Part shown: one piece after another, positions 1 through 64,000 of the stretch
How positions within the stretch are numbered: position 1 is the stretch's first letter
Layout of the letters: each line of letters begins with the position of its first letter
Assembly: GCA_965644295.1 (NCBI GenBank)
Contig: CBFFRP010000370.1
Location: 178,881 to 242,880 of the forward strand
Origin: Paraphysomonas bandaiensis
Taxonomy: Eukaryota; Protista; Chrysophyceae
Direction of reading: 5' to 3'
DNA length: 64,000 nucleotides
The notes under the pieces: model-generated
What the model saw: the letters and a program-made list of their open reading frames with translations, nothing else
Database searches by the model: none
Told to the model about the DNA's origin: nothing
Program-made: the position numbers and the translations under genes

Positions 1-163
1 GTATGTATGTATGTATGTATGTGTAGGTACTCCTGTAGCTGGGGGGTAGATAGGTATGTATATTCTACTCACTTGTTATTTAGAGTAGTAATATCGCATA
101 TTTGGTGTGAGCATCCTCCCCGTATTGTTCCTGTGTGATCTGATAGAGTGTTTCTTGTCAGTC

Positions 164-2286
164 ATGTCTTCAGGTTCATATGACAGGAGGTTAAAGGGTC
201 ACGAAGCCGGTCATCTCGTGAACTTCCGATACCCTACTTCGACTTCAACTTCGACTTCTACTTTCACTTCTTCATCCTCATCATCAGCACATCAGTCCCG
301 TAGATATACACATACTTCTAGTCGAAGTCATAATAATTCCTATGGAGGAGGTAACCGGAGTGGGAAGGGGCGGAGTAACAAGACCAAGAGAGGCGTGAGG
401 GGGTCCACTGGTTCGAATACTAACTTCCTCTTCATGAGGTCAGTCTCTGTGTATGTGTGTATGTATGTATGTATGTATGTGTGTGTGTAGCTATGCATAT
501 ATAAGCCCACACATACACGTGCCTCTTCTCACACTCATACAGCTACAAGTTTATCATCTCCCCCGACACATCCAGTGCCTCCCAAGCTCTCATCAATCCC
601 GATGCCTCACTCAACTGGAGTGACGTGGAGGCTGTCATAGCATTCGACACTCACACGATCGTTCATCCTCGACATCACCAGCAGCAGACCCACCATCCTC
701 ATCATCCCCACCACACTCAAACATATCCAGGCACTGTATGTCCGATCTGTCTGTCATCAGCAGTGCTGCCGGTCATCACACAGTGCGGGCATGTCTTCTG
801 GTGAGCTCTCATATCTTACCAGCCGACTTTAACCGTTACGATGCAGCTTTACGTGTATTCTTCGCTACTTAGCAGATGCGATGAGTCGGAAGTGTCCCAT
901 GTGTAATGGAGTCGTCACTCGAGGTGACCTCAGAGCAGTGCTGTATGATGACTATGCTCCGCCTAGTACGATACAAACAGGCAGTGTGGCAACATTTGTT
1001 CTACTTGTGTGTCCAAGAGGCTGTGCCGCACCCACTCGCATGTGTCCAGGATCCAACCCAACTCCTGCGCTCCCTCTTTACATGTCAGAGAATGCAGCCT
1101 TCAGCAGAGTGAGTTGGGCCTCTCCGGCGCAATTACGGAAGATATTGGAAAAGCGCCTCACGGAGCTAGATATGTTTCGACTTCAGTGTCTCGAATCTGG
1201 ACGTATTTCAGGAGTGTTATCAGAGGGTGTAGGAGATGTGGAGTACCTGCCTGTAATACCTGAGGCTCGTGAGATTTTGGAGGATCGGCTTCGTTCTATC
1301 CAGGAGAGGAAGGGCACTGGCGACACCGCTCCAGTATCAAGTGGAACGGAACGACCACTGTGGATGTACCAGCATTCTTCCGGAGCTCCCGCATTTCTAC
1401 ATCCTCTATGTGTACGCGGCCTCCAACGTGCTGTTTGTTCGGGTGAGAGAGAAGGGGCTGATGCAATTCTTGACAACCTGCCGTTGGAGGTGTCCTCACT
1501 TGTGGTTGGAGTTGAGAGCGATATTGTTACGGTGGAAACCCGCAGGAGATACCCCTTTACGCGGCATCTTCCACTGGACTGTCCTTTTTTTCTAGTGGAA
1601 GTTGACATGACCCATGTGGTACCACCGGAGGTCCTGGCAGAGTGAGTTTCACACGCATTTTCTATCTGTGTCGTAATTTTTACTCTCCCTCTTTTTAGGC
1701 TTCAAGGAGAAATTAATGCTCGCGCTGCGTCCAGAGCCAAGTTAGAGCGAGAGAGGCGCCGAACGGAACGCCGAGAGTGGTTTGATAAACAGCGTGCGGA
1801 CAAGCAGGAAATAGAAGATAGGAAGCAGAGAGTAGAAGTAGCGTGTCGTGTGGAGAAAGAGTCGCTTGAGAGTTTGCTCAACGGACCGGCCCTATCAAAC
1901 GCCAGCCAACCTGATTCGGACTCTGTTCCGATAACATCACCTCCAGTATCGACCTCGACTCCAAATGAGTGGGGGACTTTTTCTAGGATCACACAGGTAG
2001 GAAACTTTTACATTAATCTATTGTTATCTGTACTGAGTATGGATTCTCTACACAGATGGGGGGAAATTTCCCATCTCTGCATGAGTCGCAACCTGCAAAC
2101 GTCAGCATAAAGGAAACGACTGCGCCAGCTCCTACGCCGGGTCCATGGGGTCGGGTGGGTGCAGAGGCCTGGGGTCCCAAAGCTTCAACTCCGCGGGAGG
2201 TGCCACAACCTACACAAATACAGGAAGGTGGGGGAAAAAAAGGGCGCAGTAAAAAGAAGCAGGCACTCTTCTCTAACTCAAGGTAA
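164..2286 (+). CDS. RNF10: RNF10/Mag2-like C3HC4 RING E3 ubiquitin ligase (multi-exon)
   Basis: Spliced reading (introns 439-542, 801-846, 1642-1698, 1997-2055) gives HLVNF near the N-terminus, RING CPICL..VITQCGHVFCFTCILRYL..KCPMC, MYQHSSGAPAFLHPL, RRRYPFTRHLP and a KKKQALFS tail. A short extra 3' exon to ~2346 is possible. Confidence 0.85.
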
Positions 2287-2799
2287 TATGAAAGTTAAAA
2301 GTCGTACATCTCTGACTCTTTGTCCAGCAATAGGAGTTATAGGTGACTTGGAAAATGCATGCTGTAGATGTACTTGTATTGATGGTGTACATAAAATGTA
2401 GTATAGCAATATCTGGAGTATATTGTGTATTTTTCAGGCTGCCTCCAAACTCTGCTTCATCTAAGTCATTATACAGCCAAACACTAGTATGTTATTAAGT
2501 AACTATACCTTACTTTCTTTATATGCTATGTCTCTTCTACAGTCAACGGCTTTACTGCATTGCGGCAATGTGTGTCTTTTTGAAGTATCTGTCTGCTTGA
2601 AGTACAGTACATCTGCATAATTCAACAACTGCCAGTTATATATTCACAACTGCTGCTTTCAACATTCCTTACTCAAAAGATGCCTATAAAAATCATTTTT
2701 TTACCTTCTATTCCTTATTGTCTGCTTACAACGCTATATACGAAATGATCATCATTTTATCATCAATGTCATTCTGAACTACCTTTCATCATTATCCTA

Positions 2800-3029
2800 A
2801 AGTCAGCAGATGTCATGTACATCATCATTCTGCTTGCTCACGGCGTTGGCTTCGAGCGATAGTGAAAGTGGATGCACCTCGGGGCTTGCGGTGACGCACA
2901 AGCAGCTTTCGTCTATCGTAGCGTTAAAAAGTAGGATATCAGAATTAAGCAGTAAGCAGTAGATAGTTAAATTGTTTTGCTACATTAGTTCTGATTCGTA
3001 CACGCCTATTGCTAGTTATAAGACATTCA
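2800..3029 (+). repeat. Copy of dispersed structured repeat family (3'-terminal module)
   Basis: Similar to 53085-53238 and 30315-30375; ends in AGACATTCA like the 53238 and 51228 termini. Confidence 0.8.
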
Positions 3030-3164
3030 CTACTTCTTACTATTATATACTTTAATCGATATGATCAATGTCTTCGTCAAAAAAAATAATACAGGTTATC
3101 GCTCTATGTAACAATGTCGAGGACTATCAATATACATTCCTCGACAGTTCCCATTCAGTTGGCA

Positions 3165-5370
3165 CTACTTAAGCTTCTGCATTAATGCGACATATCTATC
3201 GATGTCAAACTTGCGTTTACATCCCGCGTAGTTCATAAACCTTATTTTACCGAACACAGGCCTCTCAGGACCCCATGCCCTATCATGTACTCCAGCTATT
3301 GCCCACATGCATCCCACATACCCTGCACACGACATTACCGAAAGCTAAAATACAGACAGCAGGATTTCTTTTGATACTCACCATTGGGGTCCCGTCCATC
3401 CAGAGAGTACTTGTCATTGAGGTACACTGCTATTCTTAGAGCATCTTCGGGATCTGTCGTCCATTCCAATATCTGCGAATAGCCACATTGAGATCACCCA
3501 ATCAATACGATTTAGTCCATACGCTTGCCTTCTTAGCCCAGTACATACGCATGAATCCGTGCATCTTGCCTCGATACACCTGAACATCATGAAATTTAGT
3601 GATGCGCCGCAAAGTAGGACATATTCGTACCAGCTCGTGCTGTGCCGCATTCCACAGATTGTCTGATGTCTTACCCTCTTCCAATTCAGCCTCAGAGTAA
3701 ACCACAGAGCGGGTATCATTCCAGTGCTCACGCAGAGTCTTTTGAGCCCAACTGTGAACATAAATCACAAAGAGTATTCAGTGACTGATCAAAGATCTCA
3801 CCTATGAGCACCAGAGATTGAGTCATACAAAGGATTGAACATACAGAAATTTTCTGCGAGTTCGCGTCGCACCACCAGTTCTTCACAGAAAGAATGCACT
3901 CCAGTAGTTCGATCACCCTCTGGGAATAAGGCTTTATTAGTTGTGAACCCTTTAATACGCTTCACCTATAGATTGCACATATAAGAATAAATGCTACAAT
4001 ACTGAAAGAAAACTTTACTTCTAAGCAGATGCGCTGGGCAGATATGTGACCGAAGTGCATATATGGGGAGAGATCAGAAGAGCCACCATTGGTGGATAAG
4101 CACGGATCATTTCTAGTAGTGGCATAGCTCTCCAACCTGCTCCCTCTTCCTCCATTTCCAAGAAAGTTTCTTAAGGCATCCATTGCCGCACCTTCACCTG
4201 GCACAGCCCAGTCTACCTCATCTACGCCACAGTCAACACCGCTAATAAATTTATATAAGTCCTCCCATCCACGGTCTCCTCCCGGTACAACCCATGTGTG
4301 GCCACTTAATTCTGGTGACTGTTCCTTCACAGGGGGGAACTCCACTAGGAATTCGTCCACAAGGGCATGTATTTTACCACGAATCGTCTTCGCAGAAAAC
4401 TCGCACTTGGGCGTCACATCCCAGCATGGACAGACGTTGTGAGCGTCCACCTGATGTAATTAGAGGGATCACCAAAGTCTCATTTGATCCATTAATTCAC
4501 ATACCTCAATGAATGTCGTTCCAATATTACTACTAACAAGTTCACTGGCAATGCGGTCCTTCCAGCGTTGGGCAGTGCGAAGTGGAGAAAAGTCGGAAAC
4601 AAGAGTTGTCACGCCATTTTCCCGACAAAACGCAGGCACAGTCTCCTCCGGACTGCCTACACAGAGCAACAATAAAATAGTAGTACACAAAACTACTACA
4701 GCTCACCTCTCAATATAAATACTGGAATACCATAGTACTCAGCTTCCGCCTGGAGTAGCTTCAGTCCCCTGAGCATAAATCCATAGTGGCGTAAGTTGGC
4801 TCCTGGAAAACAAGGAGCAAGACCGAACACAACACACAATGGAGACTCAGTTTCTTCTGCCATTTCCTGTGCCCGTATGAGTGCCCAGTTATCATGTATT
4901 CGTTGGTCTCGTGACATCCAGTATACAACAGGTGCATGCATCGGTCGGCCGTTATCGATATCTCCTCTCACGACATAACGACTGCGAGTAGAGGAACACT
5001 TCTGATTGGAATCACAGATACGATCCTCCAGTCTGGGGACATAGATATCCATATCAAGGTAGTCAGATAGTGATATATGCATCCCATTAGCAGTGTGTGC
5101 GGCTGATGCGTGAGATCTGCTCGATGTATAGTCTCTTAATAGTGTCCGGAGGACACAGGCCGCAGTAGAGGACACACGGACACTCCGGCACCTCTGTAAC
5201 CGTCTCATATATTTGATGACCACTGGAGCCATATGAGATGGCACCTGTGAGTGTCTGATAGTCTCACAGATCTGATGAAGTCTCTGATGATCGTGTTTCA
5301 CCAGACCCTCCTCTATCTCGCTCTCTATCTCCTTTATATCTAATGAACACTCCTCTTTGATAGAAGGCAT
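3165..5370 (-). CDS. PHR1: Class II CPD DNA photolyase (multi-exon)
   Basis: Motifs [79 protein letters not shown]; stop at 3165-3167. Start codon uncertain. Confidence 0.95.
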
Positions 5371-6089
5371 TACAGGGGAGATGATTGACAGGGAGGAGCG
5401 TCTTTATCGTGTGATGTGAGGGTTGTGGCGGGAGCTGCTGAGTGAGTATCTATCGTGATGTTAGTGTATGTATGTATGTATGTGTATGTATGTGTAGCTA
5501 TGTGTATGTATGTGTGTATATGTAGCTATGTGTATGTATGTGAGCGGCTGTATTCCATGCTCTACAGATGACGCACCTCTTCCAGCCAGCTTCAACTGAC
5601 GATATGGGAGACACTGCTGTATTCTTTATGTATTCTGCTGATCAATCATCTGATTGGCTAGAAGGAAAGTTGTGCAAATTCGTCTGCTCTATGCGTCATG
5701 ATAGTATACCGCTGTAGTATGCCGGTATATGTATGTACGCTGCTGTATCTATAGCTTGAGCATCTACATGGCGGTCTTATAGTTCTATAATCTATAGCAC
5801 TTGGGGTATGGATATGTGAATGATAGAGTACGTGAATGTCGTATGTGAAGTGTGGTGTATCGTATAGCTAGCATGTAGTACAGTACAGTACAGTACAGTA
5901 CAGAGTGTGGATGTGAAGTGTGTTGTATCATGAAGTACGTGAATGTTATTGGATGATTGTATTCTTCGAAGTGACTCGTTCATAGCACACTATCAGTGTA
6001 CATATACATACATACATACACTCACAATCACTGTACACATATCTGCATACACGCCTCTCCATACACACATTCATATCGCATATCATCTA

Positions 6090-6626
6090 ATGGCGCTTCA
6101 TCCCTTTCACATGGAAACAGGTACGTCATTCGCTGGAGTGTTTCTATCCTTGTTATCATGCGTATGCATTCAGTTCCGTCCTCATGGCTGGGTGGTCCTG
6201 GTATAGAGGAGTTTACCCTTGCAATGCACCCGCATCACCACCACTGGCGTATGCTTGTCGATATTCTTGACTGCGGGGACAAATACTGTGTGTATTGCGG
6301 TATGGTAGTACCGGACGGATGGGGTGGTGTTATGATGTGTGTGTATGTATGTAGATATTCCAGGAGTCACTGAGGAAAACATCGACATCTCTTTTGAAAA
6401 CAATATCCTCATCATCAAGGCGACACGGCAACGTGGAGATCTGTGTGGCGCTGAATTGTGTTGCTCTGAACGAGATTTCGGTAAATGGAACCGCCGAGTT
6501 CGGATGCCTTCAAATGCGGATCTCAACAATGCCAGTGCATCTGTTGACAATGGAGTGCTCTGTATTGAGTTTTCAAAATTGGATCAGCCATTAGCCGGGA
6601 AAATGATACCTATCACAAAAAAATGA
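6090..6626 (+). CDS. Small heat-shock protein (HSP20/alpha-crystallin domain)
   Basis: VDIPGVTEENIDISFENNILIIKATR...ERDFGKWNRRVRMPSNAD..ASASVDNGVLCI is an alpha-crystallin domain; two short 5' introns. Confidence 0.9.
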
Positions 6627-8033
6627 AGGCTCTGAGGTGTTTTCGATAACATATGATATGATGGATTTAGTATCGACGCTATTAACAGAATTGTCGCTTG
6701 TCACTTTAATCTTCATGATACTACCGAACTCGTGCAAACTACATATTCTGCTTTCCGTTTCTATTTTGTACTTTGAAAATACTTATTAAATATATAAGAT
6801 TCTTTCGCCCTTCGATCATACGTATATAATGGAATATGTATCACAAAGAAAGTAGTAAATAGTGTTGTTGGTTGAAGCATATATGTCTATCGTATATCGT
6901 AACTGTAGTGCTTTAACAACAGTTTTATTAAGTGAATTCTATACATACTAGTGAATTCTCATGTATTAGGAGTACCACTGCAGTGCGACGTGTATGATAT
7001 TGACAAAGGTGAGAAAAATAGAAATAAAATTGATAAACAATACCAGTTAGTGTAAAACTTCTCTAACATTACCTGTTACAACTTATTACATCATTACATC
7101 TCTCTTAATTGGCTTCATTTCTACATATCAAGTACTACTATTTCTACAAAATAATAATCAATTCAAATACTTTATCCTACTATTTATTATTAATCAACGC
7201 CATAAAAGGTAGACGGTTACAAATATTTAATCTTTATAATGTCAGAAAAGTAATATAAGTTAATTAAGAATTCTGACTGAGTTTTTCCATACAATCACAT
7301 GACAGATGACGACTAACTTGGTATTGCGAGATCGTAGTGTGTACTGAGCGCTCGACGAAACTTGTAGGACGAGAATGCAACATCACAACGAATGCAGAGA
7401 GCAATAAGGCTACTAGGAGTACGACAGATAATCAAACAGCACGATATCTTGACACTGGAGTAAGTGTCGTAAACTTGCAGTACTATTTGACGCCCACTTC
7501 ATCATGTTGGCAGTCCTACGGCCATACATATTGACGAAACAGCAAACTGCCAATGGACAGCAATAAGTGTTAGTCTAGTAGAGGATTAGCTGTTGTATTG
7601 GCAGAGTATAGTATATGCCTGTACATGTCCCATCCAACACTGCTGGATATGATGCATATACTATCTTTATATATGGATACACTGCAACTACTGCTGTATG
7701 CTATAGTGTATATAGGCGTATAGGCGTATAGGCTGTGTACATATAGAACACTCACCATCACCAGATATGTTTATAGAAAAAATAAACTGAAATTTTACAT
7801 CTATTAAAGATTTTGTGGTTTGGAGGAGGTGCGATATCTATCGCATGTTTTGGTATGTATGTACGTATAGGTATGTATGTGGGCGTATAGCAGTATGTGT
7901 ATGTATATATGCACTGTGTGTGTGGTGTGTATAGATAGAGTGTGTATATACATATATATGCAGAGCATCGCATAGACACACCGACCTCCATTACTCAAAG
8001 CACATAACTGTTATATATAAGGAGAAAGTTGCA

Positions 8034-10313
8034 ATGGAGGGTTTCGATGAGAACCCGTATGTGACTGTTGTTGCTAAGAAACACAGAAACCTGCGCAAGA
8101 AGTGAGTCTCTCCACATGCAGCACACCATCTCTAGATATATAGATATATGCGTGTAGATGCACATGATATGGGGGATGTATGACTGTATGTATATGAGTG
8201 TATGTATGCATACGCTATGAGTGTATGTGTGTGTATGATATGAGTGTATATGTGTATGCATGTGTGTGTATATGCATGTGACTGTCGTCTATACGCTCCT
8301 CACATGCATTTGTAACGTCTGTTCATTAGGCTTGATAAAATTTTAAAGATAGAGACACAGAGAAATGAGGGAAAGAAGGTGAGGGCAGTGAACGGCTGCA
8401 CTGTTCTAGTATGACTATGTGGACAGGCGTTGAATGAGGAGCAACTGGTTTTGCTCACTACTAAAGGAAGCGTCGAGAAGGCCCTTGCAGATGTTGATAG
8501 TATTAAAACACAGTTGGAGGATGTTGCTAGACAGGAAGTACGTTACACCTTCATTGAAGTCGCCTTGTCATTAATCTATAATAGCTTCAGCTGAAGCAGT
8601 TGCAGAAGGAGCAGGAGGCCGCTGTTGCGGAGACCACTGAAGCGTCGACTGGAACTCCTTCAGTCGAAGTTAATACCCTTTCCACACAATGCGAGCAGGA
8701 AGGGCACGACGTTGCATGTGGTGTGGACGAGGCAATGAAAGCTGACCAGCAAGAAGAGCCTCAACCGTCATTTGATCCTGCCACATATCGCGAAATGCTT
8801 AGGTCTCAGGTGAGCTAGATATCCTTATTTTTGCGCTGCAGTTGACTGAGAGTGGTTGGGTAGGTGTTCAAGCTCCTGAAGCTTTTCCATGTGTGCGCTC
8901 GGTACCCAACTCTCATGGGTAATAGCCTTCCCCCAGATATTGTTTACTTCGGTAAGTGTCTGATGGGCGAGACCTCCATCTCCGGATTTAGAGACACATT
9001 GCAGCAGAGCACTCGCAACGCGGAGTTGTATTTGGATGTGAGTCACACCACACTCTTTTGTTATATATATATGTATGTTCTACTCTGGTTACACCTCCTG
9101 CGCCTGTCTGCCTCTATGAGACGGGTCCCAGCAGGTCAGTCAGTATTTGACTTCCTGTTGGGGGATGGTAGAGGGTGCGTATATGTTTTGCATATACACG
9201 CCCTAACGACCATACAACAATTATCGTATCATAGTCCGTCTGGGGACGCCTGTAGTACTGCTACATGGCATCTCCGCCCCAGAAGGCTCCATTTCGATGA
9301 CAAAACATGCTACATTCAATCCTATTTAGCTTGTACTATTTTTTGTACTTTACTTACACGTACACTTCTAGGAGGAAATGGCGTCCAAGTACGAGGCAAT
9401 TCGCGGTATGAGTTACAGTCAGATAGCTGATATCATCGACTCTTTGGCCGGAGAACTGGAGTCTCCCGCTCCCGTACATCCCCCTACCCCTCCTCCTCGG
9501 TCCCCACAGATTAACTTCTTCGCTGATGCACCGGAGCCAAAGCCGGCAGCAGAAAGCGAACCCTCCGTGGCCGGAGAGGCACAAGGACAGGAGTCTCTCT
9601 ATGTTGGTGAGGGGTACGGTGCAGGGGGCATGGGTGGTCTACCACCAGCTGTCTTAGATTGGGCTGCTCCTTCGTCGGGTAGTTCTTTGTTGGGCGGAGA
9701 GGAAGTCGTGAAGCCCGTACATCAGGACGAAACTGAACCAAAATCTGTGCCTGCGGCAAGCGGGGAAGCGGAACAGCAGGGTGAGGGGGTAAGGTCTACA
9801 CTCGACCCCGTACATGTACCAGGGGAAGGAGGGAAGAAAGGTGGCGCCCCTGGTAAGAGAGGCGGGAGGAACCGTCCGAGAGGCAACAGAGGAGGGCGTG
9901 GAGCGGCTGCTGCACAACCTGCAGAATCCAAGGCACAAACAGCAGCCCCTGCCCAAGCCCCCCCACCACAAGCTGAAGAAAGCAAAGCTACTGTGCCCTC
10001 CAAGCCCAGAGGTAAGGCCTGGGGGTCTGACAGCAGAAGGGAAGGAGCTCTGGCCGCTGTGGCACCTTCAGCACCAGCGTCTGCATCAGAAAAACCTTCG
10101 TCCACTCCCTCGGGTGGCAAGCCCAAGGGCGAGAAGAGCAACAGTAGAGCGCCTGCTTCAGGGAACAACGTGAAGTCCAAGAGACCCCCGCGCAACCAGC
10201 AACAGGGCGCTGCAAACCCCGCGAACAGCAGAGCTGGCAATAACAGGCAACCTAGGGACAACAGGCCCAAGCAGCAGAAGGCCCCCGCTAAGCCCCAGCA
10301 GCAAGCCGCTTAG
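8034..10313 (+). CDS. Caprin-like RNA-granule protein (coiled N-terminus, RGG/disordered C-terminus)
   Basis: Spliced N-terminus MEGFDENPYVTVVAKKHRNLRKKLDKILKIE..GKKALNEEQL resembles the Caprin HR1 start; last exon has KRGGRNRPRGNRGGRG and P/A/Q-rich disorder. Confidence 0.6.
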
Positions 10314-11600
10314 TCGCAGTCACTGAGATTCCCAATCGTTGGACAACAACATCAACACCCTCGCTAAGGAGAGATGATGAGTTAGGTATATTTGTATAGC
10401 TTTGTCTGGCATGTATTTCTTGTAATGTTTGCTGTCAAACGGTGCATCTTCATTGTTTCATCTTGAGTTAAAGGTTACGTTGAGGTCCAAAACTGGTAGT
10501 CAATGTGCTGTAATAATCATGAATTATTATTTTTGACGACTAGCTCGTGACTTGCATCAAGTAGTTTGTTCTTCAAGATTAGAAATCGCTGATTAGAAAC
10601 ATCCACATGATTTGTTGCGTGTCGTGCTCTATATGCTGGAATGCATGATATAGTATTTTAACTTCGAATACTCTCATAAGATTCAACTTACGAAATGCGT
10701 ATTTATTATTTATTGTAATAAACAGGATACTATTTAAGATTAATCATCATTAGATTGGCAAAGAGTTTGTAAGGGCTAAAGCATAAATGAAGGGTTATAT
10801 ATATATATATTACTAATAACAATATTAATTGTCAATTCTTTATATACACATTCACCGTCGCCTCAACACGTATCATCCTTATTCATTATCCGCATCCACA
10901 TTGCCGCTTTTAAATTTATTTTCTTATCTCTCGTGGACATCTGTTGGAGTACTCTCGTGTATAGTAAGTGTTCAGTACGAGGTGTCGCAGAACTTTGTTT
11001 CCTATATATAACTAGACTCACTTCGCAGTACGTGTACTATAAAGTTATCTGGCAGTCCACTCTCGATAATTAGCTGTACTACTAATCCAAATACTCATTC
11101 AATACAGATTGCAGTGCTGAACATGTCCACGAGTCATTCTATCAATACACTGCTATATCTTAATGATGATTTACACACAGAGAGTACCCTACACATATAA
11201 TCATATCGTGTAACATATTGAGGAGGTTGTATGGCTCATATGTCTTATGATATGATCCAGTGTGTCGATATGTCCTATTGTCCTCATTTCTACAGCAGTT
11301 TTATGTATAGCACTCCACACGACGTGCGTTCATATGAAGAATATTCTACGGGACAAAATCGCACTCATGTTTTTGGAAGGGAAAATACCAGTACAAACTA
11401 GTGTAGAATCCATTATTACAACGGACAAAAAATGTGATGTTGTGAGGTATGCCTGTATGTACGTGTGTATGTGTGTATGTATGTACGAGTGTATTCCTCT
11501 ATATGGTAACGACATACAGCTCGGCTCTCTATGCATGTATGTGTATGTATGTATCCTCATATCTATCCACCTCTACACTAACCACACCATAATATCACAC

Positions 11601-12699
11601 ATGGGCGCTGCCTCATCCATCCACTGGCCAGATCTCCCTGAGGACCTATCTCCCGATGATCTGAGAGCCCTGATAGGTGATGATATATATCACATCTACA
11701 AAGAATCGAATCCCAATAAAACCATATCGAAAGACCGTTTAATTCATCTGATTGACTACTATCACACTGCTATGAGACAATCTGAAGCACGAGAAATGCT
11801 TCATGTCTTCAAACAGTACGCACCGATGGGAGAAATGAACGCACGTTCCCTCACAGCCCTCTGCAGAGACTGTAAGCTATTGAAGAAGAGCGTATTAACT
11901 CCTGTTGACGTTACACTTCTATTTGAGAAGGCTAAAAAGCAGCAGAAAGAGACATCAAACACTCTCGATTTTATATCATTCACTAAAATTGCCATTCCGT
12001 TAATAGCTGAGAAGAGAGGCGTCGATTCGTGTGTTATTTGGTCAAAAATTGCGTGTTTAGAGCCGTCTCATACCCACACACTGGAGAGCACTGGCGATGA
12101 GATGACGCAGGCAACACCTCAGCAGAATCATGCTGCTATAAAGCTGCAGAAACTAACACGGAAGAGAAGTGCGGAGTATACTGTTGAATGCATAAAAGCG
12201 GTACGCCTTCTATGAGTCGACTGTGTGTTTGTTAACAGTGTCATGACAGATTCAGCGATCTGCAAATACTGTTGACGATAATTTCTTTGATATTCCTGAA
12301 GATTGTGAGGATGAAAAGAAAATGATCGATATTTTTGCGGGGATAAGTGATGAAAATGATGAGGTCGACTGTGCAACTCTAATTGCTCTCATGAAGAAAG
12401 CTGGAGTACTTTGTCAGCGGTTTACGGCTACAGATGTTCGATGGGCGTTTCACAAAACGAAGGTGATAGCTAAAACCCGTGAAAAATATCAAAAAGGAGT
12501 GCTTTGTGATAAGCGTATCACCTATGTGGTCTTTCGTGAAGTGTTTCTCCCATGTGTAGCTGACAGAAGAGGAATTGCAGTTTCGGACCTTTGTGACGCA
12601 ATTCGACTGCTGGAATCAAATCCAAAACCCGATATATCGGCTGAAGCAGTAGTTGTAAAAAATAACTTCTTGAGTTCTCTTATGCAGAATGTTGTGTGA
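11601..12699 (+). CDS. Protein with two p25alpha (TPPP) domains and an IQ-like motif; N-myristoylation-type start
   Basis: MGAASS start; FKQYAPMGEMNARSLTALCRDCKLL..LTPVDVTLLFEKAK..LDFISF..IAEKRG; second copy FTATDVRWAFHKTK..ITYVVF..VADRRG; AAIKLQKLTR. Confidence 0.75.
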
Positions 12700-13766
12700 G
12701 GAAAATGTATACAATGTCTCTAATGTCTACCATGGGTTATCAGTTAATGTGTGTGCGTACGTTTTCGTTGACTTAGAGGTCAGAAATTATTTGTGTTACT
12801 GAGGCGTCAATTGCACTGACCATCCTGTCAAGAAGTTTACTATATGTTCATTTGTCGTAAGTCTAGCCAAGAACGTGTGAGAGATATTTATTTTGTGTCA
12901 TTCTTTTTCGGTGTGTGCCACTTTATTGTATTTCTATACAACTCTCTAGACAACAGATGTAAACGTATTACACCCTCTCCAAGGATTGCCTCACCTCCTT
13001 TACCATCATAACTCCCGCAATGAACAGTGCTTTACTTATAATTAAAAGTATATAATAAAATTCCCTTTTTAATATAGTATTGTACTTTTTATCAGCAGGC
13101 TTGAGTAACATTTCATTGATGAGTAATGAGAAAGATCCAACAATAATAACACTATTGTTCCTCTTTCCTCTGTAAGAGTGTATTCTTGCACACAATCACA
13201 CACACTACTGGGAATATAGCAACAAATAGTGGTTCCCAGCGGATACACAACATCATTTACAATTTACACCACTATATGTTGAATATCCGGAATCGCTTAT
13301 GCTGTGTATACTGTATTTCTACGATCGTTGCGGAAGTGCAAAGTTTGCTGTTTTTTAACGTACGTTGACATGTTACTATTCTTGCGTACTGAGGTAAAAG
13401 TGTATATTGACCCTTAGCACAGTATACAGCTAACTTCTCTATGTTATCACATTCGAATCTTAATGGTTACTAATCTGAGATTAAGCATCTTTTAGGAGGT
13501 AAGTGCATTTACTAGTTGTAAACCTGGCTAATGGCTTGAGTCGTAACACGATATATTCTTCGCTTACAACCTACGTCACACTTGGTCTTGTATGTTCATC
13601 AAGATTATGATACACTGCTACTATTGCATAAAGTTATGACGACTGTACCCTTCTATTTCGATCACAGTACACTAGAATTGTTAATTCCAGGTGTGAGTTC
13701 GTTCGCCATACTGACATATATATATACATATAAATACAGGCAGCTACCATAACTCCGCGTAATAAA

Positions 13767-16700
13767 TTACACTTCATTCCATTCCCGGAAGGATGATTCT
13801 AGCCACTCATCATGCGATGGAACTGCTGGGGAGGTCCCTCCTGGGCGAGAGACGACTGGGGTCGAAGAATTTGGTAGCTCGGACCGGGCCAGAAGATTCT
13901 GCGTTTGTGTGTCTAGTTGTAGGGCCAGTTGCTGCAGAGCACGACTCCCTGGGTCCGCTTTCATCATTTGTGAAACCATTGCACGCCTTTCTCTGAGCTC
14001 CTGTAGGACTGCCCCACAATACCCTCGCAGATACTCATCGCCCTCAGAGTCTCCCTCAGTCTCTTCCTGCTCATTTTTCAAATCACCATCGTCTTTAACT
14101 GTCTCCTTTTCCACTGTCATAGGAGAAGTGCGAGCTGAGTCCTTTTCTGTGGGATGTTGAGGGGCTGCGGAAGCTTTGGAATCAACAGTGAGGGGCCCCT
14201 CATATAGGCCTAGATCACGCAAAGCGCGAAGCTCTTGCAGTAAAACTTTTCGTTCCGCCTTCACGCGGGTGAGCTTTTCCCTGTTTTACAGTATTAGGTT
14301 AACAACAGCGATAGAAAATGTGTCAGAATCTTACTGGTAGTGTACTTGCATCATTCGACTCTCGGAGGCTTCCGCTTTCGCTGACTGTACGGCCTGCGCG
14401 CACTCGCGTTGTACTCGCCGGAACTCTCTCTCATCTATTCGTCTCTGTGCTCGTAAAAGAACCAATTGACTCTGTAGTTCATCCAGACGATGAGCATAGT
14501 CAGAAAGCGCTACACGGCATTCGTCTCGGTCAGCTAATGCTGCAGCAAGTTCCCCCTCTTTATCACTCGCCGTGCCATCACTATCTTCTACTCGGTCCTG
14601 CAGCTGCTCCAATAGGCGGGAGTTCTCAGCTTCAAGGTCGGCTATTCGTCCACACAAGTCTCGTCTCTCTGTTACCCACTCTTCCTTTTCTTTGACCGCC
14701 TCTGCTAGCACTGCTGCATCCCTCTCATACGAGGCACTGCGAATAATATAAGCACACTTTATCCTTCCACACTATGGCAATCACCTCACTCTAGCCAGCT
14801 CTTCTTGGACCGCCCCTCTGGCAGCACTCCACACTCCAGCTTCCTTTTTCATAGCTTCCACCTTTAGTGCCAGGCCGCGCTTTTCTGCTTCCAGTTCCCG
14901 GCAGCGCCCCTCCAATTCTTCCACCTCCGTAGCATGCTGTCGAGCTGCCTGTTCAGAAGAGTTCCGCAGCTTGTCGCAGGCTTCCTGCAGACGGGTAAGA
15001 TCAGAGGTGATTCTCGTTGTAAGAGCTTCAGCCTCTTCCCGAGCATTTAGCAGACCTTGTTGTTCTCTCTCTGCGGCCTCCAAGTGAGTACGCACAATCT
15101 GAAGCTCTGCCCGTGCTTGATCACGTTGTGCCTCAACCACTCCCACGTCGTCCTCTAGTGCATCCACCCGCTGCGCTAGGCCTAAAACGTCCTTCAGTCC
15201 TCCGCTCCCGCATACTTCACATCTAGAACTTATTTGTGCTTCGTTTGACGGAGGCGTCGCCTGAGTACTCCATCGTAAAGGTAGATAAGCTCCTAACGAA
15301 GAAGGATAAAGCCAACTTCCAGATGCTGGAGCACCCTTCCCACGATTAGCAGATTCACTGGTTTCCTCACCAATACGAGGTGCGGACGGATGTAAGGGAG
15401 GGTCCATTGCTGTCATAGATATGTCGCCTTCGGAGTCCCCGGAGGGGGGCTGTTGGTGTGGATAAAACCCTCCAACAACAGAGGCTACTTGCTTGGATAT
15501 AGTAATTGGGGTTTGTACCACCCCGCCAACTATTCCGCCAATAGCATTGTACCCTGCAAGTCCGGTCGTATGTCCAAGTGAGAGTAATGCGCCACCCTGC
15601 GGACAAATTACTCAAGTAAGCGGGAATATACTTCTGCAACAGTCCAGTCGTACCGCGTAAGGTCCTATGCCATAAACCGCCCCTAGTGCCCCTCCATATG
15701 AAGTCCATCCTGGATTATGCTGTGGTCGAGCCAACTGCCCGTCCTCTTTTTCTTCTGTCACTAGATGCTTCCCTTGGCCCAACACCACATCTCCCTCATC
15801 CTCTTCTAGACCTACATTTAGTTGCACATTAGCACGGATATCTTTCACAAGGACGGTCACCATACCTGCCGACTCTGACACAACGCGATGGTGATCTAGG
15901 CTACCCATGCTATCGAGGTACTCCCCAGTGGGAGTAGGAGAAACATTTGCAGTAGGTTCTTTCCAAGGTCCATCAACAGAAACTGACACACCCGCACACT
16001 CAAGCAGCCTCCGATAGAGCTGAACAAGATGAGACAGCAAGATTGTGGAATGAAAGACTCACCGTGGAGCGTGGCCTAGATTGAGCTTCCTGCAAGTCAT
16101 CCGCCGCCTTCAGTGCCGCTTGCATAGTTCCTTCTCCAACGCACTGAGCGCAATATTCGATGTGCTTGCCGGTAAAGGCGGAGAAGCTGTTGTCCCACAC
16201 CATCCGATACACCCCGGACCGGTCAGCGGTGAAGCTTCCAGATAATGGCGGCCCTTTTACCTTCTTCGGTGACGTCACTAACTGCACAGTCTTGAACTCT
16301 GGCGTGCGCACAAGTTCTTCGGCACTCTTAAGACCTCGTTCCATCAGGCCATCGAAAAGGCGCGCGGATACATCATCCATTATCTTAACACTTGTGCCAT
16401 CTGCAGGTTTCACTTCCACTGGAGACGTGCTAGCAGAGTTCCCGCTAGCAGAATCGTCAGATGTCCTCCGTTTAAATTTGCAGAATAAACTCTCGCGGAA
16501 CAGGGCACAAAAGTCCACATCACATCCACAGCCAACTGAAAACCTCCAGACAAGTGTACATCCTTTGTCTATTTTAAAGTCAATAAAAAACTGTTTGCAC
16601 CTGCCATTAACACGTCAGGAAAAGTAAGACAGAAAAAATCTACCTTGGAATATACACAGTCTGGCTTTCGAATGGCTGCAAAATAAAATCCACTGCACTG

Positions 16701-17938
16701 AGAGTGCTGCTTTCATTCTGTGCGCTATCTGCTCCTCCAACGGATTCCCACATAAAGTCTTCCATGGATCTGCTGCGCACTATTTCCCCTTCCTTAAGAC
16801 AAAACTTCAGTAGATCCTCCACCTGCTCAGCCGAAGGGACTCCACAGTCATCTCCAACACGATCTATGTCGCATATAATAGCATGACATACTGAACAATA
16901 TCATAAATAAACCATAAAAACAATATCACATATAAAATTCTAAGATAAACGCAACTAACTAACTAACAGGGCTCGCATTCATCACCATATACTATAACAC
17001 TACTACCACTCTTTTCTAACAATCATATGCATAACACTAATATGACCCGTATATATCACTATATACTACAACACATTGTAATATATATATTAATGTATAG
17101 TATAGCACTAATAGGACCCATGCATATACATCATAACACTAATACTAATATATATTTAGCATTGTGTAGTATAGCACTAATAGGAACCGTACATATATAC
17201 ACCAATAGTAACACTAATATAAATAGCACTGTACAGTATAGCACTAATAGGACTCTTACATATGCACATACCATAACGCGAACACATCTAATATACGTAT
17301 ATACACATCGCTGTGTAGTATAGCACTAATATGACTCATACATATACATATAGTTATACACCGTTAAGACTAACAGTTATACATATATATACCACTGATC
17401 AGTACAGCACCAACAGGACCCATACATACGCCATAACACTACTATATACATATCACTGTGCAGTATAGCACCAATAGGACGCATACATACACCATAACAC
17501 TAACATACATATCACTGTGCAGTAAAGCACCAAGAGGACACATACATACACCATGACACTACTATATATATATCACTGTGCATAACAACAACAGGACCCA
17601 TACATATACCATAGCACTAACATACATATATACATCACTGTGCAGTATCGTACTAGTAGGACCCATACATACACCATAGCACTAACAGCAGCATATACAT
17701 GTATGTGTGTACTCGTGTTGATAGGGTGGTCACCTGTGTCTGGTGCTGGTCCTGTCTGCAGTGTCTGTGAGCATCTGTTGATTATATCCGCAGTGTTCGA
17801 TAGAGTGTCTGGTAGCTTGATAGTGAGGGATGACAAGAGCACCTCAATAGCCTCCAGAGACCTCCGTATCTGCACGCTATCGTCACTGCTGCTGCTGTTA
17901 TCAGTAAACGCTAAGTCGATATTGTATACGTGAGACAT
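13767..17938 (-). CDS. GOLD-domain protein with long C-terminal coiled coil (multi-exon)
   Basis: GSFTADRSGVYRMVWDNSFSAFTGKHIEY is the GOLD signature; E/Q/L/A-rich heptad exons at 13767-15200. 5' exons uncertain. Confidence 0.7.
17080..17700. repeat. Degenerate ~58-62 bp intronic minisatellite
   Basis: Repeated CAGTATAGCAC(C/T)AATAGGAC..CATACATACACCAT..CACTA..ATATCACTGTG units. Confidence 0.75.
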
Positions 17939-18445
17939 AAGAGGCGGTGCTGTTACTGTACGGGGTTAAGTGCTGCTGTGTGTGTGTGTGTGTGCTCTGC
18001 TCTGCTCTGGTGTGTTAATAGAGAGCTGAACATGCAGATATCAGTGTCATATACACATATGTATGTATGTATGTATGTACTGCTGTATGTATGATAACAC
18101 AAGCATACAGCAGTATATACAGTACATATACGTACACTGCGGCAATGTACTGCTGTGTGAATGTTCTTCAGAGCAGAGGTGTGTGTAGGTGCATGTAGGA
18201 ACTATCTCGTATCTTTCTGCGTCTACCAGAGAATACAGTGCGGTATAGAGATATACAGTAGGTGGGATAGAAATATACTGCTCTATATATACATGTATAG
18301 CGGTACATGTGCAGGTCTGCAGGTACAGTAGCAGGCCTGTACATGTGTATATATAGCCACTCGTAAAGGTCAGCATACCACACATAGCTATGCATACATA
18401 CATAAGGTGCTCATAGCTGTACCTCTTAACACACACACCTCACAA

Positions 18446-19126
18446 ATGGATTTCATAGCCGATGAAGATGACACTGGAAGTGTTTTAGTGAGTGACGATA
18501 TAGTCGACCTTAACAACGCATGGCGCAGTGAGGTTCACAGTCCCGACATCCTCCCGTACAGGCACCACCTCATACGAGACATATCCGACCGACTGCACAC
18601 ACAGCAACGCAATATATCAGATCGCATCAACTCACCTGAAGAGATATTCACAGCCTCTCTCTATCAGATGGATATCGACCGTGTAAGATACGCTCTCGCC
18701 CGTTACTTGAGGGCTCGTATACTTAAGATAGAGAGAATGTCAGATGATGTGATAAGAGGAGAGGTCCTCGACAGACTGTCCATACAAGAGAAGACATTCG
18801 TCAGTAAACTAAATAACTTAAACAATGCTTATTTAGAGGAGAGTTTCTTTGGAAGGCTTCAAGAGGGAGCGAAAGAGAAAGCGGAGAGCGCTCCGGACAG
18901 GAGAAAACATGCACAGCCAGCGCTTCAGGTGTGTATTGGATGAATAGTATGAATGAGATCTAATATATCTGCACAGGATTTTGTGTTTTGTCGAACTCTC
19001 GCTGATATTGAGGTGCCGAATGAGTATGGTGACCCTCCTGCACGATATGCCCGAGGAGACATGTTTATCGCTAAATACGATGACATTAAAGAATTTGTTG
19101 TGCGAGATGAAATAATCTTAATATAG
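18446..19126 (+). CDS. SLD5: GINS complex subunit Sld5 (GINS4)
   Basis: LNNAWRSEVHSPDILPY, YQMDIDRVRYALARYLRARILKIE, LSIQEK; second exon FVFCR...GDMFIAKYDDIKEFV; intron ~18929-18976. Confidence 0.92.
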
Positions 19127-19916
19127 TGTTGTCATATGCTTTATGTTGTGGAGATTTATTTTATAAGTTCCTTGTTTTGAGGTGACTGTACTCGTAATAA
19201 TGAGGAATTTGGATGTCTAATGTAGTGATAGCATTCTCTATTCTTTATCGCCGGAGTACGATTTTGACATCCACTAGTCCACTAGCTTTGTATTTTGTAT
19301 CATGATTTAAAGATTGTGAAATCAGGCTTCGAAATAAACATACTCAAAACGATACAGGCTTGGGTAACAATGAATTGGTGAGAGCTATCCAACAAACATC
19401 TCAGAATTTATTAGGATTCAGCTTAATACATGATAGTATCTGTGAGTTATAATGTTCAATGAAATATATCATGAACTGAATTAGAGAGAGTATCTGTTGA
19501 AGATACATGATCGTCATCATAACGTCGTCATTATCAGTTACACTTCTAACTATTCCGTTGTGCATAATAGTTATGTTTTATATTGTTATTCATAATTCTC
19601 ACTCCATCGTGTTCATTACTTACTTTACACCCTAATAATCACAACAATGTTTTACTATTACTAAGATCAATTCTTTATTAAATTAACATTGCAGCGTGGT
19701 TCAGTTCCTCCATACTCCATCATACCACTCTGAATCTTGATTACTGTGTTCTTGAAATCTGAGTTTTAAACAATTTCCGCGTCTGCACCCAGGTGGAATT
19801 TTATCCCATGGTACTGAATAATTAAATAATCTAATTAAGTTAGATATCAACTTTTTTCACAACATATTACAATTATTGTATAGAGCTGTCAATACAAAGC
19901 ACTTAGCTAATAGATA

Positions 19917-20222
19917 TTCCCTCAGCAAAGTCGGACTCGCATATTTTTCGTGGTGTTCTGGGGAAAAAGTACCGGAAATATTTCTCCGGGAAACTAACGT
20001 GAGCCGCATAATATATATATAGTCAGCAAATATTGTTCTACGTTCTACATACTACCTACTCATAGCCACATGCTTGTGTGTCTCTTATGAAGACATCTTA
20101 AAGCCCTGACAAATAAACAGGCGCTCGGGACAGGTCCCACCTCAAGCCTCAAGGGCATCCCGGGTACTGGGATGCCTGCTGAAGTCAACAGATGCCAGGT
20201 ATATATCAACATTCTGCTCGCT
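19917..20222 (+). repeat. Copy of dispersed repeat family (upstream module)
   Basis: Matches the reverse complement of 29672-29925 and direct 30075-30350. Confidence 0.8.
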
Positions 20223-20480
20223 AATAATAAGATATTCACTAGAATTACATTATTATATCTAACTCTAAATTCTTCGCAACAGTACTTCAATAAAATAAAT
20301 CAAAATTATATTTTACGGACTCAGACGCTCCGTCGTGGTAACCGAAATTATAAATGTCGGGTATGAATATATAAACTGTATACAAAAAATCGAAGGCATA
20401 CTCAACCTATATCTATTATATAAAGCCACTAAGAATTGAAACCATAAATTCGACAACACAACGGAAGTTGCTTATTTCAT

Positions 20481-23400
20481 TTAAATCCCAACGCCTTCAG
20501 ATGAGCCGGTTCTGCACTCCGCAGCCGAACCTCTATTGCTGGCAGAAACATGGTTGGAGAAGGCCACACTAAGTCTCCGCAGATCCAAGTCGTGGCGCTG
20601 CAACGCGGTAGAGAGACTTCTCTCTATCCCTATACATCGCTGAAGAAAGCCCACCTTATTTTCGACCATTTCATGCGGTAATTGTACATCGTGGAGAAAG
20701 GATTCCATACTTTTCACTACAGATTTTAGAGACTCTTCCAGTGAAGTCATACGTTTCATGAATACGGCATTAATTATTTTCTTGGATGCTCTTTTCTCCT
20801 TCTTCTGCTGCTTTTCTAAGTATGATTGGTGGACCTCCCAAAACGTGCTCGCAGCCACTGTAAGAGGCATGGCAAGGTAAAATGCACCAAAAAGCATTAG
20901 AAATATACTCATAATCTGTCCAATATTTGTAACTGGGACAATTTCACCGTACCCCACAGAAGTCAGTGTAACAATCGAAAACCATAATGCATCCAAGACG
21001 TTCGAGAACTTGGATTCCTCTCCCAGCTTGTTGACGGATATGCGTCGTCCATCCTTCAGCGTGCCCGCGATATCGTCAGGCACATCACAGTTGCTATCAC
21101 CAACGTAGCAAGCAGTCCCCTTCTCGACCTCATATAGAAGAAGCGCGAATACAGTGACTATAAAAAATAGCAGCATCAATATGCCTACGATCTGCCGCCA
21201 AGCTTTGTTCGCAGTGGTCACTAGCACCTGGGAGGCACTAAAATGCCTCGTAATCTTAAATAATCGAAACACCTGCGAAAATATAAGTAACCTCAAATTG
21301 AAATGCCAAAATATTGCAAACATCAACATACAATAAAGAAATGGACACTACTCACCTTGATTGACTTGAGCATAACCAAAAGAATGGGCTCAGGTGACGA
21401 GGCCAGGATAGCGAAGTCGAGGCTGAAATTGGGCTCCCTCAACGCAGTGATGATGTCAACGTAAAATGGGGCGACTGACAGCATATCAAACACATTCAGT
21501 ATGTCCATGAAAAACCCATACAAGGAGTTAGACACAAATATTCGCAAGAATATCTCCACAGTGAAGCAGAAATTGACAAATATCTCTAGAGGAACCCATC
21601 CATGATTGCCGTCCACAATCTGGACAGCGTCATATTTACACTCTATGCGCGTACACACCGCCTGAATTTGGTGCATTTTGTCGCGGGATACGATGAAGTC
21701 AGGGGCCCTAAAGTTAGAAGAGAGCTGGTCGCTGGTCTCAAAGGGAAGGTTATCTTCGTCAGCGCAGGTGACATTGGTATATCTTGCTCCGAAGTTAATA
21801 CCATGTCCAAAGCAATCCAAATCATTGCAGTTGTACCGCAGCCTCTGATTTGTGACGCCAGTGGAGTTGTGCACGAAACAACCGGCATCCAGAGAAGGGT
21901 CGTCTTTGTCCATGCAGTAGACGCCCAAAACTTTTCCACAGAGATACGAATCCTCCCCATAATGTGAAAAAGTGGGCAGCGTCTGTGTGTATAGCATAAA
22001 TACTGATAAAAGGATCAAAAATATGAAAAAATACTGCAGCATGCGCGCCCCTTTGGAGGAGTGGGGAAATTCCATTAACATCCATATCCTTGTTCGCAAG
22101 GACTTAGGGTTCTGCACAGCTCGCTCCATGTTCTTCGCGAAGTCTTCGCTGCTCCTCCACTTGTTAGCAATGTCTGGGGCGGATTTTGCCATCTTGACTA
22201 GGAATGATATAGAGTCTTTATTCTTAGATCCCAGGAATTTTCGTGTGATCGCGATACTCCATTCAGAGCTGGAGAGCCTGTTAAGCCCCCGTAGGGCTCT
22301 TGATACCTCCCTTGACCCACGACGAGCCTCCCTAGAACGAGGATTGCTAACTGCTACCTCACGACGTTTATGATCCAGCTTGTGTTTCGAGTCCGATGTA
22401 GGCTTCATTTCCACCCCTTCCCCTTCTTCGCCAACTACCGCCAATAAACCAGTACCAGATGTCCGGACAGGTCTCCGCCCAAATTCACTCTTGTGACTGT
22501 CTCCTTCCTCGTTACCATCACAATGGCATGTCGTCGTTGCAGTGTTTGCACTTCCTACGACGCCATTTCGACTGAAGGACATACTCTCTTCTTCGTCAGA
22601 AACAGGTGTCACAGTACGAATTACTTTAGACTTAGAAGGAGATTTATGCGAGAAAGGCCAACGCATCGAATGATTCTGAGAGGATGGGGAAGATTCAGGG
22701 GTACTGAACTCGTCTTCTTCCCCTTCAACGAGATCCGGTACTTGCTGTTGCAGTTCCGCACCAGAAACGAATGAAGATAAGATTTCTTCTGATCCCATAT
22801 CATCCTTCTCATCCACTTGACACCCCTCCAATTCATTATCATACTGCTCATCCAAGGGGACTAGTGTACACTCCCTTTCAGCATTGGGTTTAATGGTGCT
22901 CTTACGGAAAACACTAATTTTCCGTTGCTCCTTAGTCACTTCACCTTCCGTTAACGTCTCTACCGCGGTTCTAATATTGTACAACAGGGGTGCAATCCAT
23001 CCCCTCAGTTCGCATATGGCCAGGAGTATGGCAGGCGTCATCTTAGTTGCCGACGCTGTCAAGACATTGAGTTCTCGCAAAGCCTTCTCCACATTTCGCC
23101 GGCACTCTAATAAGGGAGACATTACTGCGTGCGCCATCAAGTCCGCCACTTCCGGGGAAATTCTGATATCTGCTTTGCTATCAATCTTCCCCGGCGACAC
23201 AACACCATCTCTTCCTGATGTTGATGAAGCTGAGGTCTGTCCCTGATGTAGACTCTGTCCCTCCGCTACTCGTACCCCTTCAGCGGCCTTCTCAATTACA
23301 AGCGAACATTCTTCGTCAGCCAGACCCTCCCAAGCACTGCTGTACTCATTGCCGATAATAGCTAGTGGCATTGACAAGAAGAGGGACCCGAAGAGCATTA

Positions 23401-25354
23401 CAACCACAGATACTACCCTGGCGGGAAGGAATGATGGCACTTGGTTTCCATAGCCAGCTACGCACACCACAGTTAGAAATCATTCACTTTCTTATATAGG
23501 CAAATTCCCACAGATATACACACGATCACACAGTACACATGTACAGAACTGTATCAACTTACTTGTGGTCATGGTTACGACGGAAAAGAAACACGCATCG
23601 AAGAGATTCTCCCAGGCACATGTCTCAAAGTTATAACAGGGCTCCATAAAGTATAGAACTACCCCAAAAAATATATTGAAAAGAAGAAAAAAGAAGAGGG
23701 GTAGTACCAAGTGCACCATGGAGCGGCTCAGAGCGATTCGGATAGCGCGCACTGGGGGAATATCTTTCGAGGCACGAAGAATTTTCCCAGAAGACAAAAG
23801 GTCAAGGCATCTTAAAAGTAATCGCGGGAACTGACTAAGATGTTTATCTGCAGGATAAAGATACACAATTCGGACTACAAATGGCACGACACAGCAGACA
23901 TCGAAAACAAACAATACGCATTGAAAGATATCATTCATAAACTTCTCGGCTACATCTTTATTCTTCAGGAAGATGCCTGTAGCCACAGCAATACGACAGA
24001 AAGCGTCAAAGCACATCGGTACCCAACATATGACCTGAATAGTGATGTATGTCTAGCGGAAAGAGAGCACATCAGTTAGAGTATAAGAGAGCAAATGGGA
24101 GAAAACATATGAGTGAGAGCATATAAACTATCAAATGTGATATACGAGTAAAAGAGGTCAGAGAGTATGAGAGAATAAGAGGTCAAGTAATAGAGCATAA
24201 CAGATCTCATACAAGGTGTACCTGAAAATGTATATGAGTGTGTATATGAGTGTGTGTTTATATGTGAGTGTATATATATAACTGGGTTTATATATAACAG
24301 TATATATATAAGAGTGTGTAAAAATATATGAGAGCATATATTTGAGTGTATATATGTATGACTGTGTTTATATTCGTATATATATATGAGTGTATATATA
24401 TATGAATGTGTATATGTGAGTGAGTGTATATATGTATGAGTGTGTTTATATTAGTATATGTATAGGAGTGTATATATATGAGTGTGTATATGTGAGTGTA
24501 TATATAAGAGTGTGTATATGTGAGTGTGTGTATATGAGTGTATATATGTATGAGTGTGTTTATATTCGTATATATATATGAGTGTATATATGAGTATGTG
24601 TATAATAGTGTGTATACATGAGTGTGTTTATGTGAGTGAGTGTGTATATGTGAGTGAGTGTGTATATGTGAGTGTGTGTATATGAGTGTATATATATGAG
24701 AGTCAATATATGAGTGTATATATATGAGAGTCAATATATGAGTGTATATATATGAGAGTCAATATATGAGTGTATATATGAGTATGTGTATAAGAGTGTG
24801 TATACATGAGTGTGTATATATGAGTCTGTGTTAGTATATGACTATGAGTGTGTGTTTGTGTGTGGGACTCACCTGTTCATTGGGCATATGCGGATAAGTA
24901 GACATGTCCTTCCGCCCCTCGTAGTGGTTACGTCCATCAACAGTCTCCATCGCAAGACACACAGCATTGAGTATAACACACATGCTCATGATGAAGCTCC
25001 ATCTTGAGGCCCATGCAGACGACCTCGGCTCTGTTAACAACAGCACCAAATCATACAACTCCACCATACGGAACCCCCGCCGAGAGAGAGAGAGAGAGAT
25101 AGGGCACCGCAGGCTGTGTGTTTGTTGTGGATACTCTGGAGGCAGGTCTATATGTGTGCTGTGACAGTGTGGAGAGGTGTGCTGGGATGTTATGCATGGG
25201 AAGAACGGCAGGGACTACAGGACCAGTATACACGTCATGTATGTAGAATTCTTATACGCAGTAGTGCCATCTATACTGCTCTGTACACTGTACTACAGAA
25301 TGTAGTCTGGAACCTGAACTACGATCGTACGACTACTGTATTTGCATCACCCAT
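20481..25354 (-). CDS. Voltage-gated K+ channel-like protein with two tandem 6TM modules
   Basis: Two pore loops, FFSVVTMTTTGYGNQVP (spliced across 23459-23562) and WFSIVTLTSVGYGEIVP; two pre-S1 EPxSS/FPHSS motifs; two S6 segments (LSMPL, LAMPL). Start uncertain. Confidence 0.88.
24230..24860. repeat. TG/TA/GA low-complexity tract inside a Kv-channel intron
   Basis: Degenerate TATATGAGTG repeats. Confidence 0.85.
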
Positions 25355-25375
25355 GATTGGACTGAAGAAGTATAC

Positions 25376-25512
25376 ATGTATGTATGTATGTATGTATGTA
25401 TGTATGTATGTATGTATGTATGTATGTATGTATGTATGTATGTATGTATGTATGTATGTATGTATGTATGTATGTGTGTATGTGTGTGTGTACGTGTGTG
25501 TACGTGTGTATG
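25376..25512. repeat. (ATGT)n microsatellite between divergent genes
   Basis: About 24 perfect ATGT units followed by a TG-rich tail. Confidence 0.95.
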
Positions 25513-25638
25513 TAGTATGAACAGGTTGCTTGCAGCAACTGCCACTGGGCGCTTGTCGTCTAATTGCACATAACACAACACAGCATAACACCCACTGATC
25601 CCATCTAATCGCCATCTAATCGCCATCTCATACTGGTC

Positions 25639-27227
25639 ATGGATAGAGAGAGGAAGGCTATGTTTGAGTTTATTCCGGTGAGTGCTCATGTCTATGTGTA
25701 TGTGTATGTGTATACGTGTGTGTGTTGATATGGTCTGCAGGGGCGGCTCTATTATGCTCCGCTGTCCTCCCGCCCTCTCCGGTCATCCGATAAGCACTAC
25801 TTCTCTATCGACAATGAGCTGGTAGAGTCCCATCTGTGTGTGTGTGGCTCATGCGTGTGTGTCTGCAGGTATACTGGAACTTTTTTTTGGATTTTGGTCC
25901 GTTGAATTTGGGACACTTGTATCGTTTTTGTGTGATGCTGAACAGCAAACTCTCTGATGCAAAGCTACAGGACAAGGTCATTGTGTATTACTCCGGCACA
26001 CATGCTCACAGGAGGGCCAATGCAGCCTTTCTGATAGCAGGATGGGCGATACTATTCATGAACAAGACTCCAGAGGAAGCGTATGCCCCTTTTCGTGGAA
26101 TGTATCCACCTTTTCCTCCGTGGCATGATGCCACACCTACGGCCTGTTACTTTAACCTGACTGTACTAGACACATTGCGGGGTCTCGCGCAGGCACACCG
26201 TCTAAAGTACTTTGACCTTGATAACTTCGACTTAGCGGAGTACGAACACTTTGAGCAAGTAGAGAATGGAGACCTCAATTGGTGCATGAACAATAAGTTC
26301 ATTGCGTTCGCAGGCCCTCACGCATCGAAGGAAGCGATGGAAGGATATTTTGCACTTGCTCCAGAGGATTACATCCCATATTTCAAGAAGAAGAATGTTA
26401 CTTTAGTGGTGCGCTTCAACAAGAAGTACTATGACGCACGCAGATTCACACGAGCAGGTAAGGCTACTGTCAACTGTGGATATGTAACTTTTCTCATGAC
26501 ATGGGGGGATAGGCATCGATCATGCGGAGCTGTACTTCTTGGACGGAACGAACCCTCCCGATCACATCTTGAATCGGTTTTTGCAGCTCTGCGAGGACAC
26601 TCCAGGTGCATAGCCTATCTTGCCCGTTAACTTCCGTTATGTACAACTGGATAGTATTACTGACATTCGCTGTGTTTGGCAGGTGCGGTTGCTGTACACT
26701 GTAAGGCAGGTCTGGGCAGAACTGGGACATGTATAGGGTGCTATATGATGAAGCATCATAGACTTACAGCAGAGGAAGCCATAGGCTGGCTGCGTATCGT
26801 GCGTCCTGGGTCAGTTATCGGGCCGCAGCAGCAGTATATGAAGGACATGCAGGCCCGCATGTGGCGGGAAGGGGACTTGATGCGGCAGAAACAGCAGGGG
26901 GGTGGAGAAGTAGATGATGTAAGGGATGCGATGGCGGGGCTTAGTGTCAGTGGATCACGACGACCTGCCAAACAATCTCCTGCATCCCTCGGTGGCGTGC
27001 CTTCATCTAGCGAGAAGCCACAGCTCAACCGCCGGGGTGGTGATTCCTCCGCTTCAGTTTCCACGGAGGAAAATGGCGAGGCGACTCAGGGGGACTTCCT
27101 CAGACAGCGACGTATGAAAGCTCATCACCAGCCAACAGCCGAGAGCAAGACTTCCTCGTCTCGCTCCTCAAAGCCCTCCAGTAAGTCGACAACCCGCACC
27201 CGTGTCGGCAGGATGCTAGGGAAGTAG
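25639..27227 (+). CDS. CDC14: Cdc14 dual-specificity phosphatase (multi-exon)
   Basis: [46 protein letters not shown], catalytic [22 protein letters not shown]. Confidence 0.96.
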
Positions 27228-27644
27228 GGGAGCGTAGATTAGTAGTCGAATCACACAGTCAAGCATCTCATTTATGGACTAAGACGGCACGTAGTGTGTG
27301 AAGCAGCACGCTCTGCTCGCTGAGAGGATAGAAAATGTATGTGTCATATTGTGCTGAATGTATACCTTAGTGTGAAGCTACTTTACGTTGATGTGGGGCA
27401 TAAAGTGTATTTTCGTGCTAAGATAAGCTTATCGTAGTGCAGTAGTTTGCAAACAGGGATGTGTGTTAGCATTACTGCGTAGTACATTCAACTGATATGT
27501 GTTTGTGTAAATGATATCATAATTTATTTATTTGATTACAATCTTATAAATCTTTGATTAGTACACTAACAAGCCGATAAGTGATAAATTCTATCTAGTT
27601 CAGTGTGTTGAGTGTTGCTGCTTGTGAGCATTTGAAAGCTATAT

Positions 27645-28168
27645 CCCAAGGTGCCCCATTCCGAGGGCGTGGCCATATATTATGTATTAGTAAAGGCTCG
27701 CTAGTACACAACCTCTATAGTACCGATATTTTGCACTGATTCTACGATTCTACCACCCATCTACCGTGTACCAACGTAGTTGACCGCATAGATCACGCGC
27801 AGATTCTATTTCCGCCCACCCCTATTCACCTGGGCTAAGATTACGCGGGATTCTCAGATTTTAGTAGGACCATGTTTACCTTCCTATCATTACCTAACAA
27901 AGAGTACGCGGAGCTTCTCGTGACGATGCATAACTCAGTATAGGCCTAACGTGACATTGGGCACTCCCCCCTCTCCCTTAGAATGCGCCGGGTTTTTTGT
28001 AAAATCTCGTATAGGCTATATTATTATGCAAGTATAGTGTAGACATAGCTACAGCTTGCTTGTGGTGAGAATAATACGCTGAAATTTTTATTAACAATTT
28101 ATCCGTTACTTAGCTTTTAATCAACACTAGCACTTTAGTGGGGTACGCCGTCGGAATGGGACATAAGG
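27645..28168. mobile_element. Possible MITE with imperfect ~25-bp TIRs
   Basis: CCCATTCCGAGGGCGT (~27655) vs ACGCCGTCGGAATGGG (~28145); TA-rich flanks; no ORF. Confidence 0.45.
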
Positions 28169-28192
28169 TATTTATATTATCACCGTTACTTG

Positions 28193-28533
28193 ATATGCAA
28201 ACGTGGGAAATTTTCAAAAATTAGGGAAAACCTAATAGATTTTACTAGACTTTTAAGAATTGTTGTAGAATGGTTCTGAAAGGGCTTGAATGCAATATAG
28301 TATGTATAGTGTTAATAATTATTTTTATTAATATCTAGATCCTATAGGACACACCAACAGCACGTTTCCTTTTACCAGTAACTACGTTGTCTGCCCTAAT
28401 ACTACTACTAATAGCCATCAAAAACGCCAATACACGTCGCGTCACACAAACCCTATTAGAGTATTCACTTCGTTCAATATAACCATCACTCACGTCAAAA
28501 ACGTGGGAATTTTTTTTTCCCACGTTTGCATAT
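28193..28533. mobile_element. Possible MITE with 18-bp perfect inverted ends
   Basis: ATATGCAAACGTGGGAAA ... TTTCCCACGTTTGCATAT; no TSD found. Confidence 0.5.
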
Positions 28534-28644
28534 TGTTTACGTAATGCAGTAGTGTGGTTAACGGTTCATGAGAACTAATGCCATGGTAGTAATAATTGTA
28601 GTTGTGAAACTGAAATATATGGACCGTATAAGAACATTAGTGGC

Positions 28645-30375
28645 CCTCTGATAACACGCGCCAGTGAGTCCTAGGGCACACTATCAATAAGGCGAACCTC
28701 ACAATCCTAATCGAATAGAGTTTGTGAGTCTAGTCAAGCATCCGGGCTAGTTAGCCTTAAGGACAGAGAGCGAAAGTGGTTGCACCTTGGTAGTATCGCC
28801 TAATAGCATTATATTATAAGGATTAAGCATTAGTTAGTTAAATTGTTTTGCTACATTATTACTGAGTTCTGACTATTACACGCCTAACGCTAATAATTAT
28901 ACTTACATCCTTACCATCAGAACTTCTGAATTCATCGGAACTTTCACTATATATTACTATTATATTGAAAGTCTTATTTTTAGCAATAGGCGTTAAAACC
29001 CTGCACCAATTAGTGGCTAGAAGAATGCTAGTCATACTAGTTAGACTACTACCCGTAACTAATCAATACAAACTCTTTTATCCTATTATTTAACGCTACA
29101 GAAGCTGCTTGTGCGTCGCCGCAAGCACCAAGGTGCAACCACTTCCGTTCTTAGTGTGTGTTATGAGGCTCGCCATGATCGTGTGTCCTGGGACTCACCG
29201 GCGCGTGTGATCTGGAGGTCTCCTCTTGGGATGAGACTCCACTCGCTATATGATAGATAGCCTTATGTACCTCACGGGGACTGACTTATTAGCCTTATGG
29301 CAGTTAGGGGAAACAGTAATATGCCCTTCTGAGATTGGCGATCTGGTGGCCTTCCTTTAGGCAGTGTTCCAAGTGGCTCGGAGGTATGTGGATGAAGGTC
29401 TTGCAAAAGGTTATGGCCTACTGTGAAGAAGCGTCGAAATCGGCTCTTTTGCTGTCTTAGCCAGCGGTAGAGAACACATGCAAGAGGGTGTATAGCTGTA
29501 CAGGGGTGGGATGTGAGGGTCATCCGGTGTGTCCAGCTACAGGGAATCGAGAGGGAGAGTGATGGTGCAAGAGAGGCAACTTCTGATTGAGGAGAGTGAG
29601 ACTGCGCAACTGAACAAGAGTCACTGAGGTCGAGTACTCTGATAGACCTATGCACGAGATGATCGTGATGACCCTGTCCCGGATGCCCTTGAGGTGGGCC
29701 CATTCCCGGATGCCTGTTTATTCGTCAGGGCCCAAAAAGACGTCTACACAAGTGACACTTATCGGTGTCCCTGGTACTACACAAGCATTCGGCTATGAGT
29801 GGGCAGAAGTATATCATCTGCTGATTATGTTTGCGGCTCACGTTAGTTTCCCAGAGACAATCTCTCCGGTACTTATCCCCCAGAACACCACGAAAAGGTG
29901 CGAGTCCGACTTTGTTGAGGGGGAACTTTCACTAACACTTTTTTTCCAGCTCGCTCTCTGTGACTTTATGCTCCTCATTGTTTGTAGTTGTAGCGCCATG
30001 TATATGTACTATGCCATAACAATGTGAATAAACATAAATATATATAATAATGGGTTTTATTTACTTCGATGTTATATAGTCAGCAGATATATTGTTCTGC
30101 CCACTCATAGCCAAATGCTTGTGTGGTACAAGGGACACTAATAAGTGTCACTTGTGTAGACGTCTTTGGGCCCTGACGAATAAACAGGCATCCGGGAATG
30201 GGCCCACCTCAAGGGCATCCGGGACAGGGCCCACCAGAAGGGTAACCGGGGTATTGGGCTGCCTGCTGAAGTTAAGCATCCGGGATGTTCACCTTAAGAA
30301 CTCAAAACACCTGAAGTCAGCAGATGTCAGGTATATCAACATTCTGCTTGCTCCCTGCGTTTGCTTTGAGTGATT
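28645..30375. mobile_element. Cluster of four copies of the dispersed repeat family in alternating orientation
   Basis: 28645-28908 (+), 28966-29670 (-, near-identical to 51228-51932), 29672-29938 (-), 30075-30375 (+). Confidence 0.8.
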
Positions 30376-31520
30376 GATGCTGAGTATGAGTTCACATTAT
30401 TCGGTATCTGTGTGGCCAATGACCGAGGTAATGCGTCAAACTTTCCTCATGGATGCATGGCAATGGCAATGATGTGATTAGACCTGTCATGTCTTCTCAC
30501 ACGTCTACTGCCTAGTCTTGGTTTCTCCTGACCCAGGTCATTGAGATTATATCAAGGCTCTGGCACTGTTCTCCAAGCAGTGTCAGGTACATTTGTGGTG
30601 CTTTTATGTTATTCTTGCTTAGTAGGTTTTCATCCGAGCGGGGAAGGTGCACGGTTTCCTACTAGTGTAAGTCACTCGGGAGAAGAGTGCAAGGTGGATG
30701 CATGTGCTGGATGAGTGCACACAATGGAGGGAAGACATTGGAGTCAGCTTGAATTTGTAACAGATTTTGGTAGATGTCTGTTTCATGCGTCAGTGTGCAA
30801 AATTGCACCAGTGAGACCGCTTCGTGACCGTGGGAGGACCCGGCGCTATAGAGCTACTTTATTCTCCCTTCCAGACTACCTGCTGCTGTGAACACCACCT
30901 TGAAGAGGGCCCTAAAGATCTGCCGCATATACCGGAGACATATGCCGAAGACACCGACCGCAAGTTGTTTGTGTTAGGACAAGTAGATTGGGCAGGAGCG
31001 TATGATCCGGCTTAAACACGCAACTCGTCGTATGCCCATGTAGCTAACTAAATCGTGTTGTATAGTTGAGCACTTGTCGGTGCATGCAATAGTAACTAGA
31101 TGAGAGTCATGTTATGCATAGTGTCGCGCGAGTTGTTAGGTTGGTCGCGGCAACGCACAAGCTTGCGCTTCTTAATAATCAGATTTTCAATACTTCGATG
31201 TTTTGATCTCTAGATGTGGGTAGTGGAGTACAACATATACTAGGTGCTAGTAAATATAGTAAATACTCAAGTATAAAACGCGGGGGAAATTTTGCATAAT
31301 GTTTGCTTTGAGTACTCAGTAGTATAAGTATTCAGTAACCATAGAGTTACAGAAGTAAAGTCGAGTAAGCTCTATATTTGCTCATGTAGTTTGCTTACAT
31401 TCAGTGTGATTCAAATGTTTGTCTCGGATAGATCTCAAACAATAAATTTATCAAAATGTATTACTCAAATATCCCATGACATTATTTCACCACACTCCGG
31501 TTTAACGATAAAACAGTAGG

Positions 31521-32807
31521 TCACATTTCGTCATCTATACTGCCTGTTTGCATATCTATCTCACTATGTGGTATCGGTTGTAGCTGCCTCTGCTGCACGT
31601 CACTGTACCTCTTTGCCTTGTAGCATTTGTAGTGGTCCAAAGGATAAGAGCCTATAACAGTCGTCAGGCACTATATACAAATATGTGAAATGTATAATTA
31701 CCTGCCACGAAATAGGCTGACCCCACAGTAAATATAAAACAGTCCAGCACACTGCCACCAAATGAGACATGTTAACGTACATTACTAGGCACACCTCGAG
31801 GAGTATATAAATATTTCTTCATCGTTCCCATAGCTAAGAGAAAAACACAATACCACTATTGATCCGAGGAGACATATCAGCGAGGCGTAAAAGAAGAACC
31901 AGGTGCCGGCCAGCCAATCATTCTGTAGATGTTTCACTATCCAATGGTGCGACCCGAAGCATACTCTCACCACAGGCTTTATTATTTGTCGGTGTTTCTA
32001 GGAAATAATTAGGGTTTCCAGTGGTGGAAAAGCAGAATATTCACCTTATCTGAGGGGTAGCACGCAAAAACGAAAAGCAAGCTCCCAACCACAAACAGCC
32101 CCGCCACAATCATGGCTCCCAGATAGATCACCTCAGAGGGGTGCAGAAAGTAAAATATAGCGGCGTATGGAACTGCCGGTGCTGTACCAAAAAAGAATAG
32201 CCAAGCACCTAGGAGTTCGTCCGTCTCTACGTGCCGCCACGTAAAAAGTGGCTTCTGCGGAGGCTCCTCAAAAGCACGCACGAATGCGTATGACCCGACA
32301 GTAAAAAAAAATCCAGACACTATCAAAAGTGCCCAAGTAGAGTAGAAGTCAAGAACGGGAAGAGTGTCGTCATTCGTTTGAAAGAAATGGATGTGTTCTT
32401 GAAGCAGTGGCACCACAGCTGTGAACATGGCCACTAGAGATCCCCACACGAACCACCTGCACAGCACAGCATCTATGAGCGTATATATACATATGGATAT
32501 ATGTGTATTCTGTGTACGGATAAGTGTGTATACCATGAGCCGTGAGAGACATCTGTCGAGCAGTATACTGAAACAGAGAGAGAGTGAGACACACGCACAC
32601 ACATAGAGATGAGGACTGTTACCGGGAAGACACTGAAACGCTCCCCGTCTGGACCGAATCCTCTGTGCGTGTGAGAGGTGGACAGCTCCTCTCTCCTCCT
32701 CCTCGTCTGCGTGTAATCATAACTATCATATACTCACAGCGCAGACACTCACCTGACAACAGAGTCATGTTATGAGTAGTGATACGCATCATCGACACCC
32801 CCCTCAT
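31521..32807 (-). CDS. Uncharacterised multi-pass membrane protein (internally repeated D-x-L-x-G-x-W-x-F helices)
   Basis: Spliced hydrophobic exons: ETDELLGAWLFFFGT, QNDWLAGTWFFFYAS, FTVGSAYFVAGSYP; stop at 31521. Confidence 0.7.
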
Positions 32808-33320
32808 GCTCTCTCTATATGTCTGTATATGGCAATACAGGACACGAATACACACACAGCAACAAGAAGACGATCAAGATGAAGATCAAGATGAAGATGA
32901 AGCCTTCCTTTGAATCATATCATTATAAGGAACACTTGACGAGTAGAAGTGCAGCGAGCCAGCACACATGAAAGTCTAGAGCAGAGTCTGCTGTGTCGTC
33001 TAGTGTATATGTATGTAGAGCAGTGTAGATACTCTGCAGATACAGACATACAGGCAGCATACACATCTAAGAATACCAACACAGTACCTGTACCTGTATA
33101 CGGTGTACTGATACGTAGAACTAATGTACTGTATACGTATCGTATACCGAATACGACAGTACACTTCTCCAGGTACACATCTAGACAGACATTGGTGTGG
33201 ACCAGTGCTGCTGTGCGTATATATATACACAGTACACAGTACACAGTGCCGTAATGATCACTCACGGGACACACATATATATACAGAGAGATAGAGGTAT
33301 AGCATAGCGCTGTGTGTGGC

Positions 33321-34650
33321 ATGGGTAAGCGTAAGGGTACAAAGAGTGCCTATGAGCACAACCACACATACAATCCCTCTGCGAGAGAGAGCGATGATCG
33401 TCGACTGTCTCAGTTGCGAGGAATGGAAATCAAACGACTACAGAAGAGTGTCGAGAAGCAGGAGAGGCTCATGGAGGAGTACATACCAGCTGAACAGAGA
33501 AAGAGAAAGAGAGTTGGTGGGTGATGTGTTGCTGTGTAGTCTAGTCTGATATGCGTATGCTATATATATATATATATGTTATATAACTTGACAATGAGAT
33601 AGATCCGAACTATAATCTCAAGGGAGCGGCTCGACCTGCGCTTGATTTCTATAAAGATCCAAATGCTCAACCAGAAGTGGAGCCAGTGGATCTGCTCTCA
33701 AAGTACGACACCTGTATGTGGGATCATGAGGAGGGTCGAGTGCTTTTGTCGTGTCTTCTTGAGCTCGCTATCGGACTGCATAATATCGCCGAGCGAAGCA
33801 AAGAGGCAGTGAAAGTATTCGAACGGATTCTACGACACGATCCGGATGACCACGTGGTATACTACTGAAGGTTATGGGTGCTAAACAATGACTTATTTGG
33901 TGTGTAGCTAGCACGACGGGCACTGTTAAGGTGCTACATGGACATGGGCTGGGCGGCTGAGGCGCGACAACTGGTGGAGGTCCGCTTTCCTTCTGACACA
34001 TCTGCCTGCTTTGCGTACGCCGGGGCTTTTGTAGAATTTGTATCATTTTCTCTTCTACAGGAGGAGGGGTCATCCAAGGACCTAGCGGATGAGGCCCTCA
34101 AGAAGGGTGAGTGTCTATTCGTATCCCATATGTTGCAGTGTACTTACTGGTGCATAGCCGTTAAGGTTAACCCGTACGTGGTGTGGGTGTTGGTGCATCA
34201 TGAGTACTTTGCTGAAGCTGTTGACTATCTCGAGGACCTAGAGCGCTGCCTTGGAGAAAGTATTTCGCCTGGCGGGCCTCTTGAGGCACTCCTTTTTCTT
34301 TATGGTGAGTAGCGTCCTAGTTGACTATGAGTGTTATTGAACCGTGATAATATGTAGAGGATGCTGCACTGTGGCGCGAGACTGAGGGGTCCGTGGAGTG
34401 GGTTGCTGAATTTGCTTCGTCACATCCTGACCTTGTGCCCTTTCCCCCGTCACTAGATAGTACCCCTGCCCATGTTCCTGCTGTAGAAAACCCGAAGGAG
34501 GATAGTTCTTCTGAACAGCAGCTTGATAATACTTCTAACAATGAGGATGAAAATGATGATAGTAGTGGGATGGATGAAGATGAGGCGACAGAAATGTACT
34601 TAACTATGTATAAAACGGCAATAGAGATGGCCATGGATGGCATGTCATAG
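33321..34650 (+). CDS. Uncharacterised protein with TPR-like helical region
   Basis: Contiguous spliced ORFs: MGKRKGTK..., LKGAARPA, EAVKVFERILRHDPDDH/ARRALLRCYMD, acidic C-terminus. Confidence 0.7.
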
Positions 34651-35680
34651 TTCAGATAACTTGAAAGTTGGAGCATTCTAGAATAGTATGTAATAATACT
34701 CAGGCAGTAATTATTCCCATCATAATAAACTACAAACGAAGTGCCTTAAACGTTCAATTATCACGTGTCAAATTCTTGCTTCTATCAACCACTCATATAG
34801 ATGGGAAAATGAGCGAATAAAGACAGATTTCACAAGCATTGAAATAATATCAATTGATAATGAGTACTTTATTCTAAGAGCTTAGAAGCCTGTAGTGTTT
34901 TATTTAGAATGTCATATATGCCCGACTTGGCAGAGTGAAGTGCGTATTCAACCACCTGAATCGACTGCTGTACTGTACTCTGTGCTTATATATGATATGT
35001 CAGATATACTTAATTTATCTATTATCTATTTCACAGATATTTATAGCAATCGTAGCGAATTGATGATTATCTGACTACATTTCTTAAGCGTATTAATCTT
35101 TTTAAATAAATCGGGAGACATGCACATCTTGTCTCTTGCCATACATTATCAGTGACGAATCCTATCGCCTAACTGCTGATTGGTTAAAGAACGATTCCGC
35201 ATTCCAGGAATTTACTTTCGATCAAGATCGGAATATTCGAGGCATACTGCTTCCTTCTACCGGGTCACACCTGCACATGATGACCCGATGACGGTAATGT
35301 TTACAGATCATTCGGTATTTGTGTCAAGTTAAAAGATTTGTATCATGGGAAACTTTACTGCCTTTACCAGTGAGATAGCTCAAAACATGGGCTTTATTCT
35401 ATAAATTATGGTATTTATCATCTAAAATTAAAAAAGCATACTAATTTGCCTAAGATGTGCTTAAAATCCTTCATTTTCATGAGTTTGACGGCCGTTTTGT
35501 TTTTTGTAGTTAACACTTTCATACGACATATATGCATATATATACGTACAGAGCATACACACCACTGCATAGCTACAGACCACAGCTCTCCTGTATATAT
35601 ACATATAGGTATATATAACATGTAGACAGAGACACAGAGCTGATGGTAAGATAAGTCAATAGTCGCAGTGGAGTGTAGAT

Positions 35681-36773
35681 ATGATAGTGCCTAACTCGGC
35701 GCCTAAGAGAAGGTGAGTGTAACGTACGTGTGTTAGTTATGCATTAACAGCTCTGCATACACACATACACACACAGAGAGCTGTTCCCTAATGAGATATG
35801 TCACGATGTTCTCTTATGGAGATCCACTCCCCGTTCATTTCATAAGAAGAGGATTCATTTCGATCATAGCATACCTGCAGGCAGACCAGAGGCTCCTCGA
35901 TGGCACTATCCTGCGGATCCTCCTGTCGTGAGAGGGACTCACAAGCATACGCTAATATCTATGAAGAAGACGCAGCAAGATACACATACAGATACAGACA
36001 TTGAGACGATCAGATCCAACAGATGTGAGACGGATCGATCCATCTCTTCGTCACGAGTTACAGATAACAGTCATCGAGATGTCTACTCTGCTCGACCTCA
36101 TTCGGCTGCATCGCGATCGGATACATACAGAAACAATGCCACTAGTCCGGCTGTGGATTCAGGGAGGAAAAGCTCGAGTAGTACGAGCAGAGACCAGCCA
36201 AACACTCACAGACCACCGCGACCTGTAACATCATCGTCACGAAATTCTAGACCGGCTTCTGCCTCAACTTCCCGTAGTGTCACTAAAAGTACAGTTTCGA
36301 GCTCTCCAGACCGACCATCCTCCGCGTCGTCCCCTGGTCAGTGGAGCCGAAAGCCACGAACGATGCTTCCGTGGCACCTCAGGCAGCGTCCCCCTTTTAG
36401 ACCGAATGGAGGGAATCGAGTGAAGCCGATGGGTGAAGTACGTGAGGATCTGACTAGAGTGGGCGGAGGTTATGTGGACACCAGGACTGGCATGGCTGCA
36501 GGGTCTAAACAGTGCGCACAGTCTACCTCAGACAGCTTTTTTGCGACCAAGAGCAAGCCTAATGGAACCCAGGGTGTGTCAAGTGAAGGGAGCAAGTGGC
36601 GCCTCATTCCTGGGAGGTCTCGCAACACCGCAAGGATGCATCACTGTATCGACGAACTCATACGCGAGTTGTCAACATGCGATAGTGCACTCGAGAAACA
36701 GACTATTAAAATGGAATTCACTCGTAAGGTCAGAAAATTTGCAACGACGAAGCCAGGGGGAGGTAATTATTAG
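35681..36773 (+). CDS. Uncharacterised Ser/Arg-rich protein
   Basis: Long ORF 35928-36773 with a helical C-terminus; putative short first exon and intron ~35713-35776. Confidence 0.6.
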
Positions 36774-37599
36774 CCAAACGGCTAGAATAATTGGTTCCTG
36801 GAACCCTGTATTTTTTCTGTCAATTTCCAGTCACATGTACGAAGAGTACAGCAAGAATGTCACTGTGTTGATATTTTTGATGTGTTGTTCATATCTCAGA
36901 TGCTCTTAATTCTTGGAAACGCTATTATATATAATTTTTTAAGTGAGTTGGACGTAGGTTCTTAGTAACATGCATGATTATATATATAGGAATAGGGGAA
37001 TAGGTACTTCGGAGCTTCGGACTCTATTTGTTAGTTAATATTTTCCCATAATGAACTATAAAATTGTCTTAAACATTGGAAATATAATTTCAATATCATA
37101 GAGAAGCCCATTTGGGGACCTTCCCGTTTTTAATAGTTTTAAATTTTAAAGGTTTGACAAAATAAACCTAGTGGAAATGATTCGTCACTACAAATTATAG
37201 GTTGGCCTCATGAAAATACTTAAAGATTCAAATTGGTCAACGTTTTAGTTAAAAAGTGGTTAATTGTGCTCCTACGCCTTACTGAACAATGAATGGGGTC
37301 ATGTGTCATAGCAGTGAGGTCGATGAAAGCAATAAGCAAGGAATCACTATCAGGACCAGGACGATAAGGACTAGAGAGAAGTTCTAACCCTAACCCATTC
37401 TAAGTCGAAAATGAATGGATCGAAGCAAATACAATTATATGAGTAAGGAAATGCACAGTTATGTTGTGAATAACGAATGACCGAAAACATTGTGCACAAA
37501 ATACAAAGAAGTATAAGAAGTAGTATATCTATGTGGTATCACCCCTATCCTGGTAAGCCGTATGGCGTTTTATATGTAACTGCGACCCTGATCATATCA

Positions 37600-39030
37600 T
37601 CAAGAATCAGCGGTTGCAGCGGAGTACCCATTGATATCTGGCAAAATGGTAATCACACCAGGTAATTCTTCAGTTGCTATAGATTCTACGACAGCTCCAT
37701 TACGGTTTTGCTCTTGCACACAGTACAGAGCGCGCAGCCCCCACTTTCGTCTTGCCCCTTCACAGAGCGAAACTTCTGTCTTGTAGGAGCACACCACCCT
37801 ACCATTGGAATCGGCACTGTCAGACTCGGAGTAACATAGTAGAGATCTTGCTTTATCGTTGGCTGATTCACGTGAAGCCGCATTTAAATAGTCGTGAAGA
37901 CCGCAAAAAGGAAGCATTTTGTACACAGTGAGTACTCCGATGCCGATCTCTTCTCCCCCCCAATTAACAACAGACAAATCCACAACTGGTGGAGGGCTGC
38001 TGTGATGCATATATGCTGCCTCCTGAGCGAAGGAGGACCCCCTCGAGTGCAGGATCAGGTCACAGTTCCCTAACACAATAAGGTCAACTAATGCCAGTCT
38101 AACAGCATCGGCCAAGTCTCTGCGGCTCGCTAGTTCAGTAACTACCTCCATAGCCAATACGCGCCCCGGAGAGAAGTGGGAAACTACTGCACGCTTAGCG
38201 GGCTCGCTGTTTGAGGCTAAAAAGAACCTGACCGAGGGATGCTTCTCCTGTATTTCCTGCATTGACGATATCACCACAGCTAGAGGTGTACTCTCGTCAA
38301 ACCGTAAAGCTCGAGCTATGCATTTTTCATCGCTAGAACACATAGCCGGAGTAACCACAGCCCAATCGTATGCAGCATCATACGCCCTAACATGCACACC
38401 TACCAATGGTCCATCTTCGTTTCCATCTCTGAGAAGGTTAAGCAGTTCTGTCACCATAGATTTGACCATCTTGATCGGTACTAGACTTCGATAGAAGGCA
38501 CTCTTGTGGTCCATGTAGTCATCACAAGTCATGTCAATAGGCGCGTGTGAACCAGCAGTGCGCAGGAGTATTATCCACGGAGACTTCTGTTCTCCGCTAC
38601 CATTCGATCGTGTATTGAATGACATGTTAACAAAGAATTCTTTCGGGAATTTGACCGCAATTTCTCTCTTAAATATGTGGCTGATGTTTCTAAAATCAGA
38701 TATGAGTTTGTCGTTAGTGAGTTGTGTGTTAGAGTCATATGAGACCACACGAACACCAGACGCCTCTGAATCCACTTCAAACAAATCACTAAACTCAGCA
38801 TTACATTCATATGAAGCGGTCCATATGATGATAAGCTTACGACTCATAGTCTGAGATATGCTGTACGCACTCGCCATTATACGCAACCTGTTGGCGAGTC
38901 CCAACACATCAACCGGAATTACGACATACATCTCATTCGGACTGAACACACCCGCTGATAGCGTATCAGTGCACTGGCGGGTCGATATGGATAAGAGGAG
39001 AGTGAGGAGTGATACTATGAGCCTCTGCAT
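37600..39030 (-). CDS. Fucosyltransferase-like glycosyltransferase (GT-B, O-FucT/alpha-1,2/1,6 superfamily), signal peptide, intronless
   Basis: GLANRLR, VGVHVR, FFLAS, ALVDLIVLGNCD..HSRGSSF motifs; hydrophobic N-terminus. Confidence 0.8.
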   Translation of the reverse strand: MQRLIVSLLTLLLSISTRQCTDTLSAGVFSPNEMYVVIPVDVLGLANRLRIMASAYSISQTMSRKLIIIWTASYECNAEFSDLFEVDSEASGVRVVSYDSNTQLTNDKLISDFRNISHIFKREIAVKFPKEFFVNMSFNTRSNGSGEQKSPWIILLRTAGSHAPIDMTCDDYMDHKSAFYRSLVPIKMVKSMVTELLNLLRDGNEDGPLVGVHVRAYDAAYDWAVVTPAMCSSDEKCIARALRFDESTPLAVVISSMQEIQEKHPSVRFFLASNSEPAKRAVVSHFSPGRVLAMEVVTELASRRDLADAVRLALVDLIVLGNCDLILHSRGSSFAQEAAYMHHSSPPPVVDLSVVNWGGEEIGIGVLTVYKMLPFCGLHDYLNAASRESANDKARSLLCYSESDSADSNGRVVCSYKTEVSLCEGARRKWGLRALYCVQEQNRNGAVVESIATEELPGVITILPDINGYSAATADS

Positions 39031-39265
39031 CTGTGGCTATACACACTGAGGTGTAGTGTGAAGTGCTCTCTCTATGTATGTATATGTATAGTCACTAACA
39101 GGAACTGTATCGCCTACACTGTATACGTATATGTGTATTGCACTCTTATGAACACGAAGAGCTGATACTGACACCTTGACGATGACAACTAGGACTCCGA
39201 TGAACTTATACCCTCGGAACTAACTGTCTGCCACTGCCTAACACAGAAACATATCGATACTTGCC

Positions 39266-40243
39266 CATACAGGTACAGTATAGTACTTGCGGAGTGATAT
39301 CGATATACATACACATACAGGTACAGTATAGTACTTGCGGAGTGATATCGATATACATACACATACAGGTACAGTATAGTACTTGCGGAGTGATATCGAT
39401 ATACATACACATACAGGTACAGTATAGTACTTGCGGAGTGATATCGATATACATACACATACAGGTACAGTATAGTACTTGCGGAGTGATATCGATATAC
39501 ATACACATACAGGTACAGTATAGTACTTGCGGAGTGATATCGATATACATACACATACAGGTACAGTATAGTACTTGTGGAGTGATATCGATATACATAC
39601 ACATACAGGTACAGTATAGTACTTGCGGAGTGATATCGATATACATACACATACAGGTACAGTATAGTACTTGCGGAGTGATATCGATATACATACACAT
39701 ACAGGTACAGTATAGTACTTGTGGAGTGATATCGATATACATACACATGTACTTGCGGAGTGATATCGATATACATACACATACAGGTACAGTATAGTAC
39801 TTGCGGAGTGATATCGATATACATACACATACAGGTACAGTATAGTACTTGCGGAGTGATATCGATATACATACACATACAGGTACAGTATAGTACTTGC
39901 GGAGTGATATCGATATACATACACATACAGGTACAGTATAGTACTTGTGGAGTGATATCGATATACATACACATACAGGTACAGTATAGTACTTGTGGAG
40001 TGACATGCATACGTATACAGGTACAGTACTGTAATATCGGTATACATACACGTACAGGTACGGTACTTGTGGAGTGATATTGATATACTTACACATACAG
40101 GTACGGTACTTGTGGAGTGATATTGATATACTTACACATACAGGTACGGTACTTGTGGAGTGATATTGATATACTTACACATACAGGTACGGTACTTGTG
40201 GAGTGATATTGATATACTTACACATACAGGTACGGTACTTGTG
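39266..40243. repeat. 48-bp minisatellite (~15 units) followed by a few 43-bp variant units
   Basis: Unit CATACAGGTACAGTATAGTACTTG(C/T)GGAGTGATATCGATATACATACA; one internally deleted unit near 39748. Confidence 0.97.
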
Positions 40244-40915
40244 TAGATCTGGTATAGGACATCCCATACAGCAGTACAGTTCTCTGTCACATCACGCACG
40301 TCCTCCTCGTATCATATCCTGGTATCCCGATATCTACCAATAGGAATCCAGCATACAGTATCTTCGCATGTGCGTGATGCATACGATACAAACCAGAGCA
40401 TTCCTCATATTACTATCGATACCTTCAAACGTCACTTCAGGTATAATTGAGACACATGAGGACCCATCAGCTGCAATGAGAATGACAGTAAGAGCCGATA
40501 CGCATATCCCACTCTGTAGTTTCTCTCGTGTATAACTCTCTGTGCGCTCCTCTTTAAGCTCCCTACCAAACGAAAAACTACCAGCGTAGTTCTTAAAGCA
40601 CACTATAGCCGCCAGATCGCCCATACAATTACAGCACAATAAACAACGAACAGTTCATTCACTTTTGTGTGGAGGCTACTTGTTTAAATCCCAGTAGCCT
40701 CATTCAGTAAGCACATATATGTCCATATGGTTCCGAATAAGGAAGAAGGAAGACTGATCAGCCATACGAGTTAAGTGGAGTGTTGCTAATAACATTTATA
40801 GTAGTGGATAGTGAAACTATGTAGTGGATAGAGGGCGTTGCATGCGTACACAGAGCACAGTATAATAACTATAACTGTAAATCAAACATGTTTAGAGTGT
40901 TATTAGATATATTTT

Positions 40916-42408
40916 GGGAAATATTATTTAACCTACTCAATTTGGTTGACAAACCTAGTCATACCAAAATTGGTGGAATAACCTAGTATTAGTAAGAAAT
41001 GGCTCAACCTAGTCGTTCGTATATCCTATGATTACGCACTGTGACTGTCTAAGATACAATTTACACCACACAATAATATATTAATGGCTTACAGAGCATT
41101 AAAACAAACAGTCAAACATAACAATAAACTCGTATATACATATCTATTTAACATAGATGTATGTCTATCTATAGCTTATAACTATATAGCGATGGGTCTC
41201 CAGTGAGTGTTATGTAAAAGAGGGGTTCATGAAGCTGTGGATATAGCTCACACTATGATCTGCAGGACATCTTGAGACCTTCATGTGCTGTGAGCGATAG
41301 CGTTTATCTTCCTTCATTTCAAGTGGACTGTATAGAGCTCCAGCAGAATTTCAGTATCGTGAGGAGTGTGTCGTGCGATGGAGCGATTAGTCATACAGTA
41401 TCATGAGGTGTGTGTCGCGCAGTGGATCCATTATACATTATTATAGGCACCACAGTACATATATATATGTTGTAAAGGAGAGCTCTTACATATATAATAT
41501 CTGATTATTACAACATAAGAAAGGCTGTGTCTAGTATTCGTAAGTAGTGTGGCTATGGATTTAAGGAGCTATGAAATTCGCTACTTGGGGAGTGGAGTAG
41601 GTGGCGTGTAAGTGAGAGTCGGCTAGTTCCTGTGTTAGGGGTGCTGTCTATGGCAAGTAGCAGCTGTTTCCGGAGTGGATGTGCAGGCCTGGACCGTGGG
41701 CGGGATACAGTATTACAGGCACCACAGTATATATATGCTGTAAAGGAGATCTCTTACAAAATCAAGAGAAAAGTCTATGTTGCTATCGCTCTTGTCTACA
41801 ACTGTCCGCGGCTGCGGGCTGCGGGCTGCGGGATAGCCGCAATTGATCCTACTCTCTAGCCGTACATTACTTGTGTGGTATACGCAGTTTATGACTCGAC
41901 AGAATTAGATACAATAGATAATATAATAGTAAATTTACAAGGTCAAATAACAAGTAATGACACAGATATAACAAACTTACAATCTCAAAATACAACATTA
42001 CAGAACAATATAAATACTAAACATGATTTAATCGATGTAAATAATAAACTTGATTCATCATTAGTATATGATTCAAGATATATATATATACTCTGCATAT
42101 ATATATTAGAAAGCTGTGGATCTGCACCGGACATGGTTACAAGAAACTGTCCAATTTTCATTGACATGTGACGTTGAAATGTGATGTGTGACGTGTATAT
42201 AATATCTACATTCATTAATTGATGGCTAGAGTATGCTCCCATGTTTGAATAAAAATTTTCATTTTTGACTAGGTGAAAACCATAAACACCTAGTCAATCT
42301 AGTCAGTGTAAACTGAAATATGAATTATTAAATGACTAGGTTTGTACATCAATTTTAGTATGGCTAGGAAATTACACCAAATTGACTATAGGTCCAATAA
42401 TAGATCCC
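40916..42408. mobile_element. Non-autonomous Mutator-like element (Pack-MULE-like) with captured coding fragment
   Basis: 9-bp TSD ATATATTTT at 40907-40915 and 42409-42417; imperfect ~70-100 bp TIRs starting GGGA and containing repeated CCTAGT; no transposase. Confidence 0.8.
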
Positions 42409-45400
42409 ATATATTTTTAACACTTTATATTGCGATATCTGTATTCACTCTGCGATATCTGCATTATTATATAGTGTACTGCTTCTAATCATAGCTGCAA
42501 ATGAAAAAGCAATATAAGTCTATTATTGTCAACCAGGGTGGAGGAGCAGCAGAAGAAACGACCCCCGAAGAGGTTAAAGGTGTGTTTTAGTGGGTGAAAA
42601 TTCCACATATAGTTGACTGCTAGTTATACATGTATCTTTAAAAGATTTCACATCTATTTTACCTATGGGACTAGATAGTCATAGCATAAAGATTACTGTG
42701 ATCACTGTTGTTTTGTCTCACTGCAATCTACATTGAGTGGGAGTATTAGAATATGGATCTTATTCAAGTATATTCAGTATATGTCACTTGAAAACGATGT
42801 ACAAATGCTGTGATAATATTGTGAAACTGAAATAGTTTGATCTTTCAAGATATGCTTAGTAACGAGAGGTCGCATATGTAGGAGATTATGCGTGGAACAA
42901 AATGAGTCTGTGTTGTTTATCACAACTTCGTGTAAACGATATTAATAAATAACGACAAGTTTTCTCTGAGATCTAGTTAAGAATGAGCACTTTCCAGCAA
43001 TTATAAATTATTATAGATCAGAATAAAAAATGGTACCACAATGCACTATCTACTTGTACTGAGAAACTTCAATTACTTTCTATAGTATCTTTGTAGTTTA
43101 ATACGTATAGTAAATCAGTATGTTAGTTTTATATATATACAATGAATATATATGATCTAGTGGCGAAAACACATTTACGTAAATAGGGGCATATATCCCA
43201 CGATTCGAACATCACGGAAAATTTCGCTTGATTATCTCTCATTGTCTTTCGACGGCCCTCACTGAGACGACTACATATAGCCGAGAGAAGTATACGTTGT
43301 GTTTTACATATAAAACATAACGCTGGTTGAAGAGTCCAACAAACCACATAAAGAAATTAAGAACATATATTTTAAATAAATGAGGTGAAAAAAATACGAG
43401 CATGTCACCCAACGTACAAATATGATGCAATCACCCTACAGCCCTTCAGCAGCCACAATGGCCGCTGAAATGATATCACGGGCACTAATTCTATAGTTCT
43501 GAAGAATTCCTTTCTCCCCAATATCAGCAATTTTAAAATCAAGTAATGTCACACGCATATTGACTTTAACGGACCATATTTCACCACGTACTGTTGAAAC
43601 CACAACAGGTCGGCCATATTCCAAAACACTCCAGATCTACGTTATAAAATCTATAAGAACAACCTATAGTGCATTTGATTTTTTACCTTATCCCCCCTGA
43701 AGAGAGACAGTGACACACCGGTGTCCACTTCCAGCTCGAATATTGCTACAATTTCTTCTGCTCCACGACCGGTCACGGTCCCAGCTCCTGAATTTTCCTT
43801 ATAACAACCCTCTTCGACTTCGCAACGACCCATCCTCCCTTCGAGCATGTCTCCAGTGAGTGTTATGTAAAAGAGGGGTTCATGAAGCTGTGGATATAGC
43901 TCACACTATGATCTGCAGGACATCTTGAGACCTTCATGTGCTGTGAGCGATAGCGTTTATCTTCCTTCATTTCAAGTGGACTGTATAGAGCTCCAGCAGA
44001 ATTTCAGTATCGTGAGGAGTGTGTCGTGCGATGGAGCGATTAGTCATACAGTATCATGAGGTGTGTGTCGCGCAGTGGATCCATTATACATTATTATAGG
44101 CACCACAGTACATATATATATGTTGTAAAGGAGAGCTCTTACATATATAATATCTGATTATTACAACATAAGAAAGGCTGTGTCTAGTATTCGTAAGTAG
44201 TGTGGCTATGGATTTAAGGAGCTATGAAATTCGCTACTTGGGGAGTGGAGTAGGTGGCGTGTAAGTGAGAGTCGGCTAGTTCCTGTGTTAGGGGTGCTGT
44301 CTATGGCAAGTAGCAGCTGTTTCCGGAGTGGATGTGCAGGCCTGGACCGTGGGCGGGATACAGTATTACAGGCACCACAGTATATATATGCTGTAAAGGA
44401 GATCTCTTACAAAATCAAGAGAAAAGTCTATGTTGCTATCGCTCTTGTCTACAACTGTCCGCGGCTGCGGGCTGCGGGCTGCGGGATAGCCGCAATTGAT
44501 CCTACTCTCTAGCCGTACATTACTTGTGTGGTATACGCAGTTTATGACTCGACAGAATTAGATACAATAGATAATATAATAGTAAATTTACAAGGTCAAA
44601 TAACAAGTAATGATACAGATATAACAAACTTACAAGCCCAAGATATAACATTACAGAACAGCATTGATACCAAACATGATATAATAGATGTAAATAATAA
44701 GTTGGATTCTTCATTGGTATATGATTCAAGATATATATATATACTCTGCATATATATATTAGAAAGCTGTGGATCTGCACCGGACATGGTTACAAGAAAC
44801 TGTCCAATTTTCATTGACATGTGACGTTGAAATGTGATGTGTGACGTGTATATAATATCTACATTCATTAATTGATGGCTAGAGTATGCTCCCATGTTTG
44901 AATAAAAATTTTCATTTTTGACTAGGTGAAAACCATAAACACCTAGTCAATCTAGTCAGTGTAAACTGAAATATGAATTATTAAATGACTAGGTTTGTAC
45001 ATCAATTTTAGTATGGCTAGGAAATTACACCAAATTGACTATAGGTCCAATAATAGATCCCATATATTTTTAACACTTTATATTGCGATATCTGCATTCA
45101 CTCTGCGATATCTGCATTATTATATAGTGTACTGCTTCTAATCATAGCTGCAAATGAAAAAGCAATATAAGTCTATTATTGTCAACCAGGGTGGAGGAGC
45201 AGCAGAAGAAACGACCCCCGAAGAGGTTAAAGGTGTGTTTTAGTGGGTGAAAATTCCACATATAGTTGACTGCTAGTTATACATGTATCTTTAAAAGATT
45301 TCACATCTATTTTACCTATGGGACTAGATAGTCATAGCATAAAGATTACTGTGATCACTGTTGTTTTGTCTCACTGCAATCTACATTGAGTGGGAGTATT

Positions 45401-46498
45401 AGAATATGGATCTTATTCAAGTATATTCAGTATATGTCACTTGAAAACGATGTACAAATGCTGTGATAATATTGTGAAACTGAAATAGTTTGATCTTTCA
45501 AGATATGCTTAGTAACGAGAGGTCGCATATGTAGGAGATTATGCGTGGAACAAAATGAGTCTGTGTTGTTTATCACAACTTCGTGTAAACGATATTAATA
45601 AATAACGACAAGTTTTCTCTGAGATCTAGTTAAGAATGAGCACTTTCCAGCAATTATAAATTATTATAGATCAGAATAAAAAATGGTACCACAATGCACT
45701 ATCTACTTGTACTGAGAAACTTCAATTACTTTCTATAGTATCTTTGTAGTTTAATACGTATAGTAAATCAGTATGTTAGTTTTATATATATACAATGAAT
45801 ATATATGATCTAGTGGCGAAAACACATTTACGTAAATAGGGGCATATATCCCACGATTCGAACATCACGGAAAATTTCGCTTGATTATCTCTCATTGTCT
45901 TTCGACGGCCCTCACTGAGACGACTACATATAGCCGAGAGAAGTATACGTTGTGTTTTACATATAAAACATAACGCTGGTTGAAGAGTCCAACAAACCAC
46001 ATAAAGAAATTAAGAACATATATTTTAAATAAATGAGGTGAAAAAAATACGAGCATGTCACCCAACGTACAAATATGATGCAATCACCCTACAGCCCTTC
46101 AGCAGCCACAATGGCCGCTGAAATGATATCACGGGCACTAATTCTATAGTTCTGAAGAATTCCTTTCTCCCCAATATCAGCAATTTTAAAATCAAGTAAT
46201 GTCACACGCATATTGACTTTAACGGACCATATTTCACCACGTACTGTTGAAACCACAACAGGTCGGCCATATTCCAAAACACTCCAGATCTACGTTATAA
46301 AATCTATAAGAACAACCTATAGTGCATTTGATTTTTTACCTTATCCCCCCTGAAGAGAGACAGTGACACACCGGTGTCCACTTCCAGCTCGAATATTGCT
46401 ACAATTTCTTCTGCTCCACGACCGGTCACGGTCCCAGCTCCTGAATTTTCCTTATAACAACCCTCTTCGACTTCGCAACGACCCATCCTCCCTTCGAG
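41196..46498. repeat. 2.65-kb tandem segmental duplication (41196-43845 and 43849-46498)
   Basis: Offset 2653 bp; 3-nt CAT at the junction; near-identical except 41961-42063 vs 44614-44716. Confidence 0.97.
43436..43845 (-). pseudogene. Duplicated 3' fragment of the prolyl 4-hydroxylase gene
   Basis: Identical to 46089-46498; lacks the catalytic exons. Confidence 0.85.
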
Positions 46499-48074
46499 AT
46501 GACTACGGTCTCGCTGCATGGAGAGGAATGGGCGCATCGGTCCATTCCACACCCACACAGTCGCCACCCACTTGATACCCTGGCATCGTTACACAGTGAG
46601 GATATCGCAAGGCCACACACCATGTAGATATTTACCTCTAATACCGGGCATCCTCCGTGCAGAGAGAGATAATCAAGTGTCAGATTAGGAGTCTGCGAGT
46701 AAAATAATACTGCCTGTAGCCTATGTGGCTTCACCAGCATTCCGCTCCTGAGAAATGTCAGCGCGACTCAGATATCAGACTAAACTGATTACCCACCCGC
46801 AGACTTTTGCTGCCTCCATCCCAGCGCTATCAAAAAAAACACAGATACTGAGAATACAGTAATCATTACTGTCAATGAGCCCACCTCACTCTTAACGCAT
46901 CGGTTTCGTTTGTTCTACGTCTTCTCCGTCCACCATCAGCTTCACTCTGTTCCCACCACTCCTCCGCCATCGGAAACGTCGTCTCCCCGCCCCTCGAAGT
47001 GTCTGTGAGATAAAATAAAACCGTTGCAAACCTGTTGGTTCCACTATCTGAAAATAGTTTAGTGTTCAGTCCAAGGCACAGCCGCGGAACCAACCGGCAA
47101 TATCCCAGTCGTGGTCCGCAAACTCTTCAGAATGTGGTGTGGGCGTGTGATAGTCTGACAGACATTGTGAGATGAAACAGACTTGAATTGTGTAGCATAT
47201 ACCATGATGTAAATTGTAGTACTCCCCCGAACCGTAACGAAGGATCTGAATCGGACCAACCCAGGTGTCATCGTACTGATGTATGCGTAACAACTCGAAA
47301 CATCGCTTCCGCAGAGTCAATGAGACCTGATAAAGCAAACAATTATGCTAATACAATCCGAACTAAACTCAAACCTCGGAGGTGTCATCCCATGCATTCT
47401 GGCTCGTTCGTATTGAAGTGACGCTTCTTGTTGTCCCAGTCACGGACCTGGATAGGCGATCATCCTCGTCCGTTATGGACAGCGCATGTTCCACTAACTC
47501 AGTAGCTTCACTATCGGATATGAGGTGCTCCACTGAGAATACTCTTGGAGACTGTGATAGAGTGATTAGCTCAACGGGACCCACCGATCCTTGTGATACA
47601 CTGATACCGGACACTTCCACACGATGCCCAAGCTCGAACGATGGCCATATGAACAGCCTGCCTTCTTCGACCAGCACCACAGAAGTGTTTGCAGTTATAT
47701 CGTGACAGCTGATGTCATCCAATCGCTCTCCGCTGACAGTATACAGCTGCGTATAAGTGACATGATATGATACAGGCGTCTCTACAAGATACGGACGCAC
47801 CCTCCCCTTCCCATAAGACAGATTAGAGGCGTGTAAGATGTACTCAGAGGGGCTCTTGAATGAGAGGCACTCATCAGAGTCGAACAGAGCGACTGCTTCT
47901 GTGTACCTCCACTCTCCATTAGAGTATACGGGGATCTACATACACAACTATGAGCACATACATACATACATATCACTCACAAGCAGCAGATAACAACACA
48001 ACAACACTCACATATTTCACACTCTTATCTCCGCATATGAGTGAGAGACAACAGAGGAAAGCACACCAGCGCAT
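46089..48074 (-). CDS. Prolyl 4-hydroxylase-like 2OG-Fe(II) oxygenase, secreted (multi-exon)
   Basis: LSQSPRVFSVEHLISDSE, RTSQNAWD, IQILRYGSGEYYNLHH/DY, NRFATVLFYLTD..GGETTFP, SLHGGCPVL, KWVATVWVWN; signal-peptide-like MRWCAFLCCLSL. Confidence 0.9.
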
Positions 48075-48877
48075 GGGCAGTATCTCTACCCTAACACAGT
48101 GGTGTTGAGATTATAACTCGCCCTGTATGCAGTACACTGAGAAGAGAGGCATGTATGCGCCGTACGTCTCTGCCTATACGTCCCGGTAGTCCGTCCCCCG
48201 TATACGGTATACATGTACAGTCAGTTCTCGATATCTGGATTTTTAAACAAAAACTGTCTTTTTTATAAATAAACCTGGGTTTTTTAATGGTAAAAATGTC
48301 CGTTATTGGAAAATTGTAACCCTATGGTACAATCCATTGACGATACAACCATAGCTGTACATGTGCATGGTGCTCCACCCCATCCACTGCAACTGTTCAT
48401 ACTGTATGCGTAAAGTCAATCGACAGTAATTGCTTTTGACAAGTGGCAGCAGACGGCCATTGTTGTAAAAACCCTTGTAGCAACATGCACAGAGTAAGCC
48501 CTCAGTGTATACTCTCTTCTATACGTAACACCTATATGCTGATCAATGCATAATATACTAACTTCTATCTTAGACAGTCACGGTATTACATAGCTACAGC
48601 ACTTTAGTTTATCTCATATATCTCATATATTTTATATAAATTTATATGATGCGGTCTTTAACTATTGTATTCTTCACTAACGGCTATAATTCAAAAACCA
48701 TGTACTACAGCGTTTAAAACGGCTTACCTACTTTCTACTTGTTAGCAAAATTTCTCTGATGACATCCTTCTGACCTTTTTTGGCTCTCTCCCGGACACAT
48801 TTTTCGATTCCTCTCATATATAATATAACTTTATACATAGTTGTTGGGCAAAGAAAAATCTAGTTTCTGCTCCATAT

Positions 48878-50883
48878 CAGGCTTGCGTAATGCGTAACAA
48901 TTAATTGGTTTTAAAAGTGTTAATTTCAATCAGGGCTAGGAAACAATATATTGCAATACTATTGTTAGAGAGCGTTCAATCAATACTATTGATGGAGATT
49001 TTAAACAGGCCCAACAATACAATTACAATATATTGCAATACTATTGTTAGAGAGCGTTCAATCAATACTATTGATGGAGATTTTAAACAGGCCCAACAAT
49101 ACAATTTCAATATATTGCAATATATTAGTATGACTAATCAGTAAGTAAACACATCCGTAGATTCTATTTTTAGTATTAGTCATTAAGATCACATGACAAC
49201 CAAACCAACAACTGCTTATAGCTACTAAAAGTCCACCTCGTCCTCATCCTCTGAGCCATTATCGGTGACGTCAACATCATCATATTCATTAACAGAATTT
49301 ATTGAAATATGCTAGTATTCGGCCACAACTGTCGAATCGCCTTCAGAAACAACAACATATTAAGTAGGATGGATACTTTTGCGAAACACTGATATAATAT
49401 GTTTAGCTGCGCTGAACAGACGCTCCCATGTATTGAAAGTACATACCAGGGCCTGGTAACCGTTAATGACCCGTGGACCTGTACGCTTCTTAAGTTTTTG
49501 AGCTGACTGAAGATTTTTATTCGCATAGTCAACATCAGTTTCATCATCCTTTGTAATGTTGTAATCAATTTCTCGGTTATTTATATCCATTTTGCACCCT
49601 ACAGTTGAGAATCTTCTCTTATATGACTATCATAATATTGATCGCAATATATTGCAATATATCGTGAGATACTTTAACAGAAACAATATTGATGGGATTT
49701 TTGGCCGGTCGACCAATCAATATATTTACAATATATTGTGCAATGTATTGCAATTCAATATATTGTTTCCTAGCCCTGATTTCAATTATTATTATTGGTA
49801 AATGTTGCCAATTAATTGCAATTAATTGGCTGGCTGAATTATATATAGCATCTAGCATCTTACGATATCTAGCTACTGGTCTTAGCTACTTATCATTTTA
49901 TTAATCTTAATTAGGGTTAGTATACACTTTTACCACGGCATGCAAGAGTAATATATCGTGTCAAATATCGTTGGCAAATAACAAGTAGCGCACCTTCATA
50001 ACGATCGTCTAGATACATAACATATATAATGTGATAGCATATTGAACTGCTTCGAAATATTCAAGTATAGTAGTGTAAATGACGTTATAAGTGTATTCGT
50101 TAGGTATCACTATCAGAGGAAGAGAAGTATGTGTTTGTGCAAGAATACCTTAATACAGATGATCCGTAGGGTGCGTGTACAACTATAATGGACTAGAAGC
50201 ATTGGATAGCCATATACATATCATTCTTTTTTATTCAACAGGATGGCATCGAATGAACAAATTTGATGATTTAAATCGTCAGTACCCTGGGATGATATTT
50301 CACCTCGGTGCAGACGCGAAAATTGTTCACAACGAGACTTCGAGAGAGTAGTAGTCAAAATTCAGCGCGGTAGGGAAGAGGAACTGAACCACGCTGAAAA
50401 AACACAGATGCGACGCTTTTTGATAAAAGATGTACCTGCACACGAAGGTTAACTTGATGAAGAGAAAGATGACGAGGGGGAAGATGAGGCCATTCGTTTA
50501 CTTAAAGACAACCGAAAGCGCCAAAAAGCACGTATCAAACTTCCAATACGATATCGTTGCATGAAGTACTTGTATAGCACTACCAACATGTTTGTGAGAG
50601 GTTTTTTAGCAGAGCTCAGATTGTCATGACTAGATTTTCGCAAGCGAATGACACTTAGACACCTTGAAATTAATAATGTTGAGTTTTCTGGGTGAAAATG
50701 TTAATGTTTCTTTGAGATGAGATTATAATTCAGAAAGTTATTCTAGAATCTATTAATAGAATTAAAGGTAATTAATTGGCAATCATTGCCAATAATTGGA
50801 TGCTTGATTAATAAAATTGCAATAATTATTGTTGGACACCTGTCACCAATTAATTGCCAATTAAAATTTGTTACACAAGCCTG
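48878..50883 (+). mobile_element. Non-autonomous hAT DNA transposon with decayed transposase C-terminus
   Basis: 8-bp TSD CTCCATAT (48870-48877, 50884-50891); TIR CAGGCTTG(C/T)GTAA; remnants HLGADAKIVHN, VVKIQRG, ERFFS at 50260-50670. Confidence 0.9.
48931..49778 (-). mobile_element. Second hAT element nested in the first
   Basis: TIR CAGGGCTAGGAAACAATATATTG; 8-bp TSD ATTTCAAT (48923-48930, 49779-49786); minus-strand ERLFSAAKHIISVFRKSIHP dimerisation-domain remnant. Confidence 0.92.
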
Positions 50884-51227
50884 CTCCATATACACATCAG
50901 ATGAGCACCCATATTTAAAATCAAGTCAAGTGTACAAGTATCATAATAGAACAGTGCTACGCTTTATCTCACAGAAGAAGCAACAGTGTTAGACGCCCTA
51001 CCTCTATCCATATCCTTGCATTTCTTGATTGCCCCGCCTTTGTTGTACTTTCTTCTATAGACATCATATTATTGAGACTTCAAGAAGGGCCTGTTCGCCT
51101 GTTCGACTTCGAGCACTTTTCTCTTAAATAGAGCAAGTCGGCCTCCTCCACTCTTTTGCTTCATCAGAGTGGTTTATTTGTATTTAGTTCCTATGATCAG
51201 TGCTACACAGCTTAAGCTGCTATATAT

Positions 51228-53238
51228 TGAATGTCTGATTATTTAGCAATAGGCGTTGAAAGCCTGCACCAATTAGTGGCTAGAAGAATGCTAGTCATAC
51301 TAGTTAGACTACTACCCGTAACTAATCAATACAAACTCTTTTATCCTACTATTTAACGCTACAGAAGCTGCTTGTGCGTCGCCGCAAGCACCAAGGTGCA
51401 ACCACTTCCGTTCTTAGTGTGTGTTATGAGGCTCGCCATGATCGTGTGTCCTGGGACTCACCGGCGCGTGTGATCTGGAGGTCTCCTCTTGGGATGAGAC
51501 TCCACTCGCTATATGATAGATAGCCTTATGTACCTCACGGGGACTGACTTATTAGCCTTATGGCAGTTAGGGGAAACAGTAATATGCCCTTCTGAGATTG
51601 GCGATCTGGTGGCCTTCCTTTAGGCATTGTTCCAAGTGGCTCGGAGGTATGTGGATGAAGGTCTTGCAAAAGGTTATGGCCTACTGTGAAGAAGCGTCGA
51701 AATCGGCTCTTTTGCTGTCTTAGCCAGCGGTAGAGAACACATGCAAGAGGGTGTATAGCTGTACAGGGGTGGGATGTGAGGGTCATCCGGTGTGTCCAGC
51801 TACAGGGAGTCGAGAGGGAGTGTGATGGTGCAAGAGAGGCAACATCTGATTGAGGGGAGTGAGACTGCGCAACAGAACAAGAGTCACTGAGGTCGAGTAC
51901 TCTGATAGACCTATGCACGAGATGATCGTGATGATGATGATGGTCTGGAGGAGACACTCGGACGTCCTCAGCTGCTCTTGTTAGTGTCTGTGTTGGTGCA
52001 GGGGGGTACAGACTGAGGCATAGAGAGTGTGTGTAAGGAAGATGACGGCAAGGTATCAGAGACGAAGGGAGGGGAGATGGTTTGTCTGGGGGTTTTCTAG
52101 GAGGAGGTAGAGTGTACTGTGTGTGTGTATGACACTGCAGTGGTGTTATGAGTGTGTTGGACAGAGAGAGAGAGCTGGTGATGTGTCCAACAGTACAGGT
52201 AGACAGGTACATGGACATGGTGATGTGTCCAACAGTACAGGTATACAGGTACATGGACATGGTGATGTGTCCAGCAGTACAGGTAGACAGGTACATGGAC
52301 ATGGTGATGTGTCCAACAGCAGTAGAGGTATACACGGAATGGTATACATCCTGTAGGACACAGTAGTACAGTAGTCGAGTATACCGTATGGAATACAGTG
52401 TCTATCCAATGAGATGGATGGGCTGTGGGGGTGATAGGTGAACAGGGTGAGGGGGTAGCCTGCTGGGTGGATGGACCACAGACAAACCATGTTGGGTTGG
52501 GTTGAGTGGGCGGCAGAAGGCAGCCCTGTTGCACAGTTGAGAGGGATCGAGAGTATTCAGTGATTGCATAGGGGGTCCATGGGGGTCGTTTTCGTGAGCC
52601 TGCTCGCACGAGCCATGTTCTGAGAGGTTGTAGCCGTAGAAAGCGATGGGTGAGACGAAGTTGTCTGCTGAGGGGATAGCACATAGGTGCGGTCAGCGCT
52701 GCATTGGTGCAGGCACGTGGTTTAACTGAAGTAGTTGAGTAGGGTGAAGGTTGCAAGGCCAGGCAGGGGGGCTTGGAGCGTGTACAACATGGTGTGACAG
52801 GTAATTTGTCAGAAGCGTGGTGGTCAACAAAATGCAGCAGTAAGGGAGTGTAAAAGGCCCTGGGCACACTGATGTGACTCAGCCACGGTCTCAATAGAGA
52901 CATTGGGCTTGGAGCTGGTTAATAGGGTGAAACTTTATGTTGGACTGTATTTGCCATCGTAGGGCAGAGAATATCTCTTAAGCTGCTGTTAACAAGCATC
53001 GGGGAATGGGCCCAGCTCAAAGTCATCCATGGTACTGGGCTGCCAAAAGTCAAGCATGGGCTGTTCAGCTAAAGGAAAGAGAGAGTGAAAGTGGTTGCAC
53101 CTTGGTGCTGGCGGTGACGCACAAGCAGCTTTCGTAGCGCCAAATAGTAGGATATCAGAGTTAAGCACTAGGTAGATAAATTGTTTAGCTATATTAGTTC
53201 TGACTTTTACACGCCTATTGCTAATAATCAGACATTCA
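51228..53238. mobile_element. ~2-kb element with non-identical inverted ends (longest member of the dispersed repeat family)
   Basis: Both ends read TGAATGTCTGATTAT(T)TAGCAATAGGCGT inward; C-rich minus-strand ORFs 51535-52335 and 52097-52903; 42-bp internal tandem repeat 52177-52320; no TSD seen. Confidence 0.7.
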
Positions 53239-53541
53239 TTACTGCAGAGATCCTTCTTAGATTTATGTGATAGCAAACCTCGAATTATATTAAATACCTA
53301 AACTAAACCACATACCCATACATATATTATCGACTACAAGAAGCATTAAAATTATTACCCATAATATAATGCTATAACTACCTTTGTGTTTTCAAAACAG
53401 TAACATTAGTCCAGCTAACACTACAAATTATCCAAATATATGATAATTTAAATTCAATAGCCAATACCCAGCAACAATCACAGATATCACGTAATACAGT
53501 CCCATTTGATAAAAACGCAAGGTGCAACCCGACAGTGGTGC

Positions 53542-56004
53542 TTACAAAGACTTCTTCAAAGATGACTGCAACTCCTCCCCGGCTTGCGTGTACAGAAAAC
53601 TGTCATCGCTTCTCTGCTTTACCGAGTACTCCACAGGTTCTGTCAATTTCATGAACTTGATTCCAAGGTCTTTCTGAATGGCTCTAAATTTCTCCCACAG
53701 AGCAGTCCGCGCATTTAGCGTTCGTACCACCTGGAAGGATCACACCAGCGAAATTAACAATACTGATATAAATATCACATCCACTGACCTCTCCCCACCC
53801 GCCCATGTGAGAAGCCCAAACTGAATACTTTATAACATTCTTCGGAACATCCAATCCCACACAATATATATCCACCTCCTGCTCATGTGTCAGATTATAT
53901 GCATACAACATCAGCAACTGTAGTATACACCACCTTCCACTCGCCCTTCTTTTCAACTAGCAAATAGTGTTTCATATTTCGGAAAAAGTCATCAATAACG
54001 CTCTGATAAAAAGTAATAACACGTTTGCAGCAAATACCAAAGTCAATATGCACCTGAGGGCAACAAAGGGGACCATCTGAGCAGAACTCAATGTTGAGCT
54101 CAAACGTCGCGTTATGACTCTCATGAAGATTAATGATTCTCTCATGGAAAAGTACGTGGTTGGGAATGACAAGCTGCAAACACGATTAGGAAAACATATA
54201 TGTCCAAGAACTACATGCCTTCTCATTGAAAATACTGATCATTGTGGTGTAGAAAAGACTGATCGAGGCGATATTGCCTTTGGTTTGTGTACCAGACCCA
54301 TACCCTATGATCACTCTGTTGCCGACATCATATGGAATTAGGAAGAGGACAAACGCCAGAGAGAGGAATGTATTACTAATTATTGGTGCAAAGGCAAAGG
54401 AAAGTCCAAAAAGTATGGTGAGCATAGGTGCCAGCACCTGCAGTGTATCAATTCGCAATACAATCTGCCCAAGGAGAAACACCAATACCCAGAATACTAC
54501 GTTCACGATACCAAGAACCGACTGGTTGAGGCCTTGCAGATCAGAGAATGATCCCGAGGCGTATTTGACAGTCTTATAAAGTTGCATCACCCCCCACATT
54601 ATTTTCGCCTGCGTAATAGGGATGTCATCAGTTTCAGATTCACATCCAAACATAGCAAGGGTCCGCGGGATGAGATCTGCCTGCACCGCTGGGGAGAGAG
54701 ATTCGTCGTCATAGGAGCGCACTGCCTGACAGAGACTCGTCGCAGTAACAGGAATCGTGCCCCCACAACTAACGTGCAAGTACAGCCTCCGTGCAAATGA
54801 GGCTGCGTGCTTCTTATTGCGAATAGTTACCTCGCCGGCGGAGGTATGGATATGCAACATGCTATGGTTCAGTATGTTAATCCGCTTCCAGAAAGCGTTA
54901 CGCTCTCTCCTAGCCAATTCAACTTCTCCCTCATCATCAAGCACAACCCCACCCTCTGAAATGTCATCCGCAGCTTCTTCTTCTTCTTTAGCTGATGCTC
55001 TTACGATCTCAGCAAAAACATTCCGCATCCTGTCTTTCCTTGACATAGGGGCCCCGGAAGAGGCATTTGAGGTTCCAGTGGTATTGGTGGGCACTCGTTC
55101 TACAGTCCGCCGCTGCATGGGCGACACTACTCCAGTCCCCCCGTCTGATCCGGGGGATGGCTCGCGTCGCACCACTCTGGGACGAAAGGTAGTAGATGAA
55201 GCGAGCGAAGACAGAACCGTCTGACTGCTTTCGATACCCACCAACTTGTCCCGCAATCGCTCCTCAAGCAACTTCAGGTAATATTTCCTAAGGTGATATC
55301 TTTTCAGAGAGAAAATAACCAGTACAGATACCAAAACAGTGGCCTGTGCACCAATATCAGAACAATAAAGCAGTCTACAAATTCTGAGGAAAGCGTACCA
55401 TATTGTCCCAGTCAGCACTGATATCAGGCAGTTTCATGTCCTTGAACAGGTTTATAATTATAACAATGGTCATCATATGTCCAAGTGGCCCATCAAGAGA
55501 GCGAAGACAATACAATGTATCATACTGACCACTCCAAACACTTTCAATTACAAAGAAGAAAACATTCTCCGCAACAGAGGTGGATGCGTTTATGCCAATC
55601 GTGACACTCACAAAGTAAATCCACTCATCTGTGCTGAGATCCAGAAGGCGCTTGGAGTCAAACTGACCACCTGAGGACAGGAGGAGCAGCAGGAGGGGTA
55701 GAATGATGCAGTACCATCTGAGTCTCTTATACACATCTCGACACACGGGTTTACAGAGCTTACTGAGAGAGAGGCACTTGCTGAGAGCCGACTCCACGTT
55801 AAGATTACTGAACGGAGAGTCCGTTAGCCCCAACACTGACTGATAAGAGTCCTTTGAGCTCTCTTTTAATATGTTCTTCTCGATATCATGAACGACCAGC
55901 TCCTCCATCTCCTCCTCTGAATGAACGCGACTGTGAAGGTGACTCTGACTGTCTTCTGATCGCGGAGACACTTCAGGTGATGGATCAGCCGATAACAGTT
56001 CCAT
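53542..56004 (-). CDS. MscS-like mechanosensitive channel (multi-exon)
   Basis: FVLFLIPYDVGNRVII, ISLFYTTM, IPNHVL..IINLHES; several N-terminal TM segments. Confidence 0.85.
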
Positions 56005-56443
56005 AGTGCTCTACTGCTACAGCTGTAAGTCAGTTTAACCCGCAGAGAGTGTTGAGAGTCCACTCAACTCCATCGTGACGTATCATATCCGAATATCATA
56101 TCACACACACACACTGCTATGCACGTACACGTACATGGACATGTACAGTACACAGACTACACACGCTAGCGCATGGATGCATCATAAACCAACCACACAG
56201 AACACGCACCAGTAGAAGTCACTCATGCATGCACGAGCTGTATCTACTCTGTATTCCTATTGTACTCTGTCCTGTATTAGCAGAACATATACAGCAGTAT
56301 ACGGTATAGATGTGTGTATATATGTATATGAGCACTCTGAATATATACACATACAAACATACATACATGCATGTGACGAGAGCACTTTGATTCGCTGATG
56401 AGTTCCACACATCACAGACTGAACATTGATGTCTGACTGCAGG

Positions 56444-58769
56444 ATGATCTTTGCGGTGTGTCTGTGGGCTCTACTGGGAGTGGCTCATAGCAACAGACCG
56501 CCCCCTCCTCCTCCCAACTCCTTCCCGTATCCTCCTCCTGCATATGAGACGACAGCAGGAGCACCACATAACAAACAGCATGATGACTATCTCAAGCCTC
56601 CTCCTCCTCCGGGATACTTCTCTCCTTATGATCGATCAGAGTATTCAGTGTCTCGTAGAGATGGAGGGCTACTGGCCAGGTGAGTGCTGCTCCTGATGAT
56701 TATGATTGTTGACTGTTGAGTCGCAGAGTGAGGTCAGGAGTGCAGGCTATCGGCTCCATCGTATCCGGCGAGCCTTATCAACAACAACAGCAGCAACAAC
56801 AGATGTATCCATCGTACGGTCAACCGACAGCGCCGGTCTATGGAGACAGGTCCCCTCGAAGCACCCCACAAGTTAGTGTGATTACTCCTCGCTATTGCCG
56901 TGCGACTGTAATGCTGTGTAGACAACAGGCGTGCCGTCGCAGGACACAGGGGGATGGGGCGTTCTCAACAGGCTGCGGACACTGCTCTCTGAACGGTCGG
57001 CTCTGCAACAGCAGCAAGTGATGCAAGATTACCGCTCCCCTCAACCTTATGTGAGTGCATACATACAATGTGTTTGTGTGCTGATACAGAAGCTAGACTC
57101 CTCCTCGCTATGACAGACAATCAGAGGTATCTCAGCCTCAGCCTCAGCAGCGGCAACAGCAAGGGTATTCTCCTCAAGATTTCCCCCCACAAAATTACCC
57201 CACTCAGAGCTACCGCCCTCCGCAGCAGCAGAGTGTAGTTGAAGATGAACGGCACCATATACACCAAGAGGAGAGAGAGATCATGTCCACAGCTCCTTCT
57301 GCTAGTCACATCGCCACCTCCACGTCATCTCCCCCCTCTGAAGCCTTCATTCCCCCAGAGCCCGCCGTTATGGTGGTGGGGGATTGCATTGTTCTAGTTC
57401 TTAGACCCAGAGAATTCTTCAGGTGACATACCCACGTCCACAGAGAGCACTGAATATACACAATGCTATAAATGTACCGATTGCGCTGATCTGCGCTCAC
57501 TAACTGATTTCACTGCTAGGAAAAAAATGGCATTCGCAAGTGGAGGGACGAGAAACCTAAATGTTTTCACCGACTTTGAACACGTGCTAACTAAGTTCCA
57601 TTCTGACCCCTCGACTGGAGGTATGTAGAGAATCTGTGTCACTGGCCACTGAACATTCTTCTCTGGTGAATTGTCTTTTGTCTAACCATGCGTATTTGTA
57701 GCACGTGCTATGGGCAGTGCGGACCTTCTTGAGGCCTCGGGAGCCCTTCCACGAGAGGTTGTTGATCAGCTTCGGGCAGTGGCTGAGGAGTATGAGGGAC
57801 CTGATGTTGAAATGGATGAGGCTGCTTTTCAGGAGTTTACCACCCGGTGTCATGACCTGATTACTTCTTCTGGCCAACTTCACATGTCGTCTATTCCACG
57901 TATTACCAGGTTTTAATCTGACATCTCTTTTTCTTGCGCTGACACATGTCGATTGTAGAGAACTTTTACCTAGGCTTGGCATGCGAGAAGGCTGGCAAAG
58001 CGTGCTGAGTAGGCTTACTGCTGGTGGTGTGCCCACATACGTCTTCTCAAGTGGATATGGGGACATTGTGACTCATGCGCTTTCCAGCGCCGATTCCGCT
58101 CGACCACTTCCCCAGAACCTCAGGTGGGTCGGTTGCATTCGAAGTTTTGTTTACTGATTACCTTTGCAGAGTTATTTCTAACTTTTTTCGCGTAACCCCG
58201 GATGGAACTGTGAGAGGGTTCAGTTCTCCAAAAGTGCACGAGCGGTGGGTTTTGTGCATTCTACGTTGTGTATAGGTATTGACTAAAGTCTCAGGAATAA
58301 GAATGCCAGCACGGCTTCTTCACATATGGATATGCCTCTTCCTCAGCGGCCCCATGCCCTTATTTTGGGTTCGCATGAGGACGACATCGGCATGTCAGAG
58401 GGGTCCGGCGCTAGAGAAACGTTATCCGTGGGATTTCTTGAACTAACTCAAGAGTTCCCCATGAGACTCCCGGTAGTATACATGTCACTCGACTATTATT
58501 GTTTTCTTACACTGATGCTCTGCAGTCTTTCCTCAATACGTTTGATGCAGTCGTTCTAGGTGATGGGAGTTTCCAGTTTTGCAAGCGACTCATAGAAGAT
58601 ATAGTACAGGTGCTGTTTGTTGCATGCTTTACTGCAGAAGTGTATTGTTGATGTGTATGTTGTGCAGGCCAAAACAGATGGTCAAAGTCAGCGTAAGCAG
58701 CCGCTGAAGGTGCCACTGTCTGAGAGACAGAAGAGCTCTGCACCGTACGACTTCGGCGGATTTTTCTGA
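56444..58769 (+). CDS. Signal-peptide, Pro/Gln/Tyr-rich protein fused to a pyrimidine 5'-nucleotidase (cN-III/UMPH-1)-like HAD domain
   Basis: LNVFTDFEHVLTKF, FSSGYGDIV, VISNFF, GFSSPKVHERNKN, LILGSHEDDIGMSEG, SVGFL, FDAVVLGDGSF. Confidence 0.8.
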
Positions 58770-58847
58770 AAATTACTTTCTGTATAATTAGACTGCGGTG
58801 TATTTGCTCTGTGTAGCTGCTTCATAATAATACTTCATTTCATTCGA

Positions 58848-58881
58848 TTAGGGTTAGGGTTAGTCGATTAGGGTTAGGGTT
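58848..58881 (+). repeat. Short interstitial TTAGGG tract
   Basis: TTAGGGTTAGGGTTAG-TCGA-TTAGGGTTAGGGTT. Confidence 0.7.
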
Positions 58882-59096
58882 GGTTATGTTAGAATTGGAC
58901 ATTTCACTGAAGTTAACTTTGCTCTACACTTAAACCTTAACCTTGCTATGTTGAACACAATGCACTTTCAAGTAAGAAATTATAATTATTATCCTGAACA
59001 CTTCACTACATATTCGTGTAACATACGTTGAAACATCTGTTCCCAGCAACACCTGTTTATCATATGTTCTATATCTTGTATATTCACACATCAGTA

Positions 59097-61558
59097 ATTG
59101 AAGTCGTCATCTTATGGCATATCAGCATAGATTACCTATTCACCAGCTATACATGTATGCACTCAGTGTGTTTATGTTCATGCAACAGTTCAAGATCTAG
59201 ATATGTGGTATATGTTCTGTGTCTTCGCTCTGTGTGCTTCATACAACATATATAGACCATGTATGTGGTATATGTTCTCTGTATGTGCTTCATACAACAC
59301 ATTGAGACCATATATGTGGTATATGATCTGTATGTTCGCTGTGTGTGCTTTACACAGCACACAGAGACTGTATATGTGAAATGTGCTCTGTATATTCACT
59401 CTGCGTGCTTCATACAACATATATAGACCATGTATGTGGTATATGTTCTCTGTATGTGCTTCATACAACACATTGAGACCATATATGTGGTATATGATCT
59501 GTATGTTTGCTGTGTGTGCTTTACACAGCACACAGAGACTGTATATGTGAAATGTGCTCTGTATATTCACTCTGCGTGCTTCATACAACACGCAAGAACC
59601 ATATATGTGGTATATGATCTGTATGTTCGCTGTGTGTGCTTTACACAGCACACAGAGACTCTCTATATATTCACTCTGCGTGCTTCATACAACACGCAAG
59701 AACTATATATGTGGAATATGTTGTGAATATATTACTCTGTGCTCTTCATGCAACATACAGGGACTATGTATGTGTTATATGGTGCGTAGTATCACACTTT
59801 ACCCCTCATACAACACGCAAAGACTATATATGTGGTATATGATATATGCGTTCACTCTGTGCGCACCATGCGACACGCAGGGACTATATAAGTATTGTAT
59901 GATGTATGTATTATGTATTCACTATGTGCTCTTTGCTCTTCATGCAATACACAAGGACTATTGAAGTGCTATATGATGTGCATTTTTGAACTCTGTGCTT
60001 CATATAACACAGAGAGACTATTGAAGTGTTTTTAGTGATCTGTATGTTTACTATGTGCGCTTCGTACAGTACACAAGCACTCAATGTATGGTATATGACG
60101 TGTAGTTTCGCTCTCTATGCTTCGTATATAGTATTTAGCACATAGCGACTATGTAGGTAGTAGGCGCAGCACTTTGCAGTTATATATAGCACTGGGTTTA
60201 TATGTTTAGTCTGTAAACTCCGTCGAGTAGAATTTTAATAACAGTGGAAAATGACATTAAATTGTCATATTTTATTGTGTAGTATTAGTACTTAGAGTGC
60301 TACTGCCAACTGTACACGATGGGATAGGAAGCCAGAATAGTACAATAATAAAGTACTTATGTAAATAGTAAACCTTTAAAGCAAAAAATACGTTATCTAT
60401 TAAAAACTAAAAACAAGCGTGCACTGTGGATTACAGTGTTCAAATTAAAAAATCAGCAACATCAAACTTAACCATACACTGTGCTAGCTACAACCATATG
60501 CTACGCTACTTCCATCGCCCCATTGTCGTCAGGTGTTCTTAGTGCCTCGATTGCTTTATGAAGTCTGTACTGACGCCTCTTGGCGATACATATTCCTCGT
60601 AACAATACTTTTTCTTCGTCTCCATTTTCTCTGGCCTCAGCCTTGGCTGTCGGCCTATCCAAGCTATATCCCTATGTACTATATACTGTGTGCGAAGCAT
60701 AGTGAGTAAACACATACATCATATAACACTGATATAATCCCCGGCTACTATACGAAGCATAGAGAGCGAAACTACACGTCATATACCATACATTGAGTGC
60801 TTGTGTACTGTACGAAGCGCACATAGTAAACATACAGATCACTAAAAACACTTCAATAGTCTCTCTGTGTTATATGAAGCACAGAGTGCAAAAATACACA
60901 TCATATAGCACTTAAATAGTCCTTGTGTATTGCATGAAGAGCAATGAGCACATAGTGAATACATAATACATACATCATACAATACTTATATAGTCCCTGC
61001 GTGTCGCATGGTGCGCACAGAGTGAACGCATATATCATATACCACATATATAGTCTTTGCGTGTTGTATGAGGGGCAAAGTGTGATACTACGCACCATAT
61101 AACACATACATAGTCCCTGTATGTTGCATGAAGAGCACAGAGTAATATATTCACATCATATTCCACATATATAGTTCTTGCGTGTTGTATGAAGCACGCA
61201 GAGTGAATATACAGACAGTCTATGTGTGCTGTGTAAAGCACACACAGCGAACATACAGATCATATACCACATACATGGTCTATATATGTTGTATGAAGCA
61301 CGCAGAGTGAGTATACAGAGCACATTTCACATATACAGTCTCTGTGTGCTGTGTAAAGCACACACAGCGAACATACAGATCATATACCACATATATGGTC
61401 TATATATGTTGTATGAAGCACACAGAGCGAAGACACAGAACATATACCACATATCTAGATCTTGAACTGTTGCATGAACATAAACACACTGAGTGCATAC
61501 ATGTATAGCTGGTGAATAGGTAATCTATGCTGATATGCCATAAGATGACGACTTCAAT
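59097..61558. mobile_element. Foldback element: ~0.8-1.0 kb inverted arms built of ~42-43 bp subrepeats around a ~0.6 kb spacer
   Basis: 59097-~60133 is the near-perfect reverse complement of ~60746-61558; the left arm has additional subrepeat blocks. Confidence 0.88.
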
Positions 61559-62199
61559 ATTCGTGAAAACACAGTCTTAAAATATTGTAACGAGAATACG
61601 TAATAATAACAAGGTTATGTGTAGCACTAGCATCTATAATCATGTAAACAAGCAGCAGAATGCAACAAGAGACAATATAACACACTTATATACTCTTCCA
61701 CTCAAATACCTACACTTCAATGCAGACGACACAAACACAATGAAGCCATATATCGCATAGATCCGATATATATCCGCAAATACACTACAAATGAGACTAA
61801 TAATGAAGTGAGGTCTGCGCATGGAAGACTCCCTATTGTCTACATAGCAGCTGAATGATTATCTCCCCTAAAAATACAAACAATGAGCTTACAGGAAGCG
61901 GCAACAACGCTGAGTACATCACCAGGTTCAGAGGACCAGGAATACATCCCTCTCACTCCCCATCATCTGATATTTCAACCAGATATCAGTGTTGATGTGA
62001 CTAACCACAGAAACTATCCATTCTTATGTATTGGTGTATTTATTATGACAGGAGTGTACAAATATGATGATTTTAAAGGAATATACATACATGTATATCT
62101 ATATGAAGATCCGATTGCAATTCTGATGATAAAAAACACACTAAAGAATGGCACCTCAAAAAACAGCGACACCGGAAAACGGAGCGAGTGGGATACGAC

Positions 62200-63542
62200 C
62201 GACCACAACAACATTTTTATGTCCGTTGTTAAGGGGGTAACAGTGGGGCTGTTAATCGCCATAGCTTTCGTGATGAACATGGTAATTCATCAACTGGATG
62301 TGTCTAACGCATTTCTATATGCAGATATAGAGGGGGATGTATATATAGAAGGCAACTCCGGACTTTCAGCTGCCTGAGGGGTACTGCTTTAAGTTGAAGA
62401 AGTCGTTATACGGGCTTCGAGTTCCCATGATCGTGGTGGAAAACATTGGATAAATTCATACGATCTATACATTTTAAACCATGTGTATTAGACCCGTGTT
62501 GTATTATCAGTATAAGGGCGATGAATTGATATTATTAACGATATGTGGATGATATCCTAGTGTTAGGTCGCGATCGGTCATGCATAGTGAAGGTTATTAA
62601 AAGCTCAACTGTGTGCCCCGGTTTGATATGAGAGGATATGGGCGAGATGGAACATTTTCCTGAATGTTCGAGTCACAAGAACACCTGGTAGATTCGTCTT
62701 GACCAATCAGTATATGCGGCTCAGATCTTAGAAAAGTTTGAAAAGTATCTTGGGTCACCGCGAAAGGTACGGAAGAGTCCCCTACCGGCGGAAGCATATG
62801 GATTTAGTGGCAAAAAGGGGCGCGGCATGAGCATACCGAGGAGGAACAGCTTATAGTAGATAACTTCCCATATCGACTGTTGATAGGTGCATTACTATAT
62901 CTATCGATGAACACGAGGCCGGATATGTGCCTATGCAGTGGGAGTACTGTCTCGGTTCAGTAATAAGGTGAATATTGGAGAAGTATGCAAGCTATTAACA
63001 CATGTGCTTAATATATTCGTGGTTCTATTGACAAAAGGGATTCAATATGGGAGTAGAATGGGTTCGACTTCCATATATTTACTGACGGATTGGGCGGGAG
63101 ATCAGCTCTCCAGGAAGTCCACGTCGGGGTACGTTGGGTTTGCAGCGGGGAGGCCTATAGTCTGGCAGTCCAAACTGCAGACGACAGTGGCAACGTCAAG
63201 CATGCAGTCTGAGTATCAGTGTATTTACTCGGGTCTCCAAGAAGTGCTTTATGGGTTCGGGGGGTGACGGGTGAGATTAAGTTGAGGCTCATCAAACCCA
63301 CACCATTCTTCATCGACAGTCAGAGTGCCCAGGATTTGGCCGAAAACCCAGTGTTCACAAGAAGTCGAAGCACATTTGAGATTAAGTATCACATGGTGAG
63401 AGAGCACGTGGATCCCAATCAGTTCAATACGATTAAGTTAGTGCATGTGCATACATCGCAACAAGCAGCAGATATTTATACAAAGTCATTGGTTGGTTTA
63501 TCATATATGGAGCAGAGAAAGAGAAATCTTGGAGAAAGTTAA
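62200..63542 (+). pseudogene. Decayed Ty1/Copia pol (RT-RNase H), frameshifted
   Basis: HQLDVSNAFLY, KLKKSLYGL, YVDDIL, IGALLYLSMNTRPD, DWAGD..SRKSTSGY, WQSKLQTTVATSS..SEY, QAADIYTKSL spread across frames. Confidence 0.95.
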
Positions 63543-63717
63543 GAATTTCCACTGAAGTGATTAATGAGGGACCAAGGGATAAAAGAAGGCACACCAAGTA
63601 GGTACTGAGTTTTTAGACAGAGGTTTAGACTTAGAGATGAGTCTATTTTACTGTCCAAAGAATTTTTTATCCTCAGGCATTCAATAGCTGGGAGGCGTCA
63701 TAAGTACAACACTCAAT

Positions 63718-64000
63718 TGAGGGGGAGTGTTGAGATCTGAAAGATTCTATATACTTGCAATTGAGTGCAGTATTATGTGAGATGCAAGGATCGAAAGATA
63801 TATATGTAATTAGTACATTATATTATGTAGTATGAAACTGAAGTAGAAGTGGATGACTATACAGGATACGATCACTGAGTGGGTGGTTTGTACACTATAG
63901 TAGTAAATGAATGGTGTTGAACACATCGAACACAACTTAGGTTCTTTATCATGTAATGTTTATAATTTCATCTTATCAGTTGAGAATAGTAAACCTTAGC
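63718..64000 (+). mobile_element. Polypurine tract and 3' LTR of the Copia element
   Basis: GAGGGGGAG immediately followed by TGTTGAG at 63728; the window ends in ..CCTTAGC, compatible with an LTR end at about 64001. Confidence 0.8.

Follow-up and report, generated by a model that had tools for sequence, protein, structure and literature searches.

The dispersed repeats in the 64-kb stretch of DNA analysed here (the window) probably constitute a family of non-autonomous non-LTR retroposons, mosaic in build and carried in the nuclear genome of a chrysophyte, Paraphysomonas. They are non-coding copy-and-paste elements with a tail able to fold into RNA hairpins, and not a new type of RNA. The target-site duplications (TSDs), which are variable in length and include perfect ones of 12–13 bp, together with 5′ truncation and the lack of coding capacity, point to target-primed reverse transcription and support the retroposon among the origins that a first-pass annotation had proposed. 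Similarity within the family is far above chance, with E-values reaching 1e-43 in blastn and 1e-50 in nhmmer and ranging from 1e-9 to 1e-42 in cmsearch. The host genes in the window are eukaryotic, as judged by a Pfam scan of the ORFs; the product of the ORF at 37600–39030 is 100% identical to a Paraphysomonas MMETSP1103 protein (taxid 36769). The copies in the window and their parts are as follows.

2775–3059, plus strand: copy A, 285 nt, 5′-truncated, with a TCAGCAGATG module and a copy-specific outer stem; cmsearch 51.6 bits
2758–2774 and 3060–3075: TSD of copy A, 15/17 matching
2864–2910, plus strand: domain 1 of copy A, with a GTGA hairpin at 2888–2897
2938–2949 with 2984–2995, plus strand: domain 2 of copy A
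3002–3029, plus strand: tail of copy A, with a 30-nt A/T-rich extension
7030–7200, minus strand: copy I, an old decayed C/D-type fragment (linker and domain 2)
19919–20240, plus strand: copy H, 5′ head and 5′ modules joined straight to the terminal tail (20222–20240)
28650–28908, plus strand: copy E, a decayed mosaic tail-to-tail with C; nhmmer E 1.2e-15
28950–29921, minus strand: copy C, 972 nt, the longest C/D-type copy in the window, bounded by a perfect TSD, with parts assigned by homology and folds; in order, 5′ head, GCATCCGGG-type 5′ modules, 520-nt internal segment, domain 1, domain 2, tail and A/T-rich extension
29922–29934, minus strand: upstream TSD of copy C, TAGTGAAAGTTCC, 13/13 against its downstream twin
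28937–28949, minus strand: downstream TSD of copy C
29100–29146, minus strand: domain 1 of copy C, with a GCGA hairpin at 29113–29122
29058–29076 with 28996–29014, minus strand: main helix of domain 2 of copy C, from the fold
28966–28993, minus strand: tail of copy C, followed by the A/T-rich extension
30074–31190, plus strand: copy GF, 1117 nt, bounded by its TSD and homology, with a unique 750-nt interior
30062–30073 and 31191–31202: TSD of copy GF, TACTTCGATGTT, 12/12
30076–30305 and 30310–30374, plus strand: 5′ modules and TCAGCAGATG module of copy GF
31147–31156, plus strand: GCAA hairpin island of copy GF; tail at about 31170–31190
51223–51934, minus strand: copy D, 712 nt, 98.3% identical to C, without 5′ modules
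51363–51409, minus strand: domain 1 of copy D, with a GCGA hairpin at 51376–51385
51321–51339 with 51259–51277, minus strand: main helix of domain 2 of copy D; tail at 51228–51256
52986–53240, plus strand: copy B, about 255 nt, 5′-truncated inside the 5′ modules; cmsearch 81.8 bits
53087–53133, plus strand: domain 1 of copy B, with a GTGA hairpin at 53111–53120
53155–53164 with 53194–53203, plus strand: domain 2 of copy B; tail at 53211–53238

The copy alignments bear out the earlier observation of a shared 3′ end and a varying 5′ end. The end tail is common to all copies; it is about 30 nt long, closes in ATTCA and is followed by a variable A/T-rich extension. The 5′ starts of A, B and D fall at differing internal points, and several copies are 5′-truncated or internally rearranged while retaining the same 3′ end. 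GF is without domain 2 and without the 5′ half of domain 1. H has neither hairpin domain, its junction lying at a common TTGCT/TCGCT microhomology, and E retains its tail and only the 5′ half of domain 1, with the GNRA hairpin deleted and an A/B-type domain 2 whose fold is lost. The inverted repeat 29672–29828/30076–30229 exists because GF lies head-to-head with C.

The TSDs of C, GF and A each abut the homology boundaries, vary in length (13, 12 and 17 bp, respectively) and start with TA. The TAGTGAAAGTTCC 13-mer occurs in the window only at the two sites that flank C, and in a random-locus control an abutting match of at least 12 nt was obtained in 5e-5 of trials. Copy B has a probable decayed TSD (52963–52985/53241–53262), which is weak, with about 17/23 matches by eye. 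For D, E and H the TSD search gave only short or imperfect candidates, that of D being 7 nt long and not significant.

The longest ORF confined within an element encodes 143 aa; the 266-aa ORF of copy D (51535–52335) extends out into a flanking tandem repeat. Every element ORF was scanned against Pfam with no match at E ≤ 1, and the translations are 63–67% identical where the DNA is 78–83% identical, the proteins thus diverging faster than the DNA. On these two grounds we take the elements to be non-coding. Among the 28 ORFs scanned in the window, a set covering most of those with at least 150 aa, none matched a Pfam reverse transcriptase (RT), endonuclease, transposase or gag/pol family. ARAGORN finds no tRNA in the window, leading us to reject a tRNA-derived SINE head, and no tRNA-, 5S-, 7SL-derived or Pol III-type head was found by ARAGORN in the window or by Rfam in 28600–31300, a region that includes the heads of C and GF.

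Copies outside the window were found by a protein search with the translated spurious ORF of copy C, which led to P0036, then P0037, and to loci L007 and L008. L007, a poly(A)+ transcriptome contig from the same organism, holds a third C/D-type copy, and L008 is a copy on an environmental contig with a domain 2 about 17% different from that of D (83% identity). The library behind L007 is unstranded, and the contig is possibly a read-through transcript. A pattern of GTGGNTGCACCTNGG, a gap and CACAAGCAGC, with the hairpin left free, had no match in viral contigs or in JGI metagenomes; a tail pattern had five metagenome matches, all due to chance, with similarity confined to the 23–25-nt pattern itself. 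The literature search returned nothing relevant on Paraphysomonas repeats or on the motif strings.

The sequence GCGGNRACGC matches the window exactly five times, on the plus strand in A, B and GF and on the minus strand in C and D, and these matches are all of the hairpins, with the same loops, that had been noted before. They represent four lineages, since C and D are 98.3% identical over 712 nt. The 'copy' at 31150 is a 16-nt island (14/16 identical) beside the tail of GF, and, taken alone, this island falls short of significance (nhmmer E 0.57, cmsearch E 4.4). The hairpin is missing from E, H, I and the L007 transcript. The three loop changes that preserve GNRA are not significant on their own (about 0.06–0.16, our own estimate).

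Domain 1 as a whole (47 nt, sequence-conserved) is predicted to fold as a closing stem with two hairpins, GCAC-CUUG-GUGC and GCG-GNRA-CGC. Alone, it has no folding advantage over shuffled sequence (z +0.97, −0.02, −0.58 and −0.15). The closing-stem sequences GAAAG/CTTTC (A, B) and GGAAG/CTTCT (C, D) are as first described; between them one pair has changed on both sides, from A-U to G-C, and another on one side, from G-C to G-U. The CUUG and GNRA hairpins never vary, the GNRA stem being invariant, and are thus uninformative on structure; in L008 one change disrupts the 3-bp junction helix. Between D and L008, domain 1 and the linker differ at 1/68 positions versus 15/87 in domain 2 (p = 0.001). 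Domain 1 therefore displays sequence conservation with almost no covariation.

Domain 2 is best modelled as a long hairpin with a sequence that drifts while sense-strand pairing persists. The minus-strand helix of 17 bp with six G-U pairs in the first-pass annotation is real and lies inside the 19-bp helix of D, which has seven G-U pairs; the pairing placed at about 2939–2994 in A was likewise recovered. The sense strand of domain 2 folds better than the antisense strand in 5/5 intact copies, with z-scores (sense/antisense) of −4.24/−2.15 for A, −1.83/+0.66 for B, −2.30/−0.48 for D, −2.27/−1.07 for L007 and −1.90/+0.46 for L008. In the decayed copies E and I the fold is lost (z +1.40 and +0.94, respectively).

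Between D and L008, the 19-bp helix contains seven substitutions, none of which breaks pairing, and two pairs are altered on both sides; in simulation the p-value of this outcome is 0.007 when the empirical transition/transversion ratio is used and rises to 0.08 when every substitution is a transition. The helix differs by seven transitions and no transversions, versus four and five elsewhere (p = 0.03). In the six-sequence alignment, which was fitted to the structure and so leans towards it, 94.4% of cells are paired versus 32–44% for slid partners, there are seven double-sided pair changes versus 3.8 ± 1.3 in shuffles (8/500 reach seven), and the covariation score exceeds that of 500/500 shuffles. 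For the domain-2 helix, 4/19 pairs are altered on both sides and 94.9% of cells are paired, in six sequences only. We tried reading the likeness between A/B-type and C/D-type domain 2 as covariation as well, and rejected this reading because the helices are in different registers and alike in shape only. Thus, the earlier claim of RNA-level selection is partly supported: compensatory changes and the sense-strand bias speak for it in the long domain-2 helix alone (5–6 lineages, p about 0.007–0.08), while the GNRA hairpin stem shows no covariation.

These data bear on an alternative that we consider rather unlikely, namely that the family is a true retroposon in which the hairpins are passengers and mobilisation depends on the terminal 20–30 nt (GCTAATAATCAGACATTCA) alone. 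The apparent conservation of domains 1 and 2 would then reflect recent descent from a small number of master copies, and folding would have singled out the G-U-rich helix. H retains the tail alone, and GF, which is young as judged by its perfect TSD, retains only the tail plus the 16-nt hairpin island. The near-zero z of domain 1, the p of 0.08 for the helix under all-transition substitutions, the ability of G-U pairs to absorb both transitions, which inflates apparent conservation, and the tiny sample all fit this reading. Against it stand the intact helix between two domain-2 sequences that differ by about 17%, with two pairs changed on both sides, the better sense-strand fold of every intact copy, the conservation of domain 1 beyond that of its neighbours and the disappearance of the fold in decayed copies. 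Since GF is without domain 2 and the domain-1 closing stem, H without both domains and L007 without the GNRA hairpin, the structures may be dispensable; these losses may be compatible with a needed structure only if the deletions arose during or after insertion. As far as sequence comparison goes, GF and H would argue against a strict need of domains 1 and 2 for mobilisation.

It is very unlikely that domain 1 or 2 cleaves itself as a ribozyme or is a dispersed, independent ncRNA gene, an option raised in the first-pass annotation. The compact, strongly sequence-conserved junction with GNRA and CUUG tetraloops would suit such an RNA, and ribozyme-bearing retroelements have precedents in the HDV-like ribozymes of R2 and L1Tc and the hammerheads of Penelope-like elements. 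However, Rfam 15 lent no support in either mode: there was no match in the whole window at the gathering score, and at E ≤ 5 there was none in copy B and only two chance-level matches in 28600–31300 (E 4.2 and 4.4; 15–18 bits versus gathering scores of 40–95), both outside the 3′ module. The hammerhead core motif is absent inside the module, which lies 100–190 nt from the 3′ end, so that cleavage there would strip the tail, and the module is missing in half of the lineages.

That the element is a solo LTR or, as had also been suggested, an LTR R/U5 region is highly improbable. Mosaic, indel-rich repeats of 0.3–1.1 kb with structured RNA are typical of LTRs, and the copies are clustered (E-C-GF and D-B). 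The TSDs, however, are variable and much longer than 4–6 bp, the 5′-truncated copies have their own, and the termini are CCCTCA... and ...ATTCA with an A/T-rich extension rather than TG..CA. No pair of copies lies in direct orientation around an internal region, neighbours being inverted with a TSD each, and the scanned window ORFs hold no gag/pol/RT match. An origin at DNA level, as a MITE or another DNA transposon, as a Helitron or by plain segmental duplication, is equally improbable, since the 712 nt shared by C and D at 98.3%, the inverted repeat of C and GF and a 5′ motif starting with TC are countered by the lack of terminal inverted repeats within any element, of a fixed TSD length and of a CTRR end or a hairpin near the terminus, by the separate TSDs of the two insertions that make up the inverted repeat and by the break in C/D identity exactly at the element 3′ end.

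The non-LTR retroposon family can be set beside several known systems. In stringent LINE/SINE pairs such as eel UnaL2/UnaSINE1 and zebrafish ZfL2-1/ZfL2-2, the partners have a structured 3′ tail in common; its stem-loop is bound by the LINE ORF2 protein, and mobilisation needs the tail (PMC1636434, PMC4176376). The present family is similarly non-autonomous, with a conserved 3′ tail with a predicted stem-loop, no poly(A), variable TSDs and 5′ truncation. It differs in having no partner LINE among the scanned window ORFs, in the absence of a visible short terminal repeat, in its host, a stramenopile protist, and in its much larger two-domain module (about 170 nt), which lies 30–190 nt from the end rather than at the end and is lacking in two members. 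In trypanosomes, RIME/ingi and NARTc/L1Tc are pairs in which short elements are built from the ends of an autonomous LINE. H and B likewise look like 5′ modules fused to a 3′ end with the interior gone, as would follow from internal deletion of a putative parent element, and the family is non-coding, dispersed and TSD-flanked; unlike RIME and NARTc, it lacks both a poly(A) tail and a Pr77-like 5′ signature.

Modular 'jigsaw' SINEs have interchangeable heads, cores and tails (PMC4758252). Here too the 5′ modules, the TCAGCAGATG module, domain 1, two alternative domain-2 cassettes and the tail are recombined among copies, E joining a C/D-type upstream part to an A/B-type domain 2, although no tRNA-, 5S- or 7SL-derived head was detected and the elements reach 1.1 kb. 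Penelope-like elements have TSDs of variable length, are often 5′-truncated, lie next to each other head-to-head or in tandem and bear structured RNA motifs in their terminal repeats. The present family has variable TSDs, 5′ truncation, head-to-head neighbours and predicted structured RNA motifs, but no Rfam hammerhead and no RT/GIY-YIG ORF, and C and GF are separate insertions with their own TSDs rather than a single inverted-repeat unit.

In our reading, an RNA copy of the element would be reverse-transcribed directly at a nicked target by an enzyme that an autonomous LINE, or possibly a Penelope-like element, supplies from outside the window. Our best guess, by analogy with stringent pairs, is that the partner's reverse transcriptase binds the RNA at the 3′ module that precedes the tail; we infer that the 3′ structure is a recognition element, and the final 20–30 nt would suffice as a minimal signal for priming. 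Template switching is the probable source of the mosaic 5′ parts. Structured shared 3′ tails are a textbook trait of stringent LINE/SINE pairs, and the family thus leaves retroposon biology unchanged.

We consider it rather unlikely that the domain-1 junction and the covarying domain-2 helix form an undescribed RNA module for template choice by a stramenopile LINE or Penelope-like RT or, less likely still, a new catalytic RNA; if true, chrysophytes would gain their first structurally defined LINE-dependent retroposon system. To our knowledge, almost nothing has been described of mobile elements in chrysophytes or in other heterotrophic stramenopiles. The family provides a clean example of TSD-delimited retroposition in the chrysophyte lineage and, in its RNA module, a candidate with which to study template choice by a protist reverse transcriptase. 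The covariance model R1 can be used to mask and annotate the Paraphysomonas genome.

Copies of the repeat family were collected by self-comparison of the window, by nhmmer and by a covariance model run with its filters off. The copies recovered are as follows.

Copies of the repeat family in the window
2775-3059, plus strand: copy A
about 52986-53240, plus strand: copy B
28950-29921, minus strand: copy C
51223-51934, minus strand: copy D
28650-28908, plus strand: copy E
30074-31190, plus strand: copy GF
19919-20240, plus strand: copy H
about 7030-7200, minus strand: copy I, a decayed fragment

Over 712 nt, C and D share 98.3% identity, and they were therefore counted as one lineage. The family is modular, and the part common to all copies is the last 20-30 nt only.

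Modules of the family
5′ head: in C and H
GCATCCGGG-type 5′ modules: in C, GF, H, B and E
TCAGCAGATG module: in GF, A and H
variable interior: 520 nt in C/D, 750 nt in GF
3′ module: domain 1 (the 47-nt block with the GNRA hairpin), then a domain-2 cassette (a long hairpin of A/B/E type or C/D type)
tail: 3′ of this module, ending ATTCA

Copy E joins a C/D-type upstream part to an A/B-type domain 2. The homology between D and C begins exactly where the 5′-module homology between C and GF ends (29671/29672; D side 51934), as though template switching had joined 5′ modules to a D-type unit, making C a probable chimera. The 5′ heads of C (29830-29921, minus strand) and H (19919-20025, plus strand) have a hairpin at the same place and of differing sequence, with the arms CCGGAGAGA..TCTCTGGG in C and CCGGAAA..TTTCTCCGG in H. 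The fold z-scores of the two heads (C +0.30, H -0.66) are not significant, and the predicted hairpins are a possible second structured region.

Comparison of the flanks of the copies gave the decisive result, target-site duplications (TSDs).

Target-site duplications
29934-29922 and 28949-28937: TSD of C, TAGTGAAAGTTCC, 13/13 match, no other occurrence in the window
30062-30073 and 31191-31202: TSD of GF, TACTTCGATGTT, 12/12 match
2758-2774 and 3060-3075: TSD of A, 17 nt, one mismatch and one gap

Copy B is probably flanked by a decayed TSD. Every TSD starts with TA and sits directly against a homology boundary; among loci drawn at random, a fraction of 5e-5 had perfect abutting matches of at least 12 nt. 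The varying TSD length (12, 13 and 17 bp), the 5′ truncation of copies that have one 3′ end in common, the variable A/T-rich extension 3′ of ATTCA (1 to 30 nt) and the absence from the family of terminal inverted repeats, TG..CA ends and recognisable coding capacity together constitute the signature of target-primed reverse transcription (TPRT). The first-pass annotation had proposed a retroposon as one option, and the TPRT-type TSDs, 5′ truncation and non-coding copies support this reading. The inverted repeat 29672-29828 / 30076-30229 consists of C and GF, inserted independently and head-to-head, with a separate TSD for each. The copies cluster in mixed orientation: E, C and GF lie together in 2.6 kb (28650-31202), as do D and B in 2 kb (51223-53262); this clustering, taken with the TA-initial TSDs, hints at a target preference or at preferred insertion near older copies.

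Outside the window, DNA pattern scans of public collections yielded no true copy. Related sequences were reached by protein search with the translated spurious 143-aa ORF of C: a 1151-nt contig from the transcriptome of the same organism (L007), which contains a C/D-type copy at 83% identity, and, via the ORF of L007, a 620-nt environmental contig (L008; ENA ERZ17294013), the 3′ module of which is 87% identical to C/D and complete in both domain 1 and domain 2. The ORF translations are 63-67% similar versus 78-83% for the DNA, as expected of non-coding sequence. Family-related sequence is present in a poly(A)+ transcriptome contig, with either strand possible as the RNA source.

All sequence features noticed in the first pass, the hairpins among them, were recovered at the reported sites; the window holds exactly five matches to the hairpin motif, all within the family.

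GCG-GNRA-CGC hairpins
2888-2897 and 53111-53120, plus strand: GTGA loop
31147-31156, in GF: GCAA loop
29113-29122 and 51376-51385, minus strand: GCGA loop

The GF hairpin is a 16-nt island that alone is not significant, and the hairpin is absent from family members E, H and I and from L007. Three loop changes keep the GNRA pattern; each is a transition at one of its two free positions, and the estimated probability of this by chance is roughly 0.06-0.16. Comparison of the copies showed sequence constraint on domain 1: it is the best-conserved block among A, B and C (85-91%), and between D and L008 domain 1 plus linker has only 1 difference in 68 positions, while domain 2 has 15 in 87 (p = 0.001). 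In the predicted fold, two hairpins, GCAC-CUUG-GUGC and GCG-GNRA-CGC, are borne on a closing stem. Both hairpin stems are invariant across copies, the sole L008 change breaks a small junction helix, and compensatory change is confined to the closing stem. Two changes in this stem separate A/B from C/D, an A-U to G-C double change and a G-C to G-U change. The fold of domain 1 is no more stable than those of shuffled sequences (z +0.97 to -0.58). Domain 2 is itself closed off by one more stem without variation (TAGG / CCTA region).

In domain 2, the 17-bp minus-strand helix described earlier is present inside a 19-bp helix (51321-51339 / 51259-51277) with seven G-U pairs. We computed fold z-scores against dinucleotide shuffles on both strands.

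Domain-2 fold z-scores
copy A: sense -4.24, antisense -2.15
copy B: sense -1.83, antisense +0.66
copy D: sense -2.30, antisense -0.48
L007: sense -2.27, antisense -1.07
L008: sense -1.90, antisense +0.46

The sense fold beats the shuffles and the antisense fold does so less or not at all; the decayed copies E and I have no domain-2 fold (z +1.40 and +0.94). L008 departs from D at about 17% of domain-2 positions. Seven of the substitutions fall in the main helix of 19 bp, and all of them keep pairing; they include an A-U to G-C and a G-C to A-U double change as well as three wobble/Watson-Crick interconversions. In a placement simulation this gave p = 0.007 at the observed transition fraction and 0.08 with transitions only; transitions make up 7/7 changes in the helix versus 4/9 elsewhere (p = 0.03). 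In L007 the upper helix shows a further double change, but three pairs of the lower helix are broken. In a six-sequence alignment 94.4% of cells are paired, compared with 32-44% with slid partners; seven pairs are changed on both sides versus 3.8 +/- 1.3 in shuffles (8/500 reach seven), and the covariation score exceeds 500/500 shuffles. Since this alignment was model-fitted, leaning towards structure, and its sequences are related, we read it as moderate support rather than proof. The A/B-type and C/D-type helices are alike in shape and differ in pairing register. Taken together, domain 2 probably contains a conserved RNA structure. The proposed selection at the RNA level is moderately supported, and for domain 2 only, where the helix is kept via compensatory change.

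Mobilisation of the RNA in trans would most likely fall to a LINE reverse transcriptase encoded outside the window, or possibly to that of a Penelope-like element. By analogy with stringent LINEs, this enzyme would recognise the common 3′ module; template switching would generate the mosaic 5′ parts. In stringent LINEs, ORF2 binds the stem-loop found in the tail of the same element (PMC4176376, PMC1636434). GF, despite its perfect TSD, retains the hairpin island and tail only, and H retains, of the 3′ parts, only the tail, which argues against a strict need for the structures. Because the H deletion has a TTGCT-type microhomology at its junction, it could have arisen by a template jump while a complete RNA was being reverse-transcribed, or else after insertion.

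The family resembles stringent-type SINE/LINE tail systems in its mode of working, and modular SINEs (PMC4758252) or RIME-like deletion derivatives in its build. A SINE in the strict sense was rejected, as a Pol III-type head was not found. An LTR, also suggested in the first pass, failed its test, the TSDs being 12, 13 and 17 bp long and the ends not TG..CA, and a ribozyme is unsupported, the 3′ module matching no family in Rfam. MITE and Helitron failed as well: the copies lack terminal inverted repeats, their TSD length varies and their termini do not fit. We conclude that the family is a new example of a known retroposon type in a poorly studied lineage.

Paraphysomonas is a heterotrophic chrysophyte. 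The window, which is nuclear DNA of a eukaryote, contains microsatellites and satellites, no tRNA genes, and ORFs for a photolyase, p25-alpha, the GINS subunit Sld5, a multi-domain cation channel and a Cdc14-type phosphatase. The protein encoded by ORF 37600-39030 (minus strand) has a 100% identical counterpart in transcriptome MMETSP1103 (taxid 36769, genus Paraphysomonas), and its transcript (L001) covers 37238-39211 at 97% identity, with differing lengths (2021 nt versus 1974 nt). Just upstream of this gene, at 39139-40245, lie a 48-nt tandem array (~17 units) and then a 43-nt array. The cation-channel gene (20481-24016, minus strand) reads as three adjoining ORFs (20481-21329, 21323-23470 and 23492-24016), for which short introns or frameshifts would account; the 3′ end of copy H lies ~240 nt past the stop codon of this gene, on the opposite strand.

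Other repeats were also observed. A second dispersed repeat of unassigned nature (19689-19836, plus strand, and 50260-50399, minus strand; 76% identity) lies at most ~1 kb from a retroposon copy at each site (H and D, respectively). An 82-nt sequence is repeated exactly in tandem at 48943-49106, and at 52161-52319 a 42-nt repeat occurs three times, between D and B and within a spurious 266-aa ORF. At 24217-24856 and 25371-25514 there are a satellite of GT-rich 14-16-nt units and a long stretch of (TGTA)n microsatellite, and similar TGTA-rich tracts occur at 427-518, 5427-5580 and 11435-11577. A 2650-nt unit is directly duplicated in tandem at 41196-46498 (41196-43845 and 43849-46498; 99.3% identity), and 59097-61558 is a large inverted repeat made of arrays of 51-60-nt satellite units, with arms of up to 696 nt at 96% complementarity (59433-60128 versus 60749-61444) and ~620 nt between them.

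Follow-up and report, generated by a model that had tools for sequence, protein, structure and literature searches.

The window analysed here is a 64-kb stretch of nuclear DNA from Paraphysomonas, a colourless golden alga. The contig encodes a host K+ channel that shares 98.9% identity with a Paraphysomonas transcript protein, a homologue search returned one near-identical transcriptome protein and genomic contigs of at most 61% identity, and exact look-ups of three ORFs of the window gave no match. Kilobase minisatellite arrays are resolved in the window, a copia fragment at 61883-62377 provides its one trace of reverse transcriptase, and an Rfam search of its whole length gave no match. At an offset of 2653 bp, positions 41196-43845 recur head to tail at 43849-46498, and the two copies, of 2650 bp each, are the same save for 18 sites. 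Three filler bases at the junction (43846-43848) occur in neither outer flank and read as the reverse complement of the right flank's first three bases; the duplication breakpoints are unique. Neither a third copy of the unit nor a donor was found within the 64 kb (blastn at word size 9; tblastn at E = 10). Near-identical 2.65-kb duplicates had been proposed at this locus and are indeed present, but they are directly adjacent in tandem rather than dispersed. The assembled sequence thus holds two near-identical head-to-tail copies with a defined junction, as in a recent tandem segmental duplication, and the locus is best read as a real, very young duplication in the Paraphysomonas nuclear genome, presumably assembled correctly.

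The duplicated unit takes in the 3' end of a host gene together with an adjoining AT-rich spacer that holds a virus-like fragment. The host gene lies on the minus strand, with upstream predicted exons at about 47935-47375, 47326-47213 and 47047-46885 and its last two predicted exons at about 46567-46334 and 46289-46089, in a putative model with GT..AG introns of the local type. The right breakpoint (46498/46499) falls within the predicted exon at about 46567-46334, so that copy 1 carries a 5'-truncated duplicate of the 3' end of the gene (43436-43848, minus strand), whose ORFs at 43651-43848 and 43436-43624 equal those of copy 2 and for which an in-frame ATG was created at the junction. The predicted exons were searched one by one: they have unnamed homologues with E down to 1e-21, single exons had no match in Pfam, and the upstream exons gave a PDB sequence match to prolyl 4-hydroxylases at E = 0.0065. 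The gene may, weakly, be prolyl-4-hydroxylase- or 2OG-oxygenase-like; by eye, a candidate His-x-Asp and the motifs that follow it can be read in it. The 2.65-kb unit was also considered as a mobile element, a reading that was ruled out because the unit contains 3' exons of this conserved host gene.

Seventeen of the 18 mismatches between the copies lie within 41961-42063 (44614-44716 in copy 2), a clustering into 103 of 2650 bp with a binomial P of 1.8e-23. The sole other difference, at 42442 and paired with 45095, leaves one difference in the 2545 bp outside the cassette. Read in the plus-strand frame of the ORF at 41875-42171 (44528-44824 in copy 2), the 17 substitutions affect 14 codons, eight of them synonymously and six by replacement (S/A, N/D, T/I, N/S, N/D and L/I), with neither indels nor stops. 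The range of the cluster, the position of the single difference outside it and the division by codon had been given in the original prediction and were reproduced. All 17 clustered differences fall inside a conserved 35-residue repeat module on the plus strand, at 41959-42063 in copy 1, for which copy 2 holds an alternative version at 44612-44716 that is 84% identical in nucleotides; the longest perfect run between the two versions is 21 nt. Eleven of the substitutions are transitions and six are transversions, and adenine occupies 7 of the 17 variable sites in version 1 and 2 of the 17 in version 2. Synonymous change is in excess (P = 4e-4), with dS of 0.80, dN of 0.088 and dN/dS of 0.11. From this pattern it follows that the divergence of the modules arose under selection at the protein level, well before the duplication.

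The module sits within a virus-like fragment of 189 bp, at 41887-42075 on the plus strand in copy 1 and with the same bounds at 44540-44728 in copy 2, which covers a single 177-bp period of a coiled-coil repeat gene and 12 nt more. The fragment is truncated at both ends and has no internal stops or frameshifts, a stop-free run of 63 codons having a probability of 0.002 at its base composition. A four-residue unit-boundary motif stands at its start and again at its end, and the 12-nt boundary repeats match at 9 of 12 positions. The GC content of the fragment is 23% against 48-50% in the host exons, although host spacers can reach about 25% as well. AlphaFold2 predicts a single helix over residues 4-62 (pLDDT 94), which together with the 7-12 modules found in each relative protein is consistent with a coiled-coil fibre or stalk repeat. 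The ORF of the fragment contains no ATG-initiated frame. A Pfam search with it gave sub-threshold coiled-coil noise only, a word-indexed protein search with the 98-aa ORF gave one weak match only, and PHROGs and solved structures gave no match to the fragment or its relatives. No close protein was found among about 15 billion predicted proteins, a Paraphysomonas transcriptome included.

The fragment does have relatives in virus-like genomes. A search of 1.84 billion representatives gave E = 5e-19, and the fragment is 74-78% identical in amino acids to P0002 repeat units, at best 78% over 45 aa. These relatives are repeat units of large fibre-like proteins on AT-rich virus-like contigs, one of them 448 kb long with a GC content of 23%. 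In L010, L011, L016 and L017 the repeat gene has a Pox_A32 packaging ATPase next to it or nearby; DUF5710 and DUF5754 are also present, and an rve plus chromodomain integrase is encoded in L016. Viral hallmark genes are thus represented by the Pox_A32 ATPase, capsid genes not having been identified on these contigs. IMG/VR scans added distant stalk-like relatives only, with identity of up to 70%. In tblastn of the L010, L011 and L015-L017 proteins against the window, the fragment region was the sole match. There are no other viral genes or element ends beside it, and searches with the L001-L011 and L015-L017 proteins gave no further match in the unit or the rest of the window. Homology to virus genes (74-78% to the P0002 units) and embedding in host DNA with a composition unlike host coding sequence are both as seen in endogenous viral elements. 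Chrysophyte genomes are known to contain many polinton-like and giant-virus-derived elements, and capsid genes of polinton-like viruses are present in Paraphysomonas transcriptomes (10.1101/2025.06.17.660233; PMC7805220). Most probably the fragment is a remnant of a virus gene that no longer functions, and its intact frame would reflect youth rather than host selection.

The 105 variable bases coincide exactly with the conserved 35-residue module of the viral repeat. Two P0002 units compared with each other are 88% identical in nucleotides across these 105 bp and about 35% identical in their flanks, and linkers are the least conserved part of the viral relatives (about 35-43% in nucleotides). 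When column states were counted by profile over 38 viral modules, both states were present at each of the six replacement sites. Versions 1 and 2 are nevertheless each other's nearest relatives, with a nucleotide identity of 84%, whereas database modules reach 73.5% at best, and the donor of the alternative module therefore belongs to the same source lineage. Given their mutual identity, the dS of 0.80, the dN/dS of 0.11 and the occurrence of both states in viral relatives, the two versions are judged from sequence to be pre-diverged family members and not products of local mutation. Two elements of the original prediction are borne out here: that two long-diverged, selected repeat units occupy one identical context, and that the variants are virus-derived, their closest relatives being fibre-like repeat units on AT-rich contigs with a Pox_A32 ATPase. 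The label 'hypervariable' is not supported, as only two states were seen and the locus has no donor array in the window and no sign of expression or of a diversifying mechanism.

Our preferred explanation, to which we assign slightly better than an even chance, is that a real, recent duplication was followed or accompanied by replacement of the module of one copy through homology-limited ectopic gene conversion or template switching. The 2.65-kb duplication would have taken in the 3' end of the host gene and the spacer with its 189-bp virus relic. During or after that event, the 35-residue module of one copy would have been overwritten from another member of the module family, by recombination in the form of ectopic (non-allelic) gene conversion or a replication template switch, and the donor would lie outside the window, in another endogenous fragment or in viral DNA. 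Because exchange could start and end only where the units are alike, the patch would halt at the module edges and the remainder of the 2.65 kb would stay identical. Among the three mechanisms that the original prediction had offered, gene conversion fits best: the differences are clustered within identical paralogues, and the alternative is a bona fide module of the family. The putative conversion tract matches the conserved module, with family-level conservation running a few codons past both sides; no near-identical donor was found in the 64-kb window, and no module above 73.5% nucleotide identity in any collection. Against conversion, an identity of 84% with a longest run of 21 nt is a poor substrate for homologous recombination. 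In addition, 2 nt separate the leftmost difference from the module's left edge and 12 nt the rightmost one from the fragment's right end; for the tract to end there, a donor would have to resemble the flanks as well, over about 10-20 nt.

The strongest competitor to such a patch is an artefact of assembly or polishing, in which two haplotypes were laid in tandem or one copy was 'corrected' by mis-mapped paralogous or viral reads; we regard it as unlikely but as a serious alternative. Either there is a single true copy whose two alleles have different modules, or both copies are truly identical and a foreign module was present in the sample. The near-perfect identity outside the patch (1 in 2545) is what such an error would leave behind, the patch lies within the only stretch with relatives elsewhere, where foreign reads could map, and virus-like sequences can occur in cultures of Paraphysomonas (PMC7805220). 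The junction, however, contains three bases found in neither flank and its breakpoints are unique, long reads would still collapse two haplotypes that differ by as few as 17 mismatches in 2.65 kb, and the resolution of kilobase minisatellite arrays suggests long reads that would span the 5.3-kb duplicate. Even an artefact would require the sample to hold two pre-diverged modules in identical flanks. It is rather improbable that the difference goes back to unit loss, with an ancestor of at least two tandem 177-bp periods that had like linkers and different modules, and of which each duplicate, or the assembler, kept another one. The fragment does amount to exactly one period plus 12 nt with the same boundary motif at both ends, and relatives have 7-12 modules per protein, yet two independent and precisely in-register deletions would be required, the 12-nt boundary repeats agree at just 9 of 12 positions, and the copies share an identical 72-bp linker even though linkers diverge most in the viral relatives.

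Accounts that give the locus an active role fare worse. That the relic is not inert, and that a host locus or expressed exon swaps its fibre module with infecting or endogenous virus relatives, is very unlikely; were it so, the copies would record repeated virus-host recombination or a host-kept set of virus-attachment-like modules that might serve, say, in decoy or interference. Programmed variation, in which an expressed host gene would time and again receive new versions of its virus-derived exon from infecting viruses or a silent donor array, must be rated as extremely improbable. It could draw on the whole-module, in-frame and stop-free nature of the replacement, on an AG just 5' of the fragment and a GT at the end of the module, and on the resemblance of the family to attachment fibres, a class often under diversifying pressure. 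Set against these are the lack of donors in the window, the presence of two versions only, the absence of an ATG-initiated ORF and of any protein or transcript match in the collections (no close protein among about 15 billion predicted), and the fact that a whole 2.65-kb unit was copied together with a truncated neighbour gene, which is ordinary behaviour for a segmental duplication. A mutually exclusive exon pair was rejected for the same reason, that the entire unit, truncated neighbour gene included, was copied. Hypermutation at the site, or relaxed evolution there once the duplication had formed, whether by editing-type damage, a diversity-generating retroelement or error-prone repair, would account for the tight clustering of the differences but is effectively refuted by the predominance of synonymous change at a dN/dS of 0.11. 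The 11 transitions and 6 transversions are of many types and not one editing class, the sites are not adenine-specific, the reverse-transcriptase trace is limited to the copia fragment about 17 kb away, and the states of both versions recur in viral relatives. Diversity-generating retroelements, editing and hypermutation were accordingly rejected on the substitution spectrum and the synonymous excess.

On present evidence, the cassette reveals no new mechanism of diversification, and the pattern is better read as a single patch of recombination, or an effect of assembly, than as a hypervariable system. If the assembly is right, the locus would be a natural example of a homology-limited recombination patch bounded by a single protein-repeat module. 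Paraphysomonas would then carry at least two fibre-type module versions from a lineage of AT-rich large DNA viruses for which marine and freshwater metagenomes are the only other known source, and would offer a lead to the host of this virus group with its unannotated family of repeat proteins.

Compared with known systems, the exchange of an in-frame segment for a diverged homologue between fixed flanks resembles, on paper, trypanosome VSG, Neisseria pilE/pilS and Borrelia vlsE, but no silent array, expression site, promoter or third variant was seen and the versions sit in a plain tandem duplicate. Diversity-generating retroelements likewise focus change in a short region of a surface-type protein, whereas here neither a reverse transcriptase nor a template repeat lies next to the cassette, and the changes are mostly synonymous and not adenine-specific. 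Endogenous elements of Nucleocytoviricota and polinton-like viruses in protists, chrysophytes included, share the placement of coding sequence of viral composition between host genes; the present case differs in that no more than 189 bp can be recognised, a single repeat period from one gene, in that no capsid, ATPase, polymerase or integrase lies nearby, and in that the source virus is absent from databases, the best match being 78% in amino acids. Neither the fragment nor its relatives match a Pfam stalk or PHROG family, and there is no relative among solved structures, but like viral and phage fibre stalks and trimeric autotransporter adhesins of the YadA type the fragment is a polar, N/D/T/Q-rich periodic sequence predicted to form one long helix; its distant matches include a YadA_stalk protein and bacterial and phage surface proteins, and full-length relatives end in Ig-like surface domains. 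Ectopic gene conversion patches in paralogues and tandem duplicates differ from this one in that here no donor was found, the homology is short and no higher than 84%, and the converted piece is a virus-derived relic rather than a member of a host gene family. They nevertheless share its main features, namely a short clustered block inside otherwise identical copies that consists of pre-existing, selected family sequence and would have its limits set by homology.

The two copies of the 2.65-kb duplication stand in direct tandem, an arrangement that goes beyond the original prediction. When the sequence was compared with itself, shifted by 2653 bp, identity stood at ~25%, the random level, up to 41195 and again beyond the duplicates, while 41196-43845 and 43849-46498 proved to be matching 2650-bp copies apart from 18 positions. 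The copies are therefore directly adjacent, 3 bases apart, and the junction read-out placed those bases (43846-43848) in neither outer flank. Seventeen of the 18 differences fall within 41961-42063 (binomial P = 1.8e-23 for the clustering) and the remaining one lies at 42442 (45095 in copy 2), leaving 1 change in 2545 bp outside the variable cassette. Read in the frame of a pair of 98-codon plus-strand ORFs (41875-42171 and 44528-44824), these 17 substitutions affect 14 codons, 8 of them synonymous and 6 replacement (S/A, N/D, T/I, N/S, N/D and L/I). Eleven are transitions and 6 are transversions, and neither an indel nor a stop is present. Alignment of the copies and a recount of substitutions by codon bore out the original description of the differences in every detail, including the single one outside the cassette. 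No third copy was found within the window by DNA-level or protein-level searches.

The cassette sits in a 189-bp virus-like fragment (41887-42075; 44540-44728 in copy 2) with a GC content of 23%, versus 48-50% in host exons. Its 63 stop-free codons have P = 0.002 given its composition, and structure prediction returned one continuous helix (pLDDT 94). When 1.84 billion representative proteins were scanned in full with HMMER, 50 matched, all of them long repetitive proteins aligned in several stretches; the top match, P0002 (1461 aa), shares 78% identity over 45 residues, and a second unit of it 74% over 39 residues. With the fragment aligned in register with these two P0002 units, the 105 bp at 41959-42063 showed 88% nucleotide identity between the units, compared with ~35% in the preceding linker and the following bases. 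As only these 105 bp are conserved between units, the cassette is the conserved 35-residue module of the repeat, and the 72 bp to its left, the same in both copies, are the repeat's variable linker. Because one four-residue boundary motif both opens and closes the fragment, its length comes to exactly one period of 177 bp and a further 12 nt; the motif also closes modules in two virus-like metagenomic contigs, L015 and L017. As a viral gene, the fragment is truncated at both ends, with no internal stops or frameshifts.

Comparison of the two module versions gave dS = 0.80 and dN = 0.088 (dN/dS = 0.11; synonymous excess P = 4e-4), and a set of 38 modules, taken from four virus-like proteins, includes both residues at each of the six replacement sites. 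The versions share 84% nucleotide identity, compared with a maximum of 80.4% for modules from different viral contigs and at most 73.5% for either version against any database module. Together, the low dN/dS, the states seen among viral modules and the mutual identity indicate that the two versions are sister members of one source lineage, whose divergence, under selection on the protein, long predates the duplication. The original description of long-diverged, selected repeat units is thus upheld, with the cassette coinciding with the conserved module.

P0002 is encoded on a 448-kb metagenomic contig (GC 23%), with a Pox_A32-type packaging ATPase two genes downstream and a DUF5710 protein ~7 kb upstream, and a further relative, P0007, on a contig of 25% GC that also has Pox_A32 and DUF5754. 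Relatives on three JGI metagenome contigs (GC 24-28%) are accompanied by Pox_A32 ATPases in two and an rve plus chromodomain integrase in one, and more relatives occur in Tara Oceans samples, one in the <0.22 um fraction. In L011 (10001-16418), L015 (197-8095) and L017 (4435-12008) the repeat protein is followed by a homologous 411-504-aa protein of unknown function, with the Pox_A32 ATPase next in L011 and L017. L016 (586-6171) encodes an rve plus chromodomain integrase next to a Pox_A32 ATPase, a hint that some members of the virus group have a polinton-like or integrating lifestyle. Full-length relatives have 7-12 modules each, and those tested have an Ig-like surface domain at the C terminus. 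They appear to be fibre or spike proteins from an AT-rich lineage of large DNA viruses, Nucleocytoviricota or polinton-like, for which no capsid gene was identified. Such elements are abundant in chrysophyte genomes, and polinton-like-virus capsid genes have been found in Paraphysomonas transcriptomes (10.1101/2025.06.17.660233, PMC7805220). Comparison with the proteins of the virus-like contigs revealed no other virus-like sequence in the window beyond the 189-bp fragment.

The window itself is eukaryotic, given its few ORFs, numerous minisatellites, its content of a K+ channel, a p25-alpha protein, a CDC14-type phosphatase and a copia fragment, and the near-identity of the channel to a Paraphysomonas protein. 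The channel ORFs (20481-23470, minus strand), with a single 76-bp intron (GTGAGT..CAG), are 98.9% identical to an MMETSP1103 transcriptome protein labelled as the genus Paraphysomonas (taxid 36769), a colourless chrysophyte; as identity is not 100%, the window derives from a strain or allele ~1% apart from the transcriptome strain. MMETSP1103 also has a channel paralogue, 61% identical. Three window ORFs looked up by exact match gave no record, and the transcriptome protein was the sole near-identical match in the collections searched.

To the right of the duplication lies a predicted multi-exon minus-strand gene, the largest exon of which has unnamed homologues (E down to 1e-21). Against PDB sequences the gene gave a weak prolyl 4-hydroxylase match (E = 0.0065), exon-by-exon searches of Pfam gave no matches, and the usual 2OG-oxygenase motifs may be read by eye in the exons after the largest one. 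Copy 2 contains its last two predicted exons (~46567-46334 and 46289-46089), the first of which spans the right breakpoint (46498/46499), so at 43436-43848 copy 1 has the 3' end of the gene in duplicate, truncated on its 5' side. The remainder of the unit is AT-rich spacer, and the duplicated content looks like an ordinary segmental duplication. On the minus strand at 43651-43848, the junction filler creates an in-frame ATG before the truncated copy, giving a predicted 65-codon ORF.

Other features were recorded in the duplicated unit and around it. Upstream of the virus-like fragment are a ~55-bp direct repeat (41433-41490 and 41705-41758, 86%, with copy-2 equivalents) and then a triple GCTGCGG run at ~41806-41830. 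A ~1.1-kb minisatellite at 39139-40245, of 48-bp units (~21 copies, 88% matches) with 43-bp units toward its right end, stops ~950 bp left of the duplication, and an intact 476-codon ATG ORF (37600-39030, minus strand) has a sub-threshold NodZ (fucosyltransferase) match and no exact product in the gene-position collection. An ~870-bp element between 42-nt inverted repeats (48921-49788, 86% complementary) looks MITE-like and encloses a perfect 82-bp tandem duplication (48943-49106). A dispersed 716-bp direct repeat (28957-29671 and 51220-51934; 98.2% identity, 11 mismatches, 2 gaps) is probably a repeat-element fragment, and a large inverted duplication at 59097-61558 (59455-60131 versus 61422-60745, 96.9%), made of 60-bp minisatellite units, adjoins a copia-type RVT_2 fragment (61883-62377).

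The excess of synonymous changes and the mixture of substitution types rule out mutation in place, and a diversity-generating retroelement (DGR) is ruled out by changes that are not adenine-specific and the lack of an adjacent reverse transcriptase. Judging from the sequence, the module in one of the copies must come from a different member of the family, although no donor is present within the window. The simplest route would be ectopic gene conversion moving a foreign module into one copy; alternatively, a template switch may have taken place within a replication-type event that also created the duplication, which the 3-bp filler fits. By either route the exchanged tract would be confined to the sole stretch common to different units. 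A weak point for both is that the versions, at 84% homology, have no perfectly matching run longer than 21 nt, and that the tract ends require a few further similar bases on each side.

It is distinctly unlikely that an ancestral array of at least two periods underwent differential loss of units or was collapsed by the assembler, as the linker is identical in both copies yet relatives conserve it least of all. An assembly artefact, arising either from two haplotypes placed one after the other or from paralogous or viral reads misleading the polishing step, is a minor possibility that deserves some weight, but the junction bases are novel, divergence elsewhere in the copies is very low and the contiguity of the window is long-read-like. 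A programmed cassette system, for which the in-frame swap is the one point in favour, seems exceedingly improbable, and a continuing exchange in which the host locus trades modules with viruses, or a decoy kept by the host, very unlikely.

The data offer Paraphysomonas as a lead on the host of an unannotated family of fibre-like repeats from AT-rich viruses, and provide a clear case of a conversion-like tract equal to one protein-repeat module. On the features tested, the locus belongs neither with antigenic-variation-type cassette systems nor with DGRs. Instead, its pattern behaves like a classical patch of non-allelic gene conversion within a fragmentary endogenous viral element in a young segmental duplicate, and both kinds, the conversion patch and the fragmentary viral element, are already known.

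Follow-up and report, generated by a model that had tools for sequence, protein, structure and literature searches.

A virophage- or Polinton-like-virus-type gene fragment within a putative Mutator-like element of Paraphysomonas bandaiensis

In a 64-kb window of Paraphysomonas bandaiensis DNA (i.e., the whole stretch of 64,000 nucleotides that was analysed), an inverted-repeat element of 1,493 bp at 40916-42408 (plus strand) contains a fragment whose origin in a fibre-like gene of a virophage or Polinton-like virus (PLV) is well supported. As an account of the whole locus, we favour with moderate confidence a Mutator-like transposon with viral cargo, in which the cargo was acquired by gap-repair capture, was later affected by duplication and gene conversion, and now persists as a non-functional fossil. 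The window is nuclear eukaryotic DNA with 43% GC and few introns, and its genes include a voltage-gated-type ion channel, a CDC14-like phosphatase, a photolyase, a p25-alpha gene, and the GINS subunit Sld5.

Element ends and transposon identity

The element is bounded by a left terminal inverted repeat (TIR) at 40916-40995 (plus strand) and a right TIR at 42325-42408 (minus strand), both located by alignment of the two ends. The TIRs start at the exact element termini (GGGA... and ...TCCC), extend over approximately 80-84 nt and share about 78% identity. Local alignment of the two 100-nt ends gave a score of 37, compared with 9.7 ± 1.8 and a maximum of 24 among 2,000 shuffles. The 9-bp word ATATATTTT flanks the element exactly, at 40907-40915 on the left and 42409-42417 on the right; the match is lost when the boundary is moved by one base in either direction, and the target-site duplication has a length of 9 bp only, since 8 or 10 bp do not fit. 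The preliminary description had delimited the element at these positions by its TIRs and 9-bp duplication, and both the shuffle-tested end alignment and the exact ATATATTTT pair uphold that delimitation. In addition, both ends carry several subterminal copies of the motif ACCTAGTC. The 64-kb window has eight matches to this motif, all of them within the element ends, including the left TIR, or within the duplicated end, against an expectation of 2.1. Judged by their sequence, these ACCTAGTC arrays look like the subterminal binding-site repeats of cut-and-paste transposons.

The duplication length fits the range of 8-11 bp for Mutator-like elements and, together with the long TIRs, suggests that the element is Mutator-like, with the proviso that Merlin elements likewise give target-site duplications of 8-9 bp, so that 9 bp is not exclusive to Mutator. 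The interior ORFs that were scanned showed no Pfam match and no transposase domain, and the element is thus regarded as non-autonomous. No ORF for a MURA-type transposase was found among the window ORFs scanned, and no further copies of the TIRs were found in the 64-kb window, the JGI metagenomes, or IMG/VR. With neither a second copy of the TIRs nor a transposase partner found in these searches, the superfamily assignment and the past mobility of the element are both read from a single copy. A decayed PLV or Polinton was considered as the identity of the whole element and was ruled out by the 9-bp duplication, by the host-like GC of the ends, and by non-viral parts that match no viral locus.

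Outside the viral fragment, the remaining interior gave no matches, so that captured cargo is evidenced for one fragment only, and the cargo contains no RNA genes. Two repeats are present within it: a 44-bp tandem pair with 79% identity at 41352-41438, and a 58-bp direct repeat at 41433-41490 and 41705-41758, the two copies of which lie 272 bp apart and are 86% identical by BLAST (91-94% in ungapped segments). Both repeats end in (TA)n runs, and neither has a match elsewhere in the window.

The viral fragment: reading frame and composition

Copy 1 of the fragment, at 41887-42078 (plus strand), comprises 64 stop-free codons and reads VYDS...VYDS, i.e., one 59-aa period of a VYDS-bounded repeat. 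The segment is open in a single frame, a state reached in any forward frame by 0.5% of shuffles. DNA homology to the viral relatives spans approximately 41886-42082, and the fragment is about 195 bp long. A second copy at 44540-44731 (plus strand) has 91% amino acid identity to copy 1. Copy 1 has a GC content of 23.4% and copy 2 one of 26.6%, compared with 41% in the rest of the element and the 43% of the window, and the GC content at third codon positions (GC3) is 0.11 and 0.17, respectively, compared with 0.44-0.57 in nine host ORFs of the window. The frame test and the translation agree on what had been described from the letters as an A-rich, stop-free segment encoding one such period, and the GC3 values bear out the accompanying statement that its codon usage is unlike that of host genes. 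An exon of a host gene was rejected as the identity of the segment, as no canonical donor site follows it, its flanks are without coding potential, and it has no Pfam match.

Relatives of the fragment

The two fragment copies were combined into a profile, and a search of 1.84 billion representative proteins with this profile (E ≤ 0.001) returned 95 matches. Many of these share only a generic NLQ...SNDTDI...LQ motif that also occurs in tail fibres of phages and surface proteins of bacteria; the matches that cover the whole unit form a specific group (P0002, P0050, P0068, P0030, P0026, P0038, P0052, and P0037). The relatives are long repeat proteins of 1,461-1,730 aa, among which P0002 (1,461 aa) is 78% identical over 45 aa (E 3e-18). 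A further protein, P0135, is a 265-aa N-terminal piece that shares a 90% cluster with P0026. It contains tandem VYDS-bounded units with the same boundaries as in the window, and 44 of its 52 residues aligned to copy 1 are identical (E 1e-23).

The closest relative at the DNA level is the contig encoding P0135 (L023; ENA sample ERZ17173241), which is 1,036 bp long, has 29% GC and comes from a marine metagenome. Over the first 87 nt of the fragment, this contig shows 94-95% identity in a match that runs into the contig end, and it matches the remainder at 81-84% over 121 nt via a neighbouring unit. The gene for P0002, located on contig L010, shows 79% nucleotide identity over 87 nt and is surrounded by DNA of 23% GC. 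Members of the family come from Tara Oceans samples, one of which is a <0.22 µm fraction. Comparison of the fragment peptide alignment with metagenome contigs by means of two patterns gave no match.

A phage origin was considered, as the first matches in IMG/VR were phage tail-fibre genes, including one on a contig (L001) that carries PhoH and a collagen-like tail fibre. These genes share the generic motif only, and tblastn against GenBank phages was empty; the phage reading was dropped because the specific family lies on capsid-bearing contigs of virophage or PLV type.

The type of virus

The contigs that carry the family measure 25.3 kb (L011), 21.3 kb (L012-L014), 10.6 kb (L021), 23.5 kb (L022), and 448 kb (L010), and those of approximately 10-25 kb have 23-34% GC. 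A gene module with conserved order is common to L010, L011, L012, and L022. It consists of a Pox_A32-type packaging ATPase, proteins of approximately 190, 295, and 500 aa, and a protein of approximately 165 aa with a faint match to Peptidase_C5 (an adenain-type protease). Besides the module, L010 has a weak match to an rve integrase and a weak match to D5_N, L011 encodes a primase-helicase, and L012 encodes a lipase-like protein and a large helicase.

The ~500-aa protein has no match in PDB or Pfam at the sequence level. Its structure was modelled with 30 relatives (mean pLDDT 80.7, pTM 0.83), and the model matches double jelly-roll capsid proteins, namely PBCV-1 Vp54 (E 6e-14), Sputnik (TMq 0.56), and mavirus (TMq 0.50). 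In a search of BFVD with the same model, the top TMq values (0.55-0.57) belonged to virophage capsid proteins. The ~500-aa protein is thus predicted by modelling to fold as a double jelly-roll major capsid protein. The longest contigs with relatives of this protein cluster at 20-22.5 kb.

Four features define the virophage/Polinton-like-virus assemblage: small genome size, a double jelly-roll capsid, an A32-type ATPase, and a cysteine protease. The family genomes are placed in this assemblage as a whole, as being of Polinton-like-virus or virophage type. A giant-virus origin had been suggested by the 448-kb contig with its Pox_A32 gene, and was ruled out by the occurrence of the same neighbourhood on contigs of 10.6-25 kb. 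The viral fibre-repeat origin given in the preliminary description holds: the homology search with the 59-aa unit found its best relatives among fibre-like giant repeat proteins of virophage/PLV-type genomes, one of the virus groups named there, and not among host genes. The phage and giant-virus options offered alongside are rejected.

We note two observations on the large contigs themselves. On L010 (ENA ERZ25071330, 448 kb, 23% GC), the small-virus module lies within 329615-354000, which may mean that the small virus is integrated into the genome of a giant virus or of an AT-rich eukaryote. Separately, a capsid protein 99% identical to that of L010 (P0096) occurs together with a fibre homologue (P0134) on a contig of 374.9 kb.

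Entry of the fragment into the element

The direction of transfer is read as from virus to host because the fragment keeps a viral codon composition inside an element of host composition. In the proposed mechanism, viral DNA in the nucleus, either an integrated copy or infecting DNA, would have served as the template. Gap repair or template switching (i.e., a transduplication like that of Pack-MULEs) would have copied approximately 195 bp, corresponding to exactly one repeat unit, into the element, and the element would then have inserted about 3.7 kb past the 3' end of a host gene, giving the 9-bp duplication. A later tandem duplication of 2,653 bp would have copied the right part of the element together with the fragment, and approximately 100 bp of one fragment copy would subsequently have been overwritten by gene conversion from a repeat copy elsewhere in the genome.

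A search of the 64-kb window with the family proteins (tblastn) found neither the parent viral gene nor another copy of the family, and a scan of the window for low-GC open stretches returned microsatellites only. An integrated virophage or PLV at this locus was rejected, as only the 64-codon fragment and its duplicate are present and no other viral hallmark gene occurs in the 64 kb.

We consider capture of the cargo before transposition most likely. The rival to be weighed against it, which we regard as unlikely but deserving of serious attention, is an insertion after transposition, whereby viral DNA was patched as filler into a double-strand break in the resident element; the transposon would then be the landing site of the viral DNA and not its carrier. 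The shortness of the fragment (~195 bp) and its sharp composition boundaries both speak for such a later insertion, as does the fact that this is the sole known copy of the element, so that the fragment is a putative cargo only. Moreover, the string GTATA is common to the stretch just 5' of the fragment and to the fragment 3' end, which is compatible with microhomology-guided joining. However, these features fit gap-repair capture equally well.

Tandem duplication and the divergent patch

A tandem duplication that is absent from the preliminary description includes the right part of the element. Unit 1 (2,653 bp, 41196-43848) starts inside the element and ends inside a copy of a minus-strand host exon, and unit 2 follows at 43849-46501, where identity with unit 1 ends at 46498. 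The duplicated stretch thus comprises the right 1,213 bp of the element and 1,440 bp of flank. Because the duplication starts inside the element, unit 2 has the fragment, a duplicate of the right TIR (44978-45061, minus strand) and, directly after it, a duplicate of the 9-bp word ATATATTTT (45062-45070), with no left TIR alongside.

The two units differ at 18 bases, 17 of which fall in a 103-bp patch of the fragment (41961-42063, plus strand), with the remaining one at 42442. Outside the patch, over approximately 2,550 bp, the units are 100% identical apart from this one base. The 17 changes in the patch affect 14 codons, giving eight synonymous changes and six conservative replacements; ten changes are at third positions. 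In most of the replacements, the viral relatives include some with the alternative residue. From their sequence, the patch differences are of a coding type, like those between two functional versions of the repeat and unlike the junk decay expected after a recent duplication. The coding type of the differences suggests that the second version of the fragment came from another template, and the patch is most likely a short-tract gene conversion from a further genomic copy of the repeat.

Alternatively, the duplication and its divergent patch could be owed in part to assembly. The full form of this rival, in which the tandem duplication or the patch is an artefact of assembly or polishing and the locus has a single fragment copy, appears improbable to us; examples would be two haplotypes placed one after the other, or one unit mis-polished with reads that stem from other repeat copies. 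It is odd for a natural duplication to have about 2,550 identical bp and yet 17 differences within 103 bp, and a viral repeat of this kind is expected to be multi-copy. However, the coding type of the differences and the presence of most alternative residues in viral relatives point to a real second template in the genome, and the unit-to-unit junction is a clean novel join.

A host origin and the question of function

We find it very unlikely that the fragment derives from a host gene family, whether one for a cellular repeat protein or one that goes back to a viral gene domesticated long ago. Repeats of the generic NLQ...SNDTDI...LQ kind are indeed widespread, including in bacterial and phage proteins, and would allow such a source. 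However, the GC3 of the fragment is far from that of every host gene measured, its specific relatives are all on small virus-type contigs with a capsid gene, its nucleotide identity to the 29%-GC metagenome contig is as high as 94-95%, and the 64 kb of host DNA contain no further copy.

The fragment is most likely a non-functional, neutral fossil. That it has been retained as a source of antiviral small RNAs directed against the viral fibre gene seems to us as improbable as the host origin. The sequence lends no direct support to this role, which was suggested in the preliminary description. The one positional hint is that the fragment lies antisense to the minus-strand host gene, approximately 1.4 kb past the last ORF of that gene (in unit 2), so that read-through might in principle produce antisense RNA; its two diverged versions could also be read as updating. 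However, because the two copies are direct repeats, they would form no hairpin, and only the TIRs can pair. A search for RNA families and promoters gave no evidence for a small-RNA role, and a single piece of 195 bp is what would be expected under neutral capture. A more far-reaching form of the idea, in which the element is a working immune memory, with antisense transcripts from the neighbour gene processed to small RNAs and the fragment versions updated from circulating variants, is slightly less probable still. If true, it would parallel, in a protist, the small-RNA memory that insects have of viral fragments.

Comparison with known systems

Pack-MULEs are Mutator-like elements with captured gene fragments and have been described mainly in plants. 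Like them, the present element is non-autonomous, has long TIRs and a 9-bp duplication, and contains a short internal gene fragment from elsewhere. Unlike them, its cargo piece is viral and not from a host gene, its host is a protist and not a plant, and no parent copy, sister copies, or Mutator transposase partner was found here (in the window; for the TIRs, also in the JGI metagenomes and IMG/VR).

Endogenous virophages and PLVs are whole or decayed integrants of 15-40 kb that are placed by a virus integrase or recombinase. The present case resembles those of Bigelowiella, Cafeteria, Phaeocystis, and cryptophytes in that low-GC viral DNA lies in a protist chromosome of higher GC, and differs from them in being a single gene piece of ~195 bp inside a cellular transposon, with no other viral gene in 64 kb. 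In insects, viral fragments sit among transposons in small-RNA clusters. The likeness to these clusters, in which a small part of a viral gene is likewise surrounded by transposon sequence, is positional only, and unlike them, the present locus involves a DNA virus and a protist host and has no cluster context.

As for the viral gene itself, the longest ORF of PgVV-type PLVs encodes Ltf, a long and repeat-rich protein that resembles phage fibres and is found in virions (10.1101/2022.07.28.501842), and most PLVs code for fibre-like proteins longer than 1,000 aa (PMC12220804). Like the Ltf of PgVV (Gezel-14T), the genes of the present family are the longest ORFs of AT-rich genomes of ~20-25 kb, are repeat-rich, and lie near ATPase and capsid genes, where the likeness is drawn from length, repeats, and gene context. 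Unlike Ltf, the relatives have a bacterial-surface Ig-like domain as their only Pfam match, with no match to T4 gp36 or to an endosialidase chaperone.

Genomic neighbourhood

The flanking host gene at 46089-47800 (minus strand) has several exons, and its 3' part lies inside the duplication. One exon weakly resembles prolyl 4-hydroxylases (E 0.003-0.05), and a comparison of the gene with Pfam gave no match. About 0.7 kb upstream of the element, at 39139-40245, is a satellite array of approximately 21 copies of a 48-bp unit that grades into a 43-bp variant and yields spurious long ORFs on both strands.

Three other TIR-bounded elements occur in the window, at 29672-30229 (arms of 65-145 nt), 48921-49788 (42 nt), and 51334-53162 (81 nt), the second of which includes, at 48943-49106, a perfect tandem repeat of 82 bp. 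The TIRs of the element at 40916-42408 recur in none of the three, and inspection by eye found no clear target-site duplication around them. A foldback-like structure at 59097-61558 has inverted arms of several hundred nt with 96% identity and internal sub-repeats, and is unrelated to the TIRs of the element. The ORF at 61883-62377 contains a fragment of a copia-type reverse transcriptase (RVT_2, E 2e-9), indicating that the host carries LTR retroelements.

The ion-transport channel gene at 20481-23470 (minus strand) is broken up into two ORFs that overlap (20481-21329 and 21323-23470), which may reflect an intron, a frameshift, or an assembly error. The stretch at 24200-25500 has 33% GC, a strong GC skew, and short microsatellite-like repeats, resulting in long spurious open frames.

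Implications

The finding joins two known themes, i.e., gene capture by transposons and viral fragments in protist genomes. It indicates that, in a protist, viral DNA can become part of what a cellular cut-and-paste transposon carries, and a literature search found no report of a viral fragment as such transposon cargo in a protist. The cargo route could spread pieces of viral genes around the genome, and no such route was found in the literature search either. Furthermore, a patch of coding-type differences between otherwise identical duplicates suggests that further copies of the viral repeat exist in the genome, and an integrated virus may be present elsewhere in the host assembly.

The fragment records an earlier encounter of this host with a virus lineage for which marine metagenomes are the only known source. 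Host information is missing for most virophages and PLVs of this uncultured kind. The nucleotide match of 94-95% that links host chromosomal DNA to a contig from a marine metagenome provides a host lead for an uncultured virophage or PLV lineage.
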